Notes under the pieces: generated by a model
Seen by the model: the letters and a program-made list of their open reading frames with translations, nothing else
Told to the model about the DNA's origin: nothing
Databases searched by the model: none
In this document: piece after piece, positions 1 to 61,329 of the stretch
Layout: every line of letters begins with the position of its first letter
How positions within the stretch are numbered: position 1 is the first letter of the stretch
Made by a program: the position numbers and the translations under genes
From: a virus
Virus record (IMG/VR): IMGVR_UViG_3300029825_000423
Span: 1-61,329 of that record
Reading direction: 5' to 3' (one strand)
DNA: 61,329 nucleotides

Positions 1-99
1 TCACAGTCAACGATTAATACGTTTTCATTGTGAGCGAGTAGAGCTCCGTAATAAATCGAATCGTTTTTGCCGCGACTAAATTTCGAGTGGTCCTTTCTG
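1..99. repeat. 99-bp terminal direct repeat (copy 1), identical to 61231..61329; overlap of a circular contig
   Basis: Every 10-mer block of bases 1-99 matches 61231-61329. A coding frame continues across the junction. Confidence 0.95.
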
Positions 100-281
100 T
101 ATGCCCTAACTCTGTAATCTTTTAGTTCTCGTACTCTTTCAATCGTTTTATCTGTGCTGCAGTCGTCAATTACAAGGATGTCGTTAATCCTGTCGTCCGA
201 TTTTAAAACTGATTCGACGCACCTTTTAACGTTCCTGCGTTCGTTGTATGTGCAGATTATTACGGAAACATCTTCTGTCAT
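1..281 (-). CDS. Family 2 glycosyltransferase, N-terminal part (gene wraps the circular junction; rest is 60561..61230)
   Basis: Minus-strand ATG at 281 follows GGGGGAGAAA. Translation is MTEDVSVIICTYNERRNVKRCVESVL..VIDDCSTD..NENVLIVDCD, a classic GT-A/GT2 N-terminus. The joined ORF is 951 nt and in frame. An in-frame alternative ATG lies at 428. Confidence 0.8.
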   Translation of the reverse strand, partial: MTEDVSVIICTYNERRNVKRCVESVLKSDDRINDILVIDDCSTDKTIERVRELKDYRVRAYRKDHSKFSRGKNDSIYYGALLAHNENVLIVDC

Positions 282-541
282 TTTCTCCCCCGTGACATCT
301 ACGAGTTTTTTAGATTTAAACCTTTCGACTACCAAAAGTTTTTTATGCGATGAAACGCATATACTATCATGGCGATAGATGAATTTGTCATCTGTGGGGA
401 GCTGTCTACACTTATTAACTGTTTTCATTGTTGCTCTCCACTTTCCCCCAAATAAAAACCTACACATTTACAATTTTTACAGAGCACATGCAAAACTATA
501 TATAACATGCATGCATAGTACATATTTGGAGGTGTGGCAGA

Positions 542-718
542 ATGGCACGCCCTAAAAAAAACATCCCAATGGATGACGTAAAAGGCTTAAAAACATTACT
601 GGACGAAGGCAAAACACAAAAAGAAATCGCAGACTATTACAACACAAACCAATCAACGATATGTAGAAAAATCAAGGAGATGGAACAAGATGGCAAAAAT
701 AATCGTAATGGAAAATGA
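542..718 (+). CDS. Small helix-turn-helix DNA-binding protein (58 aa)
   Basis: ATG at 542 follows GGAGGTG. Translation is MARPKKNIPMDDVKGLKTLLDEGKTQKEIADYYNTNQSTICRKIKEMEQDG, with a Hin/resolvase-type HTH pattern. It is below the ORF-track size cutoff. Confidence 0.55.
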   Translation: MARPKKNIPMDDVKGLKTLLDEGKTQKEIADYYNTNQSTICRKIKEMEQDGKNNRNGK

Positions 719-983
719 ATTCTCAGAAGCACAGACAGCAGCAACCGAAATATCTTCAAAATTTGGAATTTCATATGATAACGCAATTTGTTACCTTGTG
801 GTAAATGCATCATTCAGAACTGATGAAGAAACTGATACATTTGTATCATCTACAGAAAACAGAACGCTGTCAAGCGAAGAATATCTCAATGAATACCTGC
901 TGGCGTCGGGAGCAGAGGACATTTCATTCAATGAAACTTCTATACTCTCCCCAATCGCGGGGATTGAAGATCTTCTCTTCTAA
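690..983 (+). CDS. Hypothetical acidic protein
   Basis: 97-aa ORF followed by an oligo-T tract. The start (690 or 708) overlaps the end of the HTH gene. Confidence 0.4.
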   Translation: MAKIIVMENEFSEAQTAATEISSKFGISYDNAICYLVVNASFRTDEETDTFVSSTENRTLSSEEYLNEYLLASGAEDISFNETSILSPIAGIEDLLF

Positions 984-1124
984 GATCTCCCTTTTTTCAA
1001 CACTTTTTTTCCTCCATTTTTTCACCCGAATGTGCAAAAACCAACGGCTTTTTATACAACTTAACTGTTTTTAATTGTGCAGTGTTGTTTTTGGGAGTGA
1101 ACCCAATTTAGAACGTGCTAGCAC

Positions 1125-1745
1125 ATGGAAACAAACAACGATGCAAACGAAAAAACGGGACCCTATATTTTAGATCGGAGAATCGGTGAGAGCTTTTTTT
1201 TCAGAAATGTTCATCACCTGGAAACCGATTTGTATGGATTCACCATCTCGTACATTAAGGACGGAACTGCTTTAATGTCCGGAGATCTTGGGTGTTTGGT
1301 GTGGATTCGAAACCGCACAGTTGGGAAACCGGATTATGGATTTCCTGACCGTGACACCGACATTGATCTATTTGCGATGCGGTGCCGCATGGCGTCCGAG
1401 TTTCAGCAAATCGTTGAATGGACACCGTGCAGGGCCGTAACTGAAATAGATACGAGAATCCGACACACTGCGCATTTCAAGTATATTCCAGAACGCGTCT
1501 GGGTAACACTTGATGAGATCAAGCACATTGAACACAAAAACGAAGCAGGGAAACTCGGGATGTACGCGATATTGAACGAATATCTTGATGGGTATCCGTG
1601 GGAGAAACATAGTTTTGGAGATTGGTATACAGAAGACTTCGTACAGAAATTTGAGACACTGCAGAGCGTTTCTGACTTGGTAATTGACCAGGTCGAAGAT
1701 GATTTGAAACGTAGACGCAGTGGATTTAGTAGATTTTACAAGTGA
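1125..1745 (+). CDS. Hypothetical protein (206 aa)
   Basis: Long ORF with natural-looking composition. No recognisable motif. Confidence 0.6.
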   Translation: METNNDANEKTGPYILDRRIGESFFFRNVHHLETDLYGFTISYIKDGTALMSGDLGCLVWIRNRTVGKPDYGFPDRDTDIDLFAMRCRMASEFQQIVEWTPCRAVTEIDTRIRHTAHFKYIPERVWVTLDEIKHIEHKNEAGKLGMYAILNEYLDGYPWEKHSFGDWYTEDFVQKFETLQSVSDLVIDQVEDDLKRRRSGFSRFYK

Positions 1746-1860
1746 AAAATATTTTGTGCGGCAATTACAAAGCCACTTTTCTTTTTTGATTGAATAATCA
1801 TATAATACAGATTGGAAAGTTTTAAATTTGATGAGAACCAATATCTTATTGGTGATAATA

Positions 1861-2067
1861 ATGGGATCAACTAAGAACACATTAATGATACAAGCAAAGC
1901 CATATAAGGGCGGGTATAGATTGATAGCAACAAACGGTGATAAGCCGTCTGAAAATTATGTGTATTCAAGCCGCGCCGAAGCATATAAGGCGTGTGCTCA
2001 AATGTATCCGTCGAATAGTTCGTGGAGGGGCAAGAAGGTCACGGGTGGGTTCAGGATAAATCTTTAA
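1861..2067 (+). CDS. Small basic protein, member of the dispersed small-protein family
   Basis: ATG at 1861 follows GGTGATAATA. It contains VYSSRAEAYKACAQMYP, the [FY]-x-[ST]-x(2,3)-A-x(3)-A motif shared with 15571, 24076 and 31509. An oligo-T terminator follows. Confidence 0.5.
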   Translation: MGSTKNTLMIQAKPYKGGYRLIATNGDKPSENYVYSSRAEAYKACAQMYPSNSSWRGKKVTGGFRINL

Positions 2068-2090
2068 TATAGTGTACCATTTCAGTATTT

Positions 2091-2122
2091 GTTTTTTTAT
2101 TTTCTTTTTTATGTTTTTTTCT
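2091..2122 (+). terminator. Oligo-T terminator tract
   Basis: Sequence is gtttttttattttcttttttatgtttttttct, directly after the 2067 stop. Archaeal terminators are T-runs. Confidence 0.4.
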
Positions 2123-2182
2123 CCCCACTTTGCGAAATAATTAAATACAAAGAGTTTCATTTATTCAAGTGGGGGATTTTGA

Positions 2183-2476
2183 ATGGGTTTCATAAAGAAT
2201 GTTTTACCAGTGGTTGCTTTTTTCATAATCGGTGACGTTGCTACAACGCTGTACGCTCTGCAATTGCCAGGGTTATGTGAGACTAATCCGATGTTGCAGT
2301 TTCTTGTAAGTCAACCGATTATTTTCATATTGTCGAAGTGTACGGTGCTTGTTGTTTTGTATGCTCTGTACAAAGGAAGTACCGCAGGGTGGTTTAAGGT
2401 GTATGCCGGTATTCCTGCGGTAGCTGGGTTCTTGTTGTGCGTGAATAACGTTAACTGGATAATGAGCGTTATATGA
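2183..2476 (+). CDS. Integral membrane protein (3 TM; DUF5658-like pattern)
   Basis: Hydrophobic 97-aa ORF with GDVATT..(x)..CETNP, a pattern I recall from DUF5658 archaeal membrane proteins. No search was run. Confidence 0.6.
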   Translation: MGFIKNVLPVVAFFIIGDVATTLYALQLPGLCETNPMLQFLVSQPIIFILSKCTVLVVLYALYKGSTAGWFKVYAGIPAVAGFLLCVNNVNWIMSVI

Positions 2477-3309
2477 GGTGGGTAATGGTAAATAAAATAT
2501 TGTGTATGTTTGCAATGGCTTTGTTATTGTCACATCCGGCTTACGCGGTGAGTGACTGGAAACATGTTTCTGGAAACGTGAACATGAGGACGGGAAACGC
2601 GCTTTCATGCGGCGACTATACGATAAAACTTGTAGACTTTAGCACGACTGACAAAACCGCGCTATTTGAAATTGTATCGACTTCTGGAAAAAAAGAAATT
2701 GCGATTGTTGCTGCAGGAAATTCGTATCTGTTCGGGGACGGCAATTGCAAGATTACGTTCGTGAATTACAAAAACAAAAAAATAAATGTAGCTGTTTATA
2801 TGCGGTTGCGCCCAGTGTTCCGGACTGAAACCGAAACAAAGAAAAGCAATTCCGTTTCGTATACTCACATCACATCAGTTGTTTTCGAGTGCAAAGAGAA
2901 GACGGCAAGTGACGTTTCGATAAAACTTGAATGTGAAAACCTAACACTAAACGGGAAACTGAAGGGTATTAAAATCGGCACTTGCGCAGTTGGGGCAAAG
3001 TCAAAGGCAACGATAAAATATACTCCACTCGAAAACGCTTCGATTATTGCGAGAATTGAGTATAAGGACGCAACCGGTAAAAAATATGAACAGTGTATTG
3101 ACGTAATAAAAAACATACAAATTGTAGAAGAAAGTAAAGAAGTTGCGGCAACTGAAAGCATCGTTGTAAAGAAAACGACGAATGAGAACAACGCAAAGCG
3201 GGTATTTATATGTGCAATTGACGTGGCAATTACGAGGATAACGCTCACCGATGAGCAGAAAGCACAACTTTTGAATATAAGAAATTCGCTTGAAGACAGT
3301 TTAAATTAA
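2473..3309 (+). CDS. Secreted/envelope protein with signal peptide
   Basis: N-terminus is MVNKILCMFAMALLLSHPAYA. The more likely start is ATG 2485, after GAGGTGGGTA. ATG 2473 makes an ATGA overlap with the upstream stop. Confidence 0.7.
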   Translation: MRWVMVNKILCMFAMALLLSHPAYAVSDWKHVSGNVNMRTGNALSCGDYTIKLVDFSTTDKTALFEIVSTSGKKEIAIVAAGNSYLFGDGNCKITFVNYKNKKINVAVYMRLRPVFRTETETKKSNSVSYTHITSVVFECKEKTASDVSIKLECENLTLNGKLKGIKIGTCAVGAKSKATIKYTPLENASIIARIEYKDATGKKYEQCIDVIKNIQIVEESKEVAATESIVVKKTTNENNAKRVFICAIDVAITRITLTDEQKAQLLNIRNSLEDSLN

Positions 3310-3347
3310 ATACTTTAAGAACGTATATAATATCAGGTGATAATGAA

Positions 3348-3698
3348 ATGTTGACAACTGAAATATGGCTGCTATACGCGATGATAGCACTTATGGCGTT
3401 GTTTTTCGTCGTGTCTACGGCGATGACGTACATAGGGCCGGTAAACGCTTGCTCTGTGGTAAGCATGGCAATTTCGAGTTTGTTATCGTTCAAAATTTCG
3501 AATGTCTTCGTTGACGGAACGCTGACAAAAACTGAAAATCTGGTGGTGGGATCTGAAATTGTCACACACACGGAAACGATACGGAACAGTGCCGCGAGTG
3601 GAGTGTTCGAATTGCTTGCAATAGTTTTTGTGGTATTGACATTACTGCAGGTGTATCAGTTCATTAAAGAGACTAGAGTCGAGGAGGTGTTAGATTGA
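3348..3698 (+). CDS. Membrane protein (3-4 TM)
   Basis: Hydrophobic 116-aa ORF in a co-directional, tightly packed operon. Confidence 0.6.
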   Translation: MLTTEIWLLYAMIALMALFFVVSTAMTYIGPVNACSVVSMAISSLLSFKISNVFVDGTLTKTENLVVGSEIVTHTETIRNSAASGVFELLAIVFVVLTLLQVYQFIKETRVEEVLD

Positions 3699-3946
3699 TT
3701 GCTTTGAATTGGAAGTCTTGGACGTTTTTGCTATGTGTATTCTCTGTAATTGTAGCAAAAATGTCAGACATTGATCCGCTATTACAGTTCGCGTGCGTCC
3801 TTGTCGCGGCACTTTACATAGGTTGGTACTGCTACGACAGCTACAATGTATATAAAATGGAATGCCCAGGTGAACTTGAGGAAAATTTTGGTCTGCTTTG
3901 GAATGATCGAATGAAGAAGAAAATTGAAAAGGAGAACCTAAAATGA
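3695..3946 (+). CDS. Membrane protein (2 TM)
   Basis: 4-nt overlaps with both neighbours. Hydrophobic N-terminal half. Confidence 0.55.
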   Translation: MIALNWKSWTFLLCVFSVIVAKMSDIDPLLQFACVLVAALYIGWYCYDSYNVYKMECPGELEENFGLLWNDRMKKKIEKENLK

Positions 3947-4206
3947 GCACGAAACAGATAATTCCTATAATTGCGCTGATCGCCGTCCTCTCGATATTCG
4001 TGGGTTACACGACGTCGATTCTGGCCGAGAACGACGACCAGATAAACGTAACCGGCACTGGATATGAGGACTCGCATGCTTCTAATGTTCGTGTCCAGAA
4101 CGCCACGCTTGGTCTAATGAGTCCAGTTGCAATGATTCTCGGGGTCGTCGCGTTGGTTTTTGCATTAATGTTTTTGAGGCAGCGTGGCGGACGCAGACGT
4201 TATTAA
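3943..4206 (+). CDS. TM-loop-TM small protein (87 aa), possible minor capsid/envelope protein
   Basis: Architecture is MSTKQIIPIIALIAVLSIFVGY (TM), a polar loop, then SPVAMILGVVALVFALMFL (TM) and RQRGGRRRY. This is the same architecture as the 4437 gene. ATGA overlap with the upstream gene. Confidence 0.6.
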   Translation: MSTKQIIPIIALIAVLSIFVGYTTSILAENDDQINVTGTGYEDSHASNVRVQNATLGLMSPVAMILGVVALVFALMFLRQRGGRRRY

Positions 4207-4227
4207 AAAATGGAAGAGAAAAAAATA

Positions 4228-4246
4228 GGGGTACGCTGTGTACCCC
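4228..4246 (+). terminator. GC-rich hairpin plus T-run
   Basis: GGGGTAC-gctgt-GTACCCC, followed by aaacgcttttt, lies 22 nt after the 4206 stop. Confidence 0.5.
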
Positions 4247-4436
4247 AAACGCTTTTTAGAGCAAGTAAGGGCTAATCCCCGTCACTTCAGTGATGGGAGT
4301 AGTCACTGAGTGCAAAGTTATAAATACTAAGAAAACCAATATAGTATTAGGAATACATCCCAGTTAGCTATGGCTCTAAACTAAACAAAACGATTAGCTA
4401 ACGTGTAAACAAAATGATAAAAGGAGTAGTGGTTTT

Positions 4437-4700
4437 ATGGCAGATGATATGCAGAGAGTAATTGGACTCGCCGTTGGGCTCCTCATCGTCGTCGTGATTT
4501 TCTATCTCGCGCCCGGTATGGGTCAGGAAGTTTCGACTGCTTTACCGATCAACCAGACCGGCGACTTCGCGAATGCACCAACCGGTGCAGATGTGTGGAC
4601 AAGTGGGGCCACTCTGATGAAAGTTGTCATCATAGTGGTGTTTATCGGTGTTGCAATCGGTGCGCTGTTCAAACTCAAGAGGCAGGGCGGAAGCGAATAA
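4437..4700 (+). CDS. Candidate major capsid protein of spindle/pleomorphic-virus type (87 aa, two TM helices)
   Basis: Monocistronic unit with a 230-bp upstream region, RBS AAAGGAG, and its own T-run plus hairpin terminator. The protein is TM (VIGLAVGLLIVVVIFYLAPG), a polar loop, then TM (VVIIVVFIGVAIGALF). This is the architecture of SSV1 VP1-like capsid proteins. The function is an inference. Confidence 0.55.
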   Translation: MADDMQRVIGLAVGLLIVVVIFYLAPGMGQEVSTALPINQTGDFANAPTGADVWTSGATLMKVVIIVVFIGVAIGALFKLKRQGGSE

Positions 4701-4730
4701 TCTTTTTTGAACTCGGGGGCGAGTTCCCCC
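4701..4730 (+). terminator. T-run plus hairpin terminator
   Basis: tctttttt followed by GGGGG-cgagtt-CCCCC, directly after the 4700 stop. Confidence 0.5.
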
Positions 4731-4827
4731 AAACCTCTGTTTTTCTCTCCTTTTTTTAAAATATTTTCTTGGAGCGAACTGACATACGCAAAGAAATATA
4801 CGATAACATACTATTAAATACGAGGGA

Positions 4828-4971
4828 GTGCGCGTGCATGTACACGAAAATAAAACAGGAAGTCGGACCGTGACAATTCCAAAGGATCTTGCGGATAAGC
4901 ATGGATATTACCAAGATACCAAAGTTGTCTGGGAAGAGTCGCCACACGGCTTGTTATTGCGGAGGTTGTGA
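4828..4971 (+). CDS. AbrB/SpoVT-like small DNA-binding protein (47 aa, GTG start)
   Basis: Translation is VRVHVHENKTGSRTVTIPKDLADKHGYYQDTKVVWEESPHGLLLRRL. VTIPK is the looped-hinge-helix hallmark. GTGA overlap with the next gene. Paralogue at 10035. Confidence 0.6.
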   Translation: MRVHVHENKTGSRTVTIPKDLADKHGYYQDTKVVWEESPHGLLLRRL

Positions 4972-5558
4972 CCGTGGATGACAATTACGAAGAAGACGAA
5001 AACCAATACGAATACGACGACGATGTGGACTTTGCTGGACTCGGTGCGTCAAACCTTGAAAGACCGTCTTTCTCGGACGAAAGTTTAAAGTATGCGAATA
5101 CATTGAAACGGAGCCCGTACCGGGAAGATGTCATAAACTATGTCAAGGCGTTGCCGTTAACTGCTCGGTACAAAAGTGCGTTGTATCATTGCATTTATGC
5201 TTTGTTCACAGAGGAACAGGTGCTCGCCAATAATAACCCGAGGGTGATGGGGCGGTTCTCAAAGGAAGACAGACTTTCAAAAAGAGAAATATTCGCACAG
5301 AGGAACATAGAGCTCGCGCGGTGCTGTAATGCGTCTAAGAGCGATTTGCTTGTGTGTGATATCGCAGGGATGGAGAAATATATTCTTGATGTTTACACTG
5401 CTTTTATCTCAAGAACTTACGGCGATAAAAGAGAAAGATTGATTAACAATGAAATTGGCACTCGAAGCGTGACGCAACAGGAGATATTAAGACCGTCGCA
5501 GCAGAGCGTTAGAGAACAAAGATCGAGGTGGGGATTCTTAAAGTTTGGAGGGAAATAA
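4968..5558 (+). CDS. Hypothetical protein with acidic N-terminus
   Basis: 196-aa ORF with a GTG start overlapping the AbrB-like stop. Confidence 0.65.
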   Translation: MTVDDNYEEDENQYEYDDDVDFAGLGASNLERPSFSDESLKYANTLKRSPYREDVINYVKALPLTARYKSALYHCIYALFTEEQVLANNNPRVMGRFSKEDRLSKREIFAQRNIELARCCNASKSDLLVCDIAGMEKYILDVYTAFISRTYGDKRERLINNEIGTRSVTQQEILRPSQQSVREQRSRWGFLKFGGK

Positions 5559-5559
5559 A

Positions 5560-6216
5560 ATGTCTGTAGTTCCAGCAAGTTCCGCGTTTTCGTGGATTGA
5601 TATGATATTGTTCGGGGTGACTGTCATAAGTTCCGCAGTCGCCGCGTGGCTATACATGAAACTTGATCGATTAAAAAAATATTCAAGGTTGTCAGTGATT
5701 CTCGAAGAAGCGGGCAACCGTCCAATTGGTGTAGTAGTGGATAGAGCAGGGAAACAAACACCTTTCATATGTGAGCAGAATGTAAAAAACAAGGGGCTGT
5801 TGAACCACAACAATTACACGCTGGTAAATCCTGATCTCGCGAAACCATCTGCCAGGTCAAAATTGTTTGGATCTGAGATGTTGTATTATCCATTGCCTCA
5901 CTTCTTCCCGTTTGGATTCACCGAAAGTGCGGCAATTGTCCAGACGGCAAAGAAAATAAGGGAGAATGAAAAGTTAAATTGGATACCGAACGAAATCACG
6001 GTGCTTGCCCTTCTGTTCAATGGAACAGAAACGTTATACGAAGATTGTAAAACTGTAATTGAAAGCAATCTCAAATTCGGGGATGAAATACCTGAAATTC
6101 TTCTGACAGAACCAGAGGAAGAATATGAAGAAGATGAATTTTCAGAGGACGAACCCGAAGAGGAGCTTGAGGAAGAAGAGGAGGGAGAAGAGGATGAGGA
6201 CGAACTGGAAGGGTAA
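5560..6216 (+). CDS. Membrane-anchored protein with poly-acidic C-terminus
   Basis: ATG 5560 follows GGAGGGAAATAAA. One N-terminal TM helix and a C-terminal EEEYEEDEFSEDEPEEELEEEEEGEEDEDE tail. Confidence 0.65.
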   Translation: MSVVPASSAFSWIDMILFGVTVISSAVAAWLYMKLDRLKKYSRLSVILEEAGNRPIGVVVDRAGKQTPFICEQNVKNKGLLNHNNYTLVNPDLAKPSARSKLFGSEMLYYPLPHFFPFGFTESAAIVQTAKKIRENEKLNWIPNEITVLALLFNGTETLYEDCKTVIESNLKFGDEIPEILLTEPEEEYEEDEFSEDEPEEELEEEEEGEEDEDELEG

Positions 6217-6526
6217 GGCAGTGGAAGTAGGTGACGATGAAATTGAATTTGCTGCGAAACGGTTAATGGAAGAAATCATTTCATTCAGGAAAGAAATCGA
6301 ATGTGTCCCGATTAAGTGTGAACCTCTTTATCTCACCGAAGCGGCTGAGCTCTGTACAGTCGGGGCAACTGGCAACATGGTTCAGAACGTTCTTACGTTG
6401 CAGGAGCTCGGAGACAGAAAGGAGCAGGTAGACTGGATGGACAAGCATTGGATGAAGGTCGTTGTCGGGCTTATCATCTTAATGGTTCCATTGGTCTACT
6501 ACATGGTAATGAATAAAGGCGCATGA
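6194..6526 (+). CDS. Hypothetical protein with C-terminal TM helix
   Basis: ATG 6194 follows GAGGGAGAAGAGG. It overlaps the end of the upstream gene. C-terminal VVVGLIILMVPLVYYMV. Confidence 0.55.
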   Translation: MRTNWKGKAVEVGDDEIEFAAKRLMEEIISFRKEIECVPIKCEPLYLTEAAELCTVGATGNMVQNVLTLQELGDRKEQVDWMDKHWMKVVVGLIILMVPLVYYMVMNKGA

Positions 6527-6535
6527 GGTGGTTAA

Positions 6536-6874
6536 GTGGGTGATACAATCGCAACGGCCAACACCCCACAAATTTTAAGGGCAACTGAGCTAAACTTGTG
6601 CCTATGCCAGCTATGCACGGAGATGATGACAGAAATAAACTATAAGCAGTTGGCGGATTTGCGAGAATCATACAAGGAATTCAGAATGTGTATGATGGAG
6701 CTCTATTATCTTGTGAGACTGAATAAAGAAATTAAAAATCATGTTGTAATTAAGAAAATTGGGGGTTGGAAGAAGAAAAGCTGCACGAATAAAAAAATAG
6801 TTTCGGATAGTGTCGAGGCATTAAAATTATATGATGAGTTTTCTGAGGTACTTGCAAACGCAAAAATACTGTGA
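6536..6874 (+). CDS. Hypothetical protein
   Basis: 112-aa ORF in an operon. GTG start preceded by GAGGTGG. Confidence 0.55.
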   Translation: MGDTIATANTPQILRATELNLCLCQLCTEMMTEINYKQLADLRESYKEFRMCMMELYYLVRLNKEIKNHVVIKKIGGWKKKSCTNKKIVSDSVEALKLYDEFSEVLANAKIL

Positions 6875-6883
6875 GGTGACGAA

Positions 6884-7390
6884 TTGAGCGAAGGCGATTC
6901 GACGTTTAACCTTCAAACTCCTGCGGCAAAAGTCGCGCCAAAGATCCAATATACAAATTTACTATTTCAATCTTTTTACAAATGTGCCGATGTGTGCGGG
7001 AGTGCAGAAATTGCACCGGAGTCGATACAAAAGAAAGTTGAGTTTCTTACTAAGCTTATTATAAATTTTATCCCGAATCCAGACGAGAGGGTACGGCTTA
7101 AAGAAATGCGTAAAGACGCAATTACAGAGCTTAAGAGACAGAAGAACAAAGGGCAGATAGACGTAGACGAATACAACGACGCGGTGTTAGACGTTAATAC
7201 TGACATGATAGGAGAAGTTATGTCGCTTTGTGACGACTTCCTTGCAATTGTAGAACGACAGTATGTAATGCCGATGTTACCGCCTGATAAAAAGAAAGAA
7301 CTCGAAGAGAAGTTCTATGGAAAAGACGGGAAACCAAAAAAGAAAGAAAATGTGTCGGAGGAAATAGAGAATGAGTTCTCTGAAATCTGA
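6884..7390 (+). CDS. Hypothetical protein
   Basis: 168-aa ORF preceded by GAGGTGA. Confidence 0.65.
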   Translation: MSEGDSTFNLQTPAAKVAPKIQYTNLLFQSFYKCADVCGSAEIAPESIQKKVEFLTKLIINFIPNPDERVRLKEMRKDAITELKRQKNKGQIDVDEYNDAVLDVNTDMIGEVMSLCDDFLAIVERQYVMPMLPPDKKKELEEKFYGKDGKPKKKENVSEEIENEFSEI

Positions 7391-8297
7391 TAAAGACAAC
7401 AAGATACTGTCATTCGCTGAAATTGTCTGTGATAAAATCTGTTCAGGGCATAACCAACACGTTATGTTATTAATCGAGGGGAAAACCGGGGATGGCAAGA
7501 GCAATGCCGCTCTGGAATTGTCCTACAACGTTTCGTTGCTCATGGCCGAACGACTCGGTGGCAATCCAGAAGATTACTTTACCATCGATAACATAGCCAT
7601 TCTTACCGGAGAAGAGGTAATCAGGATAGCGAAGGGCATAAAACAGCACGGGATATACATTTTGGACGACGTTGGTGCTGAGGGTTTGAGTGCAAGGAAC
7701 TGGCAGAGTGACATTAACGAAGTAATGACAAAGATCCTGCAGACATTCCGAACAAAAGAAAATTTATTAATTATGACTGTTCCGGATCGCGGCTTCGTTG
7801 ACAAAATTGCCAGGAACTTGCTTCATTATAAGATCGTCATGGCTCAGAAATGGTTTTCGAGGGGAATAACGCTTGGTAGATTATCCACTGTAAGAAAAAT
7901 GTATAACAAGGACGATGGAAAAAATATATTTCCTTATGTCAGACACAAAGGCGTTGTTTACAATTATGCTTATTTCGGGTTAGCTCCGAAGTGGTTAAGG
8001 GACGAATACGAGGATAAGCGGCACAGTATAGAAGAGGAAATGAGAACAAATTCTATAGACGAATTCATTGAGAACATTGAGCAAAAGAACGCTAAGAAAA
8101 ATCAGACAGACAAAGACAAAAACCAGACACCTTTAGAACAAATGGTTTGTATGATGAAAATGAATAATCCTGATATGTCAATAAGGGATATATCAAAGGA
8201 ACTGAGTACGAAATGTGGTCAAAAATGTGGAAAGGATAAAGTGAATAGTATATTGCATAAATTCAATTTGACTAATGAATTCTTGTCTGTCGGGTGA
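7371..8297 (+). CDS. P-loop NTPase (possible morphogenesis/packaging ATPase) with C-terminal HTH-like tail
   Basis: Walker A is LIEGKTGDGKS and Walker B is IYILDDVG. It is the last gene of the 4.8-8.3 kb operon. Confidence 0.75.
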   Translation: MSSLKSDKDNKILSFAEIVCDKICSGHNQHVMLLIEGKTGDGKSNAALELSYNVSLLMAERLGGNPEDYFTIDNIAILTGEEVIRIAKGIKQHGIYILDDVGAEGLSARNWQSDINEVMTKILQTFRTKENLLIMTVPDRGFVDKIARNLLHYKIVMAQKWFSRGITLGRLSTVRKMYNKDDGKNIFPYVRHKGVVYNYAYFGLAPKWLRDEYEDKRHSIEEEMRTNSIDEFIENIEQKNAKKNQTDKDKNQTPLEQMVCMMKMNNPDMSIRDISKELSTKCGQKCGKDKVNSILHKFNLTNEFLSVG

Positions 8298-8499
8298 CAC
8301 GTGAGTTATTGAATATTTAGCATAAATGCGGTTTGGGAAATTTTGGAAGTTAACAGCGTGAACAGATTTTTAACGTTAATTTCTTGATTAAACCTTTTTT
8401 ATTCTGTTTTTTGGAAATGTTTAAATAATATAGATACGTTCTGTAAAGTAGGGATTAACTGTTTACAGAAATAAAATTTCGAAGGTCTAGGGGAAATAT

Positions 8500-9036
8500 A
8501 TGGGGAATGGTCAAATTGTTTTAACTGGCATTTTCATAATGTGTTTTATGGCTTATGGATACGCCGAAGAAAATTTCATGCTCGGAGATGAATATGAGAA
8601 AGGAATAACAACGTATGGGGCAACTCTCGTTGGAGCAGATGGACACGAAATTAAACTACTCGAGTGCAAGAACGCCACCGACGTTTCATATGACGAAGTT
8701 ATTGCTTTCATAAAAATGGACAAGACAGATAAGAACGCTTATTCATCGAACTACCAATGCGGTGACTTTGCGGAAACAGTTCAACATAATGCGGAAGTTC
8801 ACGGAATAAATTGTGGAATAGTTATAATCGAGGGAATAAATCATGCATGCAATGTATTCAATACAACTGACAGAGGATTGTTATTCGTTGACTGTACAAA
8901 CGGTAATGGCGGTGGGTCATGTGACACCACGGTAAACATCAAAGAAGGAAAACAATACATACCAAAACCTATTAAATCGAGTGGGTACACATACGAACCA
9001 ATGGGAATTGTAACGAGTTATGAAATATATTGGTGA
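8500..9036 (+). CDS. Secreted transglutaminase-like cysteine protease-fold protein
   Basis: N-terminal hydrophobic signal/anchor. The Cys-His-Asp spacing (YQCGDFAE .. GINHACNVF .. LFVDCT) matches the transglutaminase-like core. Pattern recall only. Confidence 0.55.
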   Translation: MGNGQIVLTGIFIMCFMAYGYAEENFMLGDEYEKGITTYGATLVGADGHEIKLLECKNATDVSYDEVIAFIKMDKTDKNAYSSNYQCGDFAETVQHNAEVHGINCGIVIIEGINHACNVFNTTDRGLLFVDCTNGNGGGSCDTTVNIKEGKQYIPKPIKSSGYTYEPMGIVTSYEIYW

Positions 9037-9144
9037 TGATATATAACATAGCTCGTTATCTTCTTTTTTTATTCTCCTTTTCTGACTGTATACAGTAAAT
9101 TATTTCTATCTGTAGCACCTAATATAGTATTAGGAGGTTTTACA

Positions 9145-9555
9145 GTGGGTATGTTCGGTAATTTTGTTAATGACGTGAAAACGGCTAAAGCAGAGAAAGC
9201 CGCGAAAGTCCAGTTACTTAATAAAATGGGTATACATACTCTCAGGGCAATTGCAAAGAGCAGGAAGATTAAGCTAACTTATTACGATGGCAATAAAGAC
9301 AAATGGCTTCCGATGCAGAAGAAAACGAACATAGTAAATAAGATGGCTAAGAACATTGATTATAGCGAAGTAATTGCAATCTGCAAAGCGCGCAAGATCT
9401 CAACAAGCATAGTGCAGAAAAAGACAGAAACGAAAACAAAGATGATAAAGGCGAATGAGGCACCATTGAAAGCGAGGGTAAAGGATAAGATAAGAACGAC
9501 TAAATCAGATGCTAAGAGGAAAGCAAAGATGGGTTTTATTAACTTGTTCATTTAA
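9145..9555 (+). CDS. Lys-rich protein with two HeH/SAP-like DNA-binding motifs
   Basis: LNKMGIHTLRAIAKSRKIK and VNKMAKNIDYSEVIAICKARKIS resemble Rho-N/HeH motifs. GTG start lies 7 nt after GGAGG. Confidence 0.55.
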   Translation: MGMFGNFVNDVKTAKAEKAAKVQLLNKMGIHTLRAIAKSRKIKLTYYDGNKDKWLPMQKKTNIVNKMAKNIDYSEVIAICKARKISTSIVQKKTETKTKMIKANEAPLKARVKDKIRTTKSDAKRKAKMGFINLFI

Positions 9556-9613
9556 TTTAGATATGTTTATATCAGATGACGTACGATAACTATATAATAA
9601 AAAATATTGGAGA

Positions 9614-9892
9614 GTGCGTAATATCGTATCAAGAGGAGTTATACAGTCAGGTGATAAGTATTTTTATGTATCTAGCGACGTAGACATGGTACCGCAGATA
9701 ATCAAGCAGGCTTATAAGTTTAAGCCCGATAGCGTGGACATGCTCATAAAACTGGCAAACGCTACATTCGGTCATGTTGGATGGATAACGCCGTATGCCG
9801 CTAAACAGGCAAAGGCGTTTTCGACAAGTTCAACGTGTTCTAGTGTATATAAACTGAACTTTTCAGCTAAGAAGCTCACCGTGGTGCGGTGA
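9614..9892 (+). CDS. Hypothetical small protein
   Basis: 92-aa ORF with an uncertain start. A T-rich terminator follows. Confidence 0.45.
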   Translation: MRNIVSRGVIQSGDKYFYVSSDVDMVPQIIKQAYKFKPDSVDMLIKLANATFGHVGWITPYAAKQAKAFSTSSTCSSVYKLNFSAKKLTVVR

Positions 9893-10034
9893 ATTACAGA
9901 AAAATCAAATAAATTGCTTTTTTCTTTTCTTACTTTTTTAATTAAATTCTTTTCTACAGTAGATAACTATTTATCCTTATAAAACAATATACATAGTGAT
10001 ATTGTTATTTCATATTATTTAATGAGGTGATTTT

Positions 10035-10175
10035 TTGCCAAAGGTTTTTACAAACGGTAACGGAACGTATCTTGTGACAATTCCAAAGAGTTTGATCAGG
10101 AAGCATAAGATTAGAGAAGGAACAGAAATAATTTGGTCAGAGTGCAAGGATGGTCTGAAGTTCAGGAGGCTTTGA
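10035..10175 (+). CDS. AbrB/SpoVT-like small DNA-binding protein (46 aa, TTG start)
   Basis: TTG lies 4 nt after GAGGTGA. Translation is LPKVFTNGNGTYLVTIPKSLIRKHKIREGTEIIWSECKDGLKFRRL. Paralogue of 4828..4971 and directly upstream of the giant fibre gene. Confidence 0.6.
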   Translation: MPKVFTNGNGTYLVTIPKSLIRKHKIREGTEIIWSECKDGLKFRRL

Positions 10176-10177
10176 AT

Positions 10178-13100
10178 ATGAAAAAATCTTTAGTGTTGGT
10201 GATACTCATCGGCATGATGTTGTTAGTGTCACCATATGTAAGCACTGTATCTGCGTTTGAAGACTCAGTTGAGAGATATGACACGGGGTACACTGATTTG
10301 TATACACCGCTTGAGTACACCGAGGGGAGTGTTGGACCTAAATCCTACTCGTTTGCGCCTGTGCAAGACCCAAGGGGGCTAACATGGAACACCGCATTAA
10401 AGCTCTCGATGTCGTCAGCAAAATATGGTGGGTACCCATTTTCACATACATGTCTGATTAAACCAAATGAGGCTGTATCCCCATCGTACTATTCATTCAA
10501 TGTACTTGCAGAGTCTTACGGAGGATACTACAGTGACCCCGCATCAACAGAATATTTGTATGTAAGAGTACTTGGAACTGATGGCACTATAGTAGCCGAC
10601 ATAGCAATAAGTTCAACAAACTATGCAGTAGCTGCAGGTGGGTCTAAGGTAGAGATAATTCAATCAGGTTCATACTATAACACTTACGTTGATGGTGTGC
10701 TAGTAGCATCAACTGTAGCAGGTATACCCAACTATGAAGGTGATGTGTATTTCTGTATTGGTGGAAAAATAACTACAAACGTTGGCGATTATAGTGCCAC
10801 GTCAATGAACTTATATTTTGATGATATGTCAGATTCCTCAATAATAGGCACAAAGAAAACATTCTCTGAAGTAGATGAAAAGATCACGTTCACATGGTCA
10901 AGCAAACTGATGCGATCAACTGAAGCTGCACAAAAAATTACACTGTATGCAATCACACCAACTACGGTAGGGAATGTAGACGAGTGGATAATACCTACTG
11001 ATGATGTCGCTAGTACTGCTGAGTTTGGGTACTTTGAGCTAAACAGAACATCAACACTTGAAGAAAATTACGGACTATATTTATTAGAGATGACTAGAGA
11101 TGATGTAATTCTTGCAGACACCTACATCTACTACGACAACTTAGCAGCACCTATAGGACTCCCTGAAGTATTATTCTCAGCCGGAAGTAACGTAGGTACG
11201 GAAATCAGAGATGCAGACAATAACGGAGGGATTATATCAAGTGGTGGGTCGGTATACCTATATCCAGATAATGCCTCTGGCATATATCCTGTAAGGTACA
11301 CACTACAAGGAACACCTTACTCCTTCACGGCGACTCTTAATGCAGTTTACGGAAACAGCTTAATAAACTCTACACCGTTTACCTTTGGAGGACTGAGTAA
11401 TAATTATGTTGTGACCCTTGATGGTGAAAGTCTTGCAGGTACTCATGCAAGTGGAGATTTAGTATTTGCGGATAATGTAACAGACGAAGAAACGGTAACT
11501 ATAGGCTCAGATGTATATGAGTTTGAGTCTATGGGAGGAGTGACAGGAGGGAATATTCAGGTAAATATAGGGAATATCAGTCAAACTGCTGAGAATCTAA
11601 CAACTGCAATAAACACAGCCGGGCTTAGTGCAGTATCATCATCAGTTGTTGAAACTCCTGCAAGTTCTGCATACTACTACTCGGATATTGAAATCACCAA
11701 TAATCCAGGGATTGCAGACTATCAGGCGAAAGTCACTATTCCATTTGAAACTGGAATGAGTACGGATTTCAGTAACATAAGATTCTTTGACAATGGAGTG
11801 AGTATACCGTACTGGATAGAGTCAAAAACGGATTCAACTTCTGCGGTGGTCTGGATTCCGATTTCTACGGGATCAGATATTTCCTGTAGATGGGGTATCG
11901 AAGGGGAAACAGTAAGCGAAAGTTCAATATCTGATGTAATGGACTTCGGAGATGATTTTAATAGCGGTGTTATAAATTCATCAATATGGAACTCTTACGG
12001 TACGGTAAGCGTTTCTGATGGGATAGCCACTATAACAGGCACAAGTGAATATAGCTATTTATGTTCTATAAATACATACGGTGTAAATTACGTTTTAATG
12101 AGCCGGTCATCTATAGGCTACGGTGAAACATGCAGTATTGGGTTTTCATCAGGGAGTACAGGAAATGGAGTTTTATTTAGATATGATTGGCCTACAACAG
12201 GTGAATACAATACTTTATCAAGACAATCATTCGAAGTTAAAACATACTCTGCTATAGGTTCAGGGTATAGCGGTTATCACAAATGGGAGTTGTTAAGAGA
12301 TGGGGGTACCACTAATAAATTTAAAATTGATGGCTCTTATGTAGGTTCTAATCATACAACTAACGTATTAACAAGTCAATTAAGCGCGTATTGTGGAGCA
12401 TATAAATCAAATGTATTAGTTGATTGGATAGCTGTACGAAAATATGCTGCAACTGAACCAACTCTCAGCGTAGGAGCATCTCAAGTAAGTCCAGAAAGCG
12501 CACCTGTAACGTCAGTACACATAGTATCAGACAGTATAGGGACATTGGCAAACAGCATAACAACCACAGAAACGTGCACAAATGCAGCGTTTGAAGCTGA
12601 AACACTTACGGGGGGGTCTGGTGGATCAATAGTAAACACGCCTACATGGTCATATGAAATTACTGATTGGACAAATCTTGCAACTCACATATTTAGCTTT
12701 TCACCTGACCTCACCGTCCCTGGCGTTTACGGGTACGTGAAAGACGTAAGTACACAAGCTGCAATACAGTCTGCAACAGTTACAATTGTAGGACCAAACT
12801 CCACACAGTATGTGTATACAGATGAAAATGGGTTCTACTATTTAACAAACGGAATGGAACTTAACGAACAGTATACAGTCTCAGCAGCGAAATCAGGTTA
12901 TACACAAGGGGTCAGCTTCACTGTCTCCACTACAGCAGGTGCAACAACAAGGAAAGATTTGTATATGGACCCAGTTGCTTCGGGTGGTTCGGGCATTTAT
13001 TACTCTCCGCATTATGTAAGATTTGTGGTGACTGATAAATATTTATTTGAGCGGTATTCGGGTGCCAACGTGACAATTTCGGGGACGAACGCAACCACGA

Positions 13101-13837
13101 CGACGCAGATGACCGGCACTGATGGCGCGTGTGGCTTTGAGATGACCACGAGCACCCGATACGCTGTAAATACGGTATACGGTGGCGTAAACCAGACGGA
13201 TTACATAACACCAACTGAAAACAGTTATTACATAATACTGGATGCAACCGGAACTTCGTTATTGCCGACCTCGCAATTTTACGAGACCTGTAACATAACA
13301 ATAACAAAGAACGAAGTCAACTCGTCACATGCGACAATTACAACGATGTACAGTGATACCGGGACTGGTACTAATTCGGTATACTTTGTATTGGGACAAA
13401 CTTACGAAAATAATAATACGTTGAATGTGATGGAAACGAGCAACGTTGGCACTGGAAACATGACGTACACGTTTACTGTGCAGGATTACGTTGGCGAAGA
13501 TTATGTAATAAAAGTGGTGGTTGACCATGACAGTTTCGGAGATGTTGAAAAGTATTATGGTATAAATTTCCCAGGTAGTGCTTTACCATTCAAGGGCAAT
13601 ATGATAATTGCGCTTGTTGTGTTGGTGTTTTTCGTCGTTGCGATGCAATGGGGAAAAGCAGATGCGCATATGGGGGCAGTCTTGATATGCGGGCTTGGAT
13701 GGTGGTTCTATTACTTGGATATATTCGAGAAGCTGGGAAGTGCTACAAATACTGTGATAGGGGTTGGTTTGGGACTTGCGACGGTTTACGCGGTCCTAAG
13801 TATGATAAACAAGAAACGGGACGAAGGAGGAATTTAA
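10178..13837 (+). CDS. Giant secreted fibre/adhesin-like virion protein with C-terminal membrane anchor (1,219 aa)
   Basis: ATG 10178 follows GGAGG. Signal peptide is MKKSLVLVILIGMMLLVSPYVSTVSA. A central DUF2341-like segment (YQAKVTIPFETGMSTDFSNIRFFDNGVSIPYWIES) is followed by a LamG-like segment. There are two carboxypeptidase-regulatory-like beta-sandwich segments (GYVKDVSTQAAIQSATVTIVG..ENGFYYL) and 2-3 C-terminal TM helices. Confidence 0.85.
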   Translation: MKKSLVLVILIGMMLLVSPYVSTVSAFEDSVERYDTGYTDLYTPLEYTEGSVGPKSYSFAPVQDPRGLTWNTALKLSMSSAKYGGYPFSHTCLIKPNEAVSPSYYSFNVLAESYGGYYSDPASTEYLYVRVLGTDGTIVADIAISSTNYAVAAGGSKVEIIQSGSYYNTYVDGVLVASTVAGIPNYEGDVYFCIGGKITTNVGDYSATSMNLYFDDMSDSSIIGTKKTFSEVDEKITFTWSSKLMRSTEAAQKITLYAITPTTVGNVDEWIIPTDDVASTAEFGYFELNRTSTLEENYGLYLLEMTRDDVILADTYIYYDNLAAPIGLPEVLFSAGSNVGTEIRDADNNGGIISSGGSVYLYPDNASGIYPVRYTLQGTPYSFTATLNAVYGNSLINSTPFTFGGLSNNYVVTLDGESLAGTHASGDLVFADNVTDEETVTIGSDVYEFESMGGVTGGNIQVNIGNISQTAENLTTAINTAGLSAVSSSVVETPASSAYYYSDIEITNNPGIADYQAKVTIPFETGMSTDFSNIRFFDNGVSIPYWIESKTDSTSAVVWIPISTGSDISCRWGIEGETVSESSISDVMDFGDDFNSGVINSSIWNSYGTVSVSDGIATITGTSEYSYLCSINTYGVNYVLMSRSSIGYGETCSIGFSSGSTGNGVLFRYDWPTTGEYNTLSRQSFEVKTYSAIGSGYSGYHKWELLRDGGTTNKFKIDGSYVGSNHTTNVLTSQLSAYCGAYKSNVLVDWIAVRKYAATEPTLSVGASQVSPESAPVTSVHIVSDSIGTLANSITTTETCTNAAFEAETLTGGSGGSIVNTPTWSYEITDWTNLATHIFSFSPDLTVPGVYGYVKDVSTQAAIQSATVTIVGPNSTQYVYTDENGFYYLTNGMELNEQYTVSAAKSGYTQGVSFTVSTTAGATTRKDLYMDPVASGGSGIYYSPHYVRFVVTDKYLFERYSGANVTISGTNATTTTQMTGTDGACGFEMTTSTRYAVNTVYGGVNQTDYITPTENSYYIILDATGTSLLPTSQFYETCNITITKNEVNSSHATITTMYSDTGTGTNSVYFVLGQTYENNNTLNVMETSNVGTGNMTYTFTVQDYVGEDYVIKVVVDHDSFGDVEKYYGINFPGSALPFKGNMIIALVVLVFFVVAMQWGKADAHMGAVLICGLGWWFYYLDIFEKLGSATNTVIGVGLGLATVYAVLSMINKKRDEGGI

Positions 13838-13838
13838 A

Positions 13839-14219
13839 TTGAATGCTCAAAAACTTGCATTTTTTGTAATTGCGTTCAGTTTGGCTGGTGTGGTTGTTAA
13901 CGAATCGGGGATCTTTAACCCCGTTCAAGTTTATACCGTCGATGAAATTGATAGTGAGTTTTCAAGTGGTGTCACGGAGATAGACGGGACGCGTGCGGAG
14001 GATGACCTACGAAGCAATTTCGACGGGTGGGCGATGGTCTTTAAAACGATTGGGTTGTTTGCCACGGTGCTGGGCGTGCTTGTAATCCCGTATAATTATC
14101 TTACGGACCTTGGAGTTAACGCGAGTTTTGCGCTGGCAGTCCAGGTAATTGCAAACCTCACCGTAATATGGGGAGTGATACAGTTCTTATCCGGAAGAAG
14201 CACAAAGGGGATGGACTGA
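13839..14219 (+). CDS. Membrane protein
   Basis: TTG start lies 8 nt after GGAGG. Contains TM helices. TGATG overlap with the next gene. Confidence 0.6.
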   Translation: MNAQKLAFFVIAFSLAGVVVNESGIFNPVQVYTVDEIDSEFSSGVTEIDGTRAEDDLRSNFDGWAMVFKTIGLFATVLGVLVIPYNYLTDLGVNASFALAVQVIANLTVIWGVIQFLSGRSTKGMD

Positions 14220-14854
14220 TGAAAAAAATAATTTGCATAATTGCTTTGCTGTTATTCGCTGGGATTGCTCATGGAGCTCCTACACTCACAGCAAACGACA
14301 GAACGGTATTAGCTGAACAGTCGTGTAATTTCTCATTTACATCAAGCGAGGTGTTTACTACCGCCCACTTCTTTTTAAACGGGGTAGAAAGTACTACACC
14401 AAACAGTTATTATGTATATACAATGCCAGAAGAGGGTGAATATTACAACGTATCGGTGTTCGTTGAAAGCGCGAGCGGTGGTTCTGACATGTTGTATATG
14501 CGGGGAACCGTCCCGCGCACACTTGCAAACACAACGTTGGGACAGTTCAGCGAAACCGAATATGTTAATTTGGCTGAAAACCTTGAAAACGGTGATTGGG
14601 AGGGGCTTCTTGGAAATAGCATGAATCCGTTTGAAGAGCTTATGGGAAAATCTGTATATATAATTCTCTTCCTGTTACCATTCGGGTTAATGTGGAAGAG
14701 GCAGGAGTTTATGACAATTCCAGTGGTCGTGAGCATGATAATTGGTTGTATAATTATCGGGTTCATACCTGAACAGTACAAGACATTTATCACACTGATG
14801 ATAATATTGTCATTCGCGGTGAACCTATACATGCTCGGACGGGACAGAAATTAA
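14219..14854 (+). CDS. Secreted protein with C-terminal TM helices
   Basis: ATG 14219 gives MKKIICIIALLLFAGIAHG (signal peptide). Three C-terminal TM segments. Confidence 0.7.
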   Translation: MKKIICIIALLLFAGIAHGAPTLTANDRTVLAEQSCNFSFTSSEVFTTAHFFLNGVESTTPNSYYVYTMPEEGEYYNVSVFVESASGGSDMLYMRGTVPRTLANTTLGQFSETEYVNLAENLENGDWEGLLGNSMNPFEELMGKSVYIILFLLPFGLMWKRQEFMTIPVVVSMIIGCIIIGFIPEQYKTFITLMIILSFAVNLYMLGRDRN

Positions 14855-14869
14855 AGGAGTTGGTAACAC

Positions 14870-15481
14870 ATGAAAGATTTTAAGTCCAACGAAACAGCGG
14901 GTTCCATGCTGATTCTAACGCTTGGAACTGCGTTTTTCGTTTTTGGTTTAATGTATGTGATATTTTCGTATTCGTTCAATATCCCTATACAGGGGTTTAA
15001 CGATTTTGTTGCAGATGGTATGATATCCCAAGACACAAAGGACGCGCTTGATATGGCGTTTGATATGTGGAAAGCGTCACCGTTTTTTGTGGTGGTTGGG
15101 CTGATTCTGTATGCATTTGAACGGTCGAAGGGGTCTGAGATTCCGGCACAGTTGTATCTTGAGTATCTTTTCTTGATGATAATTGGGATTATATCATCAA
15201 CGTTCCTCGTATATGGACTTGGAATTGCCATGGATGCGATAACCAGCACAATGGACGCAACAACGATAGTCAACGTGGGTGAAGCGTGGGAAATGTCAAG
15301 TGATAGACACTTTTACATCAAATTGATGTATTACATTCTCATGCTGCCAGCGTGGTTGACATCGTTGTTATACATGTTCTTCCCGATTATTCAGCAGAGG
15401 GAAAATACATTCTTTACAATGGATAATGACGACGAACCGGATTTCACAGAAGATGTTGAAATGGCACTTGGTCAGTTCTAA
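14870..15481 (+). CDS. Polytopic membrane protein
   Basis: 203-aa ORF with 4-5 TM helices, an RBS GGAG and an acidic C-terminus. Confidence 0.7.
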   Translation: MKDFKSNETAGSMLILTLGTAFFVFGLMYVIFSYSFNIPIQGFNDFVADGMISQDTKDALDMAFDMWKASPFFVVVGLILYAFERSKGSEIPAQLYLEYLFLMIIGIISSTFLVYGLGIAMDAITSTMDATTIVNVGEAWEMSSDRHFYIKLMYYILMLPAWLTSLLYMFFPIIQQRENTFFTMDNDDEPDFTEDVEMALGQF

Positions 15482-15570
15482 CTTCTTCTTTTTCTTTTTT
15501 GTAAAAAGTTACTTATAGTTTAACTGCCTAATATTATTATAGTATAAACGTTTTTTGGAGGTTATAGAAA

Positions 15571-15813
15571 ATGTATCTGATTACCGTTCGGTTTAATTAT
15601 GGTCCGTTCAGAACGAAACGCGACGCCGCAATTGCAAAGAAAAGAATAAAAGTGAGCAATGCTACACTTGGTGCAATTACAAAGCGGGGCAGTGGATATG
15701 GTTTTACCGGTTTACTGAAATATTCTGCTAAAGATGCCGCAACGAAGGCAAAAGCAGTGAAACTCATAAAAGAAAATGCGCCTTCTGCAAGAATAAGCGT
15801 ATCAAAAAGGTGA
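15571..15813 (+). CDS. Small basic protein (two copies of the family motif)
   Basis: RBS is GGAGG. Contains FRTKRDAAIAKKRIK and YSAKDAATKAKAVKLIKENAPSARISV. Confidence 0.6.
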   Translation: MYLITVRFNYGPFRTKRDAAIAKKRIKVSNATLGAITKRGSGYGFTGLLKYSAKDAATKAKAVKLIKENAPSARISVSKR

Positions 15814-15817
15814 GCTC

Positions 15818-18800
15818 ATGGCGTATGTAGATAGTAGCGGGAAAACTCATGTAAGTGTATCAGAGGCCGCTAGTGGATACGCCGCGAAACACACTGCTTC
15901 GAGGAATGCAAGCGGGCAGATCGTAGGGGATTCTACGGGGTCCCGGTATGTGAGGGAACAGGAAACGAAACGAAACGCCGCAGTGGAGCAAGCGAGCAAA
16001 CTTGAAGCTGCAAAAAAGCAGACGACTAATTTCTTTTCGCGGGACCGCGCGGGAAATGTGACAATCGCGCAAACAGGGGAGCGTGTAAGGCAAACACAAA
16101 GCATCGTAAACCAGGTAAAGAAGTTTGGCAACACCAACGCAAATAAACAGAGCCTTGTGTCGTATGCAAAAAATCTCTATGGCGCAGGTAAGTCAATTGC
16201 TGCAGGGAAGGAACTCACTGACAAACAGCGCGCAGCAGTGGATAGGTTCAGCACGAATAAAGAATTTAGGCACTCCAACATCGCGAAAGAGATAGACCGG
16301 TCAGGAAAGGGCCTCTCAACGTGGTTGAAAAAGAAAACTTATGCGGTTGAAGCAACGAAGGCAACTGAAAATATACCGGTCGTTGGGTCGGTTGTGCAGG
16401 GGCTGTATAGCGTTACTGACGTCGGGAACGCGGCTGGCGAAGTAGCGTATGGCATTGAACGATGGACACAGAAAAACGAGAACGCGCCGGGCGGGTCATC
16501 GTTTCTTCCGTCAATTCCAGTCGGTGCTGGTATCGTAGTCCAGTCATTTGAAGATGATCCGATTCGATTTGCGACTGAACTCGTTGTGATGGATGGGGTA
16601 GGAAAAGTCGCCGGAAAAGCAAAAGTCAAAACGATTGACGGTGTCGGGAAAACCAAATCCGCTGTATCGAATTACGTGAAATCGGCTAAACCGCTGGATG
16701 ATGCCGGGAATTTTGACATTACGAATTTTGCAAAAGGCAGACCGAATGATCTTACAAACATCAAAACGGAAAACACAGTTTCTGAGAGAAACATACCTAA
16801 ACTAAAAAAGAAACTCGCGAGACTCGAAAAGTCGAGTCCGGAAAACCGAGCCGAAATCCGTGGGCTTAAGCGAGTTATACGCGCTTCAGAGAATTCAACG
16901 AAAAAAGGGAGGGCAGTAGAATCGCTCGGAAAAGAGAATTATAGCAATGTCAAAGAGATTGCCAGCATGAAGGGGTTCGATGCGGAATTGACAAAACTCC
17001 GAGACATGAAGAGTTTCGCAGACAATTACATGGTAGAAGGCAAATATGTAAATTCCGGCATTACTGAAAGCGCAGCAGAAAATGTATTGGCCCGACTCAC
17101 TAAATCCGAATTGTCGGAGTTGCAAGCGCTGAACGAGGGCACAACCGTCGCAGCAAAGCGGTCCGCAAAGATAAAGGAAAACAAAGCACTCCACACGAAA
17201 AGAAACAGAGAAATTCGGACAAAAAGAGCAATTGAAAAGGTTAAACACCCGGTTGATAAAGCGGTTAAAAAACTTAACGAGCGTTTTACAAAAAGGGAAA
17301 GGCAGGTGGAGTTCGACGAATTCACTTTCAAGAAAAATCTTGATGATGCACTCGGTGATTACAATAAGAAATTGCAATCGGGAACACAAAACGACAGGAT
17401 ATTTGACGAAGTACTGGAATCAAAGAAAACGCAATTGTTTGATCGAAAATTACGTGAATTAAAATCGGATGCTGAATTCGACAAAGCTCTTGCAGAACTG
17501 AAAGAGATGAAAACGTTTTCAGACAATTACATGGCGGAAGGTAAATACAAAAACGTTGCAGAAAAACAATTCACTGAATCCAATCTGCAGGAAGCGCTTG
17601 ACGGAATAAAGCTATCAGAGAAACTTGAAATTGACGCAATGAACCAGGGAAAAACAAGAACACAAATCGTAAAGGAAAAAGCAGGGCGACGTAAAAAAAT
17701 CGAGCGTGACTGGAAGATAAAGCGCCCAGTGCAAAAGGTAAAAACTGGAATATCTAAAGCTGGAAAATCTGTGGAATCGAACAAGTATGTTAAAAGCGCG
17801 GTATCGAAAGTGAAGAAGGCAATTCCAACGAAAAACATAGTCAAAGACCCAAAAGTCGATGAGTATGCATTACTGAAAGATATTGACAGCGAAGTTTCCG
17901 CGTACAGAAAAGCACAGTCAACAGCAGAGAAAAGAACACTTGCAGACAAGGAATTCGACGCAGAACTTGAAAATCTAAAAGTTAAAGAGTTCGATGACGT
18001 GTTGGAATTCGATAAGAGGCTTGCTGAACTTCGCGAAATGAAGAAGTTTGCAGACAGTTTGATGGAAGAGGGCAAGTACAAGAACGTTCGAAAATCCGAG
18101 CATAAGCAAATTTCAGCGACTAAAATTAGAAGGTCAAGGGAATCGCTCAAGAAAGCCAGAGAAATTGAACACGCGAAGGCCAAAGAGATCCTGAGAGATG
18201 CCAGAAAGACAAAAGAAAATGACGTGTTGCCAAGTGACATAACAGATGTTAAGGGGTATCGCAGGGCAAAACAAATGTCATCGAAATTGACAATGAAAGA
18301 CATTGCAAAACAAAAGGCGATGAAGAAATACGGGGCAGGGGTTGAACCTGGCAGATACGATGCATTCAAAGAGTCAATGCGGGAATTCAACAAGGAAGCC
18401 GATGCTAGGAGAAATAAAAAGCCACTCAATGATATGAACACGCCCGAAAATGAATTCTATGATATCACGAACAACATAAAACAAGTTGAAATTGATCTTG
18501 GCGAGGTAGCAAAGACGATTGAAGAATCGCAGCACATACCGAAGTCAAGTCGTATATATGAGTTTAAAAAGGAAGTTGTATCTAAACAAAGATCCGATAT
18601 TATAGATAAAAATATTGATACATATAAATCGGAAAGGGAAAGATTATTTGGGGCAGTGAGAAAAATAGAATCTGAAATCGGCGTAACAAACAAAGCTAAG
18701 AAAAGTAAAAACCCGTGGGCTGGTCAAAAGCCGTCCGACACGAAGGTAGACATTGATTTGCCGGACGCAGCAAAACTCAAAAAGCTGCAAAGCGAAATTG

Positions 18801-20170
18801 AGGTATCTTCACAAGCCAAGAAAAGTGGCAATCCGTGGAAAGGACAGAAAACGGAAGTTAGTAAACAAACTAAAATAAATTTAGAGAAACTTGGGTCAAA
18901 AGCTGAACAAAATAGATTACAGATTGCCGCAGAGAAAGCAGTAGATGAAATCGACGCAGTGCGGAAAGCCAAGAAAAGTAAAAACCCATACGCGGGGCAA
19001 CGACCACAAGAAAAAAGTTATGCATCGATTGGGAAACTCGAAACGCCCTCCGAAGTTGCGAGACTTAAACTCGAAGTAAACAAGATGGAAGAAGCGTTGA
19101 AAATACAAAACGAAGCGAAACGCAGTTCAAATCCATACAAAGGGCAACCGAAAAAATCATCAAGTGAAAAATATACAAATTTATACGAAACACCGTCTGA
19201 ACGCGCTAGACTTAGCAAACTCGTAAACGATGCTGAGAAATCGATTTCAGATAGAAAACAATTCAAACGCAGTCCGACGAAAAGGCATGACGCACAACGA
19301 GATTCCTTTTCTAAGGCAAAAGAACGATCGAAACAAAGGAATGAAGAAATCAGGGGTTCTTACGAAAACACAGGAGGGACAGCAAAAGCAACTAGTTCAG
19401 GTGATCAACAGCTATTACAGATCCAGAAATCAGAATTGAAGATCGAACAAAAACCAAAGGTTGAAATCGAAAAAGTAAAGGCGAAAGTGAACGCAAAGAG
19501 AAGGAGGACAACGCAGGAAGAAAAAGTGACCGCGAAAGCGAAGGCCAGAGTCAAAACGAAGTCAGAAGAACAACCAAACAAGCTAAAAACAAAGGGCGCA
19601 GTGAAAAAACCCAGAGTAAATGATCCGGATATAAAATTGCCGGTAATGATTCGTGTGCCGAATCGCAGTCGCTCGGATGACGCTATGCCATTCACACGCG
19701 GCGCGATACATAATGACGTGAAACCGATGAATGCGGTATCAGAACGATTGGATGCCGTGGTCCATGTAGTGCCACACAGTGGAACGAAAAATGACACCAA
19801 ACCGGATATTAAAACCGATGTCAAAAACGATACAAAAACAGATGTCAAACAAGCCAATGATGTTATACCAAAGACAAAAGAAGATGGTGTGTCAAAACAG
19901 ATAGTTACCCCACGCGAAAAAGTGATTCTACCATATGCGCGTCGAAAGAAAACGCCGATCACCGATGATGTGCCTGATGTATCCAACCGTGGAGCGCATC
20001 GGACAATTAAAAACACGCTCGGAAACATGGAAAGCTTCTTCGGTGGACCGTCTGCGCCAAAACGAAAAACATCGGCGACAAGAAGAAAAGTTGCAACCAA
20101 AAACCCAACCACAAAAAGAAAAGCAACGCCTAAAAAACGAACTACAAAACAGAAATCAAAAACAAGATAA
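15818..20170 (+). CDS. 1,450-aa Lys-rich internally repetitive protein with strongly basic tail
   Basis: Uninterrupted ORF with three repeats of about 170 aa (F-D-x-x-L-x-x-L-[KR]-[DE]-M-K-x-F-[AS]-D). It also has four NP[WY]xGQ repeats and the C-terminal tail KRKTSATRRKVATKNPTTKRKATPKKRTTKQKSKTR. Confidence 0.85.
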   Translation: MAYVDSSGKTHVSVSEAASGYAAKHTASRNASGQIVGDSTGSRYVREQETKRNAAVEQASKLEAAKKQTTNFFSRDRAGNVTIAQTGERVRQTQSIVNQVKKFGNTNANKQSLVSYAKNLYGAGKSIAAGKELTDKQRAAVDRFSTNKEFRHSNIAKEIDRSGKGLSTWLKKKTYAVEATKATENIPVVGSVVQGLYSVTDVGNAAGEVAYGIERWTQKNENAPGGSSFLPSIPVGAGIVVQSFEDDPIRFATELVVMDGVGKVAGKAKVKTIDGVGKTKSAVSNYVKSAKPLDDAGNFDITNFAKGRPNDLTNIKTENTVSERNIPKLKKKLARLEKSSPENRAEIRGLKRVIRASENSTKKGRAVESLGKENYSNVKEIASMKGFDAELTKLRDMKSFADNYMVEGKYVNSGITESAAENVLARLTKSELSELQALNEGTTVAAKRSAKIKENKALHTKRNREIRTKRAIEKVKHPVDKAVKKLNERFTKRERQVEFDEFTFKKNLDDALGDYNKKLQSGTQNDRIFDEVLESKKTQLFDRKLRELKSDAEFDKALAELKEMKTFSDNYMAEGKYKNVAEKQFTESNLQEALDGIKLSEKLEIDAMNQGKTRTQIVKEKAGRRKKIERDWKIKRPVQKVKTGISKAGKSVESNKYVKSAVSKVKKAIPTKNIVKDPKVDEYALLKDIDSEVSAYRKAQSTAEKRTLADKEFDAELENLKVKEFDDVLEFDKRLAELREMKKFADSLMEEGKYKNVRKSEHKQISATKIRRSRESLKKAREIEHAKAKEILRDARKTKENDVLPSDITDVKGYRRAKQMSSKLTMKDIAKQKAMKKYGAGVEPGRYDAFKESMREFNKEADARRNKKPLNDMNTPENEFYDITNNIKQVEIDLGEVAKTIEESQHIPKSSRIYEFKKEVVSKQRSDIIDKNIDTYKSERERLFGAVRKIESEIGVTNKAKKSKNPWAGQKPSDTKVDIDLPDAAKLKKLQSEIEVSSQAKKSGNPWKGQKTEVSKQTKINLEKLGSKAEQNRLQIAAEKAVDEIDAVRKAKKSKNPYAGQRPQEKSYASIGKLETPSEVARLKLEVNKMEEALKIQNEAKRSSNPYKGQPKKSSSEKYTNLYETPSERARLSKLVNDAEKSISDRKQFKRSPTKRHDAQRDSFSKAKERSKQRNEEIRGSYENTGGTAKATSSGDQQLLQIQKSELKIEQKPKVEIEKVKAKVNAKRRRTTQEEKVTAKAKARVKTKSEEQPNKLKTKGAVKKPRVNDPDIKLPVMIRVPNRSRSDDAMPFTRGAIHNDVKPMNAVSERLDAVVHVVPHSGTKNDTKPDIKTDVKNDTKTDVKQANDVIPKTKEDGVSKQIVTPREKVILPYARRKKTPITDDVPDVSNRGAHRTIKNTLGNMESFFGGPSAPKRKTSATRRKVATKNPTTKRKATPKKRTTKQKSKTR

Positions 20171-20197
20171 ATCGGGAATTATCCCGAAACTTCTTTT

Positions 20198-20338
20198 TTA
20201 GCTTCCGTTTACTATTGCGAAACGCATAAAGGTTATAAAAGCGATTATCTGTTCTTTCACCGTACCACGACCAGAGTACTTGTTTTTTGCAATCCCAAAG
20301 GATACAATCGGCACGAACCGTGTTTTAACGAAGTCCAT
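20198..20338 (-). CDS. Hypothetical mini-protein (46 aa)
   Basis: ATG follows GGTGAGTAAA. Below the ORF-track cutoff. Weak support. Confidence 0.3.
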   Translation of the reverse strand: MDFVKTRFVPIVSFGIAKNKYSGRGTVKEQIIAFITFMRFAIVNGS

Positions 20339-20349
20339 TTTACTCACCT

Positions 20350-20433
20350 TCAGGCAATTGCACAGTAAGAAAGCAGTACAAGTCCAACGACGATCATAAA
20401 GCAGAATCCTATAAATTTCAGTCCGTATAGCAT
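20350..20433 (-). CDS. Hydrophobic mini-peptide (27 aa)
   Basis: GGGGGAAATAAACAA-ATG precedes MLYGLKFIGFCFMIVVGLVLLSYCAIA. Confidence 0.3.
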   Translation of the reverse strand: MLYGLKFIGFCFMIVVGLVLLSYCAIA

Positions 20434-20522
20434 TTGTTTATTTCCCCCTTAACTTCTATATTCTACTACGCAAAAGAAGTATATAAAGTTATGCTGGAAA
20501 ATCTGTTTAAAAAAATAAAATT

Positions 20523-20981
20523 TCAAGTGTTTGAAATGTGTAGTTCATTTTCTACTTTCTGCCTTAAAGTGTTTGGGTCATCTGGAAATATTAACCACTC
20601 GAATATTTCACCGCCGATGTGCTGTGCGTGAATAATTGAGTCAAAAAGCAGTACCATTTGTGTTTGCGTCGTCATTTTTTCATGCTCGTCGAGTATCACG
20701 AGCAGGGAATAAAATGCAAAATGGTCATTAAACCCGCTGTCAAAAAAGTCTTCAAACGTTCTTATATCGTGATCTTTTAATTTTTGTTCAATATATGGAA
20801 TTGTGATATTGAAAGCGGTCACGAAGTCAAAGCAGTCGAATCTTTTTAATGCAGAACACCTAAAGAAGTGCATGAAAAGTTCTTTGATGTCTTTGTAATT
20901 GCAAAAACTCTCGATGTTTTCGATGGCTTTCTCGTATGCTCTGATTTCCCTTATGCTGTTCATTCCATGTGGAAGTATCAT
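20523..20981 (-). CDS. Hypothetical protein (152 aa)
   Basis: ATG 20981 forms an ATGA overlap with the upstream zinc-ribbon gene. The track ORF start at 21059 is an upstream TTG. Confidence 0.6.
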   Translation of the reverse strand: MILPHGMNSIREIRAYEKAIENIESFCNYKDIKELFMHFFRCSALKRFDCFDFVTAFNITIPYIEQKLKDHDIRTFEDFFDSGFNDHFAFYSLLVILDEHEKMTTQTQMVLLFDSIIHAQHIGGEIFEWLIFPDDPNTLRQKVENELHISNT

Positions 20982-21130
20982 GTGGTCGTTGATATTGCCA
21001 CCCCTGAAACGTTTATCTGAGCTGCAATTACAGGAATTTCCTGCACGTTTCCACAGCAAAAGCAGTAAAAATAAGAGTCTGATATTCCGTTTATCAGTGT
21101 CATTTCGTTATTGCACTCCTCACATACCAT
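20978..21130 (-). CDS. Zinc-ribbon mini-protein (50 aa)
   Basis: GGGGGAAATGCA-ATG precedes MVCEECNNEMTLINGISDSYFYCFCCGNVQEI, which has CxxC..CxxC. Confidence 0.5.
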   Translation of the reverse strand: MVCEECNNEMTLINGISDSYFYCFCCGNVQEIPVIAAQINVSGVAISTTT

Positions 21131-21151
21131 TGCATTTCCCCCGAAAAAAGA

Positions 21152-21400
21152 TTAATTCAGGAAGTTTAAAATCTTTTCCTCCTGTATCTCTGTTCCATTG
21201 AACATGTCGCCTGAATACATCGCGTTATTGCCACTCACCAAAACCGGAGCTTCTAACGCGACAATTCCGAGCATAAACAACTCTGTCATGCCTTCCGCCG
21301 TATCCATGTTGAAGCTGTCGAAGACGATTCCTTTGTTTTCCAGAAATGCTTTAAGTCGTTTGCACTTCGGGCACACACTTGTTGAAAATGCTTTTACCAT
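21152..21400 (-). CDS. Glutaredoxin/NrdH-like redoxin
   Basis: MVKAFSTSVCPKCKRLKAFLENKGI carries a CPxC active site at the position expected for a thioredoxin fold. 82 aa, RBS GGGGG. Confidence 0.75.
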   Translation of the reverse strand: MVKAFSTSVCPKCKRLKAFLENKGIVFDSFNMDTAEGMTELFMLGIVALEAPVLVSGNNAMYSGDMFNGTEIQEEKILNFLN

Positions 21401-21401
21401 G

Positions 21402-21878
21402 TTAGTAATCCCCCTTCTTTAATTCTGTCTCGTTTATTACACCTTTTACTGCGTACAGCTGGCAATTCTCATCGAAAACCCATCTTACGATTATCGTGTC
21501 TCCTTCTTTTACGTGTCCTGCGAGTTCATGTTCATTTGCAAAGTAAAGACACATGTCCTTTGTTCCAGCCCAATCCGAGCCGTTGAAATCAACAAGTTCT
21601 TCTTTGTCTATGCAGTCACCGAATTTTTCATTTTTGCGAAGTTGTGTAGTCTCGAATATAAGCACGTCATCAAAAACCTCTTCTTCGTGTGTTGCAAAAT
21701 TGTAATCCGTCGCATTTCCGATGTACTGTTTATCCAGTGTGTGTACAGTGTACTTATCTGGCATGTTATTGCAACATCTGTCTACTGCGACAGTGAGATA
21801 CATCGCTGCAAACGCAATGACCGCAAGGACAATTCCACCGCTTATGAAAGTTAATAGAAGTTTTGTAAAATCTTTCAT
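21402..21878 (-). CDS. Membrane-anchored protein
   Basis: N-terminal TM helix LLLTFISGGIVLAVIAFAAMYL. RBS GGGGG. First gene of the leftward operon. Confidence 0.65.
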   Translation of the reverse strand: MKDFTKLLLTFISGGIVLAVIAFAAMYLTVAVDRCCNNMPDKYTVHTLDKQYIGNATDYNFATHEEEVFDDVLIFETTQLRKNEKFGDCIDKEELVDFNGSDWAGTKDMCLYFANEHELAGHVKEGDTIIVRWVFDENCQLYAVKGVINETELKKGDY

Positions 21879-21984
21879 GTTATCCCCCTAAATTAATTTT
21901 CTGTACACAGTATAACACACTTCAGGCATATAAAACTATCTAAGTTAATTATTTATACAAAGTGCAAACATTTAATACAGTTGA

Positions 21985-23502
21985 ATGACATATATCATAA
22001 TGGTGATCACTATGAAAGGGCTATACAGCGGGCGGGTTATAATGGCTCGCAAAGCGTCTAAGGGTTCCCTTACACGCACACAAACGGCGGCACAGGCTTA
22101 TAACGCCATAGTAAAGAAATACGGGGAGATAAGCCAAGCCGCGAAATACATGCACAAGGGCAAAGGGAATTGGGTTAAGTACTCAATCGAGAATGACCGC
22201 AAACGGACCGGGAAAACTACCACGGATATTAAGAAGTGGCGCGAAGCTCCGCATAAGCTGGACTTCAAGGGGAAGGATACGACGGGGTCCGGAAAGAAAG
22301 TTAAGACGTCTTTTTCTGTTTCTGCGCTTAAGGCACCTACCGGACTTAAGGCGCGCAAAGGAAATAATAGGCTTCCTGTAAACAAGTATCTTGATGTTCA
22401 CGGTAAACAGAAGTTTGGAAAATTCATAGGAAGACATAGAGACATTGAATATACTTTCCATCCAAACACAAACACAATTTCATTTAAGTGGGATCTGCAG
22501 GGAAAGTGTATGGCAATTCCACCGCAGTTCCATAAATTAAAAGACGTTGAGGTTAATAGCAGACTTACAACAAAAGCTGAAGTTGTGGACTTTGCTAAGA
22601 ATAGTATTGATATAATTCAGCGCGGTGTAGACAACGTTTTCTATAAAACTAATCGGAACTTATCACATGATGAGGTTGCAAGGGTGACTAAGACCGGGAA
22701 GTATGCAAAATATGAAAAGCCTAGGTTTTCTGTTTCATCTCTGAAATTGCGAAAAAAACCAACTGGGCGGAAGGCGAAAGTTCAGAAGGATGTGAGGAAG
22801 GCAATTACAAAGAGTATACCTAAACCAGTTAAAACAGAAGCAGTCAAGACCAAGCATATATACGGCTCTTTCCAGCGTCCGATATGGACAGGGTTTGACC
22901 CCGGTGTTAAGTATAAACTGGTAAGCAATATAACAGACGCATACAGGGACCCTCGGTGGAATAGGAAACCACACGACGTGATAATTACAGAACGTCCTAT
23001 ATCAGCAGAAAAGCAATATGCCTTACAATTAACTGACATTGTCCAAGGGAAGAAAATGAATGAGATGATAAAAAGAGTGAACGCTATAAAAGCTCTTGGC
23101 GACAATATGAAAGGCGGTTTGATAAGCCAGATACTTAAGGGCGTAGATCCAGCAGTAATTAATAAGTATATTGAGAAGGGGAAAGAAGCCGGAAAGAAGA
23201 GCACAAAACGCGTAAGCCGTGATAAACTAAGCATAGCTGAACGTGCGCCAGAAGTTAAAGCACCTACTGGAACAAAACCTGCAGCGTTTGACCTGAGAAG
23301 CAACGCTGAAAGAAAGGAATTTGTTTCTGATTATACCGGGATAACTGACGCAATACAGAGACGTGCAAAGCGGGTTGCAAAAATACGCGCTGATCAGGAC
23401 AAAGGAAGGTACAAGAACGCTGATACTAGGAGACATGAAGCAAGCCATGAAAAATATGAAAACCGCGCTAAAAAATTAAGGGAAAGTTATCTGAGGAAGT
23501 GA
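21985..23502 (+). CDS. Basic repeat-containing protein (505 aa)
   Basis: Lys/Arg-rich ORF with repeated FSVS[AS]LK..PTG[LR]KA elements. Possible start at ATG 22042 (MARKASKG). Confidence 0.75.
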   Translation: MTYIIMVITMKGLYSGRVIMARKASKGSLTRTQTAAQAYNAIVKKYGEISQAAKYMHKGKGNWVKYSIENDRKRTGKTTTDIKKWREAPHKLDFKGKDTTGSGKKVKTSFSVSALKAPTGLKARKGNNRLPVNKYLDVHGKQKFGKFIGRHRDIEYTFHPNTNTISFKWDLQGKCMAIPPQFHKLKDVEVNSRLTTKAEVVDFAKNSIDIIQRGVDNVFYKTNRNLSHDEVARVTKTGKYAKYEKPRFSVSSLKLRKKPTGRKAKVQKDVRKAITKSIPKPVKTEAVKTKHIYGSFQRPIWTGFDPGVKYKLVSNITDAYRDPRWNRKPHDVIITERPISAEKQYALQLTDIVQGKKMNEMIKRVNAIKALGDNMKGGLISQILKGVDPAVINKYIEKGKEAGKKSTKRVSRDKLSIAERAPEVKAPTGTKPAAFDLRSNAERKEFVSDYTGITDAIQRRAKRVAKIRADQDKGRYKNADTRRHEASHEKYENRAKKLRESYLRK

Positions 23503-23777
23503 GCATGAAACAGAAAACCGGACTAATCGGACTTGTTTCAGGCAGATTGGTAAAACCCAAAGCAAAGACGGGTGAGAAAGCCACCCGTTCTCAATCTGCT
23601 AAACACGCTTTACCCGCTATCATAAAAAATTCCACCTAGGTGTAGATTTAATAACGTTTCGAAAGTATATAAGCTCAACTGTGAAAAGAAAACTTATTTA
23701 AAATGCCTGGTCAAATGGTTAATTATATAAGCGATCAAGGACAATTACTATACAAAGAAGTTTTATATGGTGATAAC

Positions 23778-24017
23778 ATGGCAGTTTTTAAGAACAAAAA
23801 GAATGGGTACAAATACGAAACAAAAACGACGGTGCATAAAGTTCCGTCGACTGGTAAATATAGAGTGCAGGGCTACATTCAAGTTACATATCCAAATGGG
23901 GAATATGAGACAGTTACAAGCATGTCTTTAACTTTCAATATGAAGAAAGACGCGGACCGGGTAGCTTCGGAAACGCGGAAGAAATTTACTACGCTTGCGA
24001 AACAATACACAAAATGA
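23778..24017 (+). CDS. Small basic protein (family member)
   Basis: ATG follows GGTGATAAC. Contains LTFNMKKDADRVASETRKKF. Confidence 0.55.
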   Translation: MAVFKNKKNGYKYETKTTVHKVPSTGKYRVQGYIQVTYPNGEYETVTSMSLTFNMKKDADRVASETRKKFTTLAKQYTK

Positions 24018-24075
24018 GATGATACAATGTATGTAAAGGCTAAGAACTGATATACAATATACACGAGGAGATAAC

Positions 24076-24237
24076 ATGGCAACATATGAAGTAAGCGCAA
24101 CATTCCACGGAAAGCGAATAAGAACCGAAATGAACTTCACAAGCAAAGCACAGGCGATGATGTACGCAGATAAGACCAATAAGAATTATCCAGGCGCAAA
24201 TGCTAGGGTCGTGAAGGGTGGAAAGAAGAAGAAATAA
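24076..24237 (+). CDS. Small basic protein (53 aa, family member)
   Basis: ATG follows GAGGAGATAAC. Translation is MATYEVSATFHGKRIRTEMNFTSKAQAMMYADKTNKNYPGANARVVKGGKKKK. A T-rich terminator follows. Confidence 0.55.
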   Translation: MATYEVSATFHGKRIRTEMNFTSKAQAMMYADKTNKNYPGANARVVKGGKKKK

Positions 24238-24490
24238 ATTTTAATTTTTACTTTTTTTAAAAACATTTTCAAGAAACATATTAAATTTATTCGTCTATTC
24301 TTATAATATGCTTTTTGATGCGTTTAGTCTATCGGTTGATAGCAAAAAACACATTGTAAAAAAGTGAATTTTTGTTATTTTTCGTTTTTTCTGTTTTTAT
24401 CGTAAATACATTCTTTGTAATTGCCAGAACATTTAGTTATCCCGTTGAAATTGCACATCCCATTTATTGAATGACTACATTTTATCTTTT

Positions 24491-24601
24491 CTATAATGGT
24501 TCATCAGCTCTTTTGTTTAAATTTTTATTAATAAAATGTAAAATTGTCAGGTAGAATATTCCTGCAATCCCCCCACAAACCAAGCATGTTAAGTTGTTCA
24601 T
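24491..24601 (-). CDS. 36-aa transmembrane peptide (paralogue 1)
   Basis: Translation is MNNLTCLVCGGIAGIFYLTILHFINKNLNKRADEPL. ATGA-coupled to the upstream Cys-rich ORF. 22/36 residues identical to the peptide at 25409..25519. Confidence 0.5.
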   Translation of the reverse strand: MNNLTCLVCGGIAGIFYLTILHFINKNLNKRADEPL

Positions 24602-24726
24602 ATAATCACACTTTTCTTTTTTATCTTCCTGCATTCTCGCCATATGTCAAAATTTGAAAGTTTGCATAGGTCACAAACTCTATCTTCTAGGAATTGCCCC
24701 ATGCAACGCATTTCTTTGGTTGTCAT
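24598..24726 (-). CDS. Cys-rich mini-protein (42 aa)
   Basis: Translation is MTTKEMRCMGQFLEDRVCDLCKLSNFDIWRECRKIKKKSVII. It starts 2 nt after the upstream stop and is ATGA-coupled downstream. Confidence 0.45.
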   Translation of the reverse strand: MTTKEMRCMGQFLEDRVCDLCKLSNFDIWRECRKIKKKSVII

Positions 24727-24727
24727 A

Positions 24728-25120
24728 CTATACCTCTTTCCATTGTTCAAATCTTTTTAAGAATTCAATTAATATGTTTATTGATTCAATTAATTCTTTT
24801 TGTGTTTTAGACTTTGTAATATTTTTATACATAGAGTTTTTTTCTAAGCAATGTTTACCAGATTCTTTCTTTATTAAACACTCGTCACAACAATCATATA
24901 AGAAACACATTGGGCACACAAAATCTATGTCATATTTGATTATGAAATTCACAAACTTTCTATACGTGTTGAGTTCAAACTGCCCAATTATTGTTTTTGC
25001 GCGTGTCCATTGCAGTATTGTAATTGTGGGAGCACACACACCGTTCTTCAGTTTATCATCTATCTCCTTTTCTGACATACACACAAGTGCTTTATTTTCT
25101 AATGTTCTATATTGTCTCAT
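24728..25120 (-). CDS. Cys-rich hypothetical protein (130 aa)
   Basis: ORF containing VCPMCFLYDCCDEC. Its ATG overlaps (ATGA) the end of the upstream ORF. Confidence 0.6.
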   Translation of the reverse strand: MRQYRTLENKALVCMSEKEIDDKLKNGVCAPTITILQWTRAKTIIGQFELNTYRKFVNFIIKYDIDFVCPMCFLYDCCDECLIKKESGKHCLEKNSMYKNITKSKTQKELIESINILIEFLKRFEQWKEV

Positions 25121-25368
25121 ATGATTTCTTCCCCTCGTTCAACTGTCCTGATCTTTACATTCTGGACTATCGGCTTAATTCTCCTGGCAATTTCAAGTAT
25201 TTCTTCCCTTGAATACATCGAAATTCCACCCAAACACTCGAAATTGCCATTTTCAGGTATACCTTGTTGAATTACCCATGTAGCACCTTCTGTAAGCCAC
25301 GTAGAAGCCCGTAAAGCGATTTTCTCTATTTCCCACTGTGTTCCTTTGCCCCCTTGGTTATCGTTGTT
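25117..25368 (-). CDS. 83-codon open frame without canonical start near its 5' end
   Basis: Stop-to-stop frame whose TGA overlaps the ATG at 25120. The first TTG and ATG occur only at codons 46 and 51. The true start is unknown. Confidence 0.3.
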   Translation of the reverse strand, partial: NNDNQGGKGTQWEIEKIALRASTWLTEGATWVIQQGIPENGNFECLGGISMYSREEILEIARRIKPIVQNVKIRTVERGEEII

Positions 25369-25408
25369 CTAAGCTCTTATACGACGTTGCTATTTTTCAA
25401 AAAAATAA

Positions 25409-25519
25409 TTAAATTGGTTCATCTACCAATTTGTTCAGGTTTGAGTTAATAAATCTAAGGAGCGCAAGGCAAATGAGTCCCGCGAATCCTCCACAAATTG
25501 CACATGTTAAGTTTGTCAT
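25409..25519 (-). CDS. 36-aa transmembrane peptide (paralogue 2)
   Basis: Translation is MTNLTCAICGGFAGLICLALLRFINSNLNKLVDEPI. ATGA-coupled to the upstream zinc-ribbon gene. A T-run follows. Confidence 0.5.
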   Translation of the reverse strand: MTNLTCAICGGFAGLICLALLRFINSNLNKLVDEPI

Positions 25520-25674
25520 GCAGTCACCGACAATTTAAGCCTTCTTCCGCATTTTGTACAATACGCGCACTTTCCCCTATAATTTCTAAATGTGTCTATT
25601 CTCTTTCCAAAACTTGTAAGTGTGAATGTTTTGTTCCCACACTTACAACTTATTTCAACATGATACGCTTTCAT
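25516..25674 (-). CDS. Zinc-ribbon mini-protein (52 aa)
   Basis: Translation is MKAYHVEISCKCGNKTF..KCAYCTKCGRRL. Its ATG overlaps the nrdD stop (ATGA). Confidence 0.55.
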   Translation of the reverse strand: MKAYHVEISCKCGNKTFTLTSFGKRIDTFRNYRGKCAYCTKCGRRLKLSVTA

Positions 25675-27947
25675 GCAATATCATACCTCTTTCTATCCTT
25701 CAATTCCTGCCTCTTCCCCGCGTTCCAGCCTTCCACGTTCTGCAGGTATCCGGTAATCCTAGACAAATGCTGAATATTTCCGGACCCACACTTAGGGCAT
25801 ATCTCCCGCAGACCATTGCTTACATACCCCTCGTCCAAACAAACCGTCATGTCCCTGGTAAACGCGAAATACCCAACGTTTGTGTTTCTGCACAAATTCA
25901 TTGCAAAGTCCATTAACCCCACTGGATTAGGTGATTTCTCCCCCATCCAGATATGCATAATGTTTCCACCGTCTACAATGGGGAAGAATATCTGTTCCTT
26001 CTGGATTCGTTCGACGATTGAAACATTCGCGTTCACTGGCATGTGTGTTCCGTTTGTGTAGTAAACCGGCAGGTCTCTTGTTTCTCCGATGTTTTCAAGT
26101 GCTTTGTTTACATCCCCTTTAATCACTGTAATTGCCTTCTCTCTGTACTCTTCGTGCATCAGGTCTGACACTGCAAACCTCTGTGCCGTTGTTTCTGCAG
26201 GAGTGCGGGCCAGCGCAATTTCCATGTTATATTTTTGCGACAATTCCTTGGCGTACATTTTCATTTCAAGCATTGCCCTGATTGCAAGCTTGTAAGATTC
26301 TTCTGATTCGTGTATCTGCTTTCCTGTGTGGTACTGGGCCATTTCATTGATTCCAATTACTCCAATCGTGTACACAAGGGCATCGAAATCGACTGCTGTT
26401 TCCCCAAGTTCGCCGGTGTTTGGATCTCTTGGCTTTTGACTTGCGAAAGGAATTCTATTCGCTGCAATAAGCCTTTCCATCCATTCACGCTTTGTTTTGA
26501 ATACCGTAATTGCACTACACATTAGAGATTTTAATTCTTTGAATAGTTTTGCGTCGTCGTGTTCTGCTTTGTATGCGGCACGTGGGCAGTTTAAGCTCAT
26601 TACCATCCATGACCCCATGGAGAAATGCTTTCCATTCCGGAAATATAATTTATCCTCGAAATCTTTGTCTTTCCCGGGTGTAGACGAGAACTGATACGCG
26701 CAACACTGATAGCATGAAATCCCGTCCCCCGCCCCACGATAGGCCGGAAGCTGATTATCAAAGTACGGAGTCCCAAACTTAGCGGCAAGCTCAAACGCCA
26801 TACCATAAAGTTCTTTATACGTTGGCACGTCTGGATTAAGCGCGTTAAATAGTTCGTCTTCCTGCATGAAATCCGGCTCTATGCTTATTTCGGGTTTCGG
26901 GAAAAAGAATGGTTTTCCTTCGTAATCCCCTTTTACCATAACATTCATTAGTGCCTTAAATGCAAGTCTCACTTCCCTTTCAAGCTTCCCGTATGTACAT
27001 TCAACGTGGTAATTGTCACCATCGTAAATGTGCCCTTTTGCAACGACCGGTATATTTTTCCATAACTTTGGAACGCCTGGCGAAAGCTGAACTGAACTGA
27101 AAACGGTCTGACCGCCTCTTGCACACATCATTTGCATCATTTCGTAAACGAACATCTGCATAAGCTGCTCAATTTCTTCCTCACTCTTCCCCACCAAATA
27201 GGGAGCCATAAACGTAAGGAAGTTATAAAACCCCTGCCCGCCTGCGAAGTTTGTCTGTGCAGACCCCATTGCTTTTACTGCATGAAGGAAAGCAACTTCT
27301 GCTTTTTTAGCAGGTCCAGCTATACTTGACTGTTTCCCTATACCATCCGGCATGAGCCCGTAGTACAGGAAATACCGAAGATCCCAGTCTTGGCAAAACG
27401 GCCGCGTACCGAAATACTCAAGATCATGGATGTGAAAGTCCCCGTTCAGATGGAGCTCTGCAGCTTCGCTCGGGATCAGTAATAAATTCTGTTCTTTACT
27501 CAGTTTGTCAGCCTTCCTCTTATGACTTGTTTCAGCGTTATCAAGCTGGTTAGCGTTGTCCTTCGCTTCAAACCCGTAACCTGAATCAATTTGGAAAGCA
27601 TCGTGAACGCTTACACCTACGCGAGTCATCACGTTACGCCATTCGGGATGTCCTCTATCAATCAATATGGTGTTGACAATTTCCCTGATAAGTGGACCTG
27701 ATAAAAATTCTCTTCGCATTTTCAGAACTATACTTTCGGTTTCCTTTGCAATTGCCTCAGCTTCTTCATATGTCGCAGCAGATTTTGAATAGAAAATCTC
27801 GCTCAGTTTTGTTTCTTTCAGGATCATATCAATGATCTTGTTTCTGTTCCATTCAGTCTTAAATCCGTCCGTGTTTCTAACAGTCGGTAAAGACTTTGTA
27901 ATTGCCTTAGACGCGCCAACGGTGTCTGAATTTGTTAGGTCTATCAT
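25671..27947 (-). CDS. nrdD: Anaerobic (class III) ribonucleoside-triphosphate reductase
   Basis: 758 aa. The C-terminal zinc site CPKCGSG and glycyl-radical motif SRITGYLQNVEGWN are present. The core includes GDGISCYQCCAYQF and FFPIVDGGNIMHIW. Confidence 0.95.
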   Translation of the reverse strand: MIDLTNSDTVGASKAITKSLPTVRNTDGFKTEWNRNKIIDMILKETKLSEIFYSKSAATYEEAEAIAKETESIVLKMRREFLSGPLIREIVNTILIDRGHPEWRNVMTRVGVSVHDAFQIDSGYGFEAKDNANQLDNAETSHKRKADKLSKEQNLLLIPSEAAELHLNGDFHIHDLEYFGTRPFCQDWDLRYFLYYGLMPDGIGKQSSIAGPAKKAEVAFLHAVKAMGSAQTNFAGGQGFYNFLTFMAPYLVGKSEEEIEQLMQMFVYEMMQMMCARGGQTVFSSVQLSPGVPKLWKNIPVVAKGHIYDGDNYHVECTYGKLEREVRLAFKALMNVMVKGDYEGKPFFFPKPEISIEPDFMQEDELFNALNPDVPTYKELYGMAFELAAKFGTPYFDNQLPAYRGAGDGISCYQCCAYQFSSTPGKDKDFEDKLYFRNGKHFSMGSWMVMSLNCPRAAYKAEHDDAKLFKELKSLMCSAITVFKTKREWMERLIAANRIPFASQKPRDPNTGELGETAVDFDALVYTIGVIGINEMAQYHTGKQIHESEESYKLAIRAMLEMKMYAKELSQKYNMEIALARTPAETTAQRFAVSDLMHEEYREKAITVIKGDVNKALENIGETRDLPVYYTNGTHMPVNANVSIVERIQKEQIFFPIVDGGNIMHIWMGEKSPNPVGLMDFAMNLCRNTNVGYFAFTRDMTVCLDEGYVSNGLREICPKCGSGNIQHLSRITGYLQNVEGWNAGKRQELKDRKRYDIA

Positions 27948-28123
27948 TGTTTCGTCTCCAGTTTAAAATCTAATAACTCTACCCCGATTACATTTCCTTT
28001 AGTGTCATAATCGAGTACATACGGTCCAAAATCAATTGATTCACTGTAATCATCACCCCACCTAACCAGGAGAGTGTGATTTTCAGAATCATGATCTGTG
28101 ATAACGTTTTCCAATTGTGCCAT
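27944..28123 (-). CDS. DUF2283-like small protein (59 aa)
   Basis: Translation is MAQLENVITDHDSENHTLLVRWGDDY..YDTKGNVIGVELLDF. The xDxxGxxxGIE pattern is recalled from DUF2283. ATGA overlap with the nrdD start. RBS GGGGG. Confidence 0.55.
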   Translation of the reverse strand: MAQLENVITDHDSENHTLLVRWGDDYSESIDFGPYVLDYDTKGNVIGVELLDFKLETKQ

Positions 28124-28196
28124 TTAGAATCCCCCAATTTTTCAGTAGTTATAATATGTGCAACATCCTATAAAAAATTAACTTAGAAAGAGAAAA

Positions 28197-28337
28197 TCAT
28201 TCAATTGATTTCTTCTTACATCCTGAACATGTCCTTATCTGTTTCCCCTTCAATTCACAGAAAAACGAAATCGCAGTTTTCCCCGGACAAGCTTCGTCTT
28301 TCTTCTTCATATGAGTGCATTTGTATTCTATGCCCAT
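28197..28337 (-). CDS. Cys-rich mini-protein (46 aa)
   Basis: Starts at the conserved junction GTGAGGCAATTACATGG. Translation is MGIEYKCTHMKKKDEACPGK..CSGCKKK. Confidence 0.45.
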   Translation of the reverse strand: MGIEYKCTHMKKKDEACPGKTAISFFCELKGKQIRTCSGCKKKSIE

Positions 28338-28346
28338 GTAATTGCC

Positions 28347-28595
28347 TCACTTAATCATTTTACATTCGTTTGTGAGTATTCCGTTTTCTACCTTTACCCT
28401 GAACGTGTTCATTGTTTTACACACTGGACATTCTCCTATACAATCAAACGTTTTCGCGTCTGTCTGTACATATTCTCCTATTTTGTAATCGCGTAACACA
28501 TTCGAAAATGCCTTTGTTTGGAATTCTCTTTCTCTCCGTTTTCCGCATTTCGGGCATTTGACTATAAGTCCCGTCACTCGGTCAAACATTCCCAT
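28347..28595 (-). CDS. Zinc-ribbon protein (82 aa)
   Basis: Contains CPKCGKRRE .. CPVCKTMN. Starts at the junction GTGAGGCAATCACATGG. Confidence 0.6.
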   Translation of the reverse strand: MGMFDRVTGLIVKCPKCGKRREREFQTKAFSNVLRDYKIGEYVQTDAKTFDCIGECPVCKTMNTFRVKVENGILTNECKMIK

Positions 28596-28604
28596 GTGAT
28601 TGCC

Positions 28605-28955
28605 TCACTCAGTTCTTAGTAAACGTGGATTTGTCAGAATATTCATTATAACGTCCCGTTTATCGTACACGACGTTTGCAATGTATACCGAAGACGCCTC
28701 ATCTATACTGCGGGACAACACGCCCACGAGTGCGTTTACTATCTTCTGTTTGTCTATTGATTTTTCATGTTCGATTGCATCATTTTCGTTTAAAAATAAT
28801 TCTCCGTCATTTGTTATGTATGCAGTTACTTCTTCCATGGTTATTGCCCCCGAATTACTTTTGTGGTGAGATTTTGCAATATCAACGATTAACTTTGAAA
28901 TTGCATCGAAAAAGGAAAACGTTAAGTCAGTAATTCGCTTATTCCCTCCTAGCAA
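28605..28955 (-). CDS. Hypothetical protein
   Basis: ORF from TTG 28955. A more likely start is ATG 28838, after GGGGGCAATAACC, giving 77 aa. Confidence 0.5.
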   Translation of the reverse strand: MLGGNKRITDLTFSFFDAISKLIVDIAKSHHKSNSGAITMEEVTAYITNDGELFLNENDAIEHEKSIDKQKIVNALVGVLSRSIDEASSVYIANVVYDKRDVIMNILTNPRLLRTE

Positions 28956-29400
28956 CTTCTTCTTTTTGTTTCCTCAGTTCTTCCATGCAGTTGTCACACC
29001 ACTTCTGCGTCCCCGTCATCTTACCTTTACAGCATGGGCACGTTGCAGCTATCCTAGCAGCGCGTTCGCTGGTCGTTTCCCATGTTGTTCTTAGACTCCA
29101 ATTTGGGTCGCCTCCGCCATACGCGCGCATCGCGGCGCCTATTTCACCATGCATCGCACGCACCTTCTGCCTGCAACTTTCACATGTGCCCAGGTCTTCG
29201 ACCGCTGGGAATTCTCCACAATACAAGCACAGACAGCGCTCTCGTCGCTCAACCTGCTCGATTGAATGCGCTTCGTCTGGGTATCTCCGTATGGTCCCAA
29301 ATTGTGTCTTGTATGCAATTACACCGTTGTCAGGTGTTGGAAATTCTGTGTATCCGTCTTTACTTTCTTTGTCTGGTACTGCAACTATTAATCTCGTCAT
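28939..29400 (-). CDS. Multi-CxxC zinc-binding protein (153 aa)
   Basis: Contains CLCLYCGE..CESCRQK..CPCCKGK..CDNCMEE. RBS GGGGG. Confidence 0.65.
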   Translation of the reverse strand: MTRLIVAVPDKESKDGYTEFPTPDNGVIAYKTQFGTIRRYPDEAHSIEQVERRERCLCLYCGEFPAVEDLGTCESCRQKVRAMHGEIGAAMRAYGGGDPNWSLRTTWETTSERAARIAATCPCCKGKMTGTQKWCDNCMEELRKQKEEVARRE

Positions 29401-29457
29401 TCGTTTATTCCCCCGTAGTTAATACGAATTCATCCAGAACATTGCTTTGTCAACGTG

Positions 29458-29586
29458 TCAGCGTTTAGGACATTTAATTGTAAGCGTTGCGTGTAACCAC
29501 CTGCTAGCGGAAACAATATACTGTCCACGCTCGGCATTGTAATAGTCTTCTTCGGTCACTTCACAATTGCACGGCCCTTTAAACAT
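29458..29586 (-). CDS. Cys-containing mini-protein (42 aa)
   Basis: GAGGGATAAA-ATG precedes MFKGPCNCEVTEEDYYNAERGQYIVS... Confidence 0.4.
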   Translation of the reverse strand: MFKGPCNCEVTEEDYYNAERGQYIVSASRWLHATLTIKCPKR

Positions 29587-29727
29587 TTTATCCCTCATTA
29601 CTTAGTAAATTAATTATTTTAAGATAGTCAACAACATATTTAAAACTTTGCTTCGAAGAAATCAATAAGGTTTATAAACATTGAAACTAATAACTGTACA
29701 AAATAATTATTTTAGGGGGATTAACTC

Positions 29728-30741
29728 ATATCACCTATCAAATTTGCTGACTTATTCGCTGGCATCGGAGGGTTTAGACTCGGAATAATGCAAGCGGCAG
29801 AAGAGCTAAACATTAAAACAGAGTGTATATTTTCATCAGAGATTGAAAAGAACGCAATTACAATATACAATAAAAATTTCGGAGAGATACCAAGTGGCGA
29901 TATCACAACAGTACGAACAGACGACATTAATACCATGGATATCTTGTGCGGAGGATTCCCTTGCCAAGCATTCAGCATTGCAGGAAACCGAAAAGGATTT
30001 GACGACACGAGAGGGACTTTATTCTTTGAAATTGCCAGAATTGCCAGAGACAAAAGACCTAAAATATTATTCCTTGAAAATGTTAAAGGGTTACTCAACC
30101 ATGACAAAGGAAGAACTTTCGCAGTCATCCTCCTTACGCTGGATGAACTCGGGTATGATGTCGAATGGCAAGTGCTTAACTCAAAAGATTTCGGAGTCCC
30201 ACAAAACAGGGAACGGGTGTTCATTATCGGACATCTTAGAGGAGCAGGTACAAGACAAATATTTCCTGTCTTCGGAGAGACAAGCGCAACTTCTCGGGAA
30301 AATTCGAGTACATGCCTTGACGCAAACTACTGGAAAGGCATTGACAATCACGGCGCAAGAACATGTATATTAACTCTTATGAATAACAACAATTTTAGTG
30401 CTTTAACTGAACGAAGAACAGAGAAAGCCAAATTAATTCGTAGCAAAGCTAGGGAACAAGGCATCGATTGGTGTCCTAGAAGAGAAAAAGAGTTAGTTTA
30501 TAGGACTGATAATTTAAGTAACTGCTTAACAGCTACACCTAGCTATGAGCATTTATCAAGTAATAATTTTACAATCAGAAAACTTACACCTGTAGAATGC
30601 GAACGTTTACAGGGATACCCAGACGGATGGACAGAAGGAATAGCAGACACGAATAGATATAAATGTCTAGGAAACGCGGTAACAGTTCCAGTTATCAAGG
30701 CAATTGCAAAGAAAATCTTACTTACTTTACATCATCCTTAA
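29728..30741 (+). CDS. DNA (cytosine-5)-methyltransferase; start codon non-canonical or lost
   Basis: Motifs present are DLFAGIGG (I), GGFPCQAFSIAG (IV), ENVKGL (VI), QNRERVFIIG (VIII) and GNAVTVPV (X). Motif I lies upstream of the first ATG (29788). The frame opens at 29725, just after the in-frame stop at 29722-29724, and contains no ATG, GTG or TTG before motif I. Confidence 0.85.
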   Translation: MSPIKFADLFAGIGGFRLGIMQAAEELNIKTECIFSSEIEKNAITIYNKNFGEIPSGDITTVRTDDINTMDILCGGFPCQAFSIAGNRKGFDDTRGTLFFEIARIARDKRPKILFLENVKGLLNHDKGRTFAVILLTLDELGYDVEWQVLNSKDFGVPQNRERVFIIGHLRGAGTRQIFPVFGETSATSRENSSTCLDANYWKGIDNHGARTCILTLMNNNNFSALTERRTEKAKLIRSKAREQGIDWCPRREKELVYRTDNLSNCLTATPSYEHLSSNNFTIRKLTPVECERLQGYPDGWTEGIADTNRYKCLGNAVTVPVIKAIAKKILLTLHHP

Positions 30742-30790
30742 ATATTTTGAAACACATATTATATTATAGAAAACAATTTGGAGGTAAACT

Positions 30791-31015
30791 ATGTTTGGTG
30801 GTTACAAATCTGGACCAAGATACAGAATAAACAATGCGTTAGGAAAAGAAAGAGAGGATTTCATAAAAGAAGTTCAGTGATTGTACAAAGAGAACAAAGA
30901 CAAACTGAAAGATGCAAACCGACCAACTTCGGTTAAGGCTTCAATTGCAATTGCAAAGAAGCTCGGAAATGAAGTGTATTACAAAGAACCGAATAGTGAT
31001 TGGTTTAGAATATAA
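30791..31015 (+). CDS. Small protein frame interrupted by an in-frame TGA (or two abutting mini-ORFs)
   Basis: RBS GGAGG. MFGGYKSGPRYRINNALGKEREDFIKEVQ is followed by TGA (30878-30880). TTG then continues in the same frame: LYKENKDKLKDANRPTSVKASIAIAKKLGNEVYYKEPNSDWFRI. Confidence 0.35.
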
Positions 31016-31038
31016 AATAAAACGGCGGAGGATTGTGT

Positions 31039-31242
31039 ATGCGATACCAACTTACGGCAACTGCGGGAAGGACGCGGGTTAAGCGAATGTTCGAGATTAC
31101 CCGGAAAAATTACAGAATGTTCTATGATAATAAGAACCCATTGAACAGTTCCGGCGTAACGAAGCTGAAAGAAGTTATTAAGAAAAGATTTCCAGGGAAG
31201 AAGTTTAGTTTTTCACTGAGTCAGATTAAAACACTGAAATGA
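31039..31242 (+). CDS. Small basic protein
   Basis: ATG follows GGAGGATTGTGT. 67 aa and Lys/Arg-rich. Confidence 0.5.
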   Translation: MRYQLTATAGRTRVKRMFEITRKNYRMFYDNKNPLNSSGVTKLKEVIKKRFPGKKFSFSLSQIKTLK

Positions 31243-31252
31243 AGGCAATAAC

Positions 31253-31441
31253 ATGGTAGACGACGAAATTGTCACTCTCGAAGAAGAAAAACGGAAACTC
31301 GAAAAGGATTATCAGAAAACGGCAAAAGAGTATATCAAGATGAAAGACAATTATCATAACAAAATGACTTCAATCGGGGATCGGGTAAGGGAGATCAACG
31401 CAAGGATCAAGGAGTTAAGACCACCGATTGTGGCTAAGTAA
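31253..31441 (+). CDS. Coiled-coil mini-protein
   Basis: 62 aa (EEEKRKLEKDYQKTAKEYIKMKD). Junction is TGAAGGCAATAACATGG. Confidence 0.55.
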   Translation: MVDDEIVTLEEEKRKLEKDYQKTAKEYIKMKDNYHNKMTSIGDRVREINARIKELRPPIVAK

Positions 31442-31508
31442 TTGCGCGAACATTTTAAATATGTTGACAGCTAATTATTATATAACAAATAAACGGAGGA
31501 ATAAAATC

Positions 31509-31685
31509 ATGGGATATGTTTTAAAAGCAGTAATCGGAGAACATCATTATCAAAGAGATCTTGGAAAAGGCTACACAGCAAACGAACTCGCAGCAGCAAA
31601 ACAGTCTATCAGACAGAACCACTATAAAAACTGGGGAAAACCCAGAGGTGGAAAGAAGTTTAAATTTGAAGTAGTTTTTAAGTAA
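31509..31685 (+). CDS. Small basic protein (family member)
   Basis: ATG follows GGAGGAATAAAATC. Contains GYTANELAAAKQSIRQNHYKNWGKPRGGKK. An oligo-T terminator follows. Confidence 0.55.
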   Translation: MGYVLKAVIGEHHYQRDLGKGYTANELAAAKQSIRQNHYKNWGKPRGGKKFKFEVVFK

Positions 31686-31687
31686 GT

Positions 31688-31711
31688 TATTTTTTTCTCT
31701 TTTTTCTTTTC
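31688..31711 (+). terminator. Oligo-T terminator tract
   Basis: Sequence is ttatttttttctcttttttcttttcg, directly after the 31685 stop. Confidence 0.4.
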
Positions 31712-31961
31712 GTCCTATATCCCATATACTTGGACATTCCAAACATTTCATTTTTAACTCTTTTTAGAAAATTTACTCAAAATGTCCTACTTTTTGGTAT
31801 AATGGGATAGTTTACATAACTAGTAATTTTGTAAACTCGATTTTCCTGTTTTCTCGGAAATTCCATGAAAACTACTAGTTTTGCAATAAATTTTTTGTCG
31901 AAAGTATTAAATAGTTTACAAAACAATATACACGTAACTAAATGATTTTGGAGGAAGATTA

Positions 31962-32048
31962 ATGAATCTGTTGTTAGCACTCGGAATATCGGCTGTGATA
32001 CTTATCGTCGGTGGAGCGATTATGACTTTACTCCGGGCGATGAAATGA
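31962..32048 (+). CDS. Hydrophobic mini-peptide (28 aa) coupled to integrase
   Basis: GGAGGAAGATTA-ATG precedes MNLLLALGISAVILIVGGAIMTLLRAMK. Its stop overlaps the integrase ATG. Confidence 0.35.
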   Translation: MNLLLALGISAVILIVGGAIMTLLRAMK

Positions 32049-32710
32049 ATTCTTTAGTACCATTCGGGGGCGGTGACCTACTCTTAAAAGAACACGTTGA
32101 TCACATTGAACTACACGAAGTAGGGAGCCTTAAACGTGCGTGTGATATTGCATACGAACGAAGCAAGCAAACTGAAAATTATAAATGGATCAGAGACAAA
32201 AACAAGCTTTTTCTCCATCTTATGTGGGCGACTGGTGCGAGGGTATCAGACGTTACGGAAATGAACACCACGAAAATAAATTACAGAGAAAAAACAATAA
32301 CCTTTCTGGTCCACAAGAGGAAAAGCAAGAAGGTTAAAACCGGGGGGGAATACTGGCACACAATTGGCTTGGATATGGAAACACTAACTATGTTAATGGA
32401 TTATATACAGACGTGGGAAATTAAAGGATTGCTCTTTCCTTCATTCAAAGGATCGGATAAGGCAATTACAAGGCAAGCAATAAACAAGCTTCTCAATGAG
32501 CTTACAGAACTTGTAGGAATGAGACGTATTCATCCCCACATGTTTCGCCATGGAATTGCCATGCACCTGCAAAGTCAGGGAGTGCCCGCCGAATTAATAG
32601 CTTACCACCTGGCACACAGTTCAACGGCAATTACCTTGAAGACATACGCAAGGATGGACGCGAAGCAGGAAAGAGCAATGTTTGAAAATCTGAATGTGAA
32701 ATTTTGGTAA
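32045..32710 (+). CDS. Tyrosine recombinase/integrase (Xer-like, 221 aa)
   Basis: Catalytic signature present: WATGARVSDV (Arg I), HPHMFRHGIAMHL (H-x-x-R), LAHSSTAITLKTYARM (His, Tyr). Confidence 0.9.
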   Translation: MNSLVPFGGGDLLLKEHVDHIELHEVGSLKRACDIAYERSKQTENYKWIRDKNKLFLHLMWATGARVSDVTEMNTTKINYREKTITFLVHKRKSKKVKTGGEYWHTIGLDMETLTMLMDYIQTWEIKGLLFPSFKGSDKAITRQAINKLLNELTELVGMRRIHPHMFRHGIAMHLQSQGVPAELIAYHLAHSSTAITLKTYARMDAKQERAMFENLNVKFW

Positions 32711-32723
32711 GGGGGAATACACA

Positions 32724-32981
32724 ATGTCAGAAATCGGAGACATACTTAAAACAATAGAAAACGTGATTGACGACCTATACGACGAAAGCTTGAAATGTCC
32801 TTATTGCGGAGCAGTTCAAGGCGACGATTGGGAACTTGAAGAAGGGGACGGAATAACAGAATGTTGTGAATGTGAAAAAGAATTTAAGTTCAATAAGCAA
32901 TATATAGTAAAGTATACGAGTGAAAAAATAGAAGAATGCGAAGCAGAACTTGGACTAATAGAATACAACGATCCAGTTTAA
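32724..32981 (+). CDS. Zinc-ribbon protein (85 aa)
   Basis: Contains CPYCGAVQ .. CCECEKEF. Confidence 0.6.
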   Translation: MSEIGDILKTIENVIDDLYDESLKCPYCGAVQGDDWELEEGDGITECCECEKEFKFNKQYIVKYTSEKIEECEAELGLIEYNDPV

Positions 32982-33030
32982 ATAAATTTAACAGATGGTG
33001 ATATAATTGGGGGACAAAGAATCAAAAGTT

Positions 33031-33168
33031 ATGGCATTAACGTTTATAATATCCTCATATACCATGTACACATCAACAAATAACGCAGTTTTATCAGTAT
33101 TAGCTGGTATATGTGCATCGCTTGCATACATTGCTTTAGGAATGATAAGTGAATTAATAAATCCATAA
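33031..33168 (+). CDS. Hydrophobic mini-protein (45 aa)
   Basis: Contains MALTFIISSYTMYTSTNNAVLSVLAGICASLAYIALGMISELINP. Preferred over the antisense ORFs because the + strand is coding throughout this block. Confidence 0.3.
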   Translation: MALTFIISSYTMYTSTNNAVLSVLAGICASLAYIALGMISELINP

Positions 33169-33189
33169 CATTGAACAGAAAGCGATAAT

Positions 33190-33438
33190 ATGAAACTATC
33201 AGACGATTGGGAAACAATAACATTTGAGAGCGTTCCTGCGGTATTCGAAAAAGAGAAAACCGGTAAGAAAAGCAACACGGTGAGAAGACTAAACACAGAA
33301 GACAGTAAACAATTTCACGAAGCAGAACCATATATAAAAACAATTTGCATTGAAAACACAGAAACCGGAGAACGATTCTACAGGCAGCGTACTGATATAA
33401 CAGAATGGTATGATATAATAGTTTTTTCGTGGGGATAA
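33190..33438 (+). CDS. Hypothetical protein (82 aa)
   Basis: ORF with balanced composition. Function unknown. Confidence 0.55.
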   Translation: MKLSDDWETITFESVPAVFEKEKTGKKSNTVRRLNTEDSKQFHEAEPYIKTICIENTETGERFYRQRTDITEWYDIIVFSWG

Positions 33439-33455
33439 ACGATCGAGGCGATAAC

Positions 33456-33623
33456 ATGGATGAAATAACCACGACAGAGTACCAGCAAGAAATGAAAAAC
33501 CATTTCAGATGCGTTATATTGGATACAAAGTGCATATACAGCAGTTGTGTTTTTTGTGACATTGGAATTGCCTTCAGAAAGGGTATTGAATGGGAACGAA
33601 AAGGAGTGAACAGAAAAAAATAA
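33456..33623 (+). CDS. Cys-containing mini-protein (55 aa)
   Basis: ATG follows GAGGCGATAAC. Confidence 0.45.
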   Translation: MDEITTTEYQQEMKNHFRCVILDTKCIYSSCVFCDIGIAFRKGIEWERKGVNRKK

Positions 33624-33631
33624 TTTATTTT

Positions 33632-33829
33632 ATGGGAGTGGGGAAACTGAACGCAAATAAAATATATGCGGACCTGAAAACCGGTATACCAAACATAAAG
33701 CTAAGATCTCTTACTTTAGGGGTCTTTATTGGAATGTCGGTGGCATACTTCACGGATCTGGCAATACCAAGGGGACTGTTTACCCTTGTAATTGCGATGC
33801 TCTTGTGGATCACGTCGAAAAATGCATGA
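33632..33829 (+). CDS. Membrane mini-protein (2 TM)
   Basis: The first residues are MGVGKLNANKIY. Two TM helices follow: LTLGVFIGMSVAYF and LFTLVIAMLLWI. Confidence 0.45.
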   Translation: MGVGKLNANKIYADLKTGIPNIKLRSLTLGVFIGMSVAYFTDLAIPRGLFTLVIAMLLWITSKNA

Positions 33830-33881
33830 ACCAACTATAAAACAAGAAAACCAAGGGAAATGAAACACTGGAAGCAACAAT

Positions 33882-34196
33882 ATGGGAATCATTATAACAA
33901 CCAATAAAAAAATAGAAGAAGAATACGAAAGACGAAACATAGAACGTTCAATAAAAGAACACAAAACAATATTAGAAAATGAAAGACTGCAAAGAGAAAT
34001 AAAAAGGATACGGGCAATATGTCCCGTTATTAATGCAGCATACAAAGAACCAATGGGATGTGAATCCGATATTTGCGGAACCAAACTGTGTAGATACTGC
34101 ACACTAAAACCAATGTCTAAAGCATGTGGAAACGAAATAGACAAAGTAAACGCAAATCGCTTTTATGAATATAAAAAGGCAACAAATGAAAACTAA
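33882..34196 (+). CDS. Coiled-coil/Cys-rich protein (104 aa)
   Basis: Charged N-terminal half. C-terminal CPV..CESDICGTKLCRYC..C. Confidence 0.55.
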   Translation: MGIIITTNKKIEEEYERRNIERSIKEHKTILENERLQREIKRIRAICPVINAAYKEPMGCESDICGTKLCRYCTLKPMSKACGNEIDKVNANRFYEYKKATNEN

Positions 34197-34231
34197 GGGA
34201 AACTTCCCTTAAAATCTGTTTTTAAAAACGA

Positions 34232-34573
34232 CTATTTGTACTTTAGATTATTCTCAGACGTCATGTAAATGCTCTCTATAGCCTTCAAGAAACGATGATC
34301 TTCTGGTTTTGATGTTTGTATACCAATCGTCGTCACGGCGTCTAAAATCACCTCTAATTCGTCCTTGTTAAATCCATTCTTCCTTTTCTCTTCATAGCAC
34401 ACCGGACATTCTTCCCCGACGCTTACAAGCTTTCCGTCAATTTTCATATACAGTGATTGAATGTAAGTTCTGCAGCGAGGACATTTCGTTTTTATTTTCT
34501 GCCCCCTACCCTGCTGTGGTCTGGTTTCTGAAGATTTAATTGGCATTAACAGTCCTCTTCCCAACCCCGACAT
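34232..34573 (-). CDS. Zinc-ribbon protein (113 aa)
   Basis: Contains KCPRCRTY .. ECPVCYEE. Confidence 0.6.
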   Translation of the reverse strand: MSGLGRGLLMPIKSSETRPQQGRGQKIKTKCPRCRTYIQSLYMKIDGKLVSVGEECPVCYEEKRKNGFNKDELEVILDAVTTIGIQTSKPEDHRFLKAIESIYMTSENNLKYK

Positions 34574-34578
34574 TCTTA

Positions 34579-34800
34579 TTATACAACCCTAACGGTGTAG
34601 TTTCCACCGAACACTTCCTCAAACACCGCATGAAAAGCAGCGTTCTCATTCTCCATATCACAAGTTGCATTCCCAACGGAGAAATCACAAGAAGCCATAC
34701 AGACATTACCAAAATACATACCGGTCATCATGACATTTTCATATTCAGTGTGCTCAACAACGACTTCGACATCAACCATACCATTTACATTGTACATCAT
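34579..34800 (-). CDS. Hypothetical protein (73 aa)
   Basis: ORF immediately upstream of 34573, co-directional with it. Confidence 0.5.
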   Translation of the reverse strand: MMYNVNGMVDVEVVVEHTEYENVMMTGMYFGNVCMASCDFSVGNATCDMENENAAFHAVFEEVFGGNYTVRVV

Positions 34801-34983
34801 TTCTTTTCATCTCCAATTTACTAATTTACTAATTTTACCTTGATATTCTCTACGCATCAAAAGTATTTAAGCATTGTGTATAGACACAACCAATGCACAT
34901 ATACAAAAAATTTAATTAAATGGTTAATGCTTTATACAACTTCAACCTTTTTAATAGAAATGACAAAAATTTGGGGGAAAACC

Positions 34984-35289
34984 ATGACAGAACAAGTAAC
35001 AAGCCTGAAAGAAATGCATGGCAAACTAAACGAAGAGAAAAAGCAACTCAGAGCAAAAATAAGAGAATGTAGAGACGCGCTGCAGAGATGGGAAAAGGAT
35101 TTAAAGTACTACGAAGGAGCAGAAGACAGCGTGGACATAATGCTAAAAATGATCTGTGAAAATGCAATAAACCACATACCAGCAAACGAGATCGTACAAA
35201 ACGGTGACGCTGTGATGCATGAAGCATCCGCGCAAAAGCCAGCTTCTTCTTCTCGTAGCCGGTCCACAAGCAGCAGAGGGAAGAAATGA
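34984..35289 (+). CDS. Coiled-coil protein with Ser/Arg-rich tail
   Basis: ATG follows GGGGGAAAACC. Translation begins MTEQVTSLKEMHGKLNEEKKQLRAKIRECRDALQRWEKDLKYYEG. Confidence 0.55.
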   Translation: MTEQVTSLKEMHGKLNEEKKQLRAKIRECRDALQRWEKDLKYYEGAEDSVDIMLKMICENAINHIPANEIVQNGDAVMHEASAQKPASSSRSRSTSSRGKK

Positions 35290-35616
35290 TTAATCTCCCC
35301 TCGTTATCTCTATAATTGCATACCCACCAATCGGCCTATAATACTCGAATTTCAGCTTAACACGCTCTCCTTTTTCTATTTCTATTGGGTCTGTGACAAT
35401 TACAGAGTAGTAGGTTTTATTTTCTCCAAAGTGCTCATTTTCAGGTGCAATATTAACAAACAAAGCTGTATGACTGTTGTATACACCCACGCTCTGCCAA
35501 TTGAGTTTTCCAGTCACATAATAATCATCATGAACTTCCGTTTCAGATGCGTACACATACGCACACACTGGCACGCACAACACCACACACAGTATAATAG
35601 CATGTAAAACCTTCAT
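35290..35616 (-). CDS. Secreted small beta-rich protein
   Basis: ATG 35616 forms an ATGA overlap with the acetyltransferase stop. Signal peptide is MKVLHAIILCVVLCVPVCAYVYA. Confidence 0.6.
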   Translation of the reverse strand: MKVLHAIILCVVLCVPVCAYVYASETEVHDDYYVTGKLNWQSVGVYNSHTALFVNIAPENEHFGENKTYYSVIVTDPIEIEKGERVKLKFEYYRPIGGYAIIEITRGD

Positions 35617-36053
35617 TTCCAAACCCCCTTGACTCTTTCGTTTTCTGGAACATCCTTCAACACAAGCGCGTGAGCTCCGATAACTGCACCATTCCCTACA
35701 CGGACATTTCCGAGAATCGAAGCATTGCAGCCGATAAACACGTTATCGCCAACCGCTATTTTTTCTGCAGGTCCTTCGGGATTAACTTTTCCCAAAGTTA
35801 CACCGTGCCTAATATCACAGTTTTTTCCTATCTCCGTTCCGGGATTGATACTGATACCGAACGGGTGACCGAAGAACGTTCCACGCGGGACGCTATCAAT
35901 GTCAACATCACAAAGAAAAACCAAACGCAACGGCAATCTCTTATTTAAACATTTGCATATGTCAATTGCGTTTTTTATTCGTTTTTTGGCTAAATTTTGA
36001 ATTACTTTTATCCTCGGTGTACGTTTTTTCAAGAACACGTTTGCATTTTTCAT
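35613..36053 (-). CDS. Hexapeptide-repeat (LbH) acetyltransferase
   Basis: Left-handed beta-helix repeats: IGKNCDIRHGVTLGK..VGDNVFIGCNASILGNVRVGNGAVIGAHALV. The N-terminus overlaps the upstream GT by about 90 nt, so the start is uncertain. Confidence 0.8.
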   Translation of the reverse strand: MKNANVFLKKRTPRIKVIQNLAKKRIKNAIDICKCLNKRLPLRLVFLCDVDIDSVPRGTFFGHPFGISINPGTEIGKNCDIRHGVTLGKVNPEGPAEKIAVGDNVFIGCNASILGNVRVGNGAVIGAHALVLKDVPENERVKGVWK

Positions 36054-36894
36054 AGTATTTTTTCTCCCTCTCCTGTATCATCGGAAGCGTCCATTTATTT
36101 TCGAGTATAAATTCAAGTATGTTATAAATACCGTCCCACCCACATACAGATACGTTAATAAATGGGCTTTCAAACTGTTTTTTCACATAGCATACGACCG
36201 GAACACCCATCGCAGCACACTCCATGGCAGAAACACCGTAATAACCTATACGCAATTGATCAATGTATAGGTCACATTTTGCCATTTCCAGCAAAATTTC
36301 TTCGTGTGGCTGTCCTGTAATTGTCTCATACTCGAAGTCGTACTTTTCTTTCAGCTCTGTAATTGCCTCCTCGATATACTTAGTGCCCTTGATTTCCGGA
36401 TTAGTCGGGCAGTGCAATATTCTGAACTTGTGTTCAGAATACGCTTCGCGCTCTTTCCACGGCAATTCCCAATCAATTGCCACGTTTGGTAACCACGTTG
36501 CGTTGGGTACATATTTCAGCAGGTCCGGAGTCGAAACATAAATTATGTCTGCAAGTCCGTTGTACCACGGCAATTGTTTTCCTCGCGCGTCCGATCCATG
36601 GTAATGTATCACAATTTCCTTTCCCAAAAGCTTGAATAATGCAATATCAAGCCCGTTGAAAATTGTTTTTTTGTGGAAATGGATTCTGTCATATTTCGGG
36701 CATAACCACAAATATTTAAACATGTTTTTTACGGACCCGAAATTCTTGCCCTGCAGCAAAAATTTGAAATCAACTGGATAATTTAATTTATTGCCGCAAG
36801 TTATTACGATATCCGACTTATCACAATTTCGTCTATCAATTTCTCTTAATACAACTGGCACGCCTGCAGTATCCCCAACATGAAGAACTTTCAT
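35962..36894 (-). CDS. GT-B fold glycosyltransferase (GT1/GT4-like)
   Basis: C-terminal domain reads KCDLYIDQLRIGYYGVSAMECAAMGVPVVCYV, an E-x7-E-like region. Operon partner of 36891. Confidence 0.8.
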   Translation of the reverse strand: MKVLHVGDTAGVPVVLREIDRRNCDKSDIVITCGNKLNYPVDFKFLLQGKNFGSVKNMFKYLWLCPKYDRIHFHKKTIFNGLDIALFKLLGKEIVIHYHGSDARGKQLPWYNGLADIIYVSTPDLLKYVPNATWLPNVAIDWELPWKEREAYSEHKFRILHCPTNPEIKGTKYIEEAITELKEKYDFEYETITGQPHEEILLEMAKCDLYIDQLRIGYYGVSAMECAAMGVPVVCYVKKQFESPFINVSVCGWDGIYNILEFILENKWTLPMIQEREKKYYEKCKRVLEKTYTEDKSNSKFSQKTNKKRN

Positions 36895-37964
36895 TTTTCA
36901 TTCTCCAAACTTTTATACAAGCTTAATAATTTTTCTTCTTCCCATCCAAACTGTGCGGTCAAGCATTTTCGTGAATATTCGGTACAATATGGAATTGCCT
37001 CTCTAATTGCCTCAACAGACTCTTCCACGTTATCTGGATCTATTAGAATCCCGTAACCTTCGTCTTCAATAAACTGATTTCCTTTCGTTCTGCTGGCAAT
37101 TACAGGAATCCCACTCATTATATATTCAAACGTCTTTGTGCTTCTCGCGGTCTCGTATCTATCGGTTTTCTCATATAGACAGAACCCCCACGAAACATCA
37201 TCAAGGAATTTATTTACCTCACAATGCGGAATTACGCCGCAGTAAGTTACGTGCTCACAGTTCTCGGGTATATCGGTTTTGTCAAATGCCATTCCAGCAA
37301 TCTTATACCGGACATCAGGCACATACTCAGACAATTTCCTGACAATTTCAACGCTTTGTGGGATCTTCCTAAGATTCATCATTCCAACATACCCGAAATT
37401 GCAACCTGACCTTACCTTTTTTGTATATCCCGTTGGATAATTATGGATTATCTGGTTATGTTTTACCTGATTACCCATTTCCTCATCTACTACAATTACC
37501 TTATCTGCAACGTTCTCCATCATAAATTTTTCTGAAACCGTTTCGACAAATTCAATAACATTTGCGAGTTTTTTAAGTCCTCTAGCGTCGAACCTCTCTC
37601 TTATCAGTCTCGGGTAATATTCGTGTCTGTCATAGATTACTTTAGAACCATATAAGAGCTTTAATGCGCTCCCTACGGCAAGAGAAGACGGTTCATGCAC
37701 ATGTACAATGTCTGGTTTCTGTACAAGTCCCGTAAGAAATGCCTTAAAGCAATTTGATATATGCTTTGAATACTTCAATTCGCCTGGATAACAGATTATA
37801 TTTATTCCATCTATCCCCCTATACGAATCTAACGCTTTCACAGCCGTTCCAAGTGCAATAACATTAACATCATATTTCCCACATTCAACAAGCGTTTTTG
37901 CTTCTTTGTGGTAAATTCTATGGTCATACGGTCCGTGTACAGTTGTAAGCATGGCAACTTTCAT
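36891..37964 (-). CDS. Glycosyltransferase family 4-like
   Basis: N-terminus is MKVAMLTTVHGPYDHRIYHKEAKTL. C-terminal domain is STKTFEYIMSGIPVIASRTKGNQFI. Confidence 0.85.
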   Translation of the reverse strand: MKVAMLTTVHGPYDHRIYHKEAKTLVECGKYDVNVIALGTAVKALDSYRGIDGINIICYPGELKYSKHISNCFKAFLTGLVQKPDIVHVHEPSSLAVGSALKLLYGSKVIYDRHEYYPRLIRERFDARGLKKLANVIEFVETVSEKFMMENVADKVIVVDEEMGNQVKHNQIIHNYPTGYTKKVRSGCNFGYVGMMNLRKIPQSVEIVRKLSEYVPDVRYKIAGMAFDKTDIPENCEHVTYCGVIPHCEVNKFLDDVSWGFCLYEKTDRYETARSTKTFEYIMSGIPVIASRTKGNQFIEDEGYGILIDPDNVEESVEAIREAIPYCTEYSRKCLTAQFGWEEEKLLSLYKSLENEK

Positions 37965-38305
37965 AATTTTTCCTCCATAAGTTTTTCGATTTTATCTAAC
38001 CGTTCATTCATATCATCAAACTCTTTTTTTATGGGGTTGCGGTGTTTCCAGGACTGCCTATTCGTATATTGAATCAGTGACGGATAAACGATTGAATAAT
38101 AAATACACCACCATGCAATAACCCCGGAAATGATAATTATCATCCCATAATATATTGGGATGTACACTTTTAAAAACCTATCGTAGAAAAGAGTCCACAC
38201 ACCAACAAAGTTTAGCATGTTAAATATGAAATTGGATTGGGTGATTATTTGGATTAATCCCCCAATCTGACCAGAATCAACATGGAATTGTCTCATGAAC
38301 ACCAA
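37961..38305 (-). CDS. Membrane protein (3 TM)
   Basis: Hydrophobic ORF with a 4-nt overlap with the GT4 gene. Possible start at ATG 38296. Confidence 0.6.
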   Translation of the reverse strand: MVFMRQFHVDSGQIGGLIQIITQSNFIFNMLNFVGVWTLFYDRFLKVYIPIYYGMIIIISGVIAWWCIYYSIVYPSLIQYTNRQSWKHRNPIKKEFDDMNERLDKIEKLMEEKL

Positions 38306-38306
38306 C

Positions 38307-38648
38307 TCAACAAAAATCTTTTTCGATTACAACTCTCAATTCGTCTATGTCGTCGAATAGCAATTTCGACGCGCTCAACACTCGCTCGTATAAACGTTCT
38401 TCAACGTTTCCAATTCTGAGAATGCATGTTTTGGTGTCAAATTTCCCCCAAAAATGTATGGAAAAATCGAAAAACACCCGATCATACCAATGCTTCTTAA
38501 GCACATAAAAATCAAAGTACATTATTTCATTTTTTGTGTAATCGTGGACCACACGTATATTATTAATAGATCCGTTGTTGCGTATTCTTCTACATATACG
38601 CCGCGTTTTACACTCGTCTTTATCAAGTTCTTTTATTTCGATTGTCAT
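38307..38648 (-). CDS. Hypothetical protein
   Basis: ATG 38648 follows GAGGGGAAAC. Confidence 0.55.
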   Translation of the reverse strand: MTIEIKELDKDECKTRRICRRIRNNGSINNIRVVHDYTKNEIMYFDFYVLKKHWYDRVFFDFSIHFWGKFDTKTCILRIGNVEERLYERVLSASKLLFDDIDELRVVIEKDFC

Positions 38649-38656
38649 GTTTCCCC

Positions 38657-38959
38657 TCAATCTATCAAATCCCTGAAACTAAACCAGCCTTTCTTTATGC
38701 AGACCCAAACAAGATAACCCATTAAATCAACAACGTCGTTTTTTCTGAGTTCTTCACTGTTTCGTATCCGGTTTATTTTGTCATCGATCCTGGCATATAA
38801 CAAATCGCCTGATTCTGAATTTTTTGCAAAAACGTGAATAGGTTCGGATATGGAACTTCCGTACATACCGTCTTTCACATGCAAAAATTTAGAAAGTGAT
38901 TTGCACACCGAATTAATTTGCTTTCTTGTTGACAACGCTTCTGGATTGAATGTAGTCAT
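38657..38959 (-). CDS. DUF1599 (nucleotide-modification-associated domain 1)-like protein
   Basis: ATG follows AGGAGAGAACTCG. The pattern MYGSSISEP..GDLLYARIDDKINRIRN..NDVVDLMGYLVWVCI matches my recollection of DUF1599 (KxxDYG..R..DK..R..D..D...Y). No search was run. Confidence 0.5.
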   Translation of the reverse strand: MTTFNPEALSTRKQINSVCKSLSKFLHVKDGMYGSSISEPIHVFAKNSESGDLLYARIDDKINRIRNSEELRKNDVVDLMGYLVWVCIKKGWFSFRDLID

Positions 38960-39036
38960 CGAGTTCTCTCCTAACAAATTCTTTGTCTTTTTTTCTTCTA
39001 CTCCATGCATAATCTTCCCGATTTCTAAAACGGTTG

Positions 39037-39252
39037 TTACTCATTTTCGACGCCCCTTAATGACAAACACATAAACACAATGCCTGAAAAAATCAAGCAA
39101 TAAAAAACAATGAAATGCCAACTAACGAAACCCGACCGGACTGAAATCGGCAAATCTTGCCCAACGTAACCGATCGGGTCTGGCGCAATTACATATACAA
39201 CAAGCGCAAACACAAAGGACAAAATACACGCAAAATCATACCTACGCACCAT
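39037..39252 (-). CDS. Membrane mini-protein (2 TM)
   Basis: Hydrophobic 71-aa ORF starting 2 nt after the MazG-like stop. Confidence 0.5.
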   Translation of the reverse strand: MVRRYDFACILSFVFALVVYVIAPDPIGYVGQDLPISVRSGFVSWHFIVFYCLIFSGIVFMCLSLRGVENE

Positions 39253-39253
39253 C

Positions 39254-39547
39254 TCAACACCTTTTGTTTCCGTGTCTGTACGGTCTCCCTTTGTTTATTT
39301 CATGCTTCTTTCTTATTTCTTCTTCAAGGTCAATTCCAAACGCTTCGCACATGTCCATAACTCTTATTACAACGTCTGCGAGTTCTTCTTTCATGTGTTC
39401 GTCTTCGTATTTCCTATACGCTTCAAGTGACTCGGACACTTCCGCATGAACCAGACACAATAGCTCTGGAATTCTTACGTTAGTGTCCCACCACCCATGA
39501 TTTATAGCGTTTTTGTGAATCTCTTTTTGCCATTCTGCAATTTCCAT
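39254..39547 (-). CDS. MazG-like all-alpha nucleoside-triphosphate pyrophosphohydrolase
   Basis: Contains EWQKEIHKNAINHGWW..LVHAEVSESLEAYRK..EELADVVIRVMDMCEAFGIDLEEEIRKKHEIN, with the E-x2-E .. E-x2-D metal-binding pattern. Confidence 0.8.
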   Translation of the reverse strand: MEIAEWQKEIHKNAINHGWWDTNVRIPELLCLVHAEVSESLEAYRKYEDEHMKEELADVVIRVMDMCEAFGIDLEEEIRKKHEINKGRPYRHGNKRC

Positions 39548-39557
39548 TTTAACTGCC

Positions 39558-40991
39558 TCAATTATTTTTCTTTCGAATGTTAATCACCGGTTTATATTCA
39601 ATACTCCTACCAGCTTTACTTTCCTGCCGTTTCTTCTCTGCAATTTCATCGGAATAATACAACGGAGACGGAACTTTCATGCACCGTTCATCCGGACTGC
39701 AGACACAAAGACCCCGCAACGAAACCCCCTTCGGAAAACCCAAGTTATCAATAGCGTTCAGCCTTTCGCATGTCGGCACTTTCATACTTCTATAATAACT
39801 TTCGAATAAATTACTTTTTCTTGCATTCCATCTGTCAGCAAGCATGTTAAACCAATCGAACGCTTCTTCTTCTTCTATACCCATTTGCCCCAAGTATGAA
39901 CAGAACACGGCCAATGCCCTTGTCGCGCCTTCTCCGCATTCATCTAACTCAAACAAGTTTTTCATGCACGGTGCCCATTTTTCATAACCTATCGGTGTTT
40001 CTGACATCTCAACTTCTCTGCCGTCCATCCTGCTTATTGCAGATCTTCTGTTTTTGTAAGAGTGTTCGAGATACGGCTTAAAGACTTTGTTAAGAAATTC
40101 GGTCCCGTCGTCATACTCCATATACCACTTTTCCCCTTTGGCAATTACCGAGTCACTAAGCGGAATTGTCGCCTCTTCAAAGTCTATCTCGATCTTATCC
40201 GGATTCAACGGAACTACAGCATAATCTAAACTCTTATGTACGCTGTAGATTGTCTTAAACACTCTCTGAGAGCCGTTTAGTTGGTCAGGCTTAACTTTAC
40301 CTATATGTTGCGGAAACGCCTTAAAAAACGATTCTCGCATGTCTCCGATGAAGCAGTCAAAGGCGTCTAAGAAAGTCAGTAACATCATGTCCCATTCTTC
40401 GGAATCTCTGAATCTGTCGAAATACTTTTCAAATGCCTTATGATGCAACATTACATATATTCCACCACCCGAATACAAAACGTAAACAGAATTCGGCAAG
40501 TGTTCGCGAAGAATATTTACAAAATACTGCGCCATGTCTTCTACAGCTTGTTTTACATCAGGTGAATGAATATCACATCCATGTTCTTTGTCGATGTCAA
40601 TTCCAAGAGTGTACCCCATAGTATAAGCCCTGCTTAGCATCGGGCCATCGGCTTTGTCCACCTTCTTGTAATCCACGTCATAAATTTCTTTATCGAAAAC
40701 ATTTAAGGTCCAGTACAACGTCCGGCACTCTGTCACCGCATTAAAATAATCTTTTCTGCTCGACAGATCGATTTTTTTCTTTGCTTTCCTGCTTCCCGGG
40801 CGTAGGTTATACCAGTCCATTGAATCTTTTAGCTCCCCCGTTTCCCTGTCAACGTAAGCGCATGGAGTGAATTTCATTCCAGCCCTACTAAAATTCCCAT
40901 CAGTTGAAATCCTTGTAATTGCCTCGACAATTTCAGGACGTTTATAATGTTCTCGTATATCTTTCTGATTAAGCACATTCCCCACCCACAA
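39558..40991 (-). CDS. Archaeo-eukaryotic primase (PriS-like catalytic domain fused to Cys-rich C-terminal domain)
   Basis: Motif I is LGIDIDK and motif II is YSGGGIYVMLHH. The C-terminal region has several Cys (PCMKN, DECGEG, CERL, CVCSPDERC) that could bind a metal or Fe-S cluster. The start is TTG 40991 or GTG 40976. Confidence 0.75.
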   Translation of the reverse strand: MWVGNVLNQKDIREHYKRPEIVEAITRISTDGNFSRAGMKFTPCAYVDRETGELKDSMDWYNLRPGSRKAKKKIDLSSRKDYFNAVTECRTLYWTLNVFDKEIYDVDYKKVDKADGPMLSRAYTMGYTLGIDIDKEHGCDIHSPDVKQAVEDMAQYFVNILREHLPNSVYVLYSGGGIYVMLHHKAFEKYFDRFRDSEEWDMMLLTFLDAFDCFIGDMRESFFKAFPQHIGKVKPDQLNGSQRVFKTIYSVHKSLDYAVVPLNPDKIEIDFEEATIPLSDSVIAKGEKWYMEYDDGTEFLNKVFKPYLEHSYKNRRSAISRMDGREVEMSETPIGYEKWAPCMKNLFELDECGEGATRALAVFCSYLGQMGIEEEEAFDWFNMLADRWNARKSNLFESYYRSMKVPTCERLNAIDNLGFPKGVSLRGLCVCSPDERCMKVPSPLYYSDEIAEKKRQESKAGRSIEYKPVINIRKKNN

Positions 40992-41460
40992 GGCAATTAC
41001 AGAATTCTACATTTTGATTAAGCACGTTGTAAAAACGTTCTTCGTATGTCTTCTTTCCGTGAATTTCAGCTATCTTGTGTATAGCACAGTGACATTCGTG
41101 GCAGAGTGGCAGAAGGTTCGCAATGTCATTTGTTCCCCCTTCCGCGCGTGGTACAATGTGGTGTATCTCTAAATTTTCAGGATTTCCACATATAGCACAT
41201 TCTCCCCCGAAAATGTATATTACGCGCTTCTTCATTACTCCCCTAACATCCCGGTATTTGTACCCTTTGTGCTCGTTCTTCCGGTTGAGAATCAGTTGAT
41301 CACTTTCTTTTCTGTTCTCGATATAATTCCTGTAATGGAATCTCACTTTATTGAGTGACGTTCCTATGTTGAACCGACACAAAAACATTTTCGATTGTTC
41401 GACGCTTGTTTCTTTCTCGTTCACTGATTTTCCCCCAAAAATCACTTGAACTTTAAACAA
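40969..41460 (-). CDS. HNH endonuclease
   Basis: Contains CAICGNPENLEIHHIVPRAEGGTNDIANLLPLCHECHCAIH. The likely start is GTG 41424, after GGGGGAAAATCA. Confidence 0.85.
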   Translation of the reverse strand: MFKVQVIFGGKSVNEKETSVEQSKMFLCRFNIGTSLNKVRFHYRNYIENRKESDQLILNRKNEHKGYKYRDVRGVMKKRVIYIFGGECAICGNPENLEIHHIVPRAEGGTNDIANLLPLCHECHCAIHKIAEIHGKKTYEERFYNVLNQNVEFCNCLVGGECA

Positions 41461-41529
41461 ATAATTTATTTAACATGTATGAGTTCAAACTATAAAAAGA
41501 TTATCCGATTGAAATCACGAAAGAATGGT

Positions 41530-41703
41530 TTATTCATTCTTTCTCCAAATTGAATCAACAATAAATGCAAAAAATAAAACAAAACAAATATTTGCTGCAA
41601 AATTAACTGAAATTATATCAAAAGCATATAAAATTATTGTCATAAATACAAAAATTACTATAATCGTTGCGTTATTTAAACCTTCAATAAATTTATCTAA
41701 CAT
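41530..41703 (-). CDS. Membrane mini-protein (2 TM)
   Basis: ATG 41703 follows GGAGGGATAAT. Translation begins MLDKFIEGLNNATIIVIFVFMTIILYAF. Confidence 0.45.
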   Translation of the reverse strand: MLDKFIEGLNNATIIVIFVFMTIILYAFDIISVNFAANICFVLFFAFIVDSIWRKNE

Positions 41704-41704
41704 A

Positions 41705-41878
41705 TTATCCCTCCATTTTTTTAATAAAGTAATTGCCGAACGAAATTGCATCCACGGTTAAAAACAGGTCACCGGTTAGCCATATACGGTTTGCGCATGC
41801 ACAACGATCCACCGCGACGAATGCCGTCCCAGCAACACCGAACACGACCCCGATAAACCCGATTACAGCACTGAGCAT
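41705..41878 (-). CDS. Membrane mini-protein (57 aa)
   Basis: TAATG overlap with the upstream gene. Translation begins MLSAVIGFIGVVFGVAGTAFVAVDRCACANRIW. Confidence 0.45.
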   Translation of the reverse strand: MLSAVIGFIGVVFGVAGTAFVAVDRCACANRIWLTGDLFLTVDAISFGNYFIKKMEG

Positions 41879-42237
41879 TAGCAATACCCCTTTATCCCCT
41901 CTTCCAGATCAAAGAGCCCGTTCCATTCGAAAAGGCAATTTTGATTTGTAATGCAATTACGATTGCAGAAGTCACACACGTTCATCGAACCGTTGTTTTC
42001 CACGGCAACCCGAACGTCTTTTTTATCGAGGAAACGAATAAAATATGCTTCCTCTTGCAATATCTCAATTACTCCATACATCCGGCGTTCACTTTTTATT
42101 AGCGTGTTAAAAACGTTTTCTGGTTCATCTGTTATGCATTCGACCTGCCCATAGACAGGAACATCGACCGTTACAATTTTATCGTTTACGAGTATGATTT
42201 CCCCAATAGTCCTCACGTTTCTTTCCCCCATCAACAA
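41878..42237 (-). CDS. Hypothetical protein
   Basis: 119-aa ORF overlapping the helicase 3' end by about 58 nt, so the start is uncertain. Confidence 0.5.
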   Translation of the reverse strand: MLMGERNVRTIGEIILVNDKIVTVDVPVYGQVECITDEPENVFNTLIKSERRMYGVIEILQEEAYFIRFLDKKDVRVAVENNGSMNVCDFCNRNCITNQNCLFEWNGLFDLEEGIKGYC

Positions 42238-43813
42238 TGGCTTCTTTGAACCACTCTCTTAACTTATTGCTGTGTAACCTTATAAACTTTTCGAATTCTG
42301 GCTCTGTAATAATTGTGTTAGTGACCTTGTCATCGTTTCGGTTTATCCTTCCGTACTGCTGCATCAGATCGTTTCCGCATTCGGTAAACGACCAATCGCC
42401 ACCGAGATAATGCATTTTTGCCTTAACCAGTGGATCGGTTGGATTTGGTCTTTTCAGGAACGTTATGACATTATTTTTTATATTGAGTTCTGGTAAGTCA
42501 ATTCCTCGCCCCATATTTACGGCAATTAATACTTGCCAAGGTTCAGGCGAATTCTTAAATTTCTCAATTACGTCTTTTCTCAGAGTCGCGCCTTCTATAC
42601 TGTCCTCGCTACATTCTCTGGTTTGAACAATTGGCACAACAAATCCCCTGCTTTGCCTGACAATTTCCTGCCCTAACTCCGAAGCTACGGCATAGCTCGG
42701 GGCATGAACGATGGTTTTTCCAGGCATCAGCCATCTAAGATTCCCTTGCCTCAAAAACTCCGCGAGCTTTGGTATTGTCTCCGCACGGTTCTTTAAGCTC
42801 AACGACCCAACCGGAATATGCTTTATCGGTCTTATGTCTGCAGGAAACGGGCTCTTAACTTCTAGGAATTCCCATCCTTCCAATTTTTCAGGAGTCGCAG
42901 ACATGAGAATAACGGTTCTATCATCAGTTTTAAGCGCGTCTTTTATGAATCTATTTATCGAAACCGGTTCAAACGTCGTGGATTTTTCATTATTGTGTTT
43001 TACAATCCATTTTTCTTGATTAACTGTAAAATCATTCAGTAAGGCCCGGATCTTGTATATCTGACTTTCCAAGTATTTTTTCTTTTTAATGTTCTCTGGA
43101 CTTATATTTAAATGGTTCAATTCATACTCTAACTTTTCCGCTAAATCTTCAAGACATGCCAATTGCGAATCCCAATCGAAATCCCAATACTCCGGAATTG
43201 TCACTGTCCGGAACATTCTAATAAAAGGTTCTATGTAATCGGATTCGTCAACTATCAATACATCAGGATCGTTTGTGATACCCATCTGCAGGAGAGTAAA
43301 GTTTGTGTTTCCGATGTCTGACGTCTTAAATGCTCTCATAACGGCTTTGTAATTACACTCCTTACAAGGACAGTCCAGCTCGCACGCTTTACAGTTTCGT
43401 TTTTTATACATTATTTTCCGGTCCGCGTCGTAATCCATTGAACAAATTTTCCCAGCACAAAACCCATTATCACAGTTTTCCAGCACTCCCCCACGAAGCT
43501 CATAACGGGCCTTACACATGTAATTAGATTTTCCTTTCAGTGTGATCAGGGGCTTTCCGTTTTTATCATTTGAGTATTCTTCGTACTGATCTACCAACGT
43601 ATTCAACGGGGACGTGATAAGCGTTTTCTTGCCAAGTTTTGCAAAGTAATTGCCAATCATTTTCGATACTGCACTTTTGCCGGACCCGGTTGGAGCACAG
43701 ATTATAAATTTCGTTTTTCCTTCGGTTATTCCAGCTTCCAACCAGTTTGCAATTTCGAGTTGTTGTTCGCGGTACGTTTTTATTTTACCCGTTTCTGGAA
43801 AACATTCTATCAA
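42179..43813 (-). CDS. XPD/Rad3-like SF2 helicase with Fe-S cluster domain
   Basis: Motif I is CAPTGSGKS. A Cys cluster (CKARYE..CDNGFCAGKIC) lies between motifs I and II. Motif II is VDESDY, followed by LMSATP and QQYGRINR. Confidence 0.85.
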   Translation of the reverse strand: MIECFPETGKIKTYREQQLEIANWLEAGITEGKTKFIICAPTGSGKSAVSKMIGNYFAKLGKKTLITSPLNTLVDQYEEYSNDKNGKPLITLKGKSNYMCKARYELRGGVLENCDNGFCAGKICSMDYDADRKIMYKKRNCKACELDCPCKECNYKAVMRAFKTSDIGNTNFTLLQMGITNDPDVLIVDESDYIEPFIRMFRTVTIPEYWDFDWDSQLACLEDLAEKLEYELNHLNISPENIKKKKYLESQIYKIRALLNDFTVNQEKWIVKHNNEKSTTFEPVSINRFIKDALKTDDRTVILMSATPEKLEGWEFLEVKSPFPADIRPIKHIPVGSLSLKNRAETIPKLAEFLRQGNLRWLMPGKTIVHAPSYAVASELGQEIVRQSRGFVVPIVQTRECSEDSIEGATLRKDVIEKFKNSPEPWQVLIAVNMGRGIDLPELNIKNNVITFLKRPNPTDPLVKAKMHYLGGDWSFTECGNDLMQQYGRINRNDDKVTNTIITEPEFEKFIRLHSNKLREWFKEAIVDGGKKREDYWGNHTRKR

Positions 43814-43814
43814 T

Positions 43815-44111
43815 TCAATTTCCCCCGAAAAACGCAGACAGTCTACGCTCGGTTTTCGGTCTAGTGGCGTGTTTCGCCATTGGTTTTTCTGTTTTACAAG
43901 TTGCTTTTTGCACAGTTTTTAACCAATCCAGATCTTCTTCAAGTCTCCATATATCAGATTCCAGATCTTCAAGTTCGTCTCTTTTTTCAGACAACGATTG
44001 TTCTACGACATTTATCACATCAATGACGTCTTTAGTTCCATATCTCTTTTTATATCTTCTCAACAATTGTTTTTGTTCACGTTCTTTTACTGTCAATTCA
44101 ACTTCCCCCAA
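43815..44111 (-). CDS. Coiled-coil protein
   Basis: Charged 98-aa ORF. TTG start, possibly at 44096. Confidence 0.55.
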   Translation of the reverse strand: MGEVELTVKEREQKQLLRRYKKRYGTKDVIDVINVVEQSLSEKRDELEDLESDIWRLEEDLDWLKTVQKATCKTEKPMAKHATRPKTERRLSAFFGGN

Positions 44112-44120
44112 AAAATAAAT

Positions 44121-44354
44121 TTAGAAGGTTTCCAGTTCGCGATACCGGCGAACCAGAATATACAGAGATAAAACAACAAACGGCACCGCAAGCGCAGGAA
44201 GATAAACCGGAGCACCACCAACATAACACATTATTGTATAAATGACACCGGCCGATGTAATTGCCAATATCTTATTCGGAATTGACGATCTTTCTTTCTT
44301 CATACGCTCAACCATTTCGTCGTAAGTCTCGTTACATGCAACATTTTCACTCAT
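44121..44354 (-). CDS. Membrane protein (2 TM)
   Basis: ATG 44354 follows AAGAGGTAATAAC. Confidence 0.5.
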   Translation of the reverse strand: MSENVACNETYDEMVERMKKERSSIPNKILAITSAGVIYTIMCYVGGAPVYLPALAVPFVVLSLYILVRRYRELETF

Positions 44355-44358
44355 GTTA

Positions 44359-44508
44359 TTACCTCTTAGTATGTTGTCCACAACTCAAGTATAGCTTGTC
44401 TTCGAGCGTCCCGTAACCGTAATCGGAACACGTAAATGTTTCACTGTCAAATTTCTGGCAAGATGAACAACCCTTGTAGCCAGAATTAACGAACCCGTTC
44501 GCTGTCAC
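44359..44508 (-). CDS. Cys-rich mini-protein (49 aa, GTG start)
   Basis: GTGA overlap with the upstream stop. Contains ..GCSSCQKFDSETFTCSDYGYG..SCGQH. Confidence 0.4.
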   Translation of the reverse strand: MTANGFVNSGYKGCSSCQKFDSETFTCSDYGYGTLEDKLYLSCGQHTKR

Positions 44509-44693
44509 GCAACCACCCCCCTAAACGTCAAACTCGATTGTGCGGGAACACCGTGCCCACACGAAAAGTTAAACAAAGTTTCTTTCTTATTCTTGTTTCC
44601 GGTTGGTCTGCATTCCCCAGTGTATGATTTTCCACAAATCCTATACCAGTAATCACAATTCCTGCATTCTATGTTATTGTCAGTTTCGCACAT
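44505..44693 (-). CDS. Cys-rich mini-protein (62 aa)
   Basis: GGGGGTTAAC-ATG precedes MCETDNNIECRNCDYWYRICGKSYTGEC. Confidence 0.5.
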   Translation of the reverse strand: MCETDNNIECRNCDYWYRICGKSYTGECRPTGNKNKKETLFNFSCGHGVPAQSSLTFRGVVA

Positions 44694-44711
44694 GTTAACC
44701 CCCAACATTAA

Positions 44712-45035
44712 TTATTTTTTGAATGATTCACGAACCAACTTTTTAAACATTTCGTCATGCTCTTTTATCGTTTCCCGCAATTCCAAGAACGTTCCTGGCG
44801 TGTTTCCAGCGTCATTAAGCCGTTCAAAGTTATCTTTTTGCATTCGTTCATATATGCTGTTCAATGCCTGAACAAGCGAAGCGTGATACTTCGGGCTCCG
44901 AATCGTTTTATCGTTCTTTTTATCAAGGACATATTCACCGGTTTCCTTATCAGTTGCATACTTTCCAGTTGAATAACAGTACGGATCGCGAGTTACCACG
45001 TAATCCCCGATTTCTACAATTAAAACGCTTGCCAC
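44712..45035 (-). CDS. Hypothetical protein (107 aa)
   Basis: ORF in an operon. Function unknown. Confidence 0.6.
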   Translation of the reverse strand: MASVLIVEIGDYVVTRDPYCYSTGKYATDKETGEYVLDKKNDKTIRSPKYHASLVQALNSIYERMQKDNFERLNDAGNTPGTFLELRETIKEHDEMFKKLVRESFKK

Positions 45036-45039
45036 ATAA

Positions 45040-45678
45040 TCACCCCAATAATGTATTTATCGTGTCATAATCGCTTTCTCTAAGGTGCGCACAAGCGATA
45101 TAATGATAAATCCACCCGGGCATTACTCCGACTTTTTCAGCGACATATTCAAGCAGTTTGTAAGCTCCGTACATATCGCTTGGAATTGCGATACAACATT
45201 CATTTGAACGGAAGTAATCGATTGCGTCAAGTCGTCCATTTCTTATAATGAACTGCAGTGAAGCCCAGCAAGGCTTTTCGTTTTCCGTGAAATTGTCACA
45301 CGGTTGAAATATCGGCATATACGCACGCCTAGTGTTCGGGTCTGTTTTCAAGAGCTCAATTATTCTGTCAAGCTGTTTCGATCTCCTTAGTCTTTCCCCG
45401 TATGCGTAATCGAAAGCGTCCCCTTTTTTCATAGCGATATGGCAGATTAAAAGGCCCTGTGCAAAGTCGTAAGCCTGACGTTCGACGGATTTTTCGGCTT
45501 TGAGATTGCCGGACATGACAATTACCTCGAGTCCGATAATTTCCCGTGTAACTTCCCCTCGCTGATCTACGATTCTTTCCCCATTGTTCCAGATCTCTCT
45601 TACGATTTTTTCTCTTGCGTCGGTTATGTCCTTCGCAATTATTCTGTTTTGGCTTGATGAAAAAACACGATGAGACAT
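45040..45678 (-). CDS. Thymidylate-synthase-fold pyrimidine C5 (hydroxy)methylase; predicted cytosine-specific
   Basis: By-eye alignment to E. coli ThyA: YGERLR / DPNTRRAYMPIFQP (DPDSRRIIVSAWN), EKPCWASLQF (APCHAFFQF, catalytic Cys), YFRSNE (YQRSCD), IPSDMYG (LPFNIAS, Asn177 replaced by Asp), ACAHL (GDTHL). The start sits at junction GTGAGGCAATTACAATG. Confidence 0.75.
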   Translation of the reverse strand: MSHRVFSSSQNRIIAKDITDAREKIVREIWNNGERIVDQRGEVTREIIGLEVIVMSGNLKAEKSVERQAYDFAQGLLICHIAMKKGDAFDYAYGERLRRSKQLDRIIELLKTDPNTRRAYMPIFQPCDNFTENEKPCWASLQFIIRNGRLDAIDYFRSNECCIAIPSDMYGAYKLLEYVAEKVGVMPGWIYHYIACAHLRESDYDTINTLLG

Positions 45679-45688
45679 TGTAATTGCC

Positions 45689-45883
45689 TCACTCAAAATC
45701 GTCTATATTTGTTTCGGTTGCCGGTCTTTTTTGCGACCTGCTCCATACCCTAAACCATGGGTTTATAGCGTCCTCGGCTTCTCTCTTTGTTTTAGGATTG
45801 AGTCTATAAAACAATCCGGTTCTTTTTCTGCAATCAATTTCAATAACTTCCCCTTCAAATGTTCTCTGTTTCTGCATTTTCAA
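45689..45883 (-). CDS. Hypothetical small protein
   Basis: 64-aa ORF between the PCNA and ThyA-like genes. Confidence 0.5.
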   Translation of the reverse strand: MKMQKQRTFEGEVIEIDCRKRTGLFYRLNPKTKREAEDAINPWFRVWSRSQKRPATETNIDDFE

Positions 45884-45891
45884 TTTCCCCC

Positions 45892-46596
45892 TTAGTTCAT
45901 TAATTTAGGCGCCATCATATACCAGACGGCCATGTTTTCATTAATCATTTTTACAATCATAGGCAAATCAGCCCCATAAGAAATCTCAACTTCTCCTTCA
46001 AATAGTGAAAGTGTCCTGATGTAAGATTCTGCATACATCGAAGCGGTTTTATTGAAGTTTCCACCCACATTAACAGGGAACTTAAAAGAGTGCCCCAACT
46101 CAGATTTTGCCTTAAATGTCACGGTGTCATTTTCAGTTTCAATTACAACTTCCCCGCCTACGATCTTAATACCCTTCAGTGCCGACCTGACGAATTCCGT
46201 GTCAATGTCAAACGTCACAGTAAACGGAATAGTTGGAATTCTGCATGTACGAATACCGTTAACGTCGAGCAAAGGCAATTCAAACGTCATCCCATCAAAT
46301 GATATCTGAATTCTACCATCTAGTTGATCGAGCGTGACTTCCGACAATTTCCCAGCAGACCCAATGATTTCATTTAATTTGACGAGATCAACACCAAGCA
46401 ACGCACCGTCGCCGCATTCATACTCAATAAACGCAGTCTTGTTAATGGTTACATCCATCACGGCCACGCTTGCTTCGTCTATAATCCGAGAATGGATGTT
46501 TTCTTTCGTTATCTCCAAACGCGCATCGTTCCCAACTTCCATAAGCATTTTAACGAACTTCTTAAGATCGTTTGCCATTAGAGCAATTTTATACAT
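45892..46596 (-). CDS. pcn: PCNA sliding clamp homologue 1
   Basis: 234 aa, PCNA-like throughout: FVKMLMEVGNDARLEITKENIHSRIIDEASVAVMDVTI..GVDLVKLNEII, with a C-terminal MMAPKL (compare LAPRV). Confidence 0.8.
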   Translation of the reverse strand: MYKIALMANDLKKFVKMLMEVGNDARLEITKENIHSRIIDEASVAVMDVTINKTAFIEYECGDGALLGVDLVKLNEIIGSAGKLSEVTLDQLDGRIQISFDGMTFELPLLDVNGIRTCRIPTIPFTVTFDIDTEFVRSALKGIKIVGGEVVIETENDTVTFKAKSELGHSFKFPVNVGGNFNKTASMYAESYIRTLSLFEGEVEISYGADLPMIVKMINENMAVWYMMAPKLMN

Positions 46597-46659
46597 GTTA
46601 TTCCCCCATTATTCATCTAACATACTAAGCTTTTTTTCTATATAAAGTTATCTACATTC

Positions 46660-47475
46660 TTAATTTTCTATGCCGCGAACCGTATTGTAAATCTTAGTCC
46701 CTTTGTCTTTGCCAGCTAGGGTTTTCATCTCTTCTAAGTCCATGTTCACAAACTCGAACACGGTAAATTTTCTTTTGCTTAACATCTTTGAAATTGTCTT
46801 CGCTCCGAGTCCTGGCACATTACAAAGCATTTTCAACACAGTGTCTTCATTGCATGGTTTTTTAATTGAAAGTGTTGTATGACAGTATTTAGTAATATAA
46901 TTTAATAAGTCTTCCAGCACAACTGGAAACATATCTTCTCTTTCAAACTGCCTTACGTGTATCCCGAGTTGCCGCCATGTTTCAAGGTGACCTGTTAATT
47001 TGTCAAACCTCAATACGCTTGCGTCCTCATTCGCGAAGTTGCGTACATAAAAAAACTTTTCTTTCTGCATAATGGTTAGGCGACCTTCGACGAATAGTGC
47101 GACATCTTCAAAAATATTGTATGCTTCTGGCAATTTCCAAGTCAAATCATCAATTGATCCGGCGATATCGTTAAGTGTTTTGTATTCGACCCCGATGTCT
47201 ACATACTTTCCCTGGTAAACCCCTTGTATCCAGTAATCGCACCTTTCAAGATTATCAATCATGACCTCTGCCCCTCTCTGCATGAAATAATTTGCGACCT
47301 GCCAGATTCTCGGGCGCTGTTTTGTGAGCCGGATAATTTCGTCATTCGAATATTCAGAAATCAGCTTGCCTTTGATTATTGCGCTTGGAACTTTCCGATT
47401 TTGCACCAACGCAGATTGCTCCCGTGTATCGCAGGTAATCAAAAGTTCGCTGAATTTCTGTTCAAGGTCTGCCAT
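46660..47475 (-). CDS. XPF/Mus81/Hef-type ERCC4 nuclease with C-terminal HhH
   Basis: Contains CDTREQ, CDYWIQG, GVEYKTLNDIAGSIDD (ERK-type motif) and LCNVPGLGAKTISKML (helix-hairpin-helix). Confidence 0.75.
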   Translation of the reverse strand: MADLEQKFSELLITCDTREQSALVQNRKVPSAIIKGKLISEYSNDEIIRLTKQRPRIWQVANYFMQRGAEVMIDNLERCDYWIQGVYQGKYVDIGVEYKTLNDIAGSIDDLTWKLPEAYNIFEDVALFVEGRLTIMQKEKFFYVRNFANEDASVLRFDKLTGHLETWRQLGIHVRQFEREDMFPVVLEDLLNYITKYCHTTLSIKKPCNEDTVLKMLCNVPGLGAKTISKMLSKRKFTVFEFVNMDLEEMKTLAGKDKGTKIYNTVRGIEN

Positions 47476-47484
47476 GTAATTGCC

Positions 47485-47850
47485 TCACACTTTGATATTC
47501 ACCATGGATTCAAATTCTGGATGAGCTCGCATAATCGCTACAGCAAATTCGTAATTAAGTTCATCGAATTCAAGTTCTTTGAACACCTTATTTATTCCAA
47601 ACGGAAGCGGTATGGTCAAAGCCCCACGTACTTCAATTAAACCAAGCTCTTCATGAAAAGCCATCTCGTCTTCCAATTGCATTTCGCCCGGACACTGGGT
47701 TTTTGCGTAATCACCCGTCACGAGTGCAAAATAAACATGCCCCAGTGCAGTTATTCGAATACCACCGTTTTCTTTTTCTTCAAGCAAGCCATTATCTGAA
47801 AATTTAATGTCAAATGGTCCGGTTACTACTCCCCCATTAATCATAACCAA
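47485..47850 (-). CDS. Hypothetical protein (121 aa)
   Basis: ORF in an operon. Its stop lies in junction GTGAGGCAATTACATGG. Confidence 0.55.
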   Translation of the reverse strand: MVMINGGVVTGPFDIKFSDNGLLEEKENGGIRITALGHVYFALVTGDYAKTQCPGEMQLEDEMAFHEELGLIEVRGALTIPLPFGINKVFKELEFDELNYEFAVAIMRAHPEFESMVNIKV

Positions 47851-48607
47851 TCAACTCCTTTTCTACTAAAACGTCTATTATATGTCTGTCATAAGTGAGA
47901 TTTTCAACCCACTGCCCCTTTATCGAGTCAAGGCAAGTACAAACATATTCCGTTTTCAATCCAATCTTCTTTTCTACCTGCAGAGTCACGTCTATTGTAT
48001 GTTGAACTTTCATTGAAAGTGCCGGGACTTCGCCAATTACCTTATCTCCCCTGTACAGGTCTTTCATCTGGCCAGTTACAATAAAGAGACCATCGTTTTC
48101 CTCTGCCCAACCAATCCCGCCTTCGATGAAAGCCCGTTCGACGTCGTTCATTGCCCCCCATTCTTCAGGCATTGGGTTGTCTCTATCGGGGTGTAACATT
48201 CTCCAATACTCCAAACCCATGTTATTGCGAAGAATCGGAGTTGCCCCGTCATAAATCAGAACGTCGAAATCACTTCTTTCAAGAATATTATTTATAATAT
48301 TGTCCTTCAAGTTAAGGAAGCTCTTAAGATAATCAGGTCCGTTCTTAAGAACAATCTTCATGTCTCTTGACGTTATTTTACCCACTTTTGTTATGTCGGT
48401 CTTCGATTCTTCTTTCCTGAGCATCACGGGGATTATTTCGAATCTGTCCGCGACTTCGGGAAAGAGAAGTTTTACTGTTTTTTCGGTTTTGTTTTCGAAA
48501 TCAAGAACAACCGCTTTTAGCTCAAGATCGTTTACGAGTTTGCACACACCGTATGTTTTACCTGTGCCAGTTGTGCCAGATACAGAAATTGAGTTAGTTA
48601 GTTTCAT
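47837..48607 (-). CDS. AAA_24/Sak4-like RecA-core ATPase
   Basis: Walker A is VSGTTGTGKTYG and the Walker B-like segment is DVLIYDGATP. Size and layout resemble phage Sak4-type recombination ATPases. Confidence 0.7.
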   Translation of the reverse strand: MKLTNSISVSGTTGTGKTYGVCKLVNDLELKAVVLDFENKTEKTVKLLFPEVADRFEIIPVMLRKEESKTDITKVGKITSRDMKIVLKNGPDYLKSFLNLKDNIINNILERSDFDVLIYDGATPILRNNMGLEYWRMLHPDRDNPMPEEWGAMNDVERAFIEGGIGWAEENDGLFIVTGQMKDLYRGDKVIGEVPALSMKVQHTIDVTLQVEKKIGLKTEYVCTCLDSIKGQWVENLTYDRHIIDVLVEKELIGYD

Positions 48608-49377
48608 TATACCGCCCTGATAACCGAATCATCCCCAACTCTAGGAGCACATAGCATCACATAATTTTCTGACTTCTCGCCGTTCCCATCTATTCTCACA
48701 GGGTTATCGACGTTTATACTCACAGTGCACGTTTTAACGAGTTTCCCCAGTGCTTTCATGTGTTTTCCAGTGAGGATATCAATAGAAAACATAGATCTCT
48801 GTTCATATCCAGGGGAGACAAAGTTACTGATTTTATTTCTCAGTTCAACTATTACGTTATCTCCATACAACACATGATCGGCAATTACAATATTATTCCC
48901 GAATGCCCCAATTACCTCAAGATCAGATATCAATTCCTTGTAACATATTTCGAATGACGTTTTAAATTCGATTTTCGGAATTCTTGGTATTCTATCATCG
49001 GGTTCAATTGGAATCGCGAACGTTGCGTCAACACATGTAAACACCGCACGTTTTCTATCGTCCCCACCTTCAACACTTCCATACAGATTTTTCGGCTTTT
49101 CTGGATCAACTTTCTCGAGCGTTACGAAATTACCACGCAGTTTTTTAACGACACGTTCCAGTTTGCGGACATCTACCGTTATGTCCGTATCAAGCGGTAC
49201 ATTATATTCACGGAAAGCGGTCTTTGGAATTGTCGCACCAAATATAAACACGTTTGCTGGATCAACCGTAAAAATTCTCATTTCATCTGGCCGAAGACAC
49301 ATTGTAACTTCATCTCTCATGTTTGCAAGAACACCAAGCAGGTTTTTAAAATAGCTAAGATCCATTGTAAATATCAT
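48607..49377 (-). CDS. PCNA sliding clamp homologue 2 (divergent)
   Basis: ATG follows GGGGGAAAACAA. The protein reads FKNLLGVLANMRDEVTMCLRPDEMRIFTVDPANV..ITVDVRKLERVVKKL.. with a C-terminal YVMLCAPRVGDD, matching the archaeal PCNA LLAPRVEE end. Confidence 0.7.
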   Translation of the reverse strand: MIFTMDLSYFKNLLGVLANMRDEVTMCLRPDEMRIFTVDPANVFIFGATIPKTAFREYNVPLDTDITVDVRKLERVVKKLRGNFVTLEKVDPEKPKNLYGSVEGGDDRKRAVFTCVDATFAIPIEPDDRIPRIPKIEFKTSFEICYKELISDLEVIGAFGNNIVIADHVLYGDNVIVELRNKISNFVSPGYEQRSMFSIDILTGKHMKALGKLVKTCTVSINVDNPVRIDGNGEKSENYVMLCAPRVGDDSVIRAV

Positions 49378-49411
49378 TTGTTTTCCCCCTAAAAACATTT
49401 ATTTTGGGGTG

Positions 49412-50164
49412 TTACTCCCCAAGAATCCCTTCGACGAACCGATACTTTCCGTCAGGTGATTTTTCAAGAACGCCGTCCGTAACAAGGGCATTCAGGTATT
49501 TTGTCTTGTTTGGCATTGCCGTATACTGCCTCTTGACATTTTCAGGTGCTTCAAGATTTTTTGCGTAGTCATTCGTCGCTTTTATTGTGTTGGGCAGTGT
49601 GAACGGCTCACTTCCAAATTCTTTCAGGCACTCGAAATACCCTGCCTTTATCTCTTCCTCGTTAATCGGGACTTCGGGGGCAGGTGCCTTGACCTCAGTA
49701 ATTGCGGCAGAAGCACTCCCCCCGACCCCGGCAACTGTCCAGACATCGAAGCTTATTATCTTTGGCTGTTTTACAAGCTGCCCGTTCACGTTTACAAGCT
49801 CAGTATCTGTCTTGCTTGCAAAGCTCTTATGCTCAACTTCGAAACTCACTGTCTGCCCGCGTAGGTCCGGGGCAAATGCAACTTCCATTCTATCTACATC
49901 AATATCAATTGACACACCGACATTGACAAGTGACTCGAAGAACCTGTAAGCGTTGCTCCCATACTTCGGTGACGGACTTCCTTCATAATCTACCCAGTCC
50001 TTGTACTTAAGAGCGATCTTAAGGGCTGGATCCTCGGTTGTTGCAATTACAAGGCTTACGTCCTCCGTGAAATCGTTTTCCTCTAAAAAGTAGTCCGTTA
50101 CCCGATCTGTAAACGATTCGTCTCTTCTGAATTTTTTTCCTGGTTCGAGCTTAAGCTTTGCCAT
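49412..50164 (-). CDS. Hypothetical protein (250 aa; possible ssDNA-binding/recombination partner by position)
   Basis: Long ORF with RBS and no recognisable motif. The role is a guess from context only. Confidence 0.6.
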   Translation of the reverse strand: MAKLKLEPGKKFRRDESFTDRVTDYFLEENDFTEDVSLVIATTEDPALKIALKYKDWVDYEGSPSPKYGSNAYRFFESLVNVGVSIDIDVDRMEVAFAPDLRGQTVSFEVEHKSFASKTDTELVNVNGQLVKQPKIISFDVWTVAGVGGSASAAITEVKAPAPEVPINEEEIKAGYFECLKEFGSEPFTLPNTIKATNDYAKNLEAPENVKRQYTAMPNKTKYLNALVTDGVLEKSPDGKYRFVEGILGE

Positions 50165-50539
50165 TTAGTTTCCCCCCCTGAGTGCTTCAATTGTCATCTT
50201 CACCCTTTCAATCAGTGACTCGAAATCATTTTCCATAATTTCAAATTCGTCGTCGTCGGTTGTTATGCTTCTCTCTATAGTGAACTTGCAGTTTGGCTTT
50301 AACTGACCCTTCGAGTCTACCTCTGCCCCAACTGCAGTTGTGATCTTAACAGGTTGGGCAATTTCAGTGACCACCTTTGAAACTGGCACTTCATCGCCAT
50401 CTTCTTCATAACCTTCTTCATCATCACCGAATAACTCCGAAAGCGGCGACATTCCATCATCTTCGTCGTCAATCTGTTCTTCTTCTTCGACTAATTCTTC
50501 ATTTGTCATTTCTTCGTTTGTCATGTCTTCTGCACTCAT
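50165..50539 (-). CDS. Highly acidic protein
   Basis: ATG 50539 follows GGAGAAGATAAA. Translation begins MSAEDMTNEEMTNEELVEEEEQIDDEDDG. Confidence 0.55.
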   Translation of the reverse strand: MSAEDMTNEEMTNEELVEEEEQIDDEDDGMSPLSELFGDDEEGYEEDGDEVPVSKVVTEIAQPVKITTAVGAEVDSKGQLKPNCKFTIERSITTDDDEFEIMENDFESLIERVKMTIEALRGGN

Positions 50540-50769
50540 TTTATCTTCTCCATTATAATTTCTATAAAATTCAAGTGACTTTCGCAATCATCATATATTC
50601 GTCTGAATGTGTTCGCTTCATCCATTTTTTGCTGAACACATGCGTTCGTAAAGTTAATCAAAGCATTTTTGCCTTTTTTAATAAGTGATTCCCTCGCTTC
50701 TTCCAGTGATTCGCGTGAAATCTCGTAAAACACCGGAAATCGCCCGTTTATTTCTTTTGGATGTTCCAT
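50536..50769 (-). CDS. Hypothetical protein, first gene of the leftward replication operon
   Basis: 77-aa ORF. ATGA overlap with the next gene. Confidence 0.5.
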   Translation of the reverse strand: MEHPKEINGRFPVFYEISRESLEEARESLIKKGKNALINFTNACVQQKMDEANTFRRIYDDCESHLNFIEIIMEKIK

Positions 50770-51176
50770 AGCTGACCTCCAAAATTTTAATTGTGCTTAG
50801 TCGGACCAACGTCCTAAACCTCGCAACCATGTATATGCACAGGCCGGTATAAATAGCTTTCGTACATTCTAAAATTATATATTCAATTTCTATTTTAATA
50901 AGTTTTACCGATTGCCTTTTTCGTCTGAATCCCGGCTTAACTGACAAAATTTATATACCACAACTACAAATGTTGTATTAGTCATTGCAAAAGAAAATTC
51001 AAACGGTTAATCTTGACACTGTATAAAAAACAAATTTTAGAGTACCGACTAACGCTTTGAATTTTTGAAAATTCAGTACAATTGTTCAGTGATCGACAAG
51101 AACAGTAACAACACACAGTGACAGACTAAAAAACAAAATAATCATGAAGAATAAACTATCGTGAAGGACTGAAAAT
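50770..51176. promoter_or_regulatory. Divergent AT-rich control region
   Basis: 407-bp non-coding gap between divergent operons. It has TATA-like boxes (ggtataaatag, tttatatacc) and an 18-bp palindrome TGAATTTT-tg-AAAATTCA at 51058..51075. Confidence 0.4.
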
Positions 51177-51443
51177 ATGGAGATAGACGACGAAAAAATC
51201 AAGACGTTGCTCGAATCTTATGCCGAGAAAGTGGCGGATGGTCAAAAACAAATGGCGTTCGGAATCAGGTACGCGATGAAACATATGGGAATTGTCACAG
51301 ATGAGCAGATCCAAGAAGTACTTGATCCGGCTGCCGCCAAAGCCAGGAAAGCAAAGGAAAGAAAGCAGACAAAGGAAATGCTTGAACCGATTGAAACCAC
51401 TGAGCAGAAACCGAAAAGGCAAAGAAAACCAAGAAGAAAATAA
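51177..51443 (+). CDS. Hypothetical protein with basic tail
   Basis: 88-aa ORF with a C-terminal KPKRQRKPRRK. Confidence 0.55.
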   Translation: MEIDDEKIKTLLESYAEKVADGQKQMAFGIRYAMKHMGIVTDEQIQEVLDPAAAKARKAKERKQTKEMLEPIETTEQKPKRQRKPRRK

Positions 51444-51463
51444 AATGAAATGGGGGATAAACA

Positions 51464-51646
51464 ATGAGTATCGGGAGTGTAATTAAAGACATATTTTCGA
51501 CCAAATGCGTGTGCGAAAACAAAGACGTGTGTGATTGTTTCGAAGACACAAGTTACGTATGTACACAGGAAATGGACAAGTCATACTGTGGGATATGGAA
51601 GCGATTTAACCGACGCGAGATCAAAGAATACAAAAAGGACTGGTGA
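51464..51646 (+). CDS. Cys-containing mini-protein
   Basis: 60-aa ORF containing CVCENKDVCDC..C..C. Confidence 0.45.
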   Translation: MSIGSVIKDIFSTKCVCENKDVCDCFEDTSYVCTQEMDKSYCGIWKRFNRREIKEYKKDW

Positions 51647-51749
51647 GGAACGTAGACAAACAATTTTTTAAAAGGGTTATATATAGCTTACCACGTGACA
51701 TGCCAATGTGCAGTTTACCTATACCAATTTTTAAGGAGGAACAATAACC

Positions 51750-52148
51750 ATGGAAGGAATAAACAAAAAAACAATGAAAAAATTAACAACGAAAAAAGGA
51801 CGGGAAGAATTCAAGAACGAAGTTTCTGTTGATGTTTTCGATAAACTTGCTAAGAAAAGATTCACGGACCAGGAAGCAACGAAAAATTACAAGTTCATGA
51901 GCATTTACAAAAACACGAGGGCCGCACTGATAAATGCCGGTGTCATGACCACAAAAGAAATCATAGAGATTGAAAGGAAGTACAGAGAATCAGACGCGCC
52001 GGAAGAAGAGGGCAACGGATGGATAGAAGAAGTTCCGGAAGAGGTTCTTTCTATAATCGTTCTTGCGCTGGGATGTTATGTTGAAAATACCGTTCTTGTT
52101 GAGAACAAGGAAAGAGCACAGGAGATTCTCAAGGCAATTGAAGGGTGA
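51750..52148 (+). CDS. Hypothetical protein
   Basis: 132-aa ORF with RBS AAGGAGG. Confidence 0.6.
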   Translation: MEGINKKTMKKLTTKKGREEFKNEVSVDVFDKLAKKRFTDQEATKNYKFMSIYKNTRAALINAGVMTTKEIIEIERKYRESDAPEEEGNGWIEEVPEEVLSIIVLALGCYVENTVLVENKERAQEILKAIEG

Positions 52149-52234
52149 TTAATTCACTCTTTAAAATAATTATTTTAGGAAGTAGAAAAGTTTATTAACC
52201 TTTAAAGCTTATTTTTTGCAGGGAGTTGATATAT

Positions 52235-53824
52235 ATGGACTTAATAATTGATCCAGAATTTAGAGATCTGATTCCTCCACTGACTGAAGAGGAATATAAC
52301 AGTCTTGAAGAAAATCTTTTAACTAACGGGTTTAACCCTGCCTTCCCTGTAATTGTCTGGAAAGGACAGAACATTATAGTGGATGGGCATAACCGTTACG
52401 GAATTTGCCAGAAACACGGAATTGCCTTTGATTACATCGAGCAGGAGTTCGCTTCGAGGTACGATGTTAAACAAGAAATGTACAAGATACAGTTTGATAG
52501 AAGAAACATGAATAGTAGAACTAAAACTTATCTTGTAGGTAAAAGATATTTAATGGAAAAAATGGAAGAAGGAAATCCAAATGGGTTCGGTGCAATCAAC
52601 CAACGGGCGCAAAATGCGCCCGTTGGTAGAACAAGAGAAAAAATAGCTGCACAACTAGGAATAAATCACTCGACTGTGCTAAGAGCAGCCGAATTTGCGC
52701 TTGCGGTAGATAAAATCGTCTCTGTAACTGGAATAAAAGTAAACGATATCCTAGTCGGAAAGATAAAAGACCCGATGGATGATATTAAAGACCTCGCTAG
52801 AAACCTAGATGATGTAATAAAAGACGCAATTTACAGGGTATTATCCGGTGAAAACCTAACTTTAAAAATGGCTCTCGCGGCAATTACAAGAGAAGAACTC
52901 GAAAGAAAAACAAGAGAAGCCGAAAAGAAAAGAAAGCAAATGGAAGAAGAATTTAAAAAATCAAGAGAAGAAGAAGACCAGAAAGAAAGGGAAAGACTCA
53001 GACAAGAAAGAGAAAACAAACTCGCGCAGGAAAGAGAACGTATAGAAAAGGAGAAAGAAGAACAAGAACAGCGCAGACGCGCAGAGATCGAAAAAGAAAT
53101 TGAAAAGAGAAGGAAAGAAGCAGAGGAAAGAGCAAAGCACGCAGAAGAACGAGAAAAGTTAAGAAAGGATGCAGAAGAACATGAAAGAATCGAAAAAGCA
53201 AAACTCGAAGCTGAAATTAAAAGACTACAAGAAATCAAACAAAAGAAACTTGAATCAGCTATGCTTGAACAAAAACGAATGGATGAAGAAATACTCAGAA
53301 AGGCAAGGATTGAACGGGAAAAGCAAGACAGAGAAATAATTGAAAAGACAGTAAAGGTCAGCGTTCCAGTAACAGATTACGACCAGTACATAAAAGCGGC
53401 TTATACAATAATGGGGGAAATAACACTTAATGCTTGCAGACCAAAAAAGGCAGACAACGCAGACAACATTTACATAATAAACACTCAAATCGTACACAAT
53501 GATCCAGAAACACTTAATCAAAATTGGATTGGTAAAGTGTGGCTTGACCTGCTTGATTCAGAAAAAGATTCAAAGTGTTACATTGAGAAATTGGTATCTC
53601 GGTTTGTCGAAGGGGGAATAACTGAAGCCTTTGTGATTGCCAGAAACACAACTGATTCCGAATGGTTTAAGCTCTGTTCACAGAAAGCAAGCGCGGTTGT
53701 ATTTCCAACAAAGACAATGACAGGAAAGTTAAAAAGCCATGCTCTTATTTACTTCGGGGACAAGGCAGAAACCTTTATGAAAGAATGTGAAAAGTTCGGA
53801 TGGGGGACAATATTAAAAAAATAA
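52235..53824 (+). CDS. ParB N-terminal domain / HTH / long charged coiled coil / degenerate Dam-like domain fusion
   Basis: ParB/Srx-type segment DLIPPLTEEEYNSLEENLL..IVDGHNRY, then HTH REKIAAQLGINHSTVLR. About 150 aa of E/K/R-rich coil follow. The C-terminal NWIGKVWLDLLDS..FVIARNTTDSEWF..ALIYFG resembles phage Dam (W.G..W.NPPYS..PARTDT.WF), but with NPPY replaced by DLLD. Confidence 0.75.
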   Translation: MDLIIDPEFRDLIPPLTEEEYNSLEENLLTNGFNPAFPVIVWKGQNIIVDGHNRYGICQKHGIAFDYIEQEFASRYDVKQEMYKIQFDRRNMNSRTKTYLVGKRYLMEKMEEGNPNGFGAINQRAQNAPVGRTREKIAAQLGINHSTVLRAAEFALAVDKIVSVTGIKVNDILVGKIKDPMDDIKDLARNLDDVIKDAIYRVLSGENLTLKMALAAITREELERKTREAEKKRKQMEEEFKKSREEEDQKERERLRQERENKLAQERERIEKEKEEQEQRRRAEIEKEIEKRRKEAEERAKHAEEREKLRKDAEEHERIEKAKLEAEIKRLQEIKQKKLESAMLEQKRMDEEILRKARIEREKQDREIIEKTVKVSVPVTDYDQYIKAAYTIMGEITLNACRPKKADNADNIYIINTQIVHNDPETLNQNWIGKVWLDLLDSEKDSKCYIEKLVSRFVEGGITEAFVIARNTTDSEWFKLCSQKASAVVFPTKTMTGKLKSHALIYFGDKAETFMKECEKFGWGTILKK

Positions 53825-53833
53825 ATTGGGAGA

Positions 53834-54997
53834 GTGGAACAATTGACAGTATTTAAAAAAATAATCGGAAGTAGATGTATTGTAATTGTGGTTGGCAATC
53901 ACAAAGGGGGTTGCGGAAAAACAACCACATCTTTTGGAATTGGGGTAAATGCCAGTAAACAAGGTAAAAGAGTACTTTTCATAGACAATGACCAACAGGG
54001 GACGCTAGGAAAGCAATTCAAGATAGACGGAAACAACAAGAAATACAAAGACCATAGATTTTCAAAGATATACGAATCAATGTCAAACATAACCGGAGAA
54101 ATACCAGTAGTACCTTACACAATACACTTTAACAAAAACACAGGAGGTTCAATATCAATTCTGCTTGGAGACGCAGACTTAAAAGATATAGTTGAAAAAG
54201 CAGAAGAGTACTTCGGCGGAGAGGCGATTGTAACAGAAAAGTTCAGGACAATTATGAATGTTTACATGCAATACTTCGATTATATAATATTCGACACCAC
54301 ACCAATTGTAGACAAAATAAAAAGCTGTAAACACTCTTTGAGTATTGCTAACAATGTATTCATTCCATTTGATGAAATAGACGCAGTTGATGAAATAAAT
54401 CAGACCAGAACCGCAATAAAAGCAAACAGCAAACATCAGCCTAACATAAGGTTTGTATGCACAAAATACACGGTTGACTACATCGAGGAAGCAAGAGAAT
54501 TTAACAGAAGATGTTTAGAAAATAAACTTCCAGTTCCAGAGAAGCCAGTAAAATTTAAACATTATCCTTGGACACCAGGCAGAGACGAGAAACGATGTAC
54601 CAATTACAGGTTTATGCTAAAAACATTTCCTAATAACATGTGTAAAATCGGAATCCCATTTAAAGTAGACATCGAGAGGCACACGTACTTAGGATCAAGC
54701 AAAGAAAACAGAGCAATAATAGACGAAATGTGCAAAGATCTTTTACTTTATGCGTCTTCAAGTGCAAAGGAATTTTGTGAAAACCTATGTGATGATGATG
54801 TTTGGAGTAAAAAACTTGATATGTTAAACGGTTACGTTGGAATTGTTCGAGATATGAAAATAGAAAAAATGGACATTGGATTAAACGAAGTTCTCGGTAC
54901 TACATTCGATGAAGGAAACTATTTACATGTAGAATTTGAAAAAGAAGCAGTAAACGAAAGAGCTATTTTAGAACGTAGAGCTAGATTTGATAGGTGA
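53834..54997 (+). CDS. parA: ParA/Soj-type partition ATPase
   Basis: Deviant Walker A is VVGNHKGGCGKTTTS, followed by FIDNDQQGT and IIFDTTP. Confidence 0.85.
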   Translation: MEQLTVFKKIIGSRCIVIVVGNHKGGCGKTTTSFGIGVNASKQGKRVLFIDNDQQGTLGKQFKIDGNNKKYKDHRFSKIYESMSNITGEIPVVPYTIHFNKNTGGSISILLGDADLKDIVEKAEEYFGGEAIVTEKFRTIMNVYMQYFDYIIFDTTPIVDKIKSCKHSLSIANNVFIPFDEIDAVDEINQTRTAIKANSKHQPNIRFVCTKYTVDYIEEAREFNRRCLENKLPVPEKPVKFKHYPWTPGRDEKRCTNYRFMLKTFPNNMCKIGIPFKVDIERHTYLGSSKENRAIIDEMCKDLLLYASSSAKEFCENLCDDDVWSKKLDMLNGYVGIVRDMKIEKMDIGLNEVLGTTFDEGNYLHVEFEKEAVNERAILERRARFDR

Positions 54998-55093
54998 GTG
55001 ACAAACACTCTAAATAAAATTTTTGAAAACAGTAAATATTAAATAAGTTCAGTGACATATATAACAGTTACCTAAAAAAGATTTGTGGAGAGA

Positions 55094-55111
55094 GGGGGGA
55101 CTTAACCCCCC
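55094..55111 (+). terminator. GC hairpin after parA
   Basis: GGGGGG-acttaa-CCCCCC. Confidence 0.4.
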
Positions 55112-55193
55112 GAATGGAGACAAAACAAATGACGAAGCACGTCTTATAATATATTATATGTCGTTCTTCCTATAAATAACTTATTGTTGGGAC

Positions 55194-55949
55194 ATGGATA
55201 CTGTTAGTAAAATCGGAGGGAGCATGAGCAAGAATGAAATATTTAAACAGGAAGCACAGATTTCAAACGAAGAATTTGAACAAGACATTGAGATATTCTA
55301 CCGTGGGATTGTCGGGATTACAAAGAAGTTAGGGCAAACATCAAGCGACGGCGCAAGATGGGTATTCGATATGTCATTTAGAGGAAAGAGAAGAGAAATC
55401 ACCATTGATAACGTCGCGCTTATGATGGGGCCAACCGCCTTTAACAACCTGTTTAAGTCATGGTTCGGTATTCAGTTGCCGTACCTACTCCGGAGAAAGC
55501 CAGCGAAGGGTGACGTCAATTACTGGGACAAGTTTCAGCAGGTAATTGAAGAAATGTGTACCGAAGAAGATCCAGAAGATAGTACGGAATGGATTGAGGC
55601 AAGCAGGTTAATAGAGAATATAGCAAAGTTCAACATAACAGATGACAAAAAGGCATGGTATGATACAACTTCTTCCGATAGGTGCCTTTTGAGAACGGAA
55701 GATAAAGATGGCGTGGTACACTATTGCGTTAAGCCAGACTGTGTGGCCACTGTAATGAAAGACATTGGAATAAAAATACCAATCGGTAAAATGGGAGAGA
55801 CTTTAAACATTCGAAACATGAAAAGGAAAACAAACCCGGCAATCAGGGTAGGACAGAAGGTAACGAAAGCATGGTGGATTACGGCGGAGTGTATAGACGC
55901 AGTTACACCAGACGAAAACGACGACGATAGCGACAATGTGAATTTGTAA
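55194..55949 (+). CDS. Hypothetical protein adjacent to iterons (candidate iteron/centromere-binding protein by position)
   Basis: 251-aa ORF, with a likely start at ATG 55224 after GGAGGGAGC. Its stop codon lies inside the first GTAAC iteron. The function is inferred from position only. Confidence 0.6.
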   Translation: MDTVSKIGGSMSKNEIFKQEAQISNEEFEQDIEIFYRGIVGITKKLGQTSSDGARWVFDMSFRGKRREITIDNVALMMGPTAFNNLFKSWFGIQLPYLLRRKPAKGDVNYWDKFQQVIEEMCTEEDPEDSTEWIEASRLIENIAKFNITDDKKAWYDTTSSDRCLLRTEDKDGVVHYCVKPDCVATVMKDIGIKIPIGKMGETLNIRNMKRKTNPAIRVGQKVTKAWWITAECIDAVTPDENDDDSDNVNL

Positions 55950-56220
55950 CTGGGTGTAACGGGGTGTAACCGGTGTGTAACGGGTCTTGTAACGGGTCTA
56001 AAATCGACTTTGTAATTGCCACACAACGACAACGGGGGAACTCAGAACACTACTTTTTTGTGTGTTTTTTCTCCTTGTAACGCGCGCACGGGGGGTAAAA
56101 AATTTTTTCCTGACCCCCCGTTACACCCGTTACACCGGTTACATTCGACTGAAAGTATTTTCCCGCTGTCGAAAATTTGTAACGGGTCTGGAGGCATCGA
56201 CCCGTTACACCCCGTTACAA
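55944..56220. repeat. Iteron cluster: 12 copies of TGTAACGGG / CCCGTTACA (origin of replication or partition centromere)
   Basis: Five direct copies have GTAAC at 55946, 55956, 55966, 55977 and 55989 (10-12 bp spacing), plus one at 56077. Three inverted copies have GTTAC at 56120, 56129 and 56138. A perfect 11-bp inverted pair lies at 56178-56188 / 56199-56209, with one more copy at 56214. An A6T6 tract flanked by G6/C6 lies at 56090-56119. Confidence 0.85.
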
Positions 56221-56294
56221 AAGTTGACATACGCACATTAAGACTTTAAAATAAAAAACGAGCCATACGCGCGCGAAATGGGCGGGCTGTGTTT

Positions 56295-56469
56295 GGCAAT
56301 AACAAAGACAAACTTTTTATATGAGTACGGAAAACACCGAAAAGTAAAAACCTCTATGAAAGTATTCAACGTGTACCAAAAAGAGATACTTCGCTAACAC
56401 GCGCTCTATGAAAGTATTAAACCGTAAACGGTAGACACACGCAAAATTGGAACACGGCAATAACAAAGA
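56295..56469. repeat. Nested direct repeats upstream of the helicase gene
   Basis: GGCAATAACAAAGA occurs at 56295 and 56456. CTCTATGAAAGTATT[C/A]AAC occurs at 56352 and 56404. Confidence 0.6.
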
Positions 56470-56500
56470 TTAACCATGAAATTGCACAAGGAGAAAAAGA

Positions 56501-58087
56501 ATGGTGACAATTACAAAGTATGACGGTGCCCCAGGAACGGGCAAAACATGGACATTAACACAGGACTTTAAGACGGCTTTAAGCAGCGGGGTTCCTCCTG
56601 AAAATATTTTATTCACACAGTTCCGGAAGGAAGCAGCAAGCGACGCGAAAGGGATTCTTTCTACCGCAAGCGGAGTAAAGGAAAGTCGGTTATGCAATGT
56701 AAGGACCTTTCACGGTGAATGCCTCTCTCTGTTAATGAGAAACGGAATTGTAGACGTTAAGCAGGAAGGTGGATATCTAATTTCAAGAAAAGACTTAAAA
56801 GAATTCGGGATAAAATACGGGTATTCGTTCAATACAAAGGATAGTGCAGAAAAAGACAAAATGGATCAGCTAACAACTTTTTACGCTTACTGTAAAAACA
56901 ACATGGTGCCTCCGACAAAAGGAGCAATGAAAGTCTATAGCAAAGAAGTAATTCCATTCAGTCAGAAAAAAGAATTTTATGACAATTACGAAGATTATAA
57001 GCAAGAAAAGGGCAAAATAGATTGGTCAGACATGCTTAATCTTGTACTCGAAAACGGAATTATGACAGATTGCACAGTCCAAATGTACGACGAAGCACAG
57101 GACATGACCCCGATCATGTACGAGCTCTCTAAAATGTGGGGTGACGACGCGGAAACTGTTTACTATGCCGGAGATCCTCTGCAGACACTTTACTCATTCA
57201 TGGGAGCAAGTCCAGAGCACTTAATGAATACAGAAGGTGAGCTTGTTGTCCTTCCGGTCAGCCACAGACTCCCGGCGAATGTCTGGAAAAAAGCCGCATG
57301 GATGGTAACTGACAGAAACAAATACAGAGCTCCGAAAATCGAGACACCGAAAGAAGACGGGCAAATGATTGTTGTTGATTACAAGGGCCTTTCAACTTAC
57401 CTGACAAAGCGATTCGCGAAATACTTTGCACCCGACGAAACCGCTTTTCATCTTGTCAGGACAAATTACCAGGGCCATGCAATTGCAAAGATCCTCGCTG
57501 AAATGGGAACGCCGTTTGGCGGTATTTGTGGTTGGACTCATGACGAAATCCAGCTTTACCATGCAATCGCAAAGATCAAAGAGGGCCGGACACCAACGGT
57601 AACAGAGTACAAAAAATTAATTGACCATGTTAAGAAAACTGATCTGCAGTACACTGGAAAAAAGGAAGACTTAAAATCGTTCTTCGAGAACAATGTGCAG
57701 CAGGTAAACGCGCTGAATAATTGGTATCTTTCAAATTCATTTGTTCAGGCAGTCAGGGCAGGGAACCCGGGCGAACATTTGACAAATGCGGATTCAATGC
57801 TGAAATTGAAAATAAATGGAATGTTAAAGAACGGAGTTGCGGCAATAGACGAAAGCAGGATTAACAGAACACAGATATTGACTATACATGGAGCAAAGGG
57901 ATTAGAGGCAACACATGTATTTCTTCATGCTGCAGTGCCCCCGATTATAAAACAGAGCATGTTAACGACGGAAGGTAGGGCAAACGAAGCTTATGTGTGG
58001 TATGTGGCAATCACAAGGACCATGAAAAATCTGATAGTTGTCAGTTATCCGGGTAAAAATTATCCGATTCCGAGAATGTGTGCGTAA
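56501..58087 (+). CDS. UvrD/Rep-type SF1 helicase
   Basis: Contains DGAPGTGKT (Walker A), MYDEAQDMTP (motif II), GDPLQTLYSF (III) and LTIHGAKGLEATHVFL (VI). Confidence 0.85.
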   Translation: MVTITKYDGAPGTGKTWTLTQDFKTALSSGVPPENILFTQFRKEAASDAKGILSTASGVKESRLCNVRTFHGECLSLLMRNGIVDVKQEGGYLISRKDLKEFGIKYGYSFNTKDSAEKDKMDQLTTFYAYCKNNMVPPTKGAMKVYSKEVIPFSQKKEFYDNYEDYKQEKGKIDWSDMLNLVLENGIMTDCTVQMYDEAQDMTPIMYELSKMWGDDAETVYYAGDPLQTLYSFMGASPEHLMNTEGELVVLPVSHRLPANVWKKAAWMVTDRNKYRAPKIETPKEDGQMIVVDYKGLSTYLTKRFAKYFAPDETAFHLVRTNYQGHAIAKILAEMGTPFGGICGWTHDEIQLYHAIAKIKEGRTPTVTEYKKLIDHVKKTDLQYTGKKEDLKSFFENNVQQVNALNNWYLSNSFVQAVRAGNPGEHLTNADSMLKLKINGMLKNGVAAIDESRINRTQILTIHGAKGLEATHVFLHAAVPPIIKQSMLTTEGRANEAYVWYVAITRTMKNLIVVSYPGKNYPIPRMCA

Positions 58088-58147
58088 ACTTCATAACACA
58101 TGAACACCAATATAATATTTGGTGATAAATATTCAAAAAACGAAAGG

Positions 58148-58163
58148 GTGCCCGTTCGGGCAC
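58148..58163 (+). terminator. Hairpin terminator after helicase
   Basis: GTGCCCG-tt-CGGGCAC, a perfect 7-bp stem. Confidence 0.5.
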
Positions 58164-58310
58164 GTGTGTAATACTCAATGTGGAATGTATGACGAAAACA
58201 GAAACGAATGCAGTATCGTCTATAAAAACGATAACAATTGTATCAAATATAATTATATGATATTATCAGATAGCAAACTATAAATAGAAAGACAACCATA
58301 TATAATTATT

Positions 58311-58898
58311 GTGAAAGCTGGAGATGTCTTAAGAGTCTTGCACATCTCAAGACCAACACTATACAGATATGCCGAAGCTGGATACATTGATAGAAATAAG
58401 CTTCCAAATGGGAAGTATGATTATGTTGATGAATCCGTTTATGCATTTCTAAATAAAGATGTTAAACGCAAACATGTAATTTATTGCAGGGTTTCGACTT
58501 CAAAACAGAAAGCGGATTTGGAAAATCAGGTTGAGTTTCTCAAAAGCTGGTCTTTCAACTCAGGCATAAAAATTGATGCAGTCTACAAAGATGTTGCATC
58601 TGGCATTTCATTTGAGAAAAGAAAAGAATTCTTTGAAATGCTTGATGAGATACTTGATTTCAAGGTTGAAACTGTAATAATTGCATACAAAGACCGATTA
58701 AGCAGAATAGGGTTTGAGTTGTTTTCAAACTTGTTTGCTAAGTTCGGGACAAAAATAATAGTTGTTTCAGAAGCAGGAAATAAGAAATTAGATTCAGAAG
58801 AAATCTTTGAGGAAATAATTTCTTTGTTGCACTGCTACAGTATGAAGCACTACAGCAAACGAAAAAACCCAAAATCATTGGAAATCGAGGTGGAATAA
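58311..58898 (+). CDS. tnpA: IS607-type serine recombinase transposase
   Basis: MerR-like HTH VLRVLHISRPTLYRYAEAG plus resolvase catalytic motif VIYCRVSTSKQKADLENQ. Confidence 0.9.
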   Translation: MKAGDVLRVLHISRPTLYRYAEAGYIDRNKLPNGKYDYVDESVYAFLNKDVKRKHVIYCRVSTSKQKADLENQVEFLKSWSFNSGIKIDAVYKDVASGISFEKRKEFFEMLDEILDFKVETVIIAYKDRLSRIGFELFSNLFAKFGTKIIVVSEAGNKKLDSEEIFEEIISLLHCYSMKHYSKRKNPKSLEIEVE

Positions 58899-58899
58899 C

Positions 58900-60135
58900 A
58901 TGGCACTTGTGACTAGAACTGAACAAATCCAATTCAATTCTGAAACTATTTCAGCTCTAGCTCACGCTTCTAAAAATTTGTACAATGCAGGAAACTACCT
59001 AATGAGACAAAGATTCTTTGAGAATGATAGGCTCTACAGGGAAACAGGACAGAAAGGTGAAGGAATTTGGTACAAGCAGCTTTACCCAATGTTGAAAGAC
59101 ACAGAGGACTACAAAGCCTTACCAGCTCAAACCTCACAGCAAGTTTTAAAGCTACTGGAGAAGAGTTGGAAAGCCTTCTTCATGGCTTCCAAAGCCTTTG
59201 CTAAGTCACCTGAGAAATTCTTAGGAAAACCAAAGCCTCCAAAATATAAAAACAAAGATGGGGAACACATCTTGATTTTCACTAACCAACAGTGCAAAAT
59301 CAAAGACGGTATCTTGAAGTTTCCGAAGATTGCAGATCTTGAATTAAAAACAAGACTCAAAGACATTGATCTTAGAGAAGTTAGAATAATTCCAAATGCA
59401 AATAAGTACACCTGTGAAATTGTCTACAATAAGACAGTCACTGATAATGAAATCAACTCTAACAGAGTTCTAGGCATTGATCTCGGTGTTCGTAACATTG
59501 TAACTATTGCAAACAACTTTGGTGCAAAACCAATTGTTGTTAAGGGCAACACTGCAAACAGCATGAACCAATACTACAACAAAGTAAGAGCTGAGCTACA
59601 GAGCAAGTACGATTTGCAGGGAATTAGAACAGGTAGCAAGAAAACAAAACTAGATTGGAAGCGTAACAATAAGGTTAAAGATTATTTCCACAAGCTAAGT
59701 AAACGAATTGTTGACTATGCAGCAGCTAACAACGTAAAAACCATAATCATTGGTAAGAATGAGAACTGGAAACAAGAAGTTAACATGGGAAAGAAGCTAA
59801 ATCAGAAATTCGTAATGCTTCCACTAGCAAAGCTCATAGAAATGATTCAGTACAAAGCTCAGGAAAAAAGCATAGAAGTAATGCTTCAGGAAGAAAGTCA
59901 TACTTCAAAGTGCAGCTTCTTGGATCTTGAACCAATTGAGCACAGAGAGAAATACATAGGGAAGAGGATCAAAAGAGGAATCTTCAAAAGTGGAAAAGGA
60001 ATTCTGATTAATGCAGACGTAAACGGAGCATTGAACATAATCAGGAAAGCAACTCCAAAAGCATTTGCAGACGGAGTAGAGGGTGTGGGGTTACACCCAA
60101 AGAGATATTTAATCACATCTTTTGAATATATTTGA
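58900..60135 (+). CDS. tnpB: TnpB (OrfB/IS1341-type RuvC-like RNA-guided nuclease)
   Basis: GIDLGVRNIV (RuvC-I Asp), LQEESHTSKCS (RuvC-II Glu and zinc-finger start), INADVNGALNIIRK (RuvC-III Asp). 411 aa. Confidence 0.9.
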   Translation: MALVTRTEQIQFNSETISALAHASKNLYNAGNYLMRQRFFENDRLYRETGQKGEGIWYKQLYPMLKDTEDYKALPAQTSQQVLKLLEKSWKAFFMASKAFAKSPEKFLGKPKPPKYKNKDGEHILIFTNQQCKIKDGILKFPKIADLELKTRLKDIDLREVRIIPNANKYTCEIVYNKTVTDNEINSNRVLGIDLGVRNIVTIANNFGAKPIVVKGNTANSMNQYYNKVRAELQSKYDLQGIRTGSKKTKLDWKRNNKVKDYFHKLSKRIVDYAAANNVKTIIIGKNENWKQEVNMGKKLNQKFVMLPLAKLIEMIQYKAQEKSIEVMLQEESHTSKCSFLDLEPIEHREKYIGKRIKRGIFKSGKGILINADVNGALNIIRKATPKAFADGVEGVGLHPKRYLITSFEYI

Positions 60136-60290
60136 TAATGTTTTTATCATTTATAATAACCTTCACATAAACAAAAAAGACAACATGTTTTAAGGCGATT
60201 TAAGCCTTTTAATTTTTTAATGGGTATAAACACTTTAACTCATTCTAAAAATTGATCTCAGACGCTCTCCGTGAGTCTGGTGGGGTATTA
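60040..60290 (+). ncRNA. Putative TnpB guide (omega/reRNA) region
   Basis: Based on established TnpB biology only: the guide RNA derives from the 3' end of tnpB plus the right IS end. A hairpin CAGAC-gctctccgtga-GTCTG lies near 60261-60281. No direct evidence. Confidence 0.2.
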
Positions 60291-60301
60291 GAGGTCAAAT
60301 T

Positions 60302-60499
60302 GTGGTGGTGATATTCGCAGTGTATTGTCAAGAAGGAAAATGTACGAAATGTGGGGTTTTTGGAATGACCTACGCGGTTGGGAACAATGGAATGCTGTGT
60401 GGCAATTGCCTGGAAAAGCATAAGGAAGAAAAGAAATTGCTATGGGCGATAATAACAGAAGGAGGAGACAATGCAAGTCCTGACAAAAGAGAAAATTGA
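60302..60499 (+). CDS. Zinc-ribbon mini-protein
   Basis: Contains CQEGKCTKCG .. CGNCLEKH. GTG start. Confidence 0.45.
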   Translation: MVVIFAVYCQEGKCTKCGVFGMTYAVGNNGMLCGNCLEKHKEEKKLLWAIITEGGDNASPDKREN

Positions 60500-60560
60500 G
60501 TTTTTGTATTTATTTTTTTCATTAATTGGGCTTTCTATGTTGTTTTTCATTGCTTTTCTA

Positions 60561-61329
60561 TTATCTTAAAACTGTCCACTTCTTACCATATTTCCAGAAC
60601 GTCAATGCGGAAACAAAATTAATTTGTCTGTAGAGCATCATTAAAAATGTCCATTTGACACTTTTTATAAATCTGTATTCGTTCAGGAAATATAGAAACA
60701 TTGTAATTGCAGACAAAGTGAGGAAATGTTCTGTGAAACTTGCGCTGAACACGAATGCTGAAAGTACTGCAGTTCTGTAATAAATTGTCAGCGATTCGAC
60801 AAGTGGAACGTATCTTCCAGTGTGTTTCATTACCGAGTAATATCCGCTTACCCACCGGTTACGCTGGATAAATAACGCTTTTAATCCAGGCGTTGCGTAT
60901 GTTTTGATAACAGAGCTCGAAAGTTCTATTTTCCAGTTGTTTTTAATCCCTATTTGTGTTAGTGCCATATCTTCGCCTTTTACGTGGGCCGGGATTCTGT
61001 TTTCAATTAGATGTTTTCTTTTAATTGCGAATCCGGCGCCGCTTACATTATTAAGATAATTTAGATTTCTGTGTAACCAAGGTCTTGCAATTCCGATTCC
61101 AATATCATATTCTAGTTTTTCAAGCTTGCTAAGTGTGGTTTCGTTTGCGATCACTTCGATTACAGTTCCAACAAGATCCGCACCGTTTAATATTTTGTCA
61201 ATCACATCGGAATTGTCCACTGAAATTGTATCACAGTCAACGATTAATACGTTTTCATTGTGAGCGAGTAGAGCTCCGTAATAAATCGAATCGTTTTTGC
61301 CGCGACTAAATTTCGAGTGGTCCTTTCTG
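60561..61329 (-). CDS. Family 2 glycosyltransferase, C-terminal part (5' end continues at 281..1 after circularisation)
   Basis: The frame reads ..VDCDTISVDNSDVIDKIL..GAGFAIKRKHL..QRNRWVSGYY (GT2 Q-x-x-RW-like motif), then TM helices. It is open to the window end and overlaps the 99-bp repeat. Confidence 0.8.
   Translation of the reverse strand, partial: RKDHSKFSRGKNDSIYYGALLAHNENVLIVDCDTISVDNSDVIDKILNGADLVGTVIEVIANETTLSKLEKLEYDIGIGIARPWLHRNLNYLNNVSGAGFAIKRKHLIENRIPAHVKGEDMALTQIGIKNNWKIELSSSVIKTYATPGLKALFIQRNRWVSGYYSVMKHTGRYVPLVESLTIYYRTAVLSAFVFSASFTEHFLTLSAITMFLYFLNEYRFIKSVKWTFLMMLYRQINFVSALTFWKYGKKWTVLR
61231..61329. repeat. 99-bp terminal direct repeat (copy 2), identical to 1..99
   Basis: Same as copy 1. 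A length of 99 is typical of an assembler k-mer overlap rather than a biological terminal repeat. Confidence 0.95.

Follow-up and report, generated by a model that had tools for sequence, protein, structure and literature searches.

A 13-bp asymmetric word dispersed in both orientations over a 61-kb archaeal element, with operator-like copies at the putative origin

A circular, virus- or plasmid-like element of 61 kb from a Methanosarcina-type archaeon carries one short motif at about one site per kb throughout, mostly inside genes, and we wondered what maintains it. The window, by which we mean the whole stretch of 61,329 nucleotides that was analysed, contains the 9-mer core GGCAATTAC 22 times (10 plus, 12 minus), with 0.42 copies expected and a maximum of 3 in 100 shuffles. 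Under an order-3 Markov model this core ranks first among k-mers for k = 8-10, and at k = 7 and k = 11 the first rank goes to sub- or superstrings of the motif. The full site is an asymmetric 13-bp word, GGCAATTACA-A-R-G; G stands at position +12 in 50 of the 66 sites, and likewise in relatives, though this position lies outside the search pattern, and some copies are followed by a weaker tail, ATTAA. When up to one mismatch was allowed, the 10-mer gave about 66 sites (8.3 expected) and the 13-mer 20 (0.12 expected). The palindrome GCAATTGC is a minority form, with 10 copies against 1.06 expected. An earlier sequence-only reading had listed 22 positions and strands for the 9-mer, with about 0.5 expected, and five exact 13-mers (1760, 22800, 24413(-), 27894(-), 56008(-)), all of which we reproduced; its palindrome count of about 11 was slightly too high. 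Its list of one-mismatch 13-mers stood in part: 52879 has two mismatches, and 27744(-), 30024(-), 36355(-), 45676(-) and 53894(+) had been missed. None of the 15 papers listed for the 9-mer on either strand describes it as an archaeal mobile-element motif, in agreement with that reading, which knew of no such element. Sites outside the origin region are as follows.

1760-1772, plus: exact 13-mer GGCAATTACAAAG, intergenic
3225-3237, plus: exact 9-mer core, sense, AIT in 278-aa ORF
22800-22812, plus: exact 13-mer, sense, KAITKS in 505-aa ORF
24413-24425, minus: exact 13-mer, intergenic
26124-26136, minus: core, NrdD KAITVIK; host orthologues have KAELTIK, and three amino-acid replacements made the site
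27744-27756, minus: palindrome-core variant GGCAATTGCAAAG, NrdD, by replacement (host V[DE]IAKEA, here EAIAKET)
27894-27906, minus: exact 13-mer, variable NrdD N-terminus (KAITKS), absent from 14 host orthologues
28334-28346, minus: core at stop-to-start gene junction, tgaGGCAATTACAtgg, ATG of 46-aa ORF
28592-28604, minus: one-mismatch GGCAATCACAtgg, start codon 9 nt on
31244-31256, plus: one-mismatch GGCAATAACAtgg, start codon 9 nt on
32461-32473, plus: core, sense, tyrosine-recombinase gene
32626-32638, plus: core, sense, tyrosine-recombinase gene
33560-33572, minus: one-mismatch GGCAATTCCAatg, start codon 10 nt on
36355-36367, minus: core, sense, EEAITE in 310-aa ORF without Pfam match
37095-37107, plus: core, antisense, reads VIA
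40140-40152, plus: core, antisense, VIA, 477-aa ORF
40911-40923, minus: core, inverted pair with 40992 spanning the HNH / 477-aa junction, identical in L091
40992-41004, plus: core, partner of 40911, identical in L091
41725-41737, minus: core
43642-43654, minus: core, sense, other frame (GNY), helicase gene
44253-44265, minus: core, sense, LAITS
45676-45688, minus: core GGCAATTACAATG, start of thymidylate-synthase gene
47472-47484, minus: core at gene junction, tgaGGCAATTACAtgg, start codon 9 nt on
48880-48892, plus: core, antisense, VIA
52879-52891, plus: core, sense, AAITRE in 532-aa ParB-like ORF

The motif could simply be a by-product, either of how codons, dipeptides or amino acids are used or of repeated protein domains. 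Consistent with this, 11 of the 12 sense copies share the single frame GCA-ATT-AC (hence Ala-Ile-Thr, as had been noted), which is built from the commonest codons, GCA, ATT and ACA being the most used for their residues, and the site at 58006 falls within the conserved helicase motif VAITR. However, where 12 sense and 5 antisense copies of the exact 9-mer are observed, shuffling synonymous codons gave 0.96 and 0.41 and permuting codons within genes 0.28 and 0.09, and neither procedure ever exceeded 5 sense or 3 antisense copies. Comparable counts in a codon-preserving shuffle, which the sequence-only reading had named as grounds for abandoning its claim, were thus not obtained. Copies also occur between genes and in antisense, and the host, of similar GC content, is not enriched: Methanosarcinaceae chromosomal loci of ~1 Mb hold 4 copies. 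At the protein level AIT is the most over-represented tripeptide (21 versus 5.0 expected, 13 of the 21 being spelled GCAATTACA), and VIA, the reverse-complement reading of the motif, occurs 16 times versus 5.3 expected. The host-derived NrdD gene carries three motif copies that arose via amino-acid replacements at variable positions, and none of them was found in any of 14 host orthologues. Selection or drive therefore targets the nucleotide string rather than the proteins, as had been proposed, and is strong enough to alter amino acids. Since the NrdD sites are derived, the codon nulls are exceeded and host copies are few, the by-product explanation is refuted and its probability negligible. 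The copy reading EEAITE had been placed in a glycosyltransferase, which is in fact the adjacent 357-aa ORF.

The motif had also been described as co-oriented with transcription, with 17 of 22 copies in sense. This figure is roughly right, in that it combines 12 sense copies with all 5 intergenic ones, judged co-oriented by eye; the remaining 5 are antisense. Raw counts of this kind (17/22 exact and 36/54 intragenic degenerate copies), together with a hand count of 10 of 12 intergenic sites co-oriented with neighbouring genes, would fit a polar signal that acts while the DNA is transcribed or replicated, for instance Chi, KOPS, an ops-like element or an elongation block of the stoperator type. 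Yet codon-aware nulls already give a sense excess, with sense:antisense ratios of 2.3-3.8 compared with 2.0-2.4 observed, so that coding constraints alone predict it. Antisense copies are 12- to 55-fold enriched over these nulls, equally or more than sense copies: with up to one mismatch the 10-mer counts are 18 versus 0.97 in antisense and 36 versus 3.68 in sense, and for the exact 9-mer under codon permutation they are 5/0.09 and 12/0.28. Motif enrichment is independent of orientation, and co-orientation as a property of the element was not upheld. Moreover, five co-oriented intergenic sites near start codons contain the Shine-Dalgarno-like tetramer GAGG, which forces their orientation. Replichore polarity for an origin at 56.1 kb is weak (14/22 and 43/66, or 64-65%), and the best leading-strand bias over any origin/terminus pair is 70-73%; with no enrichment in the host either, the analogy to Chi and KOPS that had been drawn fails, and a polar signal appears extremely improbable.

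With regard to placement, strong sites concentrate in the replication/early half. The interval 22.75-58.1 kb holds 16 exact and 30 one-mismatch sites and the remainder 1 and 19 (Fisher P = 0.013), and 19.5 kb of the structural half is almost without exact copies. By hand count, 7 neighbour distances fall below 100 bp versus ~6.7 under a Poisson model, which indicates no excess clustering. There are zero copies in the main divergent promoter region (50.9-51.75 kb) and, as had been stated, zero in the IS607-type insertion at 58311-60135.

The sites nearest the putative origin are of a different character, and the sequence-only reading had correctly pointed to copies around the iterons, of which we count four within 500 bp.

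55940-56220, no strand: inverted iteron arrays TGTAACGGG / CCCGTTACA, putative replication origin, context only
56008-56020, minus: exact 13-mer between the two inverted iteron arrays, kept in L095 and L092
56295-56307, plus: GGCAATAACAAAG, 8 nt upstream of TATA-like TTTTTATAT, kept in L092 and L095
56456-56473, plus: GGCAATAACAAAGATTAA, with the UvrD-like helicase start 45 nt on; L091, L092 and L095 have this long form at the equivalent position
56506-56518, plus: GACAATTACAAAG, at helicase codons 2-6, unchanged in L091, L092 and L095

The iteron is a repeat family distinct from the motif, and it varies among relatives while the dispersed motif is constant. L091 shares in part the origin/helicase-start arrangement that the window has in common with L092 and L095, and these conserved copies look like operators of the replication module. 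Beyond the origin, the related elements L090 and L091 contain 17 sites (null 1.8) and 21 sites (null 3.6), and L095 and L092 contain 14 sites and 9 sites in 5 kb. Window sites are retained at 9/10 positions in L095, 6/7 in L092 and 8/12 in L091, with identical 10-mers at 6/10 and 6/12 versus a background of 0.20 (P = 0.006 and 0.019). Close relatives keep sites above the neutral rate, with turnover. The motif is also present in L096, which is deeply diverged (helicase 41% identical; alignments to the window of 129 and 37 bp only): it has 8 sites in 16.7 kb, which all lie outside those two alignments and away from the L096 origin and helicase promoter, and GGCAATTA occurs there 7 times versus 0.68 expected.

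Site turnover of this kind, and the lack of sites in a recently arrived IS element, would fit a molecular drive in which transfer, uptake or recombination favours word-bearing fragments without benefit to the element. Uptake sequences (USS and DUS) occur about once per kb, without orientation preference, in the cheapest frames and at variable protein positions, and the motif matches them closely in these respects. On the other hand, USS and DUS reach saturation in the chromosome of the recipient, and nothing of the kind is seen in 58 Methanosarcinaceae genomes. The density is 3.6 copies per 10 kb in the element compared with 0.04 in the host loci (~90-fold), so the motif is element-specific, and the uptake-sequence analogy drawn earlier falls with the unenriched host. 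Above-neutral retention at fixed regulatory positions and the uneven distribution of strong sites also oppose drive, which we consider quite improbable.

We tentatively propose, at slightly less than even confidence, that the motif network consists of orientation-independent recognition sites for a putative sequence-specific DNA-binding factor, among which the copies at the origin and the helicase promoter resemble operators. The factor would read the 13-bp word in double-stranded DNA, and the word is maintained at the DNA level, in either orientation, over the whole circle. Conserved copies would act as replication-module operators (between the iteron arrays, upstream of the TATA-like box, and at helicase -45 and +5), and the factor would use those in coding sequences and at stop-to-start junctions as secondary sites, which would jointly load, titrate or coat the element DNA in a genome-wide occupancy network. 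We liken such a network to repressor/stoperator sites and DnaA boxes. The reader would presumably be a protein that regulates or silences replication and early genes, and may be element-encoded or common to elements of one host; among ~65 ORFs scanned, Pfam revealed no clear repressor-type HTH. An operator role is less obvious for the intragenic sites, which form the majority. The copy-free divergent promoter region, the Poisson-like spacing and the site-free origin and helicase promoter of L096 also weigh against the proposal.

No sampled gene tracks the motif, which is present in diverged L096 and absent from elements with similar replication and virion genes. Links to the ParB-like gene, an iteron-binding Rep, a DnaA-like ATPase, the host ORB consensus and mosaic breakpoints were tested and failed, and the motif does not go together with the iteron, ParB and ATPase genes. 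This bears on the possibility that the ParB-like/ParA pair at 52226-54997 uses the motif as centromere-like or Noc-like sites, an idea also raised by the sequence-only reading, whose interpretation is overall partly supported. The ParA ATPase does adjoin a protein whose homologue NCBI calls 'ParB N-terminal domain-containing', and four sites lie in or beside these genes with four more at the origin. Nevertheless, the motif is asymmetric, its palindromic form being a minority; L091 and L095 keep it although their syntenic interval, 260 bp compared with 3.2 kb here, has neither a ParB-like nor a ParA gene, and L081 and L084 have both genes (48-62% identity) without it. We regard such a role as very improbable.

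Unlikely, though less so, is a tag for genome identity or encapsidation, in which a virion-associated or condensing protein would recognise the word and mark element DNA for packaging, compaction or protection. The ~90-fold contrast to host DNA and the orientation-independent enrichment fit such a tag. We detected neither a terminase nor a portal or HK97 capsid protein in the element, and a small two-transmembrane capsid-like protein suggests a virion type with poorly understood genome selection. In addition, a Lys/Arg-rich 80-aa ORF in the structural module (15571-15813) encodes the sole window protein exclusive to motif-positive lineages among the loci sampled (95% identical in L118, 43% in L096); its model, however, shows a generic ferredoxin-like fold without a DNA-binding relative. 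A packaging tag gives no reason for strong sites to concentrate outside the structural half and does not predict conserved origin and promoter copies, and L119, L121 and L122 have the virion module without the motif.

Finally, the motif could be the target of an element-encoded modification or nicking enzyme, kept frequent for dense marking or nicking. The element encodes a C5 methylase (29788-30741) and an HNH endonuclease (40969-41460), and Dam or MT-A70 methylases occur as fusions with homologues of the 532-aa protein; a ParB-methylase of the kind that relatives have is a further candidate. T5 and phiKMV-like phages carry site-specific nicks at consensus words, but unlike those sites the motif is not strand-restricted. 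A site recognised by a modification enzyme is as a rule either avoided or neutral, whereas the motif is enriched ~50-fold, and a 13-bp asymmetric site would be atypical of C5 methylases. As none of the methylase, HNH or ParB-methylase genes is linked to its presence, we hold this explanation to be improbable. One observation that favours both this explanation and the proposed recognition-site network comes from a second lineage, L087, which has a ParB-methylase fusion and its own dispersed word, GTCACT(R)A, with 61 copies where 9.3 are expected; within coding sequences both orientations of it are enriched. Since this word differs from that of the window, lineage-specific words recur in this element family.

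The 9-mer GGCAATTAC occurred 22 times in the window, at exactly the positions and on the strands listed in the sequence-only reading, whereas dinucleotide shuffles gave 0.42 expected copies and a maximum of 3. The 13-mer GGCAATTACAAAG was likewise present in exact form at five places, and 20 copies were counted when up to one mismatch was allowed (0.12 expected); the earlier list of one-mismatch copies had overlooked five of them and had included site 52879, which carries two mismatches. When k-mers were ranked by over-representation against an order-3 Markov model, the word came first at k = 8-10, and sub- and super-strings of it led the ranking at k = 7 and 11. Weaker related k-mers came next in the ranking (GACAATTCC, GACAATTAC, GGCAATTCC and the palindromic GCAATTGC). 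The palindrome was over-represented as well, with 10 sites (about 11 in the sequence-only reading) versus 1.06 expected. A degenerate set, defined as every 10-mer at most one mismatch away from GGCAATTACA, comprised 66 sites versus 8.3 under a Markov null trained on the window sequence. Since position +12, which lies outside the search pattern, was a G in 50 of these 66 sites, the consensus can be written as GGCAATTACA-A-R-G, with little information outside -1..+12; an ATTAA extension follows the word in a minority of sites, and an 18-mer form is GGCAATAACAAAGATTAA. The consensus GGCAATTACAARG is asymmetric and has no dyad beyond the AATT core: only this core and the G2/C9 pair are self-complementary, and the dyad is broken at positions 1, 3, 8 and 10. 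An asymmetric site of 13-14 bp is therefore present in more than 20 copies genome-wide (22 with the exact core, 66 in the degenerate set).

We considered whether the word is a by-product of coding. AIT is the top over-represented tripeptide of the proteome (21 versus 5.0 expected), and VIA, the reverse complement read in frame, ranks third (16 versus 5.3). AIT is encoded as GCAATTACA in 13 of its 21 occurrences, where a codon-table calculation from codon usage alone predicts ∼1.6. The exact 9-mer was observed 12 times in sense and 5 times in antisense orientation within coding sequence, as compared with 0.96 and 0.41 after shuffling of synonymous codons with the proteins kept, and 0.28 and 0.09 after within-gene codon permutation. 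As a background for the host family as a whole, 998,638 bp of chromosomal sequence with a similar GC content, drawn from 58 Methanosarcinaceae genomes, held 4 copies, corresponding to 0.04 per 10 kb versus 3.6 in the window. The host-derived NrdD gene contains three copies of the word, all of which are absent from the 14 host orthologues compared. The NrdD copies arose by replacements at variable positions (KAELTIK to KAITVIK, V[DE]IAKEA to EAIAKET, and a rewritten N-terminus that now reads KAITKS). The shuffles, the low count in host DNA and the NrdD comparison together rule out a codon or amino-acid by-product, to which we attach practically no probability. A ribosome-binding-site consensus alone was also rejected, since only ∼6 of the 66 window sites are start-proximal. 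Of note, two relatives (L081 and L084), whose genes include those for a primase-helicase and for a polymerase of family A, are enriched in a near-invariant start context GGTGGTATAaATG, at ∼10 genes per 14-22 kb (e.g. L081:9991-10003 and 11589-11601); this is a Shine-Dalgarno plus spacer consensus and not a dispersed intragenic motif.

The word had further been described as co-oriented with transcription, a claim that did not survive comparison with codon-aware nulls. The sense:antisense counts were 12:5 for exact and 36:18 for degenerate sites, and the nulls gave ratios of 2.3-3.8, because a purine-rich word fits the purine-rich coding strand; the observed sense excess was no larger than this. 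Relative to the same nulls, antisense copies were enriched 12- to 55-fold, at least as much as sense copies. With an origin placed at 56.1 kb, 14 of 22 exact and 43 of 66 degenerate sites (64-65%) followed the leading strand, and the best of all origin/terminus pairs gave 16 of 22 and 46 of 66. The equal antisense enrichment and the weak polarity imply that the word is selected as double-stranded DNA in either orientation, and they argue against an RNA signal and against polarity of the Chi, KOPS, ops or stoperator type. An RNA-level or transcription-polar signal is ruled out by the equally enriched antisense copies, and replichore polarity is weak; the idea that the word is a polar signal of any kind consequently receives scarcely any weight from us.

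A fermentation metagenome contains the same sequence in a contig of 61,357 bp. Since gene order is continuous across the window ends, the window represents a complete circular or circularly permuted element. It is cut inside a glycosyltransferase gene, seen as a 219-aa ORF at 60561-61220 and as 365 aa in the permuted contig (L085:18327-19424). The two assemblies differ by a circular permutation, and the element is therefore circular or terminally redundant, with a length of ∼61.3 kb. Its recognisable gene content is as follows.

Replication and nucleotide metabolism: NrdD, thymidylate synthase, PCNA, XPD-like helicase and UvrD-like helicase
Nucleases: ERCC4-like nuclease and HNH nuclease
DNA modification and recombination: C5 methylase and small tyrosine recombinase
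Partition-type genes: ParA adjoining a 532-aa ParB-like protein
Others: glycosyltransferases, two giant proteins, an 87-aa two-transmembrane protein and an IS607-type insertion

A terminase and an HK97-type capsid protein were not detected in the window. The NrdD protein shares 72-76% identity with the NrdD proteins encoded on Methanosarcina chromosomes, and this suggests a host of the Methanosarcina type. A remnant in the Methanosarcina mazei chromosome CP009509.1 (L120:7670-10909) consists of an integrase, three small ORFs and a homologue, 62% identical, of the element's DnaA-like ATPase; it supports Methanosarcina as the host genus of this element family.

With respect to genes, the 66 degenerate sites comprise 36 sense, 18 antisense and 12 intergenic copies, so that 54 are intragenic; intergenic DNA makes up 10% of the genome. 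About 6 sites lie in stop-to-start gene junctions as tgaGGCAATTACAtgg, 9-10 nt ahead of the start codon, and 3 lie at the helicase promoter, while the main divergent promoter region has none. Strong sites were unevenly spread (Fisher P = 0.013): the region 22.75-58.1 kb holds 16 exact 10-mers and 30 one-mismatch sites, as opposed to 1 and 19 in the rest of the element, and between 3234 and 22799 there is no copy of the exact 9-mer. The putative origin is flanked by or contains four sites, and the sites and genes of this part of the element are listed here.

Between the two inverted arrays of the iteron TGTAACGGG: site in the putative origin
8 nt upstream of the TATA-like TTTTTATAT: site in the putative origin region
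45 nt ahead of the UvrD-like helicase start: site
Helicase codons 2-6: site
39558-40991: 477-aa protein
55194-55949: 251-aa protein
55940-56220: clustered iterons
56501-58087: UvrD-like helicase

The 477-aa protein, the 251-aa protein and the helicase co-occur, at 29-41% identity, in five relatives (L096, L099, L104, L105 and L112), and an 82-kb relative (L087) also has the 251-aa protein and the helicase. The three proteins look like one replication module; no polymerase or primase domain was recognisable in them in Pfam.

Relatives were collected with the UvrD-like helicase as a marker, and every element with a helicase 76-95% identical to that of the window carries the word.

Table. Sites of the word in related contigs, with the number expected under the null where calculated
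L090: 17 sites; null 1.8
L091 / L118: 21 sites; null 3.6
L092: 9 sites in 5 kb
L093: 4 sites in 5.0 kb
L094: 2 sites in 3.2 kb
L095: 14 sites

The G at +12 recurred in 17 of 21 sites in L091, 11 of 14 in L095, 8 of 9 in L092 and 4 of 4 in L093, with L090 showing it in only 7 of 17. The word drifts slightly, as L091 prefers ...ACAGAG and the window ...ACAAAG. At ∼78-85% nucleotide identity, window sites were retained in 9 of 10 cases in L095, 6 of 7 in L092 and 8 of 12 in L091. Identical 10-mers were seen at 6 of 10 (L095) and 6 of 12 (L091) sites, versus 20% of random aligned 10-mers (P = 0.006 and 0.019, respectively). The arrangement of sites at the origin and the helicase was kept in L092 and L095 and partly in L091. 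Sites are thus retained above the neutral rate, with a conserved set at the origin and the helicase promoter. Each genome also has private sites, which indicates site turnover. We conclude that the word is real, confined to this element group, and maintained at the DNA level in both orientations.

Outside the immediate clade, the word was detected in L096, an element whose proteins in common with the window are only 37-50% identical. L096 has almost no nucleotide homology to the window clade, and no site lies inside the few short alignments; nevertheless, its 16.7 kb contain 8 sites, and GGCAATTA occurs 7 times versus 0.68 expected. Other relatives at a similar distance are devoid of the word (L081, L084/L122, L099, L104, L105, L112, L119, L121 and the M. 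mazei chromosomal remnant). In the 82-kb relative L087, another dispersed word, GTCACT(R)A, was present in 61 copies within 22 kb (L087:1-22037) versus 9.3 expected. In coding sequence this second word occurs 33 times in sense (2.6 expected) and 20 times in antisense orientation (3.8 expected), and it is mostly read as Val-Thr-Asp/Glu/Asn; the L087 helicase is 38% identical to that of the window, and its ParB-like protein is fused to an MT-A70 methylase. An IMG/VR-wide search with the 16-mer TGAGGCAATTACATGG returned 10 contigs, all of them single chance matches. Near-identity searches of phage and plasmid collections gave no match; the 505-aa protein, used as a marker, had no relative among IMG/VR viral contigs, and its exact sequence had no record in the assembly collection.

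On one reading of this distribution, the word serves as a "viral self" code that is read in trans. Unrelated co-resident archaeal viruses or plasmids of one host would have it in common, and it would mark mobile-element DNA for selective condensation, encapsidation or protection, with other lineages using other words. The sharers would be the window clade and L096, with almost no common nucleotide homology, and L087 would use GTCACTRA. If true, such a code would be the equivalent, in dsDNA, of the packaging signals dispersed in ssRNA viruses and a new genome-recognition principle for non-terminase archaeal virions; we judge it unlikely. Genome-identity or packaging tags, as a function of the word, are to our mind slightly less unlikely, and a target for modification or nicking is a doubtful proposition. 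It should be kept in mind that the probabilities of our explanation and its rivals reflect our judgement and were not computed.

In the explanation we prefer, the word is recognised by a sequence-specific DNA-binding factor. Its conserved copies would then act as operators of the replication module, and its scattered copies would be secondary sites at which the factor is loaded or titrated across the replicon. That the word is read by some trans-acting DNA-binding factor we consider likely; the whole explanation, with operators and secondary sites, is put forward tentatively, at a little below even. Several candidate readers were examined. The iterons differ among motif-positive relatives while the word is constant: CCCGTTACA in the window and L095, CCGAGACA in L091, GGGACAG in L090 and ACTACGGAC in L096. 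Therefore, the iteron-binding Rep, which is probably the 251-aa protein, is not the reader, and the same variation excludes that the word shares the iteron specificity, despite the common TTTGTAA. Clustered iterons adjoin the 251-aa gene and the helicase in the window as well as in L095, L099, L103, L109, L112 and others. Either CCCGTTACA or CCCGTACA recurs where the 251-aa protein is only ∼30% identical, and the closer relatives L090 and L091 use other iterons; in these sequences, iteron specificity does not follow overall relatedness.

The ParB-like protein and ParA were ruled out as readers on synteny. In motif-positive L091 and L095 the syntenic locus is without ParB-like/ParA, and both proteins are encoded in L081 and L084, which do not carry the word (∼21-28 kb per relative covered). 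ParB/Noc-type sites, for which multiple dispersed sites and a ParA gene in the element might speak, are accordingly very improbable. The DnaA-like AAA+ ATPase (7371-8297) has ∼70 C-terminal residues that are variable among homologues, its BLAST coverage falls to ∼73-75% in Methanosarcina chromosomal copies, and its C-terminus gave sub-threshold HTH matches (HTH_WhiA, 22.8 bits). As a candidate reader with a C-terminal HTH, it fails to follow the word across relatives: the L121 ATPase is 64% identical and ends in the same type of tail, yet L121 is without the word, and L096 carries the word with a divergent ATPase tail. An 80-aa Lys/Arg-rich ORF (15571-15813) encodes the only window protein that, among the loci compared, is exclusive to motif-positive ones. 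Its AlphaFold model (pLDDT 81) shows a generic ferredoxin-like fold, with PII-like proteins as best matches (TM ∼0.57) and no DNA-binding relative, so the predicted fold lends no support to this protein as the reader. Pfam and PHROGs scans of ∼65 ORFs, which left many small ORFs without an assignment, detected no repressor-like protein (HTH plus second DNA-binding domain), and PDB sequence searches yielded no informative match for the ATPase or the 251-aa protein. A role as a recombination linker at mosaic boundaries was discarded, as 2-6 block ends lay near sites versus 2.4-8.9 expected. The host ORB was also discarded, its Methanomicrobia consensus TCCA[GC]T[GT]GAAA..GGGGT (PMC4164010, Table 1) being unrelated to the word.

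Among known systems, the operator/stoperator network of Cluster A mycobacteriophages such as L5 and Bxb1 is closest in form. These phages combine a monomeric repressor with 20-30 copies of an asymmetric 13-14-bp site whose motif is specific to the lineage; most stoperators occupy short intergenic spaces, they strikingly point in the direction of transcription, and they lose their function when reversed (PMC9283540, PMC6550527). The element resembles these phages in having an asymmetric 13-14-bp site without dyad in tens of copies over ∼50-60 kb, in being of temperate type with an integrase, in the placement of some copies at a promoter and of others within short junctions between genes, and in the lineage specificity and slight drift of the word between relatives. 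It differs in that 54 of its 66 sites are intragenic and the sites show no orientation bias beyond that expected from coding constraints, so that the orientation rule that defines the Cluster A family fails here; in addition, no repressor homologue was found among the ∼65 ORFs scanned, and the host is an archaeon with different transcription machinery.

Uptake sequences (USS in Haemophilus, DUS in Neisseria) share with the word a length of 9-13 bp, a density of ∼1 per kb in either orientation, a fit to the cheapest reading frames and variable protein positions, and absence from recently acquired DNA. However, they fill the chromosome of competent species and are not known for fixed, conserved copies at an origin or promoter, whereas our word is limited to mobile elements, is absent from ∼1 Mb of host-family chromosomes and has fixed conserved copies at both; we therefore regard an uptake-type drive as improbable. 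DnaA boxes are asymmetric 9-mers at origins, promoters and titration loci, and also beside the iterons of many bacterial plasmids. The asymmetric word similarly has one copy among origin iterons, others in a replication-gene promoter and many scattered both ways, but its density and over-representation are far higher, ORB is unrelated and the element's DnaA-like protein does not track it. Chi and KOPS/SRS are, like the word, short, asymmetric and over-represented, and the element encodes SF1 and SF2 helicases and nucleases. In contrast to the 64-65% polarity and unenriched host found here, they show strong leading-strand skew and enrichment in the host chromosome; among the UvrD-like and XPD-like helicases and the ERCC4-like nuclease, no RecBCD/AddAB- or FtsK/SpoIIIE-type reader was evident from sequence. 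The parS and Noc-binding sites are 16-bp palindromes, whereas the site here is asymmetric, the palindromic form accounts for only 10 sites, and, in the ∼21-28 kb compared per relative, the word does not go with ParB-like/ParA genes at the syntenic locus. The likeness to Chi/KOPS, uptake sequences and parS/Noc sites proposed in the sequence-only reading thus broke down over polarity, host enrichment and palindrome/ParB co-occurrence. By these comparisons the word belongs to none of the Chi/KOPS, parS/NBS and DnaA-box/ORB classes, and we file it under the general kind of dispersed recognition-site networks. We know of no dispersed selected word in an archaeal virus or plasmid, which would make this the first in an archaeal mobile element; among the matches listed in a literature search by sequence (the 9-mer and its reverse complement), none describes an archaeal-element motif.

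Stoperators, DnaA boxes, KOPS, Chi and USS are examples of selected dispersed words, and such words reveal that an entire replicon is organised by a reader acting in trans. The present word was strong enough to rewrite a host-derived enzyme and is common to deeply diverged elements, with another word in a sister lineage. With the 13-mer as bait, the reader could be fished directly by pull-down or DAP-seq, and the word can serve as a computational tag for this group of Methanosarcina elements in metagenomes.

Some further features of the element deserve mention. The IS607-type insertion (58213-60168) encodes a serine recombinase and a TnpB-like OrfB and has no copy of the word. It is 96.6% identical to L091:1761-3716, where it lies inverted and at another position in a genome only ∼75-80% identical to its surroundings here, and it appears to have been recently mobile between or within these elements. 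Two palindromes are over-represented in the window, CTGCAG (56 versus 27.5 expected) and GAGCTC (30 versus 11.6), and CTGCAG is also enriched in several of the relatives examined (L087, L088, L099, L109 and L118). Finally, the ORF for the 1450-aa giant protein contains near-identical stretches at 17021-17030 and 17522-17531, 501 bp apart (…tttc[ga]caGACAATTACAtgg…ga[ag]gg[ct]aaat); this suggests that the protein has a domain repeated in tandem.

Follow-up and report, generated by a model that had tools for sequence, protein, structure and literature searches.

The window analysed here, which is the whole stretch of 61,329 nucleotides, is a circular 61-kb archaeal virus-like element, probably of Methanosarcina. 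The label "virus" is based on gene content and on the membership of relatives in IMG/VR. Searches of the element with Pfam and PHROGs revealed no capsid, portal or terminase genes, and 15 kb of the window gave no match to deposited phage genomes by megablast. The element encodes a tyrosine integrase and an anaerobic ribonucleotide reductase, NrdD (25671..27947, minus strand; Pfam NRDD, 3.9e-158). The presence of NrdD shows that the element invests broadly in nucleotide supply and leads an anaerobic life; from this and the Methanosarcina link, the host appears to be a strictly anaerobic methanogen. A full-length Dcm-type C5 cytosine DNA methyltransferase (29788..30741, plus strand; Pfam PF00145, 1.1e-84) matches TIGR00675 with 298 bits (cutoff 100.65). 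Such an enzyme needs cytosines with a free C5, which argues against complete cytosine replacement; with a C5 substituent on every cytosine, a Dcm-type methyltransferase in the same genome would be pointless. Palindrome avoidance was taken as a proxy for unmodified cytosine, and GGCC was the sole clear case of depletion (O/E 0.53); this weakly suggests exposed cytosines and is too weak to decide the matter.

The gene in question (45040..45678, minus strand) has an ATG start and encodes a protein of 212 amino acids, predicted to be a ThyA-fold pyrimidine-nucleotide C5 one-carbon transferase. A TTG upstream at 45696 is an unlikely start because the relatives all begin MSHRV. The protein matches Pfam PF00303 (E=7.9e-17) and the PHROG thymidylate synthase family (1.9e-29); the best curated family match is NCBIfam TIGR03283, the methanogen-type thymidylate synthase (TS), at 128.3 bits and thus under the equivalog cutoff of 174.55. 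These matches bear out the ThyA fold named in the original prediction, and the motifs quoted there are all present. In EKPCWASLQF, Cys137 corresponds to the E. coli nucleophile Cys146; in TRRAY, Arg117/118 correspond to Arg126/127; in FRSNE, Arg157/Ser158 correspond to Arg166/Ser167; and in IPSDMYG, Asp168 stands at the site of Asn177. The nucleophile and the phosphate-binding residues (Cys137, Arg117/118, Arg157-Ser158) are complete and invariant among aligned relatives. The two accompanying exchanges reported earlier are found as Glu160 (E. coli Asp169) and Phe156 (Gln165), and further correspondences are Tyr93 to Y94, Glu134 to L143, His198 to H207 and Arg200 to Y209. The change from Asn to Asp had been read from a manual alignment, and it holds in three profile-profile alignments (hhalign) that include ThyA and the dCMP hydroxymethylase: Asp168 pairs with Asn177 of E. 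coli ThyA, with Asp179 of T4 gp42, and with the Asn of the Methanosphaera TS (probability 99.7%, full length). The E. coli ThyA and T4 gp42 reference sequences are identical to PDB 1AOB and 1B49. In phmmer alignments to PDB 9IQC and to MilA, Asp168 also lies opposite their Asp. The AlphaFold model has a pLDDT of 80.5 and a pTM of 0.80, and Foldseek ranks 9IQU/9IQC (the dCMP hydroxylase AfhB) first among PDB entries, followed by thymidylate synthases interleaved with MilA. The dN/dS values of 0.02-0.07 against relatives show strong purifying selection on the gene.

A neighbour-joining tree and a residue table were made for 118 representatives. The window protein falls in a group here called clade A, with 55 sampled sequences of 202-229 aa, save one of 413 aa. 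All 55 have Asp at the 177 site, are acidic at the L143 site and have lost Tyr209, which is replaced by Arg, Ile, Lys or Leu; the D169 site is Asp or Glu. Clade B has Asn at the 177 site in 100% of its members, the Asn-type archaeal-clade sequences sampled numbering 59. It contains the TS of Methanosphaera, those of Asgard archaea and Aenigmatarchaeota (from MAGs), and that of Methanobacterium virus PhiF1. The PhiF1 enzyme and the short-type TSs of named cellular archaea keep both Asn and Tyr209. In this comparison clade A is a distinct, previously uncharacterised clade, with the short TSs of the methanogen type as its sister group. Divergent archaeal TSs might have shared the Asp, which would have counted against the original prediction; those sampled from cells, and the PhiF1 enzyme, carry Asn. 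Every clade A context examined is a virus-like metagenomic contig. A scan of viral contigs with alignment A1 recovered two close relatives, both on IMG/VR viral contigs, and four distant ones. Contigs of the lineage include k127_10581, IMGVR_UViG_3300038313_000213 and IMGVR_UViG_3300029822_000863. In deposited phage genomes the homologs are all at or below about 31% identity, and peptide patterns specific to the clade, run against GTDB genome contigs in a search that is uninformative for the wider clade, returned just two distant bacterial ThyA-family loci.

An ordinary methanogen-type viral thymidylate synthase, in which the Asp is tolerated or compensated and dTMP supply from dUMP is boosted alongside NrdD, would account for several of these features: TIGR03283 is the best curated match, the homology to the Methanosphaera TS is full-length, NrdD is encoded in the same genome, distant clade A members adjoin dUTPase, NrdG-like and glutaredoxin genes, and a C5 DNA methyltransferase together with an integrase fits unmodified DNA. 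However, the TIGR03283 score lies under the equivalog cutoff, Tyr209 is lost throughout the clade, and the Asp of all 55 clade A sequences stands against Asn in PhiF1 and in every named cellular archaeal short-type TS sampled. The documented Asp enzymes, namely T4 gp42, MilA, RB69 gp48, DLP3 gp80 and the HY126 enzyme, use cytosine nucleotides, whereas E. coli ThyA, with Asn, uses dUMP (PMC13326640; PMC8670742). We therefore regard a plain thymidylate synthase as unlikely.

From established enzymology of the ThyA family, an exchange of Asn for Asp at the base-reading residue points to dCMP as the substrate. The N177D variant of the E. coli enzyme and the N229D variant of the L. casei enzyme were turned from thymidylate synthases into dCMP methylases, the D179N variant of T4 gp42 switches to dUMP, and ThyA homologs with Asp177 are enriched on virome contigs with modified cytosine (PMC13326640; PMC8670742). 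The Asp168 enzyme thus probably transfers a one-carbon unit to dCMP instead of forming dTMP, and its function is most likely that of a dCMP C5-hydroxymethylase or C5-methylase. As to the product, an acidic side chain at position L143 (T4 D145) was proposed to admit water and so to give the hydroxymethyl group, a correlative rule, and the signature inferred for dCMP methyltransferases combines N177D with a bulky hydrophobic residue there (PMC13326640). The window protein has Glu134 in place of that hydrophobic residue. Since most Asn-type archaeal TSs are also acidic (Glu/Asp) at the L143 site, the rule does not discriminate within the archaeal lineage; a hydroxymethyl product is slightly favoured over a methyl one, a choice that sequence alone cannot settle. 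T4 gp42, MilA and TSs retain Tyr209, whose role is to bind the 3'-OH; here it is replaced, so the sugar or the substrate could differ from dCMP, and the universal loss of this Tyr in clade A hints at a substrate or product unlike those of gp42, MilA and AfhB.

The structural ranking brings in another chemistry, that of a flavin- and O2-dependent dCMP 5-hydroxylase (5hodCMP synthase) like RB69 gp48 or AfhB of HY126. The best PDB matches by both sequence and structure are 9IQC and 9IQU, which hold AfhB with dCMP and FAD, and these structures share with the window protein the short-type ThyA fold, Asp177 and the absence of the Tyr209 hydroxyl. The identity to AfhB is however 26-27%, and the diagnostic D169N signature (PMC13326640) is absent, clade A having Asp or Glu and the window protein Glu160. 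A chemistry that requires O2 (PMC13326640) is also at odds with NrdD and the apparently strictly anaerobic methanogen host. Because of the D169 signature and the O2 requirement, the 5-hydroxy-dCMP synthase reading was dropped; it is considered very improbable.

Downstream of the ThyA-like gene, at a distance of 5.5 kb, lies a gene for a MazG-like all-alpha NTP pyrophosphohydrolase of 97 aa (39254..39547, minus strand; Pfam MazG-like 5.8e-7, MazG 6.9e-6; PHROG pyrophosphatase 2.9e-26), as had been predicted. Its putative role is to supply dNMP, and it may be a dCTPase. The gene is kept downstream of the ThyA-like gene in the close relatives L005, L013 and L014, and none was seen in the examined flanks of distant clade A members. 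Near it are a 477-aa ORF that by eye resembles an archaeo-eukaryotic primase, with no PDB or Pfam match, and a 263-aa PCNA-like ORF. The small protein u117b (38657..39010, minus strand) matches phrog_1485, a family of unknown function (3.6e-6). It had been described as a DUF1599-like "nucleotide modification associated" protein; that identity (DUF1599/Nmad1) was rejected, as u117b had no Pfam match at E<=10, no NCBIfam match and no PDB sequence match. Homologs of u117b occur in L005, L013 and L014, and in two copies flanking a dUTPase gene in the distant locus L012, so that u117b and the Asp-type ThyA are found together in the close relatives and at one distant locus. dUTPase genes beside distant clade A members would also be expected of a true thymidylate synthase. 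The earlier remark that no dNMP kinase could be recognised agrees with scans of every mid-sized ORF of the window against Pfam and PHROG, which found none, and with a P-loop motif scan. The latter marked four ORFs, of which one is kinase-sized (47837..48607, minus strand). This was discarded as the missing dNMP kinase because it folds as a RadA/Rad51-like recombinase: its model has a pLDDT of 90, and the best 50 PDB matches by Foldseek are all RAD51, RadA, DMC1 or RecA.

In L014 a dCMP deaminase (PF00383, 4.3e-24) is encoded between the MazG gene and the u117b homolog, inside the same module. With such a deaminase, a dCMP methylase could serve an alternative dTMP route, from dCMP by way of 5-methyl-dCMP to dTMP with dUMP bypassed, and phage deoxycytidine deaminases that prefer 5mC are reported in a preprint (bioRxiv 10.1101/2024.12.05.627091). 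However, no deaminase gene is present in the window itself, the L143 site is acidic and not hydrophobic, and no precedent for a route of this kind was found; its likelihood is judged to be slight in the extreme.

Further along the same strand lies a glycan block (35613..38305, minus strand). It begins with the gene of a 114-aa membrane protein with a transmembrane segment (37961..38305), whose end overlaps the start of a GT4 glycosyltransferase gene (36891..37964; Pfam GT4/GT1), followed by a GT-B-like protein of 310 aa (35962..36894) and a hexapeptide O-acetyltransferase (35613..36053; Pfam Hexapep). The GT4 enzyme weakly resembles TuaH/EPS glycosyltransferases. The best matches of the acetyltransferase, at about 4e-22 and below cutoff, are CysE (serine O-acetyltransferase) and EPS-associated EpsC; the WcaB and NeuD sugar acetyltransferases come next. 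Two GT-B glycosyltransferases had been predicted at 35962..37964; the GT4 enzyme stands, whereas its neighbour is GT-B-like only through weak glycosyltransferase matches below threshold. The three-gene core of the block is 46-54% identical in locus L004, where it accompanies a 39%-identical Asp-type ThyA. No homologs of the block were found in the examined region of L014.

The original prediction drew from these genes a resemblance to 5-hmC synthesis and glycosylation in T-even phages: the MazG-like protein would act as dCTPase and the ThyA-like protein as dCMP hydroxymethylase, and the 5-hmC DNA would be glycosylated, perhaps acetylated, by the adjacent GT-B enzymes. The Asp-type ThyA, the MazG-like gene and the GT4/GT-B pair do lie within one co-directional block, the trio of glycan genes recurs with the Asp-type ThyA of L004, and known phage DNA glycosyltransferases are likewise generic GT-B/GT4-like proteins (PMC13326640). 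The Asp enzyme and the MazG-like pyrophosphatase remain of that scheme; the DUF1599 protein, the dNMP kinase and DNA-directed glycosyltransferases do not, and the C5 methyltransferase opposes it. The block opens with a membrane-protein gene overlapping the GT4 start and closes with an EpsC/WcaB-like polysaccharide acetyltransferase, a further glycosyltransferase of another type (GT2) is encoded elsewhere in the element, and L014 keeps ThyA(D), MazG and u117b in a region where the block was not found. The likeliest targets of the glycosyltransferases are glycans of the envelope or virion and not DNA, and the block is probably outside any DNA-modification pathway. A full pathway of the T-even kind is accordingly held to be distinctly improbable.

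The reading we prefer, and consider moderately likely, is that the window encodes an active, uncharacterised ThyA-fold enzyme of clade A that modifies dCMP and not dUMP, fed from dCTP by the MazG-like protein, with partial modification of cytosine and with the glycosyltransferases serving glycans. In this enzyme Cys137 would attack C6 of dCMP, and the one-carbon unit would come from a methylene-pterin carrier of the host, probably methylene-tetrahydrosarcinapterin/H4MPT, a methanopterin-type carrier being probable in view of the full-length kinship to methanogen TSs. The exocyclic methylene intermediate would then be hydrated to 5-hydroxymethyl-dCMP, which is slightly favoured, or reduced to 5-methyl-dCMP. 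More tentatively, the MazG-like pyrophosphatase may supply dCMP from dCTP, host kinases may phosphorylate the modified nucleotide, and the replication machinery may insert the product, so that part of the viral cytosines would be C5-substituted and host restriction blunted. The Dcm-type methyltransferase and the tyrosine integrase are a poor fit with complete pre-replicative replacement of cytosine. As a wider and rather speculative extension, clade A as a whole may be a virus-specific, pterin-dependent (H4MPT/H4SPT) family of dCMP C5-modifying enzymes that provides 5-hydroxymethyl- or 5-methyl-cytosine to viruses of Methanosarcina-type archaea.

Clade A and the methanogen-type TSs are currently lumped by annotation pipelines, and Asp177 with loss of Tyr209 on a short scaffold offers a sequence rule that separates the former from the latter. 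Besides 7-deazaguanine, base marks made by methyltransferases are also known. A survey of archaeal tailed viruses discusses the 7-deazaguanine pathway as base modification, and ThyX is the sole TS in its scheme of nucleotide pathways (PMC8651126). No description of a ThyA-type enzyme for cytosine modification in an archaeal virus came up in our literature searches, and the present case, if true, would be the first indication that such a virus modifies cytosine at the nucleotide level. If clade A acts on dCMP, this kind of modification reaches the viruses of methanogens, probably with methanopterin-type cofactors in place of folate, and a compact family (about 210 aa) with a distinct signature joins the ThyA-fold pyrimidine modifiers; this would also have a bearing on the behaviour of such DNA in metagenomic sequencing and on its interplay with archaeal restriction and CRISPR defences. 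If clade A is indeed a virus-specific dCMP-modifying group, it would provide a pre-replicative route of pyrimidine modification, the first in Archaea.

Among known systems, the methanogen-type TSs (TIGR03283; Methanosphaera cuniculi WP_095609220; PhiF1 QGH71215) are closest to the window protein by sequence. They share with it the scaffold of ~210 aa, the Cys, the RR and RS motifs, Tyr94, His207, the acidic L143 site and probably the same pterin cofactor, but they have Asn177 and Tyr209 where the window protein, in its separate clade, has Asp168 and Arg200. T4 gp42 (PDB 1B49/1B5E) and relatives such as the enzyme of Enterococcus phage VPE25 have the ThyA fold and the same specificity Asp (D179). 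In T4 gp42 the acidic D145 stands three positions before the catalytic Cys, as does Glu134 here, and the RSN(D/E) motif is common to both. Both enzymes are viral and both are found alongside an all-alpha NTP pyrophosphatase, the fold to which T4 gp56 belongs. In L014 the dCMP deaminase within the module completes a trio of gp42, gp56 and cd analogues. The gp42-type enzymes differ in their identity of only about 27-29% to the window protein (Straboviridae homologs <=30%), in their position in another neighbour-joining clade, and in keeping His-x-Tyr (T4 H216/Y218, at the deoxyribose 3'-OH), whereas the window protein keeps His198 but has Arg200. VPE25 has dUTPase and beta-glucosyltransferase genes beside its ThyA homolog, while the window is without a kinase or a convincing DNA glycosyltransferase; a dNMP kinase accompanies the enzyme in T4, RB69 and DLP3 (PMC13326640). 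MilA, the CMP 5-hydroxymethylase (PDB 5B6D), has the ThyA fold and the specificity Asp and is among the best PDB matches, but is bacterial, has about 320 aa, acts on a ribonucleotide in an antibiotic pathway, keeps His-x-Tyr and lies in an unrelated gene context. The 5-hydroxy-dCMP synthases (RB69 gp48, DLP3 gp80, AfhB) are, like the window protein, of the short type, have Asp177, are acidic at the L143 site and lack the Tyr209 hydroxyl; they carry D169N and use flavin and O2 (PMC13326640), whereas the window protein, from an anaerobic setting, has Glu in that position.

The minus-strand gene at 45040..45678 is real, as the original prediction had it: the 212-aa reading frame starts with ATG and matches thymidylate synthase (TS) in NCBIfam, in Pfam (Thymidylat_synt, E=7.9e-17) and in the PHROG TS families (best 1.9e-29). 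The N-terminus MSHRV is common to this ThyA-like protein and all close relatives, and purifying selection on the gene is strong (dN/dS 0.02-0.07 against three relatives). The protein had been aligned by eye with an Asp at the site of E. coli ThyA Asn177, an observation that is correct and statistically solid. By simple spacing, FRSNECCIAIPSD of the window corresponds residue for residue to QRSCDVFLGLPFN of E. coli. Profile-profile alignments, in which the window protein and 12 relatives formed the query alignment, pair Asp168 with Asn177 of E. coli ThyA, with Asp179 of T4 gp42, and with the Asn of the cellular TS of Methanosphaera cuniculi (probability 99.7%, full length). The E. coli and T4 reference sequences were identical to PDB 1AOB and 1B49. 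In phmmer alignments PDB 9IQC and MilA place their own Asp opposite the same residue. The remaining substitutions named at the time were also correct, Asp169 being replaced by Glu160 and Gln165 by Phe156. The AlphaFold model (pLDDT 80.5, pTM 0.80) is closest in the PDB to 9IQU and 9IQC, both the dCMP hydroxylase AfhB of phage HY126, followed by TSs and MilA, interleaved. Among structures in the viral library, the gp42 dCMP hydroxymethylase of an Acinetobacter phage ranked first.

An exhaustive HMM search of 1.84 billion representative proteins yielded 11,296 homologs, the best 150 of which were aligned to the family profile, tabulated for key residues and placed in a neighbour-joining tree of three groups. 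Clade A comprises 55 representatives including the window protein, all of them 202-229 aa long except for one protein of 413 aa. Asp at the N177 site and Glu or Asp at the L143 site occur in 55/55, and His207 is retained. None of the 55 keeps Tyr209: the residue there is Arg, Ile, Lys or Leu (Arg200 in the window protein), a change that covaries perfectly with Asp177. Clade B contains short archaeal-type TSs, with Asn at the N177 site in 59/59 and Tyr209 nearly always retained. Its named members are the TS of M. cuniculi (WP_095609220) and those of Hodarchaeota and Wukongarchaeota MAGs and Aenigmatarchaeota; it also takes in QGH71215, the 'methanogen-type thymidylate synthase' encoded by Methanobacterium virus PhiF1. 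Among archaeal short TSs of the Asn type, many (P0027, P0030, P0045, P0053 and others) are fused within proteins of ~470 aa, one cluster member of which is annotated as dTMP kinase (Aenigmatarchaeota), suggesting that TS-Tmk fusion proteins may occur in DPANN archaea. Clade C holds T4 gp42 and MilA-like proteins of roughly 300 aa. These have Asp at the N177 position; the L143 position is acidic (Asp or Glu) in 11 of 12 and Asn in the other, and His-x-Tyr is present wherever that segment aligned. All clade A loci examined for context are virus-like contigs, rich in small unannotated ORFs, and two close relatives are viral contigs in IMG/VR. Three different clade A queries were run against 50,697 deposited phage genomes, and no match exceeded about 31% identity. 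Clade A is an uncharacterised clade, found only on virus-like metagenomic contigs and with an active-site signature of its own.

Uracil specificity is set by Asn177 in TS, the substitutions N177D and N229D convert the enzyme to a dCMP methylase, and Asp179 has the reciprocal role in T4 gp42 (PMC8670742, PMC13326640). In a metavirome association study, positions 177 and 147 were the top two discriminating ThyA residues, and the homologs had mostly Asp177 on cytosine-modified contigs and mostly Asn on unmodified ones (PMC8670742). On the strength of this enzymology and this association, the substrate of the ThyA-like enzyme is most likely a cytosine nucleotide. The probable, though far from certain, reading is a ThyA-fold enzyme whose specificity has shifted from dUMP to a cytosine nucleotide; the activity is a predicted one, and comparative support for it is good. 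The main rival, an ordinary TS, would accord with the best NCBIfam match (TIGR03283, 'thymidylate synthase, methanogen type', 128.3 bits, below the cutoff of 174.55), and is unlikely. A grouping with archaeal TSs that share the Asp was looked for and not found, since cellular methanogen TSs, and even that of virus PhiF1, have Asn.

D169N, the mark of flavin/O2-dependent 5-hydroxy-dCMP synthases (PMC13326640), is absent, the residue being Glu160 in the window protein and Asp or Glu in the rest of clade A. An O2-dependent 5-hydroxy-dCMP synthase was rejected on this ground, and because an O2-dependent reaction is implausible in an element that encodes NrdD and is linked to Methanosarcina. Enzymes with an acidic L143 site tend to give hydroxymethyl rather than methyl products (PMC13326640). 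The window protein has Glu134 there, and the rule is non-discriminating in this lineage since Asn-type archaeal TSs are mostly acidic at the site too; a hydroxymethyl product would be slightly favoured over a methyl one. Tyr209 hydrogen-bonds the deoxyribose 3'-OH in TS and gp42. Its equivalent is kept in TS, gp42 and MilA but lost throughout clade A, which would allow for a substrate or sugar other than the expected one. A cytosine-directed enzyme, if confirmed, would give the first sign that an archaeal virus modifies cytosine at the nucleotide level; literature searches found no earlier description.

The minus-strand block between ~51.5 kb and 34.2 kb forms a module for replication and recombination. 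At least two PCNA-like genes (45892..46596 and 48607..49398, both minus strand) were recognised by a PCNA_N Pfam match and phmmer matches to archaeal PCNA structures (E=3.7e-5), and could encode a multi-subunit viral sliding clamp. An adjoining 250-aa ORF of similar size (49412..50164, minus strand), with no match in PDB, PHROG or Pfam, is a further clamp candidate. A P-loop recombinase ATPase of the RadA/Rad51/RecA fold (47837..48607, minus strand; 256 aa, model pLDDT 90), assigned to no Pfam family, is kept in at least 26 metagenomic relatives. The same strand of the block encodes an ERCC4/HhH nuclease (weakly supported), a Rad3-type helicase and an HNH endonuclease (Pfam). Between the HNH and MazG-like genes lies a conserved 477-aa protein (39558..40991, minus strand) with no match in Pfam, PHROG or PDB; its homologs have, by eye, DxD and SGGG..H-like motifs that call to mind primase-polymerases of the archaeo-eukaryotic type. 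The MazG-like NTP pyrophosphatase proposed at 39254..39547 (minus strand) is borne out by Pfam and PHROG. The small minus-strand ORF u117b (38657..39010) has no match in Pfam, NCBIfam or PDB, and its earlier label of 'DUF1599-like' was dropped.

The window is nearly all of a 61,357-bp fermentation-metagenome contig with a GC content of about 40%. Its first ~99 nt (1..99) recur at its end (61231..61329), which points to a circular assembly of a complete ~61.2 kb element. The plus-strand regions 1..24000 and 51750..56000 encode giant ORFs of 1234 aa (CarboxypepD_reg and DUF2341 domains) and 1450 aa, and an ArsA/ParA-like ATPase. Pfam and PHROGs revealed no gene for a capsid, portal, terminase or tail protein in the window, so that the status of 'virus' rests on the IMG/VR classification of relatives and on gene content. 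An IS607-like unit consists of a serine recombinase (58311..58898, plus strand) and TnpB/OrfB_IS605 (58900..60135, plus strand); the latter falls in one cluster (at least 90% identity) with MDM7918823.1, a transposase encoded in a Methanosarcina sp. MAG, and this hints at a Methanosarcina host. The PCNA, RadA and ERCC4-like genes and the kinship to methanogen TS likewise indicate that the host is archaeal, probably Methanosarcina.

A dNMP kinase was looked for in the window and none was found. P-loops occur in only four ORFs: a UvrD helicase, a STAND-like NTPase, the 1450-aa protein (an internal site) and the RadA-like protein, rejected as a kinase for its recombinase fold. The window also carries a full-scoring Dcm-family C5 DNA methyltransferase (29788..30741, plus strand; 298 bits) and a tyrosine integrase (32045..32710), and GGCC is under-represented (O/E 0.53, z=-3.9), unlike other C-containing 4-mer palindromes. 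Together these features argue against complete cytosine replacement and suggest that any cytosine modification would be either partial or conditional. Another possibility is that the enzyme has a role in nucleotide metabolism of a kind not yet described.

The original prediction further envisaged a T-even-like pathway of hypermodification and glycosylation, with GT-B glycosyltransferases at 35962..37964. The GT4 enzyme (36891..37964, minus strand) was confirmed by Pfam, but the GT-B-like protein (35962..36894, minus strand) has only sub-threshold matches. Known phage DNA glycosyltransferases are likewise generic GT-B proteins (PMC13326640), which is in favour of such a pathway; the gene context makes it quite improbable. 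The GT4 start overlaps the end of another gene, whose 114-aa product has a strong transmembrane segment, and the GT4 enzyme is weakly similar to teichuronic-acid and EPS glycosyltransferases. The whole glycan module (35613..38305, minus strand: membrane protein, GT4, GT-B-like protein, EpsC/WcaB-like acetyltransferase) ends with the last of these, a hexapeptide acetyltransferase that best matches serine O-acetyltransferase CysE and EPS-associated EpsC, then the sugar acetyltransferases WcaB and NeuD. A further GT2 fragment (60561..61220, minus strand) lies near the circular junction. In the relative L004 the membrane-protein/GT4/GT-B trio (46-54% identical) is better conserved than the ThyA-like gene (39% identical), yet no trio homologs were found in the examined region of the close relative L014. 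An exchangeable module for envelope or virion glycans accounts for this pattern better than a set of DNA glycosyltransferases does; the genes look like a seroconversion or envelope-glycan cassette.

Downstream of their ThyA-like gene, the close relatives L005, L013 and L014 likewise have MazG, the 477-aa protein, HNH and u117b. The distant clade A locus L012 has two homologs of u117b (6122..6415 and 7587..8225), flanking a dUTPase gene, and u117b is thus a domain travelling with clade A enzymes. Genes for an EcoRI-like methylase and a GmrSD_N-HNH (type IV restriction-like) protein adjoin this region of L012. The Enterococcus phage VPE25 enzyme is of the clade C type and adjoins dUTPase and beta-glucosyltransferase genes. 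In L014, whose ThyA-like protein is 84% identical, a dCMP deaminase (PF00383, 4.3e-24; L014:16125..16568) and a 111-aa ORF sit between MazG and the u117b homolog; no such deaminase was found in the window. The L014 set of ThyA-like protein, MazG and dCMP deaminase is reminiscent of gp42, gp56 and cd in T4.

Follow-up and report, generated by a model that had tools for sequence, protein, structure and literature searches.

The array of short repeats that separates the gene of a 251-aa protein from an adjacent helicase gene of superfamily 1 (SF1) is, in our reading, probably a replication origin, at which a cognate initiator would bind the repeats (iterons) and load the helicase; it probably also acts as an operator at the helicase promoter. 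The genome that carries it is a complete circle of 61,230 bp, and all positions refer to the 61-kb window, the whole stretch of DNA analysed (61,329 nucleotides). The element is a virus or plasmid, and Methanosarcina is probably its host. To our knowledge almost no replication origins or initiators of methanogen viruses or plasmids have been identified, and Methanosarcina genetics depends on very few replicons. We found neither the family of the 251-aa protein, here called the putative origin-binding protein (OBP), nor an origin with this array described in the literature.

Twelve copies of TGTAACGGG/CCCGTTACA, with at most one mismatch, lie at 55945-56219, where ∼0.04 would be expected by chance within 277 bp. 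The same threshold gives 19 matches over the whole 61-kb window versus 8.5 ± 3.3 in shuffled sequences, so that the seven copies outside the array are at chance level, and neither Tandem Repeats Finder nor a repeat finder run on the whole genome detected a second comparable non-coding array. The array opens with five direct iterons TGTAACNGG (55945-55996, plus strand; starts at 55945, 55955, 55965, 55976 and 55988) spaced 10, 10, 11 and 12 bp from start to start, the first of which, TGTAACTGG, includes the TAA stop codon (55947-55949) of the OBP reading frame. A lone direct iteron TGTAACGCG (56076-56084, plus strand) runs into a CGCGCGC box at 56081-56087, and three inverted iterons CCCGTTACA, CCCGTTACA and CCGGTTACA (56117-56143, minus strand; starts at 56117, 56126 and 56135) follow at exactly 9-bp spacing. 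The array closes with a convergent unit (56178-56219) of one direct and two inverted iterons, composed of TGTAACGGGTC (56178-56188), a 10-bp spacer, GACCCGTTACA (56199-56209) and a further inverted copy at 56211-56219. Lying directly upstream of a promoter-like element of the helicase gene, this unit is a probable operator and second assembly site. The initial annotation had listed twelve repeats within 277 bp, including the overlap of the first with the stop codon, the isolated copy, the inverted triple at 9 bp, the 11-bp pair with its 10-bp spacer and the last inverted copy, and every element was found where it had been placed. Its description of the repeats as helically phased fits the 10-12 bp spacing of the five direct copies here, but the relatives conserve contiguous 9-10 bp spacing, with the inverted triple at exactly 9 bp.

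A palindromic core, G6-T-A6T6-CCTGA-C6, can be read from the sequence at 56090-56119, as the G6-T-A6T6-C6 element reported there earlier, and is a candidate bending or melting site. Its A6T6 tract (56097-56108) is the sole run of at least five A followed by at least four T in the genome, and the segment 56070-56150 has hairpin or cruciform potential (dG -15.6 kcal/mol, z -3.3). Similar A-run/T-run or G7..C7 elements occupy the same place in L001, L003, L004, L005, L012, L035, L036 and L038, and the CGCGCG box keeps its position in L001, L004, L005 and L010. The core, suggested earlier as a possible unwinding element, centres on a unique, position-conserved A-tract within a palindrome. This A/T element spans only 12 bp, however, and the genome has less stable stretches than the locus, whose least stable 12-80-bp windows have z = 1.2-2.4 and from which a long AT-rich unwinding element is absent. 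AT content is highest away from the array, at 24.2-24.8 kb and 9.5-9.9 kb. A T-rich stretch, T6...T5/T6, is indeed present at ∼56054-56074 (plus strand), as had been proposed, and is possibly an archaeal-type transcription stop of the OBP gene; no bacterial-type intrinsic terminator was found at the locus. One copy of the 13-mer GGCAATTACAAAG, which is dispersed genome-wide, lies at 56008-56020 (minus strand) inside an ∼80-bp insert restricted to some lineages; this copy is conserved in L001, L003, L010, L011 and L012 and absent from L004 and L005. The array locus matched no Rfam family and a tRNA search of it gave none.

Immediately beyond the array, the promoter-like element TTGACA-N17-TAAAAT (56224-56253, plus strand) agrees with 11 of 12 consensus positions and is conserved in L001, L010 and L011. 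An archaeal reading would take TTTAAAATA at 56245-56253 as a TATA-like element. A long helicase leader follows (56254-56500, plus strand; 87% mean column identity in four relatives), which holds a ACGCGCGCG box at 56267-56275, copies of the 13-mer at 56295 and 56456, and CTCTATGAAAGTATT twice, at 56352 and 56404, and which matched no Rfam family. The helicase itself (56501-58087, plus strand; 528 aa) is a Rep/UvrD/PcrA-like SF1A enzyme with Pfam UvrD-helicase and UvrD_C domains, matching a PHROG DNA helicase (E 5e-61) and the NCBIfam Rep/PcrA/UvrD family; in the PDB it matches E. coli Rep, UvrD and PcrA best. Phage homologs of this helicase sit in replication modules beside a primase; in phage R5C, an archaeo-eukaryotic-type (AEP) primase gene immediately precedes the gene of the homologous SF1 helicase and overlaps its start.

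The order OBP gene, repeat-bearing gap, SF1 helicase is shared by the window and all ten relatives with enough downstream DNA (L001, L003, L004, L005, L010, L014, L034, L035, L036 and L039), at helicase identities down to ∼30%. Across these genomes the repeat word changes (TGTAACGGG, TGTCCACCC, TGTCCC, TGTCTC, TGTCCGTAG, TGTACGGGG, TGTAAGGGG, TGTACGGG, TGTAACCC and GGTGTTACA; about ten words in about eleven lineages) and a grammar is conserved, consisting of direct copies, an A/T tract, the inverted triple at 9 bp and then a '> <<' unit. The direct copies start at the OBP stop codon in close relatives; some distant relatives have their first copy within the 3' end of the OBP gene or farther downstream. 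The inverted triple at 9 bp is present in the window and in L010, L001, L003, L012, L004, L014, L034, L035, L036 and L038; its spacing is 8-9 bp in L039, and in L005 it is visible by eye, an exact-word scan having picked up two copies. In the sequences compared it is the most conserved feature of the grammar. L010, L001, L003, L012, L004, L005 and L036 keep the '> <<' unit, and L038 and L039 have it in mirror image.

The repeat word, as these comparisons indicate, follows OBP and not the helicase. Helicases are more conserved than OBPs in 29 of 36 pairs. L001 and L004 have helicases 92% identical, OBPs 57% identical and different words, whereas the OBPs of L003 and L004 are 88% identical and both genomes have a TGTCC-type word; the word shows no relation to similarity in the upstream orf132. 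Because the word covaries with OBP, OBP would be expected to bind the 9-bp iterons.

The OBP gene (55194-55949, plus strand; 251 aa) encodes a protein of two alpha/beta domains whose family comprises 48 representatives at the 50% clustering level. Searches of Pfam, PHROG, NCBIfam and PDB sequences with the single sequence or a 41-member family returned nothing, tblastn against phages gave no match, a scan of genome contigs found no integrated copies, and a scan of viral contigs with distant single proteins found nothing. An AF2 model built from 41 sequences (pLDDT 88, replacing an 8-sequence model of pLDDT 74) has primases as its best structure matches in BFVD (E 1e-6 to 7e-5), and all BFVD matches with E < 0.01 are to primases or a ring helicase. 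Matches to PDB folds, including those to DNA-binding winged-helix proteins, are weak (TcpK, SaPIbov1 Rep (8tch) and Cch; E ∼0.03), and we treat them as hints. Alignment of the family profile to R5C-type phage AEP primases with hhalign (Prob 95.3%, E 2.4e-8) pairs OBP residues 50-241 with residues 403-585 of the primases, their C-terminal domain; the match is found profile to profile only, the OBP profile giving none against the single primase sequences of R5C and Bhz20. By this alignment OBP is a stand-alone homolog of the phage AEP primase C-terminal domain. We rejected OBP as an active AEP primase, as the DxD/His motif is absent, and as an HUH nickase, as the HUH (HxH) motif and a conserved Tyr are absent from the 41-member alignment, in which W111 and W227 are the only invariant residues. 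A rolling-circle initiator of the HUH or Rep_trans type with a catalytic Tyr was likewise sought in OBP, with no Pfam match, no HxH and no invariant Tyr.

OBP is the best candidate initiator. The earlier statement that no Rep/Orc/Cdc6 gene is recognisable holds for known families, and Pfam, PHROG and NCBIfam find no Orc1/Cdc6 gene among the neighbours of the array, but OBP is itself an initiator candidate and a PriS-PriL-like (AEP) primase is encoded at 39558-40991 (minus strand; 477 aa). This primase is 37% identical to proteins of 444-450 aa in L014, L035 and L036, where the homolog directly follows the helicase gene; the gene in the window appears to have been relocated and lies 15 kb from the helicase. 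The family has invariant, putatively catalytic YTxGIDID and SGGGIYxxxHH motifs and a Cys cluster, and three of four members match PF04104 DNA_primase_lrg weakly (best E 6e-4). The array lies among replication genes, with two PCNA-like genes, an ERCC4-HhH nuclease gene and ThyA in its neighbourhood. A 308-aa AAA+ protein (7371-8297, ∼12 kb from the array), with weak nSTAND3, DnaA-like (PHROG) and DnaI-like matches, could be an alternative or extra initiator.

Beyond the existence of the repeats and their covariation with OBP, the scheme that follows is one that we infer. Two convergent iteron sets would be occupied by OBP: in the first, the direct copies face the three inverted copies across the CGCGCGC box and the G6-A6T6-C6 palindrome, and in the second one direct copy faces two inverted copies across the 10-bp spacer. 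Because the sets converge, OBP oligomers may assemble head-to-head and, judging from this anatomy, bend or distort the unique A-tract palindrome. Homology and strict synteny suggest that OBP would then recruit the adjacent Rep/UvrD/PcrA-like SF1 helicase to the distorted DNA, after which the PriS-PriL-like primase (39558-40991), together with the two PCNA-like clamps that the element encodes, could engage a host polymerase. The last convergent unit borders directly on the helicase promoter, so that the OBP-iteron complex probably also regulates helicase transcription, like the Rep-operator inverted repeats of iteron plasmids. OBP and its iterons would constitute an exchangeable specificity module, with which related elements could coexist in one community without cross-talk. 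SF1A helicases normally require a nick or a single-stranded 3' tail, and because OBP has no nickase motif the proposed loading step is without direct precedent. A stronger version of this scheme is possible, although we advance it tentatively and regard it as rather doubtful: an undescribed type of archaeal viral replicon, in which a free-standing protein derived from a primase C-terminus reads convergent 9-bp iterons, distorts an A-tract palindrome and loads an SF1A enzyme as replicative helicase on un-nicked duplex, without Orc1/Cdc6, MCM or a nickase, and in which the OBP-iteron unit is swapped between near-identical genomes as an incompatibility cassette.

An origin that is also an operator must be weighed against a purely transcriptional one, in which OBP, as a repressor or activator, would act on the helicase promoter through its many sites and maybe regulate or terminate its own gene, with no role in initiation. 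The last three iterons end 4 bp before the strong promoter-like element in a conserved arrangement, the array invariably lies between the OBP and helicase genes, a pure operator would occupy just such a position upstream of the helicase promoter, and the extended unwinding element is absent. Regulators of the omega/ParR type use multi-site operators of short direct and inverted repeats, and a design of this kind would be in keeping with the array. However, 12 sites in 277 bp with a conserved A-tract palindrome between convergent sets far exceed the needs of a promoter, and the five direct copies lie ∼230-280 bp upstream of it. There is apparently no regulon, as the iteron word is at chance level elsewhere in the genome, and OBP is homologous to a primase domain and to no regulator family. 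Protein specificity and cis site diversify fast and together, as replicon or incompatibility determinants typically do, and an operator role is in any case contained within the origin that we propose. We therefore consider a pure operator unlikely.

The array had been described earlier as either a replication origin or a parS-like centromere. The first of these is supported indirectly, by the conserved cassette, the covariation of word and OBP and the primase homology; a centromere as primary function, with OBP as adaptor of the upstream ParA and the repeats forming the segrosome, seems to us improbable. Upstream of OBP are a ParA-type ATPase gene (53834-54997, plus strand; Pfam AAA_31/CbiA, with NCBIfam ParA_partition below cutoff) and the gene of a 532-aa protein (52226-53824, plus strand; no Pfam hit) in which a ParB/Srx-like domain at the N-terminus is followed by a coiled coil and a further C-terminal domain. 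The 532-aa protein, formerly labelled ParB-like, has no Pfam ParB match, and its N-terminal half is 36% identical (E 3e-32) to that of a ParB-domain/MT-A70 methyltransferase fusion in L004. Both the window and L003 have parA immediately before the OBP gene and the repeats after it, which is the classic parA-parB-parS order, and the short repeats, phased at ∼10 bp in both orientations, resemble ParR/parC and omega-type centromeres, which consist of direct and inverted short repeats with ∼10-bp phasing.

The distribution of the partition genes argues otherwise. Among the relatives, only L003 has a ParA homolog (33% identity) and a full-length homolog of the 532-aa protein, whose gene there is split by an IS; the two travel together in these two lineages only. 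ParA is absent within 6-8 kb in L001, L004, L005 and L010, and also from the shorter flanks of L014, L034, L035 and L036, whereas the array and OBP are kept throughout; the closest relative, L010 (OBP 93%), has a near-identical array and no ParA or ParB-like gene within 6 kb. The ParA pair is 33% identical versus 61-85% for the flanking genes, which suggests an accessory, separately evolving ParA module, and on this distribution the ParA/ParB-domain pair is an accessory insertion beside the conserved module. The 196-bp spacer between parA and OBP holds a hairpin and also a distinct promoter-like palindrome, OBP resembles none of the ParB, ParR, ParG or AspA families but is homologous to a primase domain, and it is the helicase that is the invariant partner of the array. 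The OBP-iteron complex may conceivably be used secondarily by ParA in the two ParA-bearing lineages.

A recombination or packaging site (attP-like with integrase arm-type sites, or pac/cos-like) is highly improbable: attP regions of ∼250 bp do combine bent A-tracts with arm-type sites of roughly 10 bp in either orientation, and L001 and L035 carry tyrosine integrase genes close to the module, but the integrase of the window (32045-32710) is 24 kb away, none occurs in the examined stretches of L004, L005, L014 and L036, the word covaries with OBP, a homolog of a primase domain, and neither a tRNA-like core nor a terminase-like neighbour was found.

Cumulative GC skew, which had been put forward as a check, has no inflection at 56.1 kb; its minimum is at 51.16 kb (51,160), 5 kb from the array, and its maximum at 24.37 kb (24,374). 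Because both extrema coincide with gene-strand switches, skew cannot discriminate between sites. We also considered and rejected as rival origins the region of the skew minimum (50.6-51.8 kb) and the AT-rich regions at 24.0-24.7 kb and 9.5-10.1 kb, none of which has a repeat array.

If the array is an iteron origin as proposed, it offers a compact (∼280 bp), experimentally tractable origin with its cognate protein, the latter representing a new family (48 clusters at 50% identity, absent from Pfam) that ties the uncharacterised C-terminal domain of many phage AEP primases to the coupling of origin or helicase. It would likewise provide about ten naturally matched protein/DNA pairs of differing specificity in which to follow shifts in recognition code, a test case for recruitment of an SF1 helicase to a duplex origin without a nickase, and elements from which new, mutually compatible shuttle vectors for Methanosarcina might be built. 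The segment 51.0-58.2 kb gave zero blastn matches to phage and plasmid collections, and no homolog of the OBP-array-helicase module was detectable in the phage collection for MetMV, a Methanosarcina virus of similar size (PMC7164591).

Comparison with known systems shows partial likenesses in several directions. ParR/parC and omega-type centromeres (types Ib and II) share ∼10-bp direct and inverted repeats beside a Walker-type ParA, as in this genome, but here most relatives keep the array despite having no ParA, the helicase is the invariant neighbour, and the candidate binding protein, with its kinship to a primase domain, belongs to neither the RHH nor the HTH type of ParB. Set against Orc1/Cdc6-ORB origins by layout and unit size, the array places inverted copies around an A/T tract, but these are contiguous 9-bp words and not ORB elements of 12-35 bp. 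Rolling-circle replicons likewise use an SF1A (PcrA/Rep/UvrD) helicase partner, but with an HUH or Rep_trans initiator, whose motifs OBP lacks.

In eukaryotic viruses, the SV40 origin carries GAGGC pentamers for large-T and an AT tract, and boxes I and II of HSV-1 oriS are bound by the UL9 helicase. The array resembles these core origins in that short head-to-head words flank a short, putatively bent A/T tract and palindrome and an origin-binding function would be coupled to a non-MCM helicase, although there is no homology and there the origin-binding domain and helicase (SF3 or SF2) form one polypeptide. The SaPI origin lies immediately 3' of the initiator gene, with 6-8 bp iterons flanking an AT-rich segment and island-specific Rep/ori pairing. 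The array shares with this pri-rep-ori arrangement a location 3' of a putative initiator gene and short iteron sets flanking an A/T segment, and SaPIbov1 Rep (8tch) is among the weak structural matches of OBP (E about 0.03). In SaPIs, however, a single protein joins the iteron-binding domain to a ring helicase, and a gene of its own, farther upstream, encodes the primase; here the putative binding protein stands alone and the helicase belongs to the monomeric-type SF1A enzymes.

Bacterial iteron theta origins (RepA/RepE/pi) differ in having 17-22 bp units at about 22 bp, versus 9-bp units at 9-12-bp spacing; OBP has no sequence similarity to Rep_3/winged-helix Rep proteins, the helicase is SF1 and not DnaB, the A/T element measures just 12 bp and the host is archaeal. 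They nevertheless have in common, with the roles putative here, clustered repeats beside the cognate initiator gene, the pairing of direct repeats that serve initiation with inverted ones across a promoter, and a specificity that co-evolves with the initiator as an incompatibility determinant. The pTN2-family plasmids of Thermococcales (pTN2 and pP12-1) have a predicted repeat-rich origin directly upstream of a cassette of SF1 helicase and primase-polymerase (PMC2926602). A separate small initiator gene upstream of the repeats is not described for pTN2, whose origin was predicted from GC skew and AT richness while the skew here misses the array, and the primase of the window is 15 kb from the helicase. 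By gene order, nonetheless, both are archaeal mobile elements with a repeat-rich non-coding region directly upstream of an SF1 helicase, both do without Orc1/Cdc6 or MCM, and in L014, L035 and L036, as in pTN2, a divergent AEP primase with a PriL-like part stands beside the helicase.

All twelve copies of the 9-bp word TGTAACGGG/CCCGTTACA that the initial annotation had reported between the gene for OBP, the putative origin-binding protein (251 aa; 55194..55949, +), and the SF1 helicase gene (56501..58087, +) were recovered by a word scan allowing up to one mismatch. Five direct iterons start at 55945, 55955, 55965, 55976 and 55988 (+), the first of which does include the TAA stop codon of the 251-aa ORF, and a single direct copy lies at 56076 (+). 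The inverted triple (starts 56117, 56126 and 56135) has a spacing of exactly 9 bp, and the inverted pair, TGTAACGGGTC and GACCCGTTACA with a 10-bp spacer, is present at 56178–56209, with the last inverted iteron at 56211 (−). The G6-T-A6T6-CCTGA-C6 element described between the blocks was likewise located, at 56090–56119. With the same tolerance the word occurs 19 times in the whole genome, compared to 8.5 ± 3.3 times in shuffled sequences; 12 of the 19 matches fall within 277 bp, where ∼0.04 would be expected, and the other seven are at chance level. No second non-coding array of this kind was found elsewhere in the genome, including the AT-richest regions and the GC-skew minimum.

The A6T6 tract (56097–56108) is the sole A≥5T≥4 tract in 61 kb, with counterparts kept at the same position in relatives, and the segment 56070–56150 is capable of forming a cruciform-type hairpin (dG −15.6 kcal/mol, z −3.3). 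The initial annotation suggested this part of the array as an unwinding element; a long AT-rich element of that kind is absent, and several other stretches of the genome are less stable than this locus. Cumulative GC skew, which the initial annotation had proposed as a check, has its minimum at 51,160 and its maximum at 24,374, both at gene-strand switches. The point opposite the array on the circle (25,485) lies 1.1 kb away from the maximum, but skew is a poor guide to the origin in this genome. A strong promoter-like element for the helicase gene (56224–56252) is abutted by the last iteron unit. The helicase leader (56254–56500, ∼250 nt) has conservation equal to that of coding DNA (87% column identity, four relatives) and matches no Rfam family. 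Boxes of CTCTATGAAAGTATT are repeated in this leader at 56352 and 56404, with a third, TGAAAGTATT, at 56150, and they start mini-ORFs of 8–13 codons.

Seven close homologs of the 251-aa protein were found, and clustering of the family at 50% yields 48 representatives. Genomic contexts were compared for lineages ranging from 93% to roughly 25% OBP identity, and all those with enough downstream DNA (L001, L003, L004, L005, L010, L014, L034, L035, L036 and L039) share the order OBP gene, a gap of 146–580 bp, and a UvrD-like helicase gene. Each lineage's gap has its own 6–9-bp word, in an arrangement common to all: direct copies, which start at the OBP-gene stop codon in close relatives; a CGCGCG box plus an A-run/T-run, or a G7..C7 palindrome; an inverted triple with a spacing of exactly 9 bp, then a spacer; one direct copy, 10–18 bp, and two inverted copies; and a promoter-like A/T box before the helicase gene. 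The word is TGTAACGGG in the window, L001, L010 and L011, TGTCCACCC in L003 and L012, TGTCCC in L004, TGTCTC in L005, TGTCCGTAG in L014, TGTACGGGG in L034, TGTAAGGGG in L035, TGTACGGG in L036, GGTGTTACA in L038 and, mirrored, TGTAACCC in L039. The words of 8 or 9 bp are, across the longer loci, essentially confined to the OBP–helicase gap. The L034 helicase gene (5122–7790) is called in two pieces, an N-terminal one of 150 aa and a C-terminal one of 264 aa, ∼1.4 kb apart, which may reflect an intein, an intron-like insertion or a mobile-element insertion. L013 carries tandem OBP-family genes, the first (108–488, 126 aa) matching the N-terminal half only and the second (652–1410) being full-length at 252 aa.

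The words follow OBP. L001 and L004 have helicases that are 92% identical, whereas their OBPs share 57% identity and their words are different; L003 and L004, with OBPs 88% and helicases 83% identical, both have TGTCC-type words. The helicase is more conserved than OBP in 29 of 36 pairwise comparisons, and the word does not go with similarity in orf132, which lies upstream. By sequence covariation these comparisons show that the word goes with the 251-aa protein and not with the helicase; OBP and its array would thus form a single specificity module that can be exchanged as a unit. Of all the evidence gathered, this covariation points most strongly to OBP as the likely iteron reader.

Searches of Pfam, PHROGs, NCBIfam and the PDB with the 251-aa OBP gave no match. 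An AlphaFold model built from a 41-sequence alignment is confident (pLDDT 88) and has two alpha/beta domains; its fold matches in the PDB are weak (E ∼0.03), namely TcpK bound to oriT DNA, the SaPIbov1 Rep initiator and Cch. Among predicted viral structures every match with E < 0.01 is a replication protein, including the primase of Dinoroseobacter phage R5C (E 1.3e-6), a second phage primase (E 7e-5) and a ring helicase. Alignment of the OBP family profile to a profile of 23 R5C-type primases gave a probability of 95.3% (E 2.4e-8), with OBP residues 50–241 matching residues 403–585 of 592 in the primase. The matched region is the extreme C-terminal domain, beyond the AEP catalytic domain and Cys cluster, and OBP is therefore a free-standing homolog of that domain. 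The helicase downstream of the array is an SF1A protein of 528 aa with best matches to Rep, PcrA and UvrD (NCBIfam, PDB), and is 23–26% identical to SF1 helicases of phage replication modules such as R5C gp077. The R5C primase gene, gp076, lies directly upstream of gp077 and overlaps its start, and in phages the primase homolog of OBP adjoins the same helicase family. A role for OBP as a primase or nickase was ruled out, because AEP catalytic motifs, HUH motifs and a conserved tyrosine are missing.

The most likely reading, and one we consider reasonably probable, is that the array is a replication origin with OBP as its cognate initiator. We infer that OBP would bind the iteron words, and that the two convergent iteron sets would be occupied by OBP assembled head-to-head round the A-tract palindrome, distorting it. 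The SF1 helicase would be recruited and loaded by OBP, and the primase and the PCNA-like clamps would engage after it for replication. The OBP–iteron complex probably also regulates helicase expression, because the last iteron unit abuts the strong promoter-like element. That the array is purely an operator would fit its anatomy near this promoter but is rather unlikely, being compatible neither with the scale of the array nor with the ancestry of OBP. We give very little credence to a further alternative, that the array serves for attP recombination or for packaging.

Upstream of the OBP gene lie, in order, genes for a 532-aa protein (52226..53824, +), with an N-terminal motif of ParB/Srx type and no match in Pfam, and a 387-aa ParA (53834..54997, +; AAA_31/CbiA). 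Between parA and the 251-aa gene lies a 196-bp spacer with a GC hairpin and with an AT palindrome resembling a promoter of its own. Among the lineages examined, ParA and full-length 532-aa homologs occur only in the window and L003, whose ParA proteins are only 33% identical; L004 has a homolog of the N-terminal half only, as the N-terminal half of a ParB-domain/MT-A70 fusion. In L010, the closest relative (OBP 93%, helicase 94% identical), the aligned non-coding region is near-identical to that of the window, and neither a ParA nor a 532-aa homolog is present within 6 kb upstream. A ParA centromere, along the lines of the parS-like site offered by the initial annotation, is contradicted by this persistence of the array without ParA and seems improbable, although ParA may make secondary use of the array in the two lineages that carry it. 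A perfect 15-nt inverted pair, CCTTTGTGATTGCCA / TGGCAATCACAAAGG (53628–53642 and 53893–53907), flanks the 3′ end of the 532-aa gene together with the 5′ end of parA, the second of its two copies falling within the part of parA that encodes Walker A. The pair is a variant of a dispersed 13-mer, GGCAATTACAAAG, and may be a site of regulatory or centromere-like function in the ParA module. In L003 (3771–6576) the 532-aa homolog is broken into two ORFs by an insertion with an IS200-type Y1 transposase.

Bases 1–99 of the window equal bases 61231–61329, and this exact 99-bp terminal overlap shows that the sequence assembles as a circle of 61,230 bp (G+C ∼40%). Two PCNA-like sliding clamps (45892–46596 and 48607–49398, both −) point to an archaeal element. 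The gene content mixes replication with nucleotide metabolism: besides the clamps, the window encodes ThyA and anaerobic NrdD, an ERCC4/HhH nuclease, an XPD-like helicase, a C5 methyltransferase and a tyrosine integrase. Neither a capsid nor a terminase gene was identified in the window. An IS607-type insertion (serine-recombinase TnpA plus TnpB, 58311–60135) lies directly 3′ of the helicase gene and is also found in L005, at another place. Its TnpB (58900–60135) is 78–80% identical to seven copies in one Methanosarcina sp. MAG, a clue to the host. In IMG/VR the relatives are listed as viruses, from metagenomes of anaerobic digesters or fermentations, and we treat the element as a Methanosarcina-associated virus or plasmid. 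Together with genes at 46660–47475, 47837–48607 and 49412–50164 (all −), the clamp genes form a block kept in all close relatives; it contains the two clamps, the ERCC4/HhH (XPF-like) nuclease, a small AAA_22-like ATPase and a conserved 250-aa unknown protein, and may be a virus-encoded clamp/clamp-loader set. A 308-aa P-loop/AAA+ protein with a C-terminal HTH (7371–8297; weak matches to DnaA-like PHROGs, nSTAND3 and DnaI) has homologs in relatives, in L014 ∼1.5 kb upstream of the OBP gene, and could be a helicase loader, a second initiator or a packaging ATPase. A 1450-aa ORF (15818–20170) without a family match has internal DNA-level repeats with periods of ∼500 bp and ∼130 bp (16992–18078; 18662–19000), and its product is probably a repetitive structural or adhesin-like protein.

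The 13-mer GGCAATTACAAAG (up to two mismatches) occurs 62 times in the window compared to ∼2 expected, for example at 1760, 22800, 24413, 27894, 56008, 56295, 56456 and 56506, with four copies in or adjoining the origin region. It is present in L001–L014, ∼30-fold enriched in close relatives (66 versus 2.5 expected) and ∼14-fold in distant ones (11 versus 0.8), and no enrichment was seen in sampled Methanosarcina chromosomal DNA and phage loci. Copies are mostly oriented with genes (36 sense, 15 antisense, 11 intergenic), 27 of the 36 sense copies being in a single frame that encodes A-I-T-K. They are concentrated near gene 5′ ends, many within ∼120 nt of ORF starts or directly before the ATG. 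The 13-mer may serve as a promoter-proximal or regulator site specific to the virus, or may be a signal of Chi-like or polarity type.

In L014, L035 and L036 a 444–450-aa protein is encoded directly after the helicase, and the window has a 477-aa homolog (39558–40991, −; 37% identity), whose gene adjoins that of an HNH endonuclease (40969–41460, −). All four sequences have invariant YTxGIDID and SGGGIYxxxHH motifs and a C-terminal Cys cluster; three match PF04104 (PriL family) weakly, and the 477-aa protein itself has no Pfam match. The family looks like a PriS-PriL fusion primase, and from its position in the three lineages the ancestral order would thus be OBP, iterons, SF1 helicase and primase.

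Iterons adjoining an initiator gene upstream of replication genes are already familiar. New here are an initiator family without a Pfam entry, which is predicted to tie an uncharacterised primase C-terminal domain to origin function; a precise grammar, spelled in about ten different words, that is kept from 93% to ∼25% protein identity; an SF1 helicase as partner in an element associated with methanogens; and the apparent modular swapping of OBP with its iterons. The 477-aa primase candidate is comparable to PolpTN2, and the order OBP, iterons, helicase and primase parallels that of the pTN2 family of Thermococcales plasmids, in which a predicted repeat-rich origin lies directly before an SF1 helicase and primase-polymerase cassette (PMC2926602).
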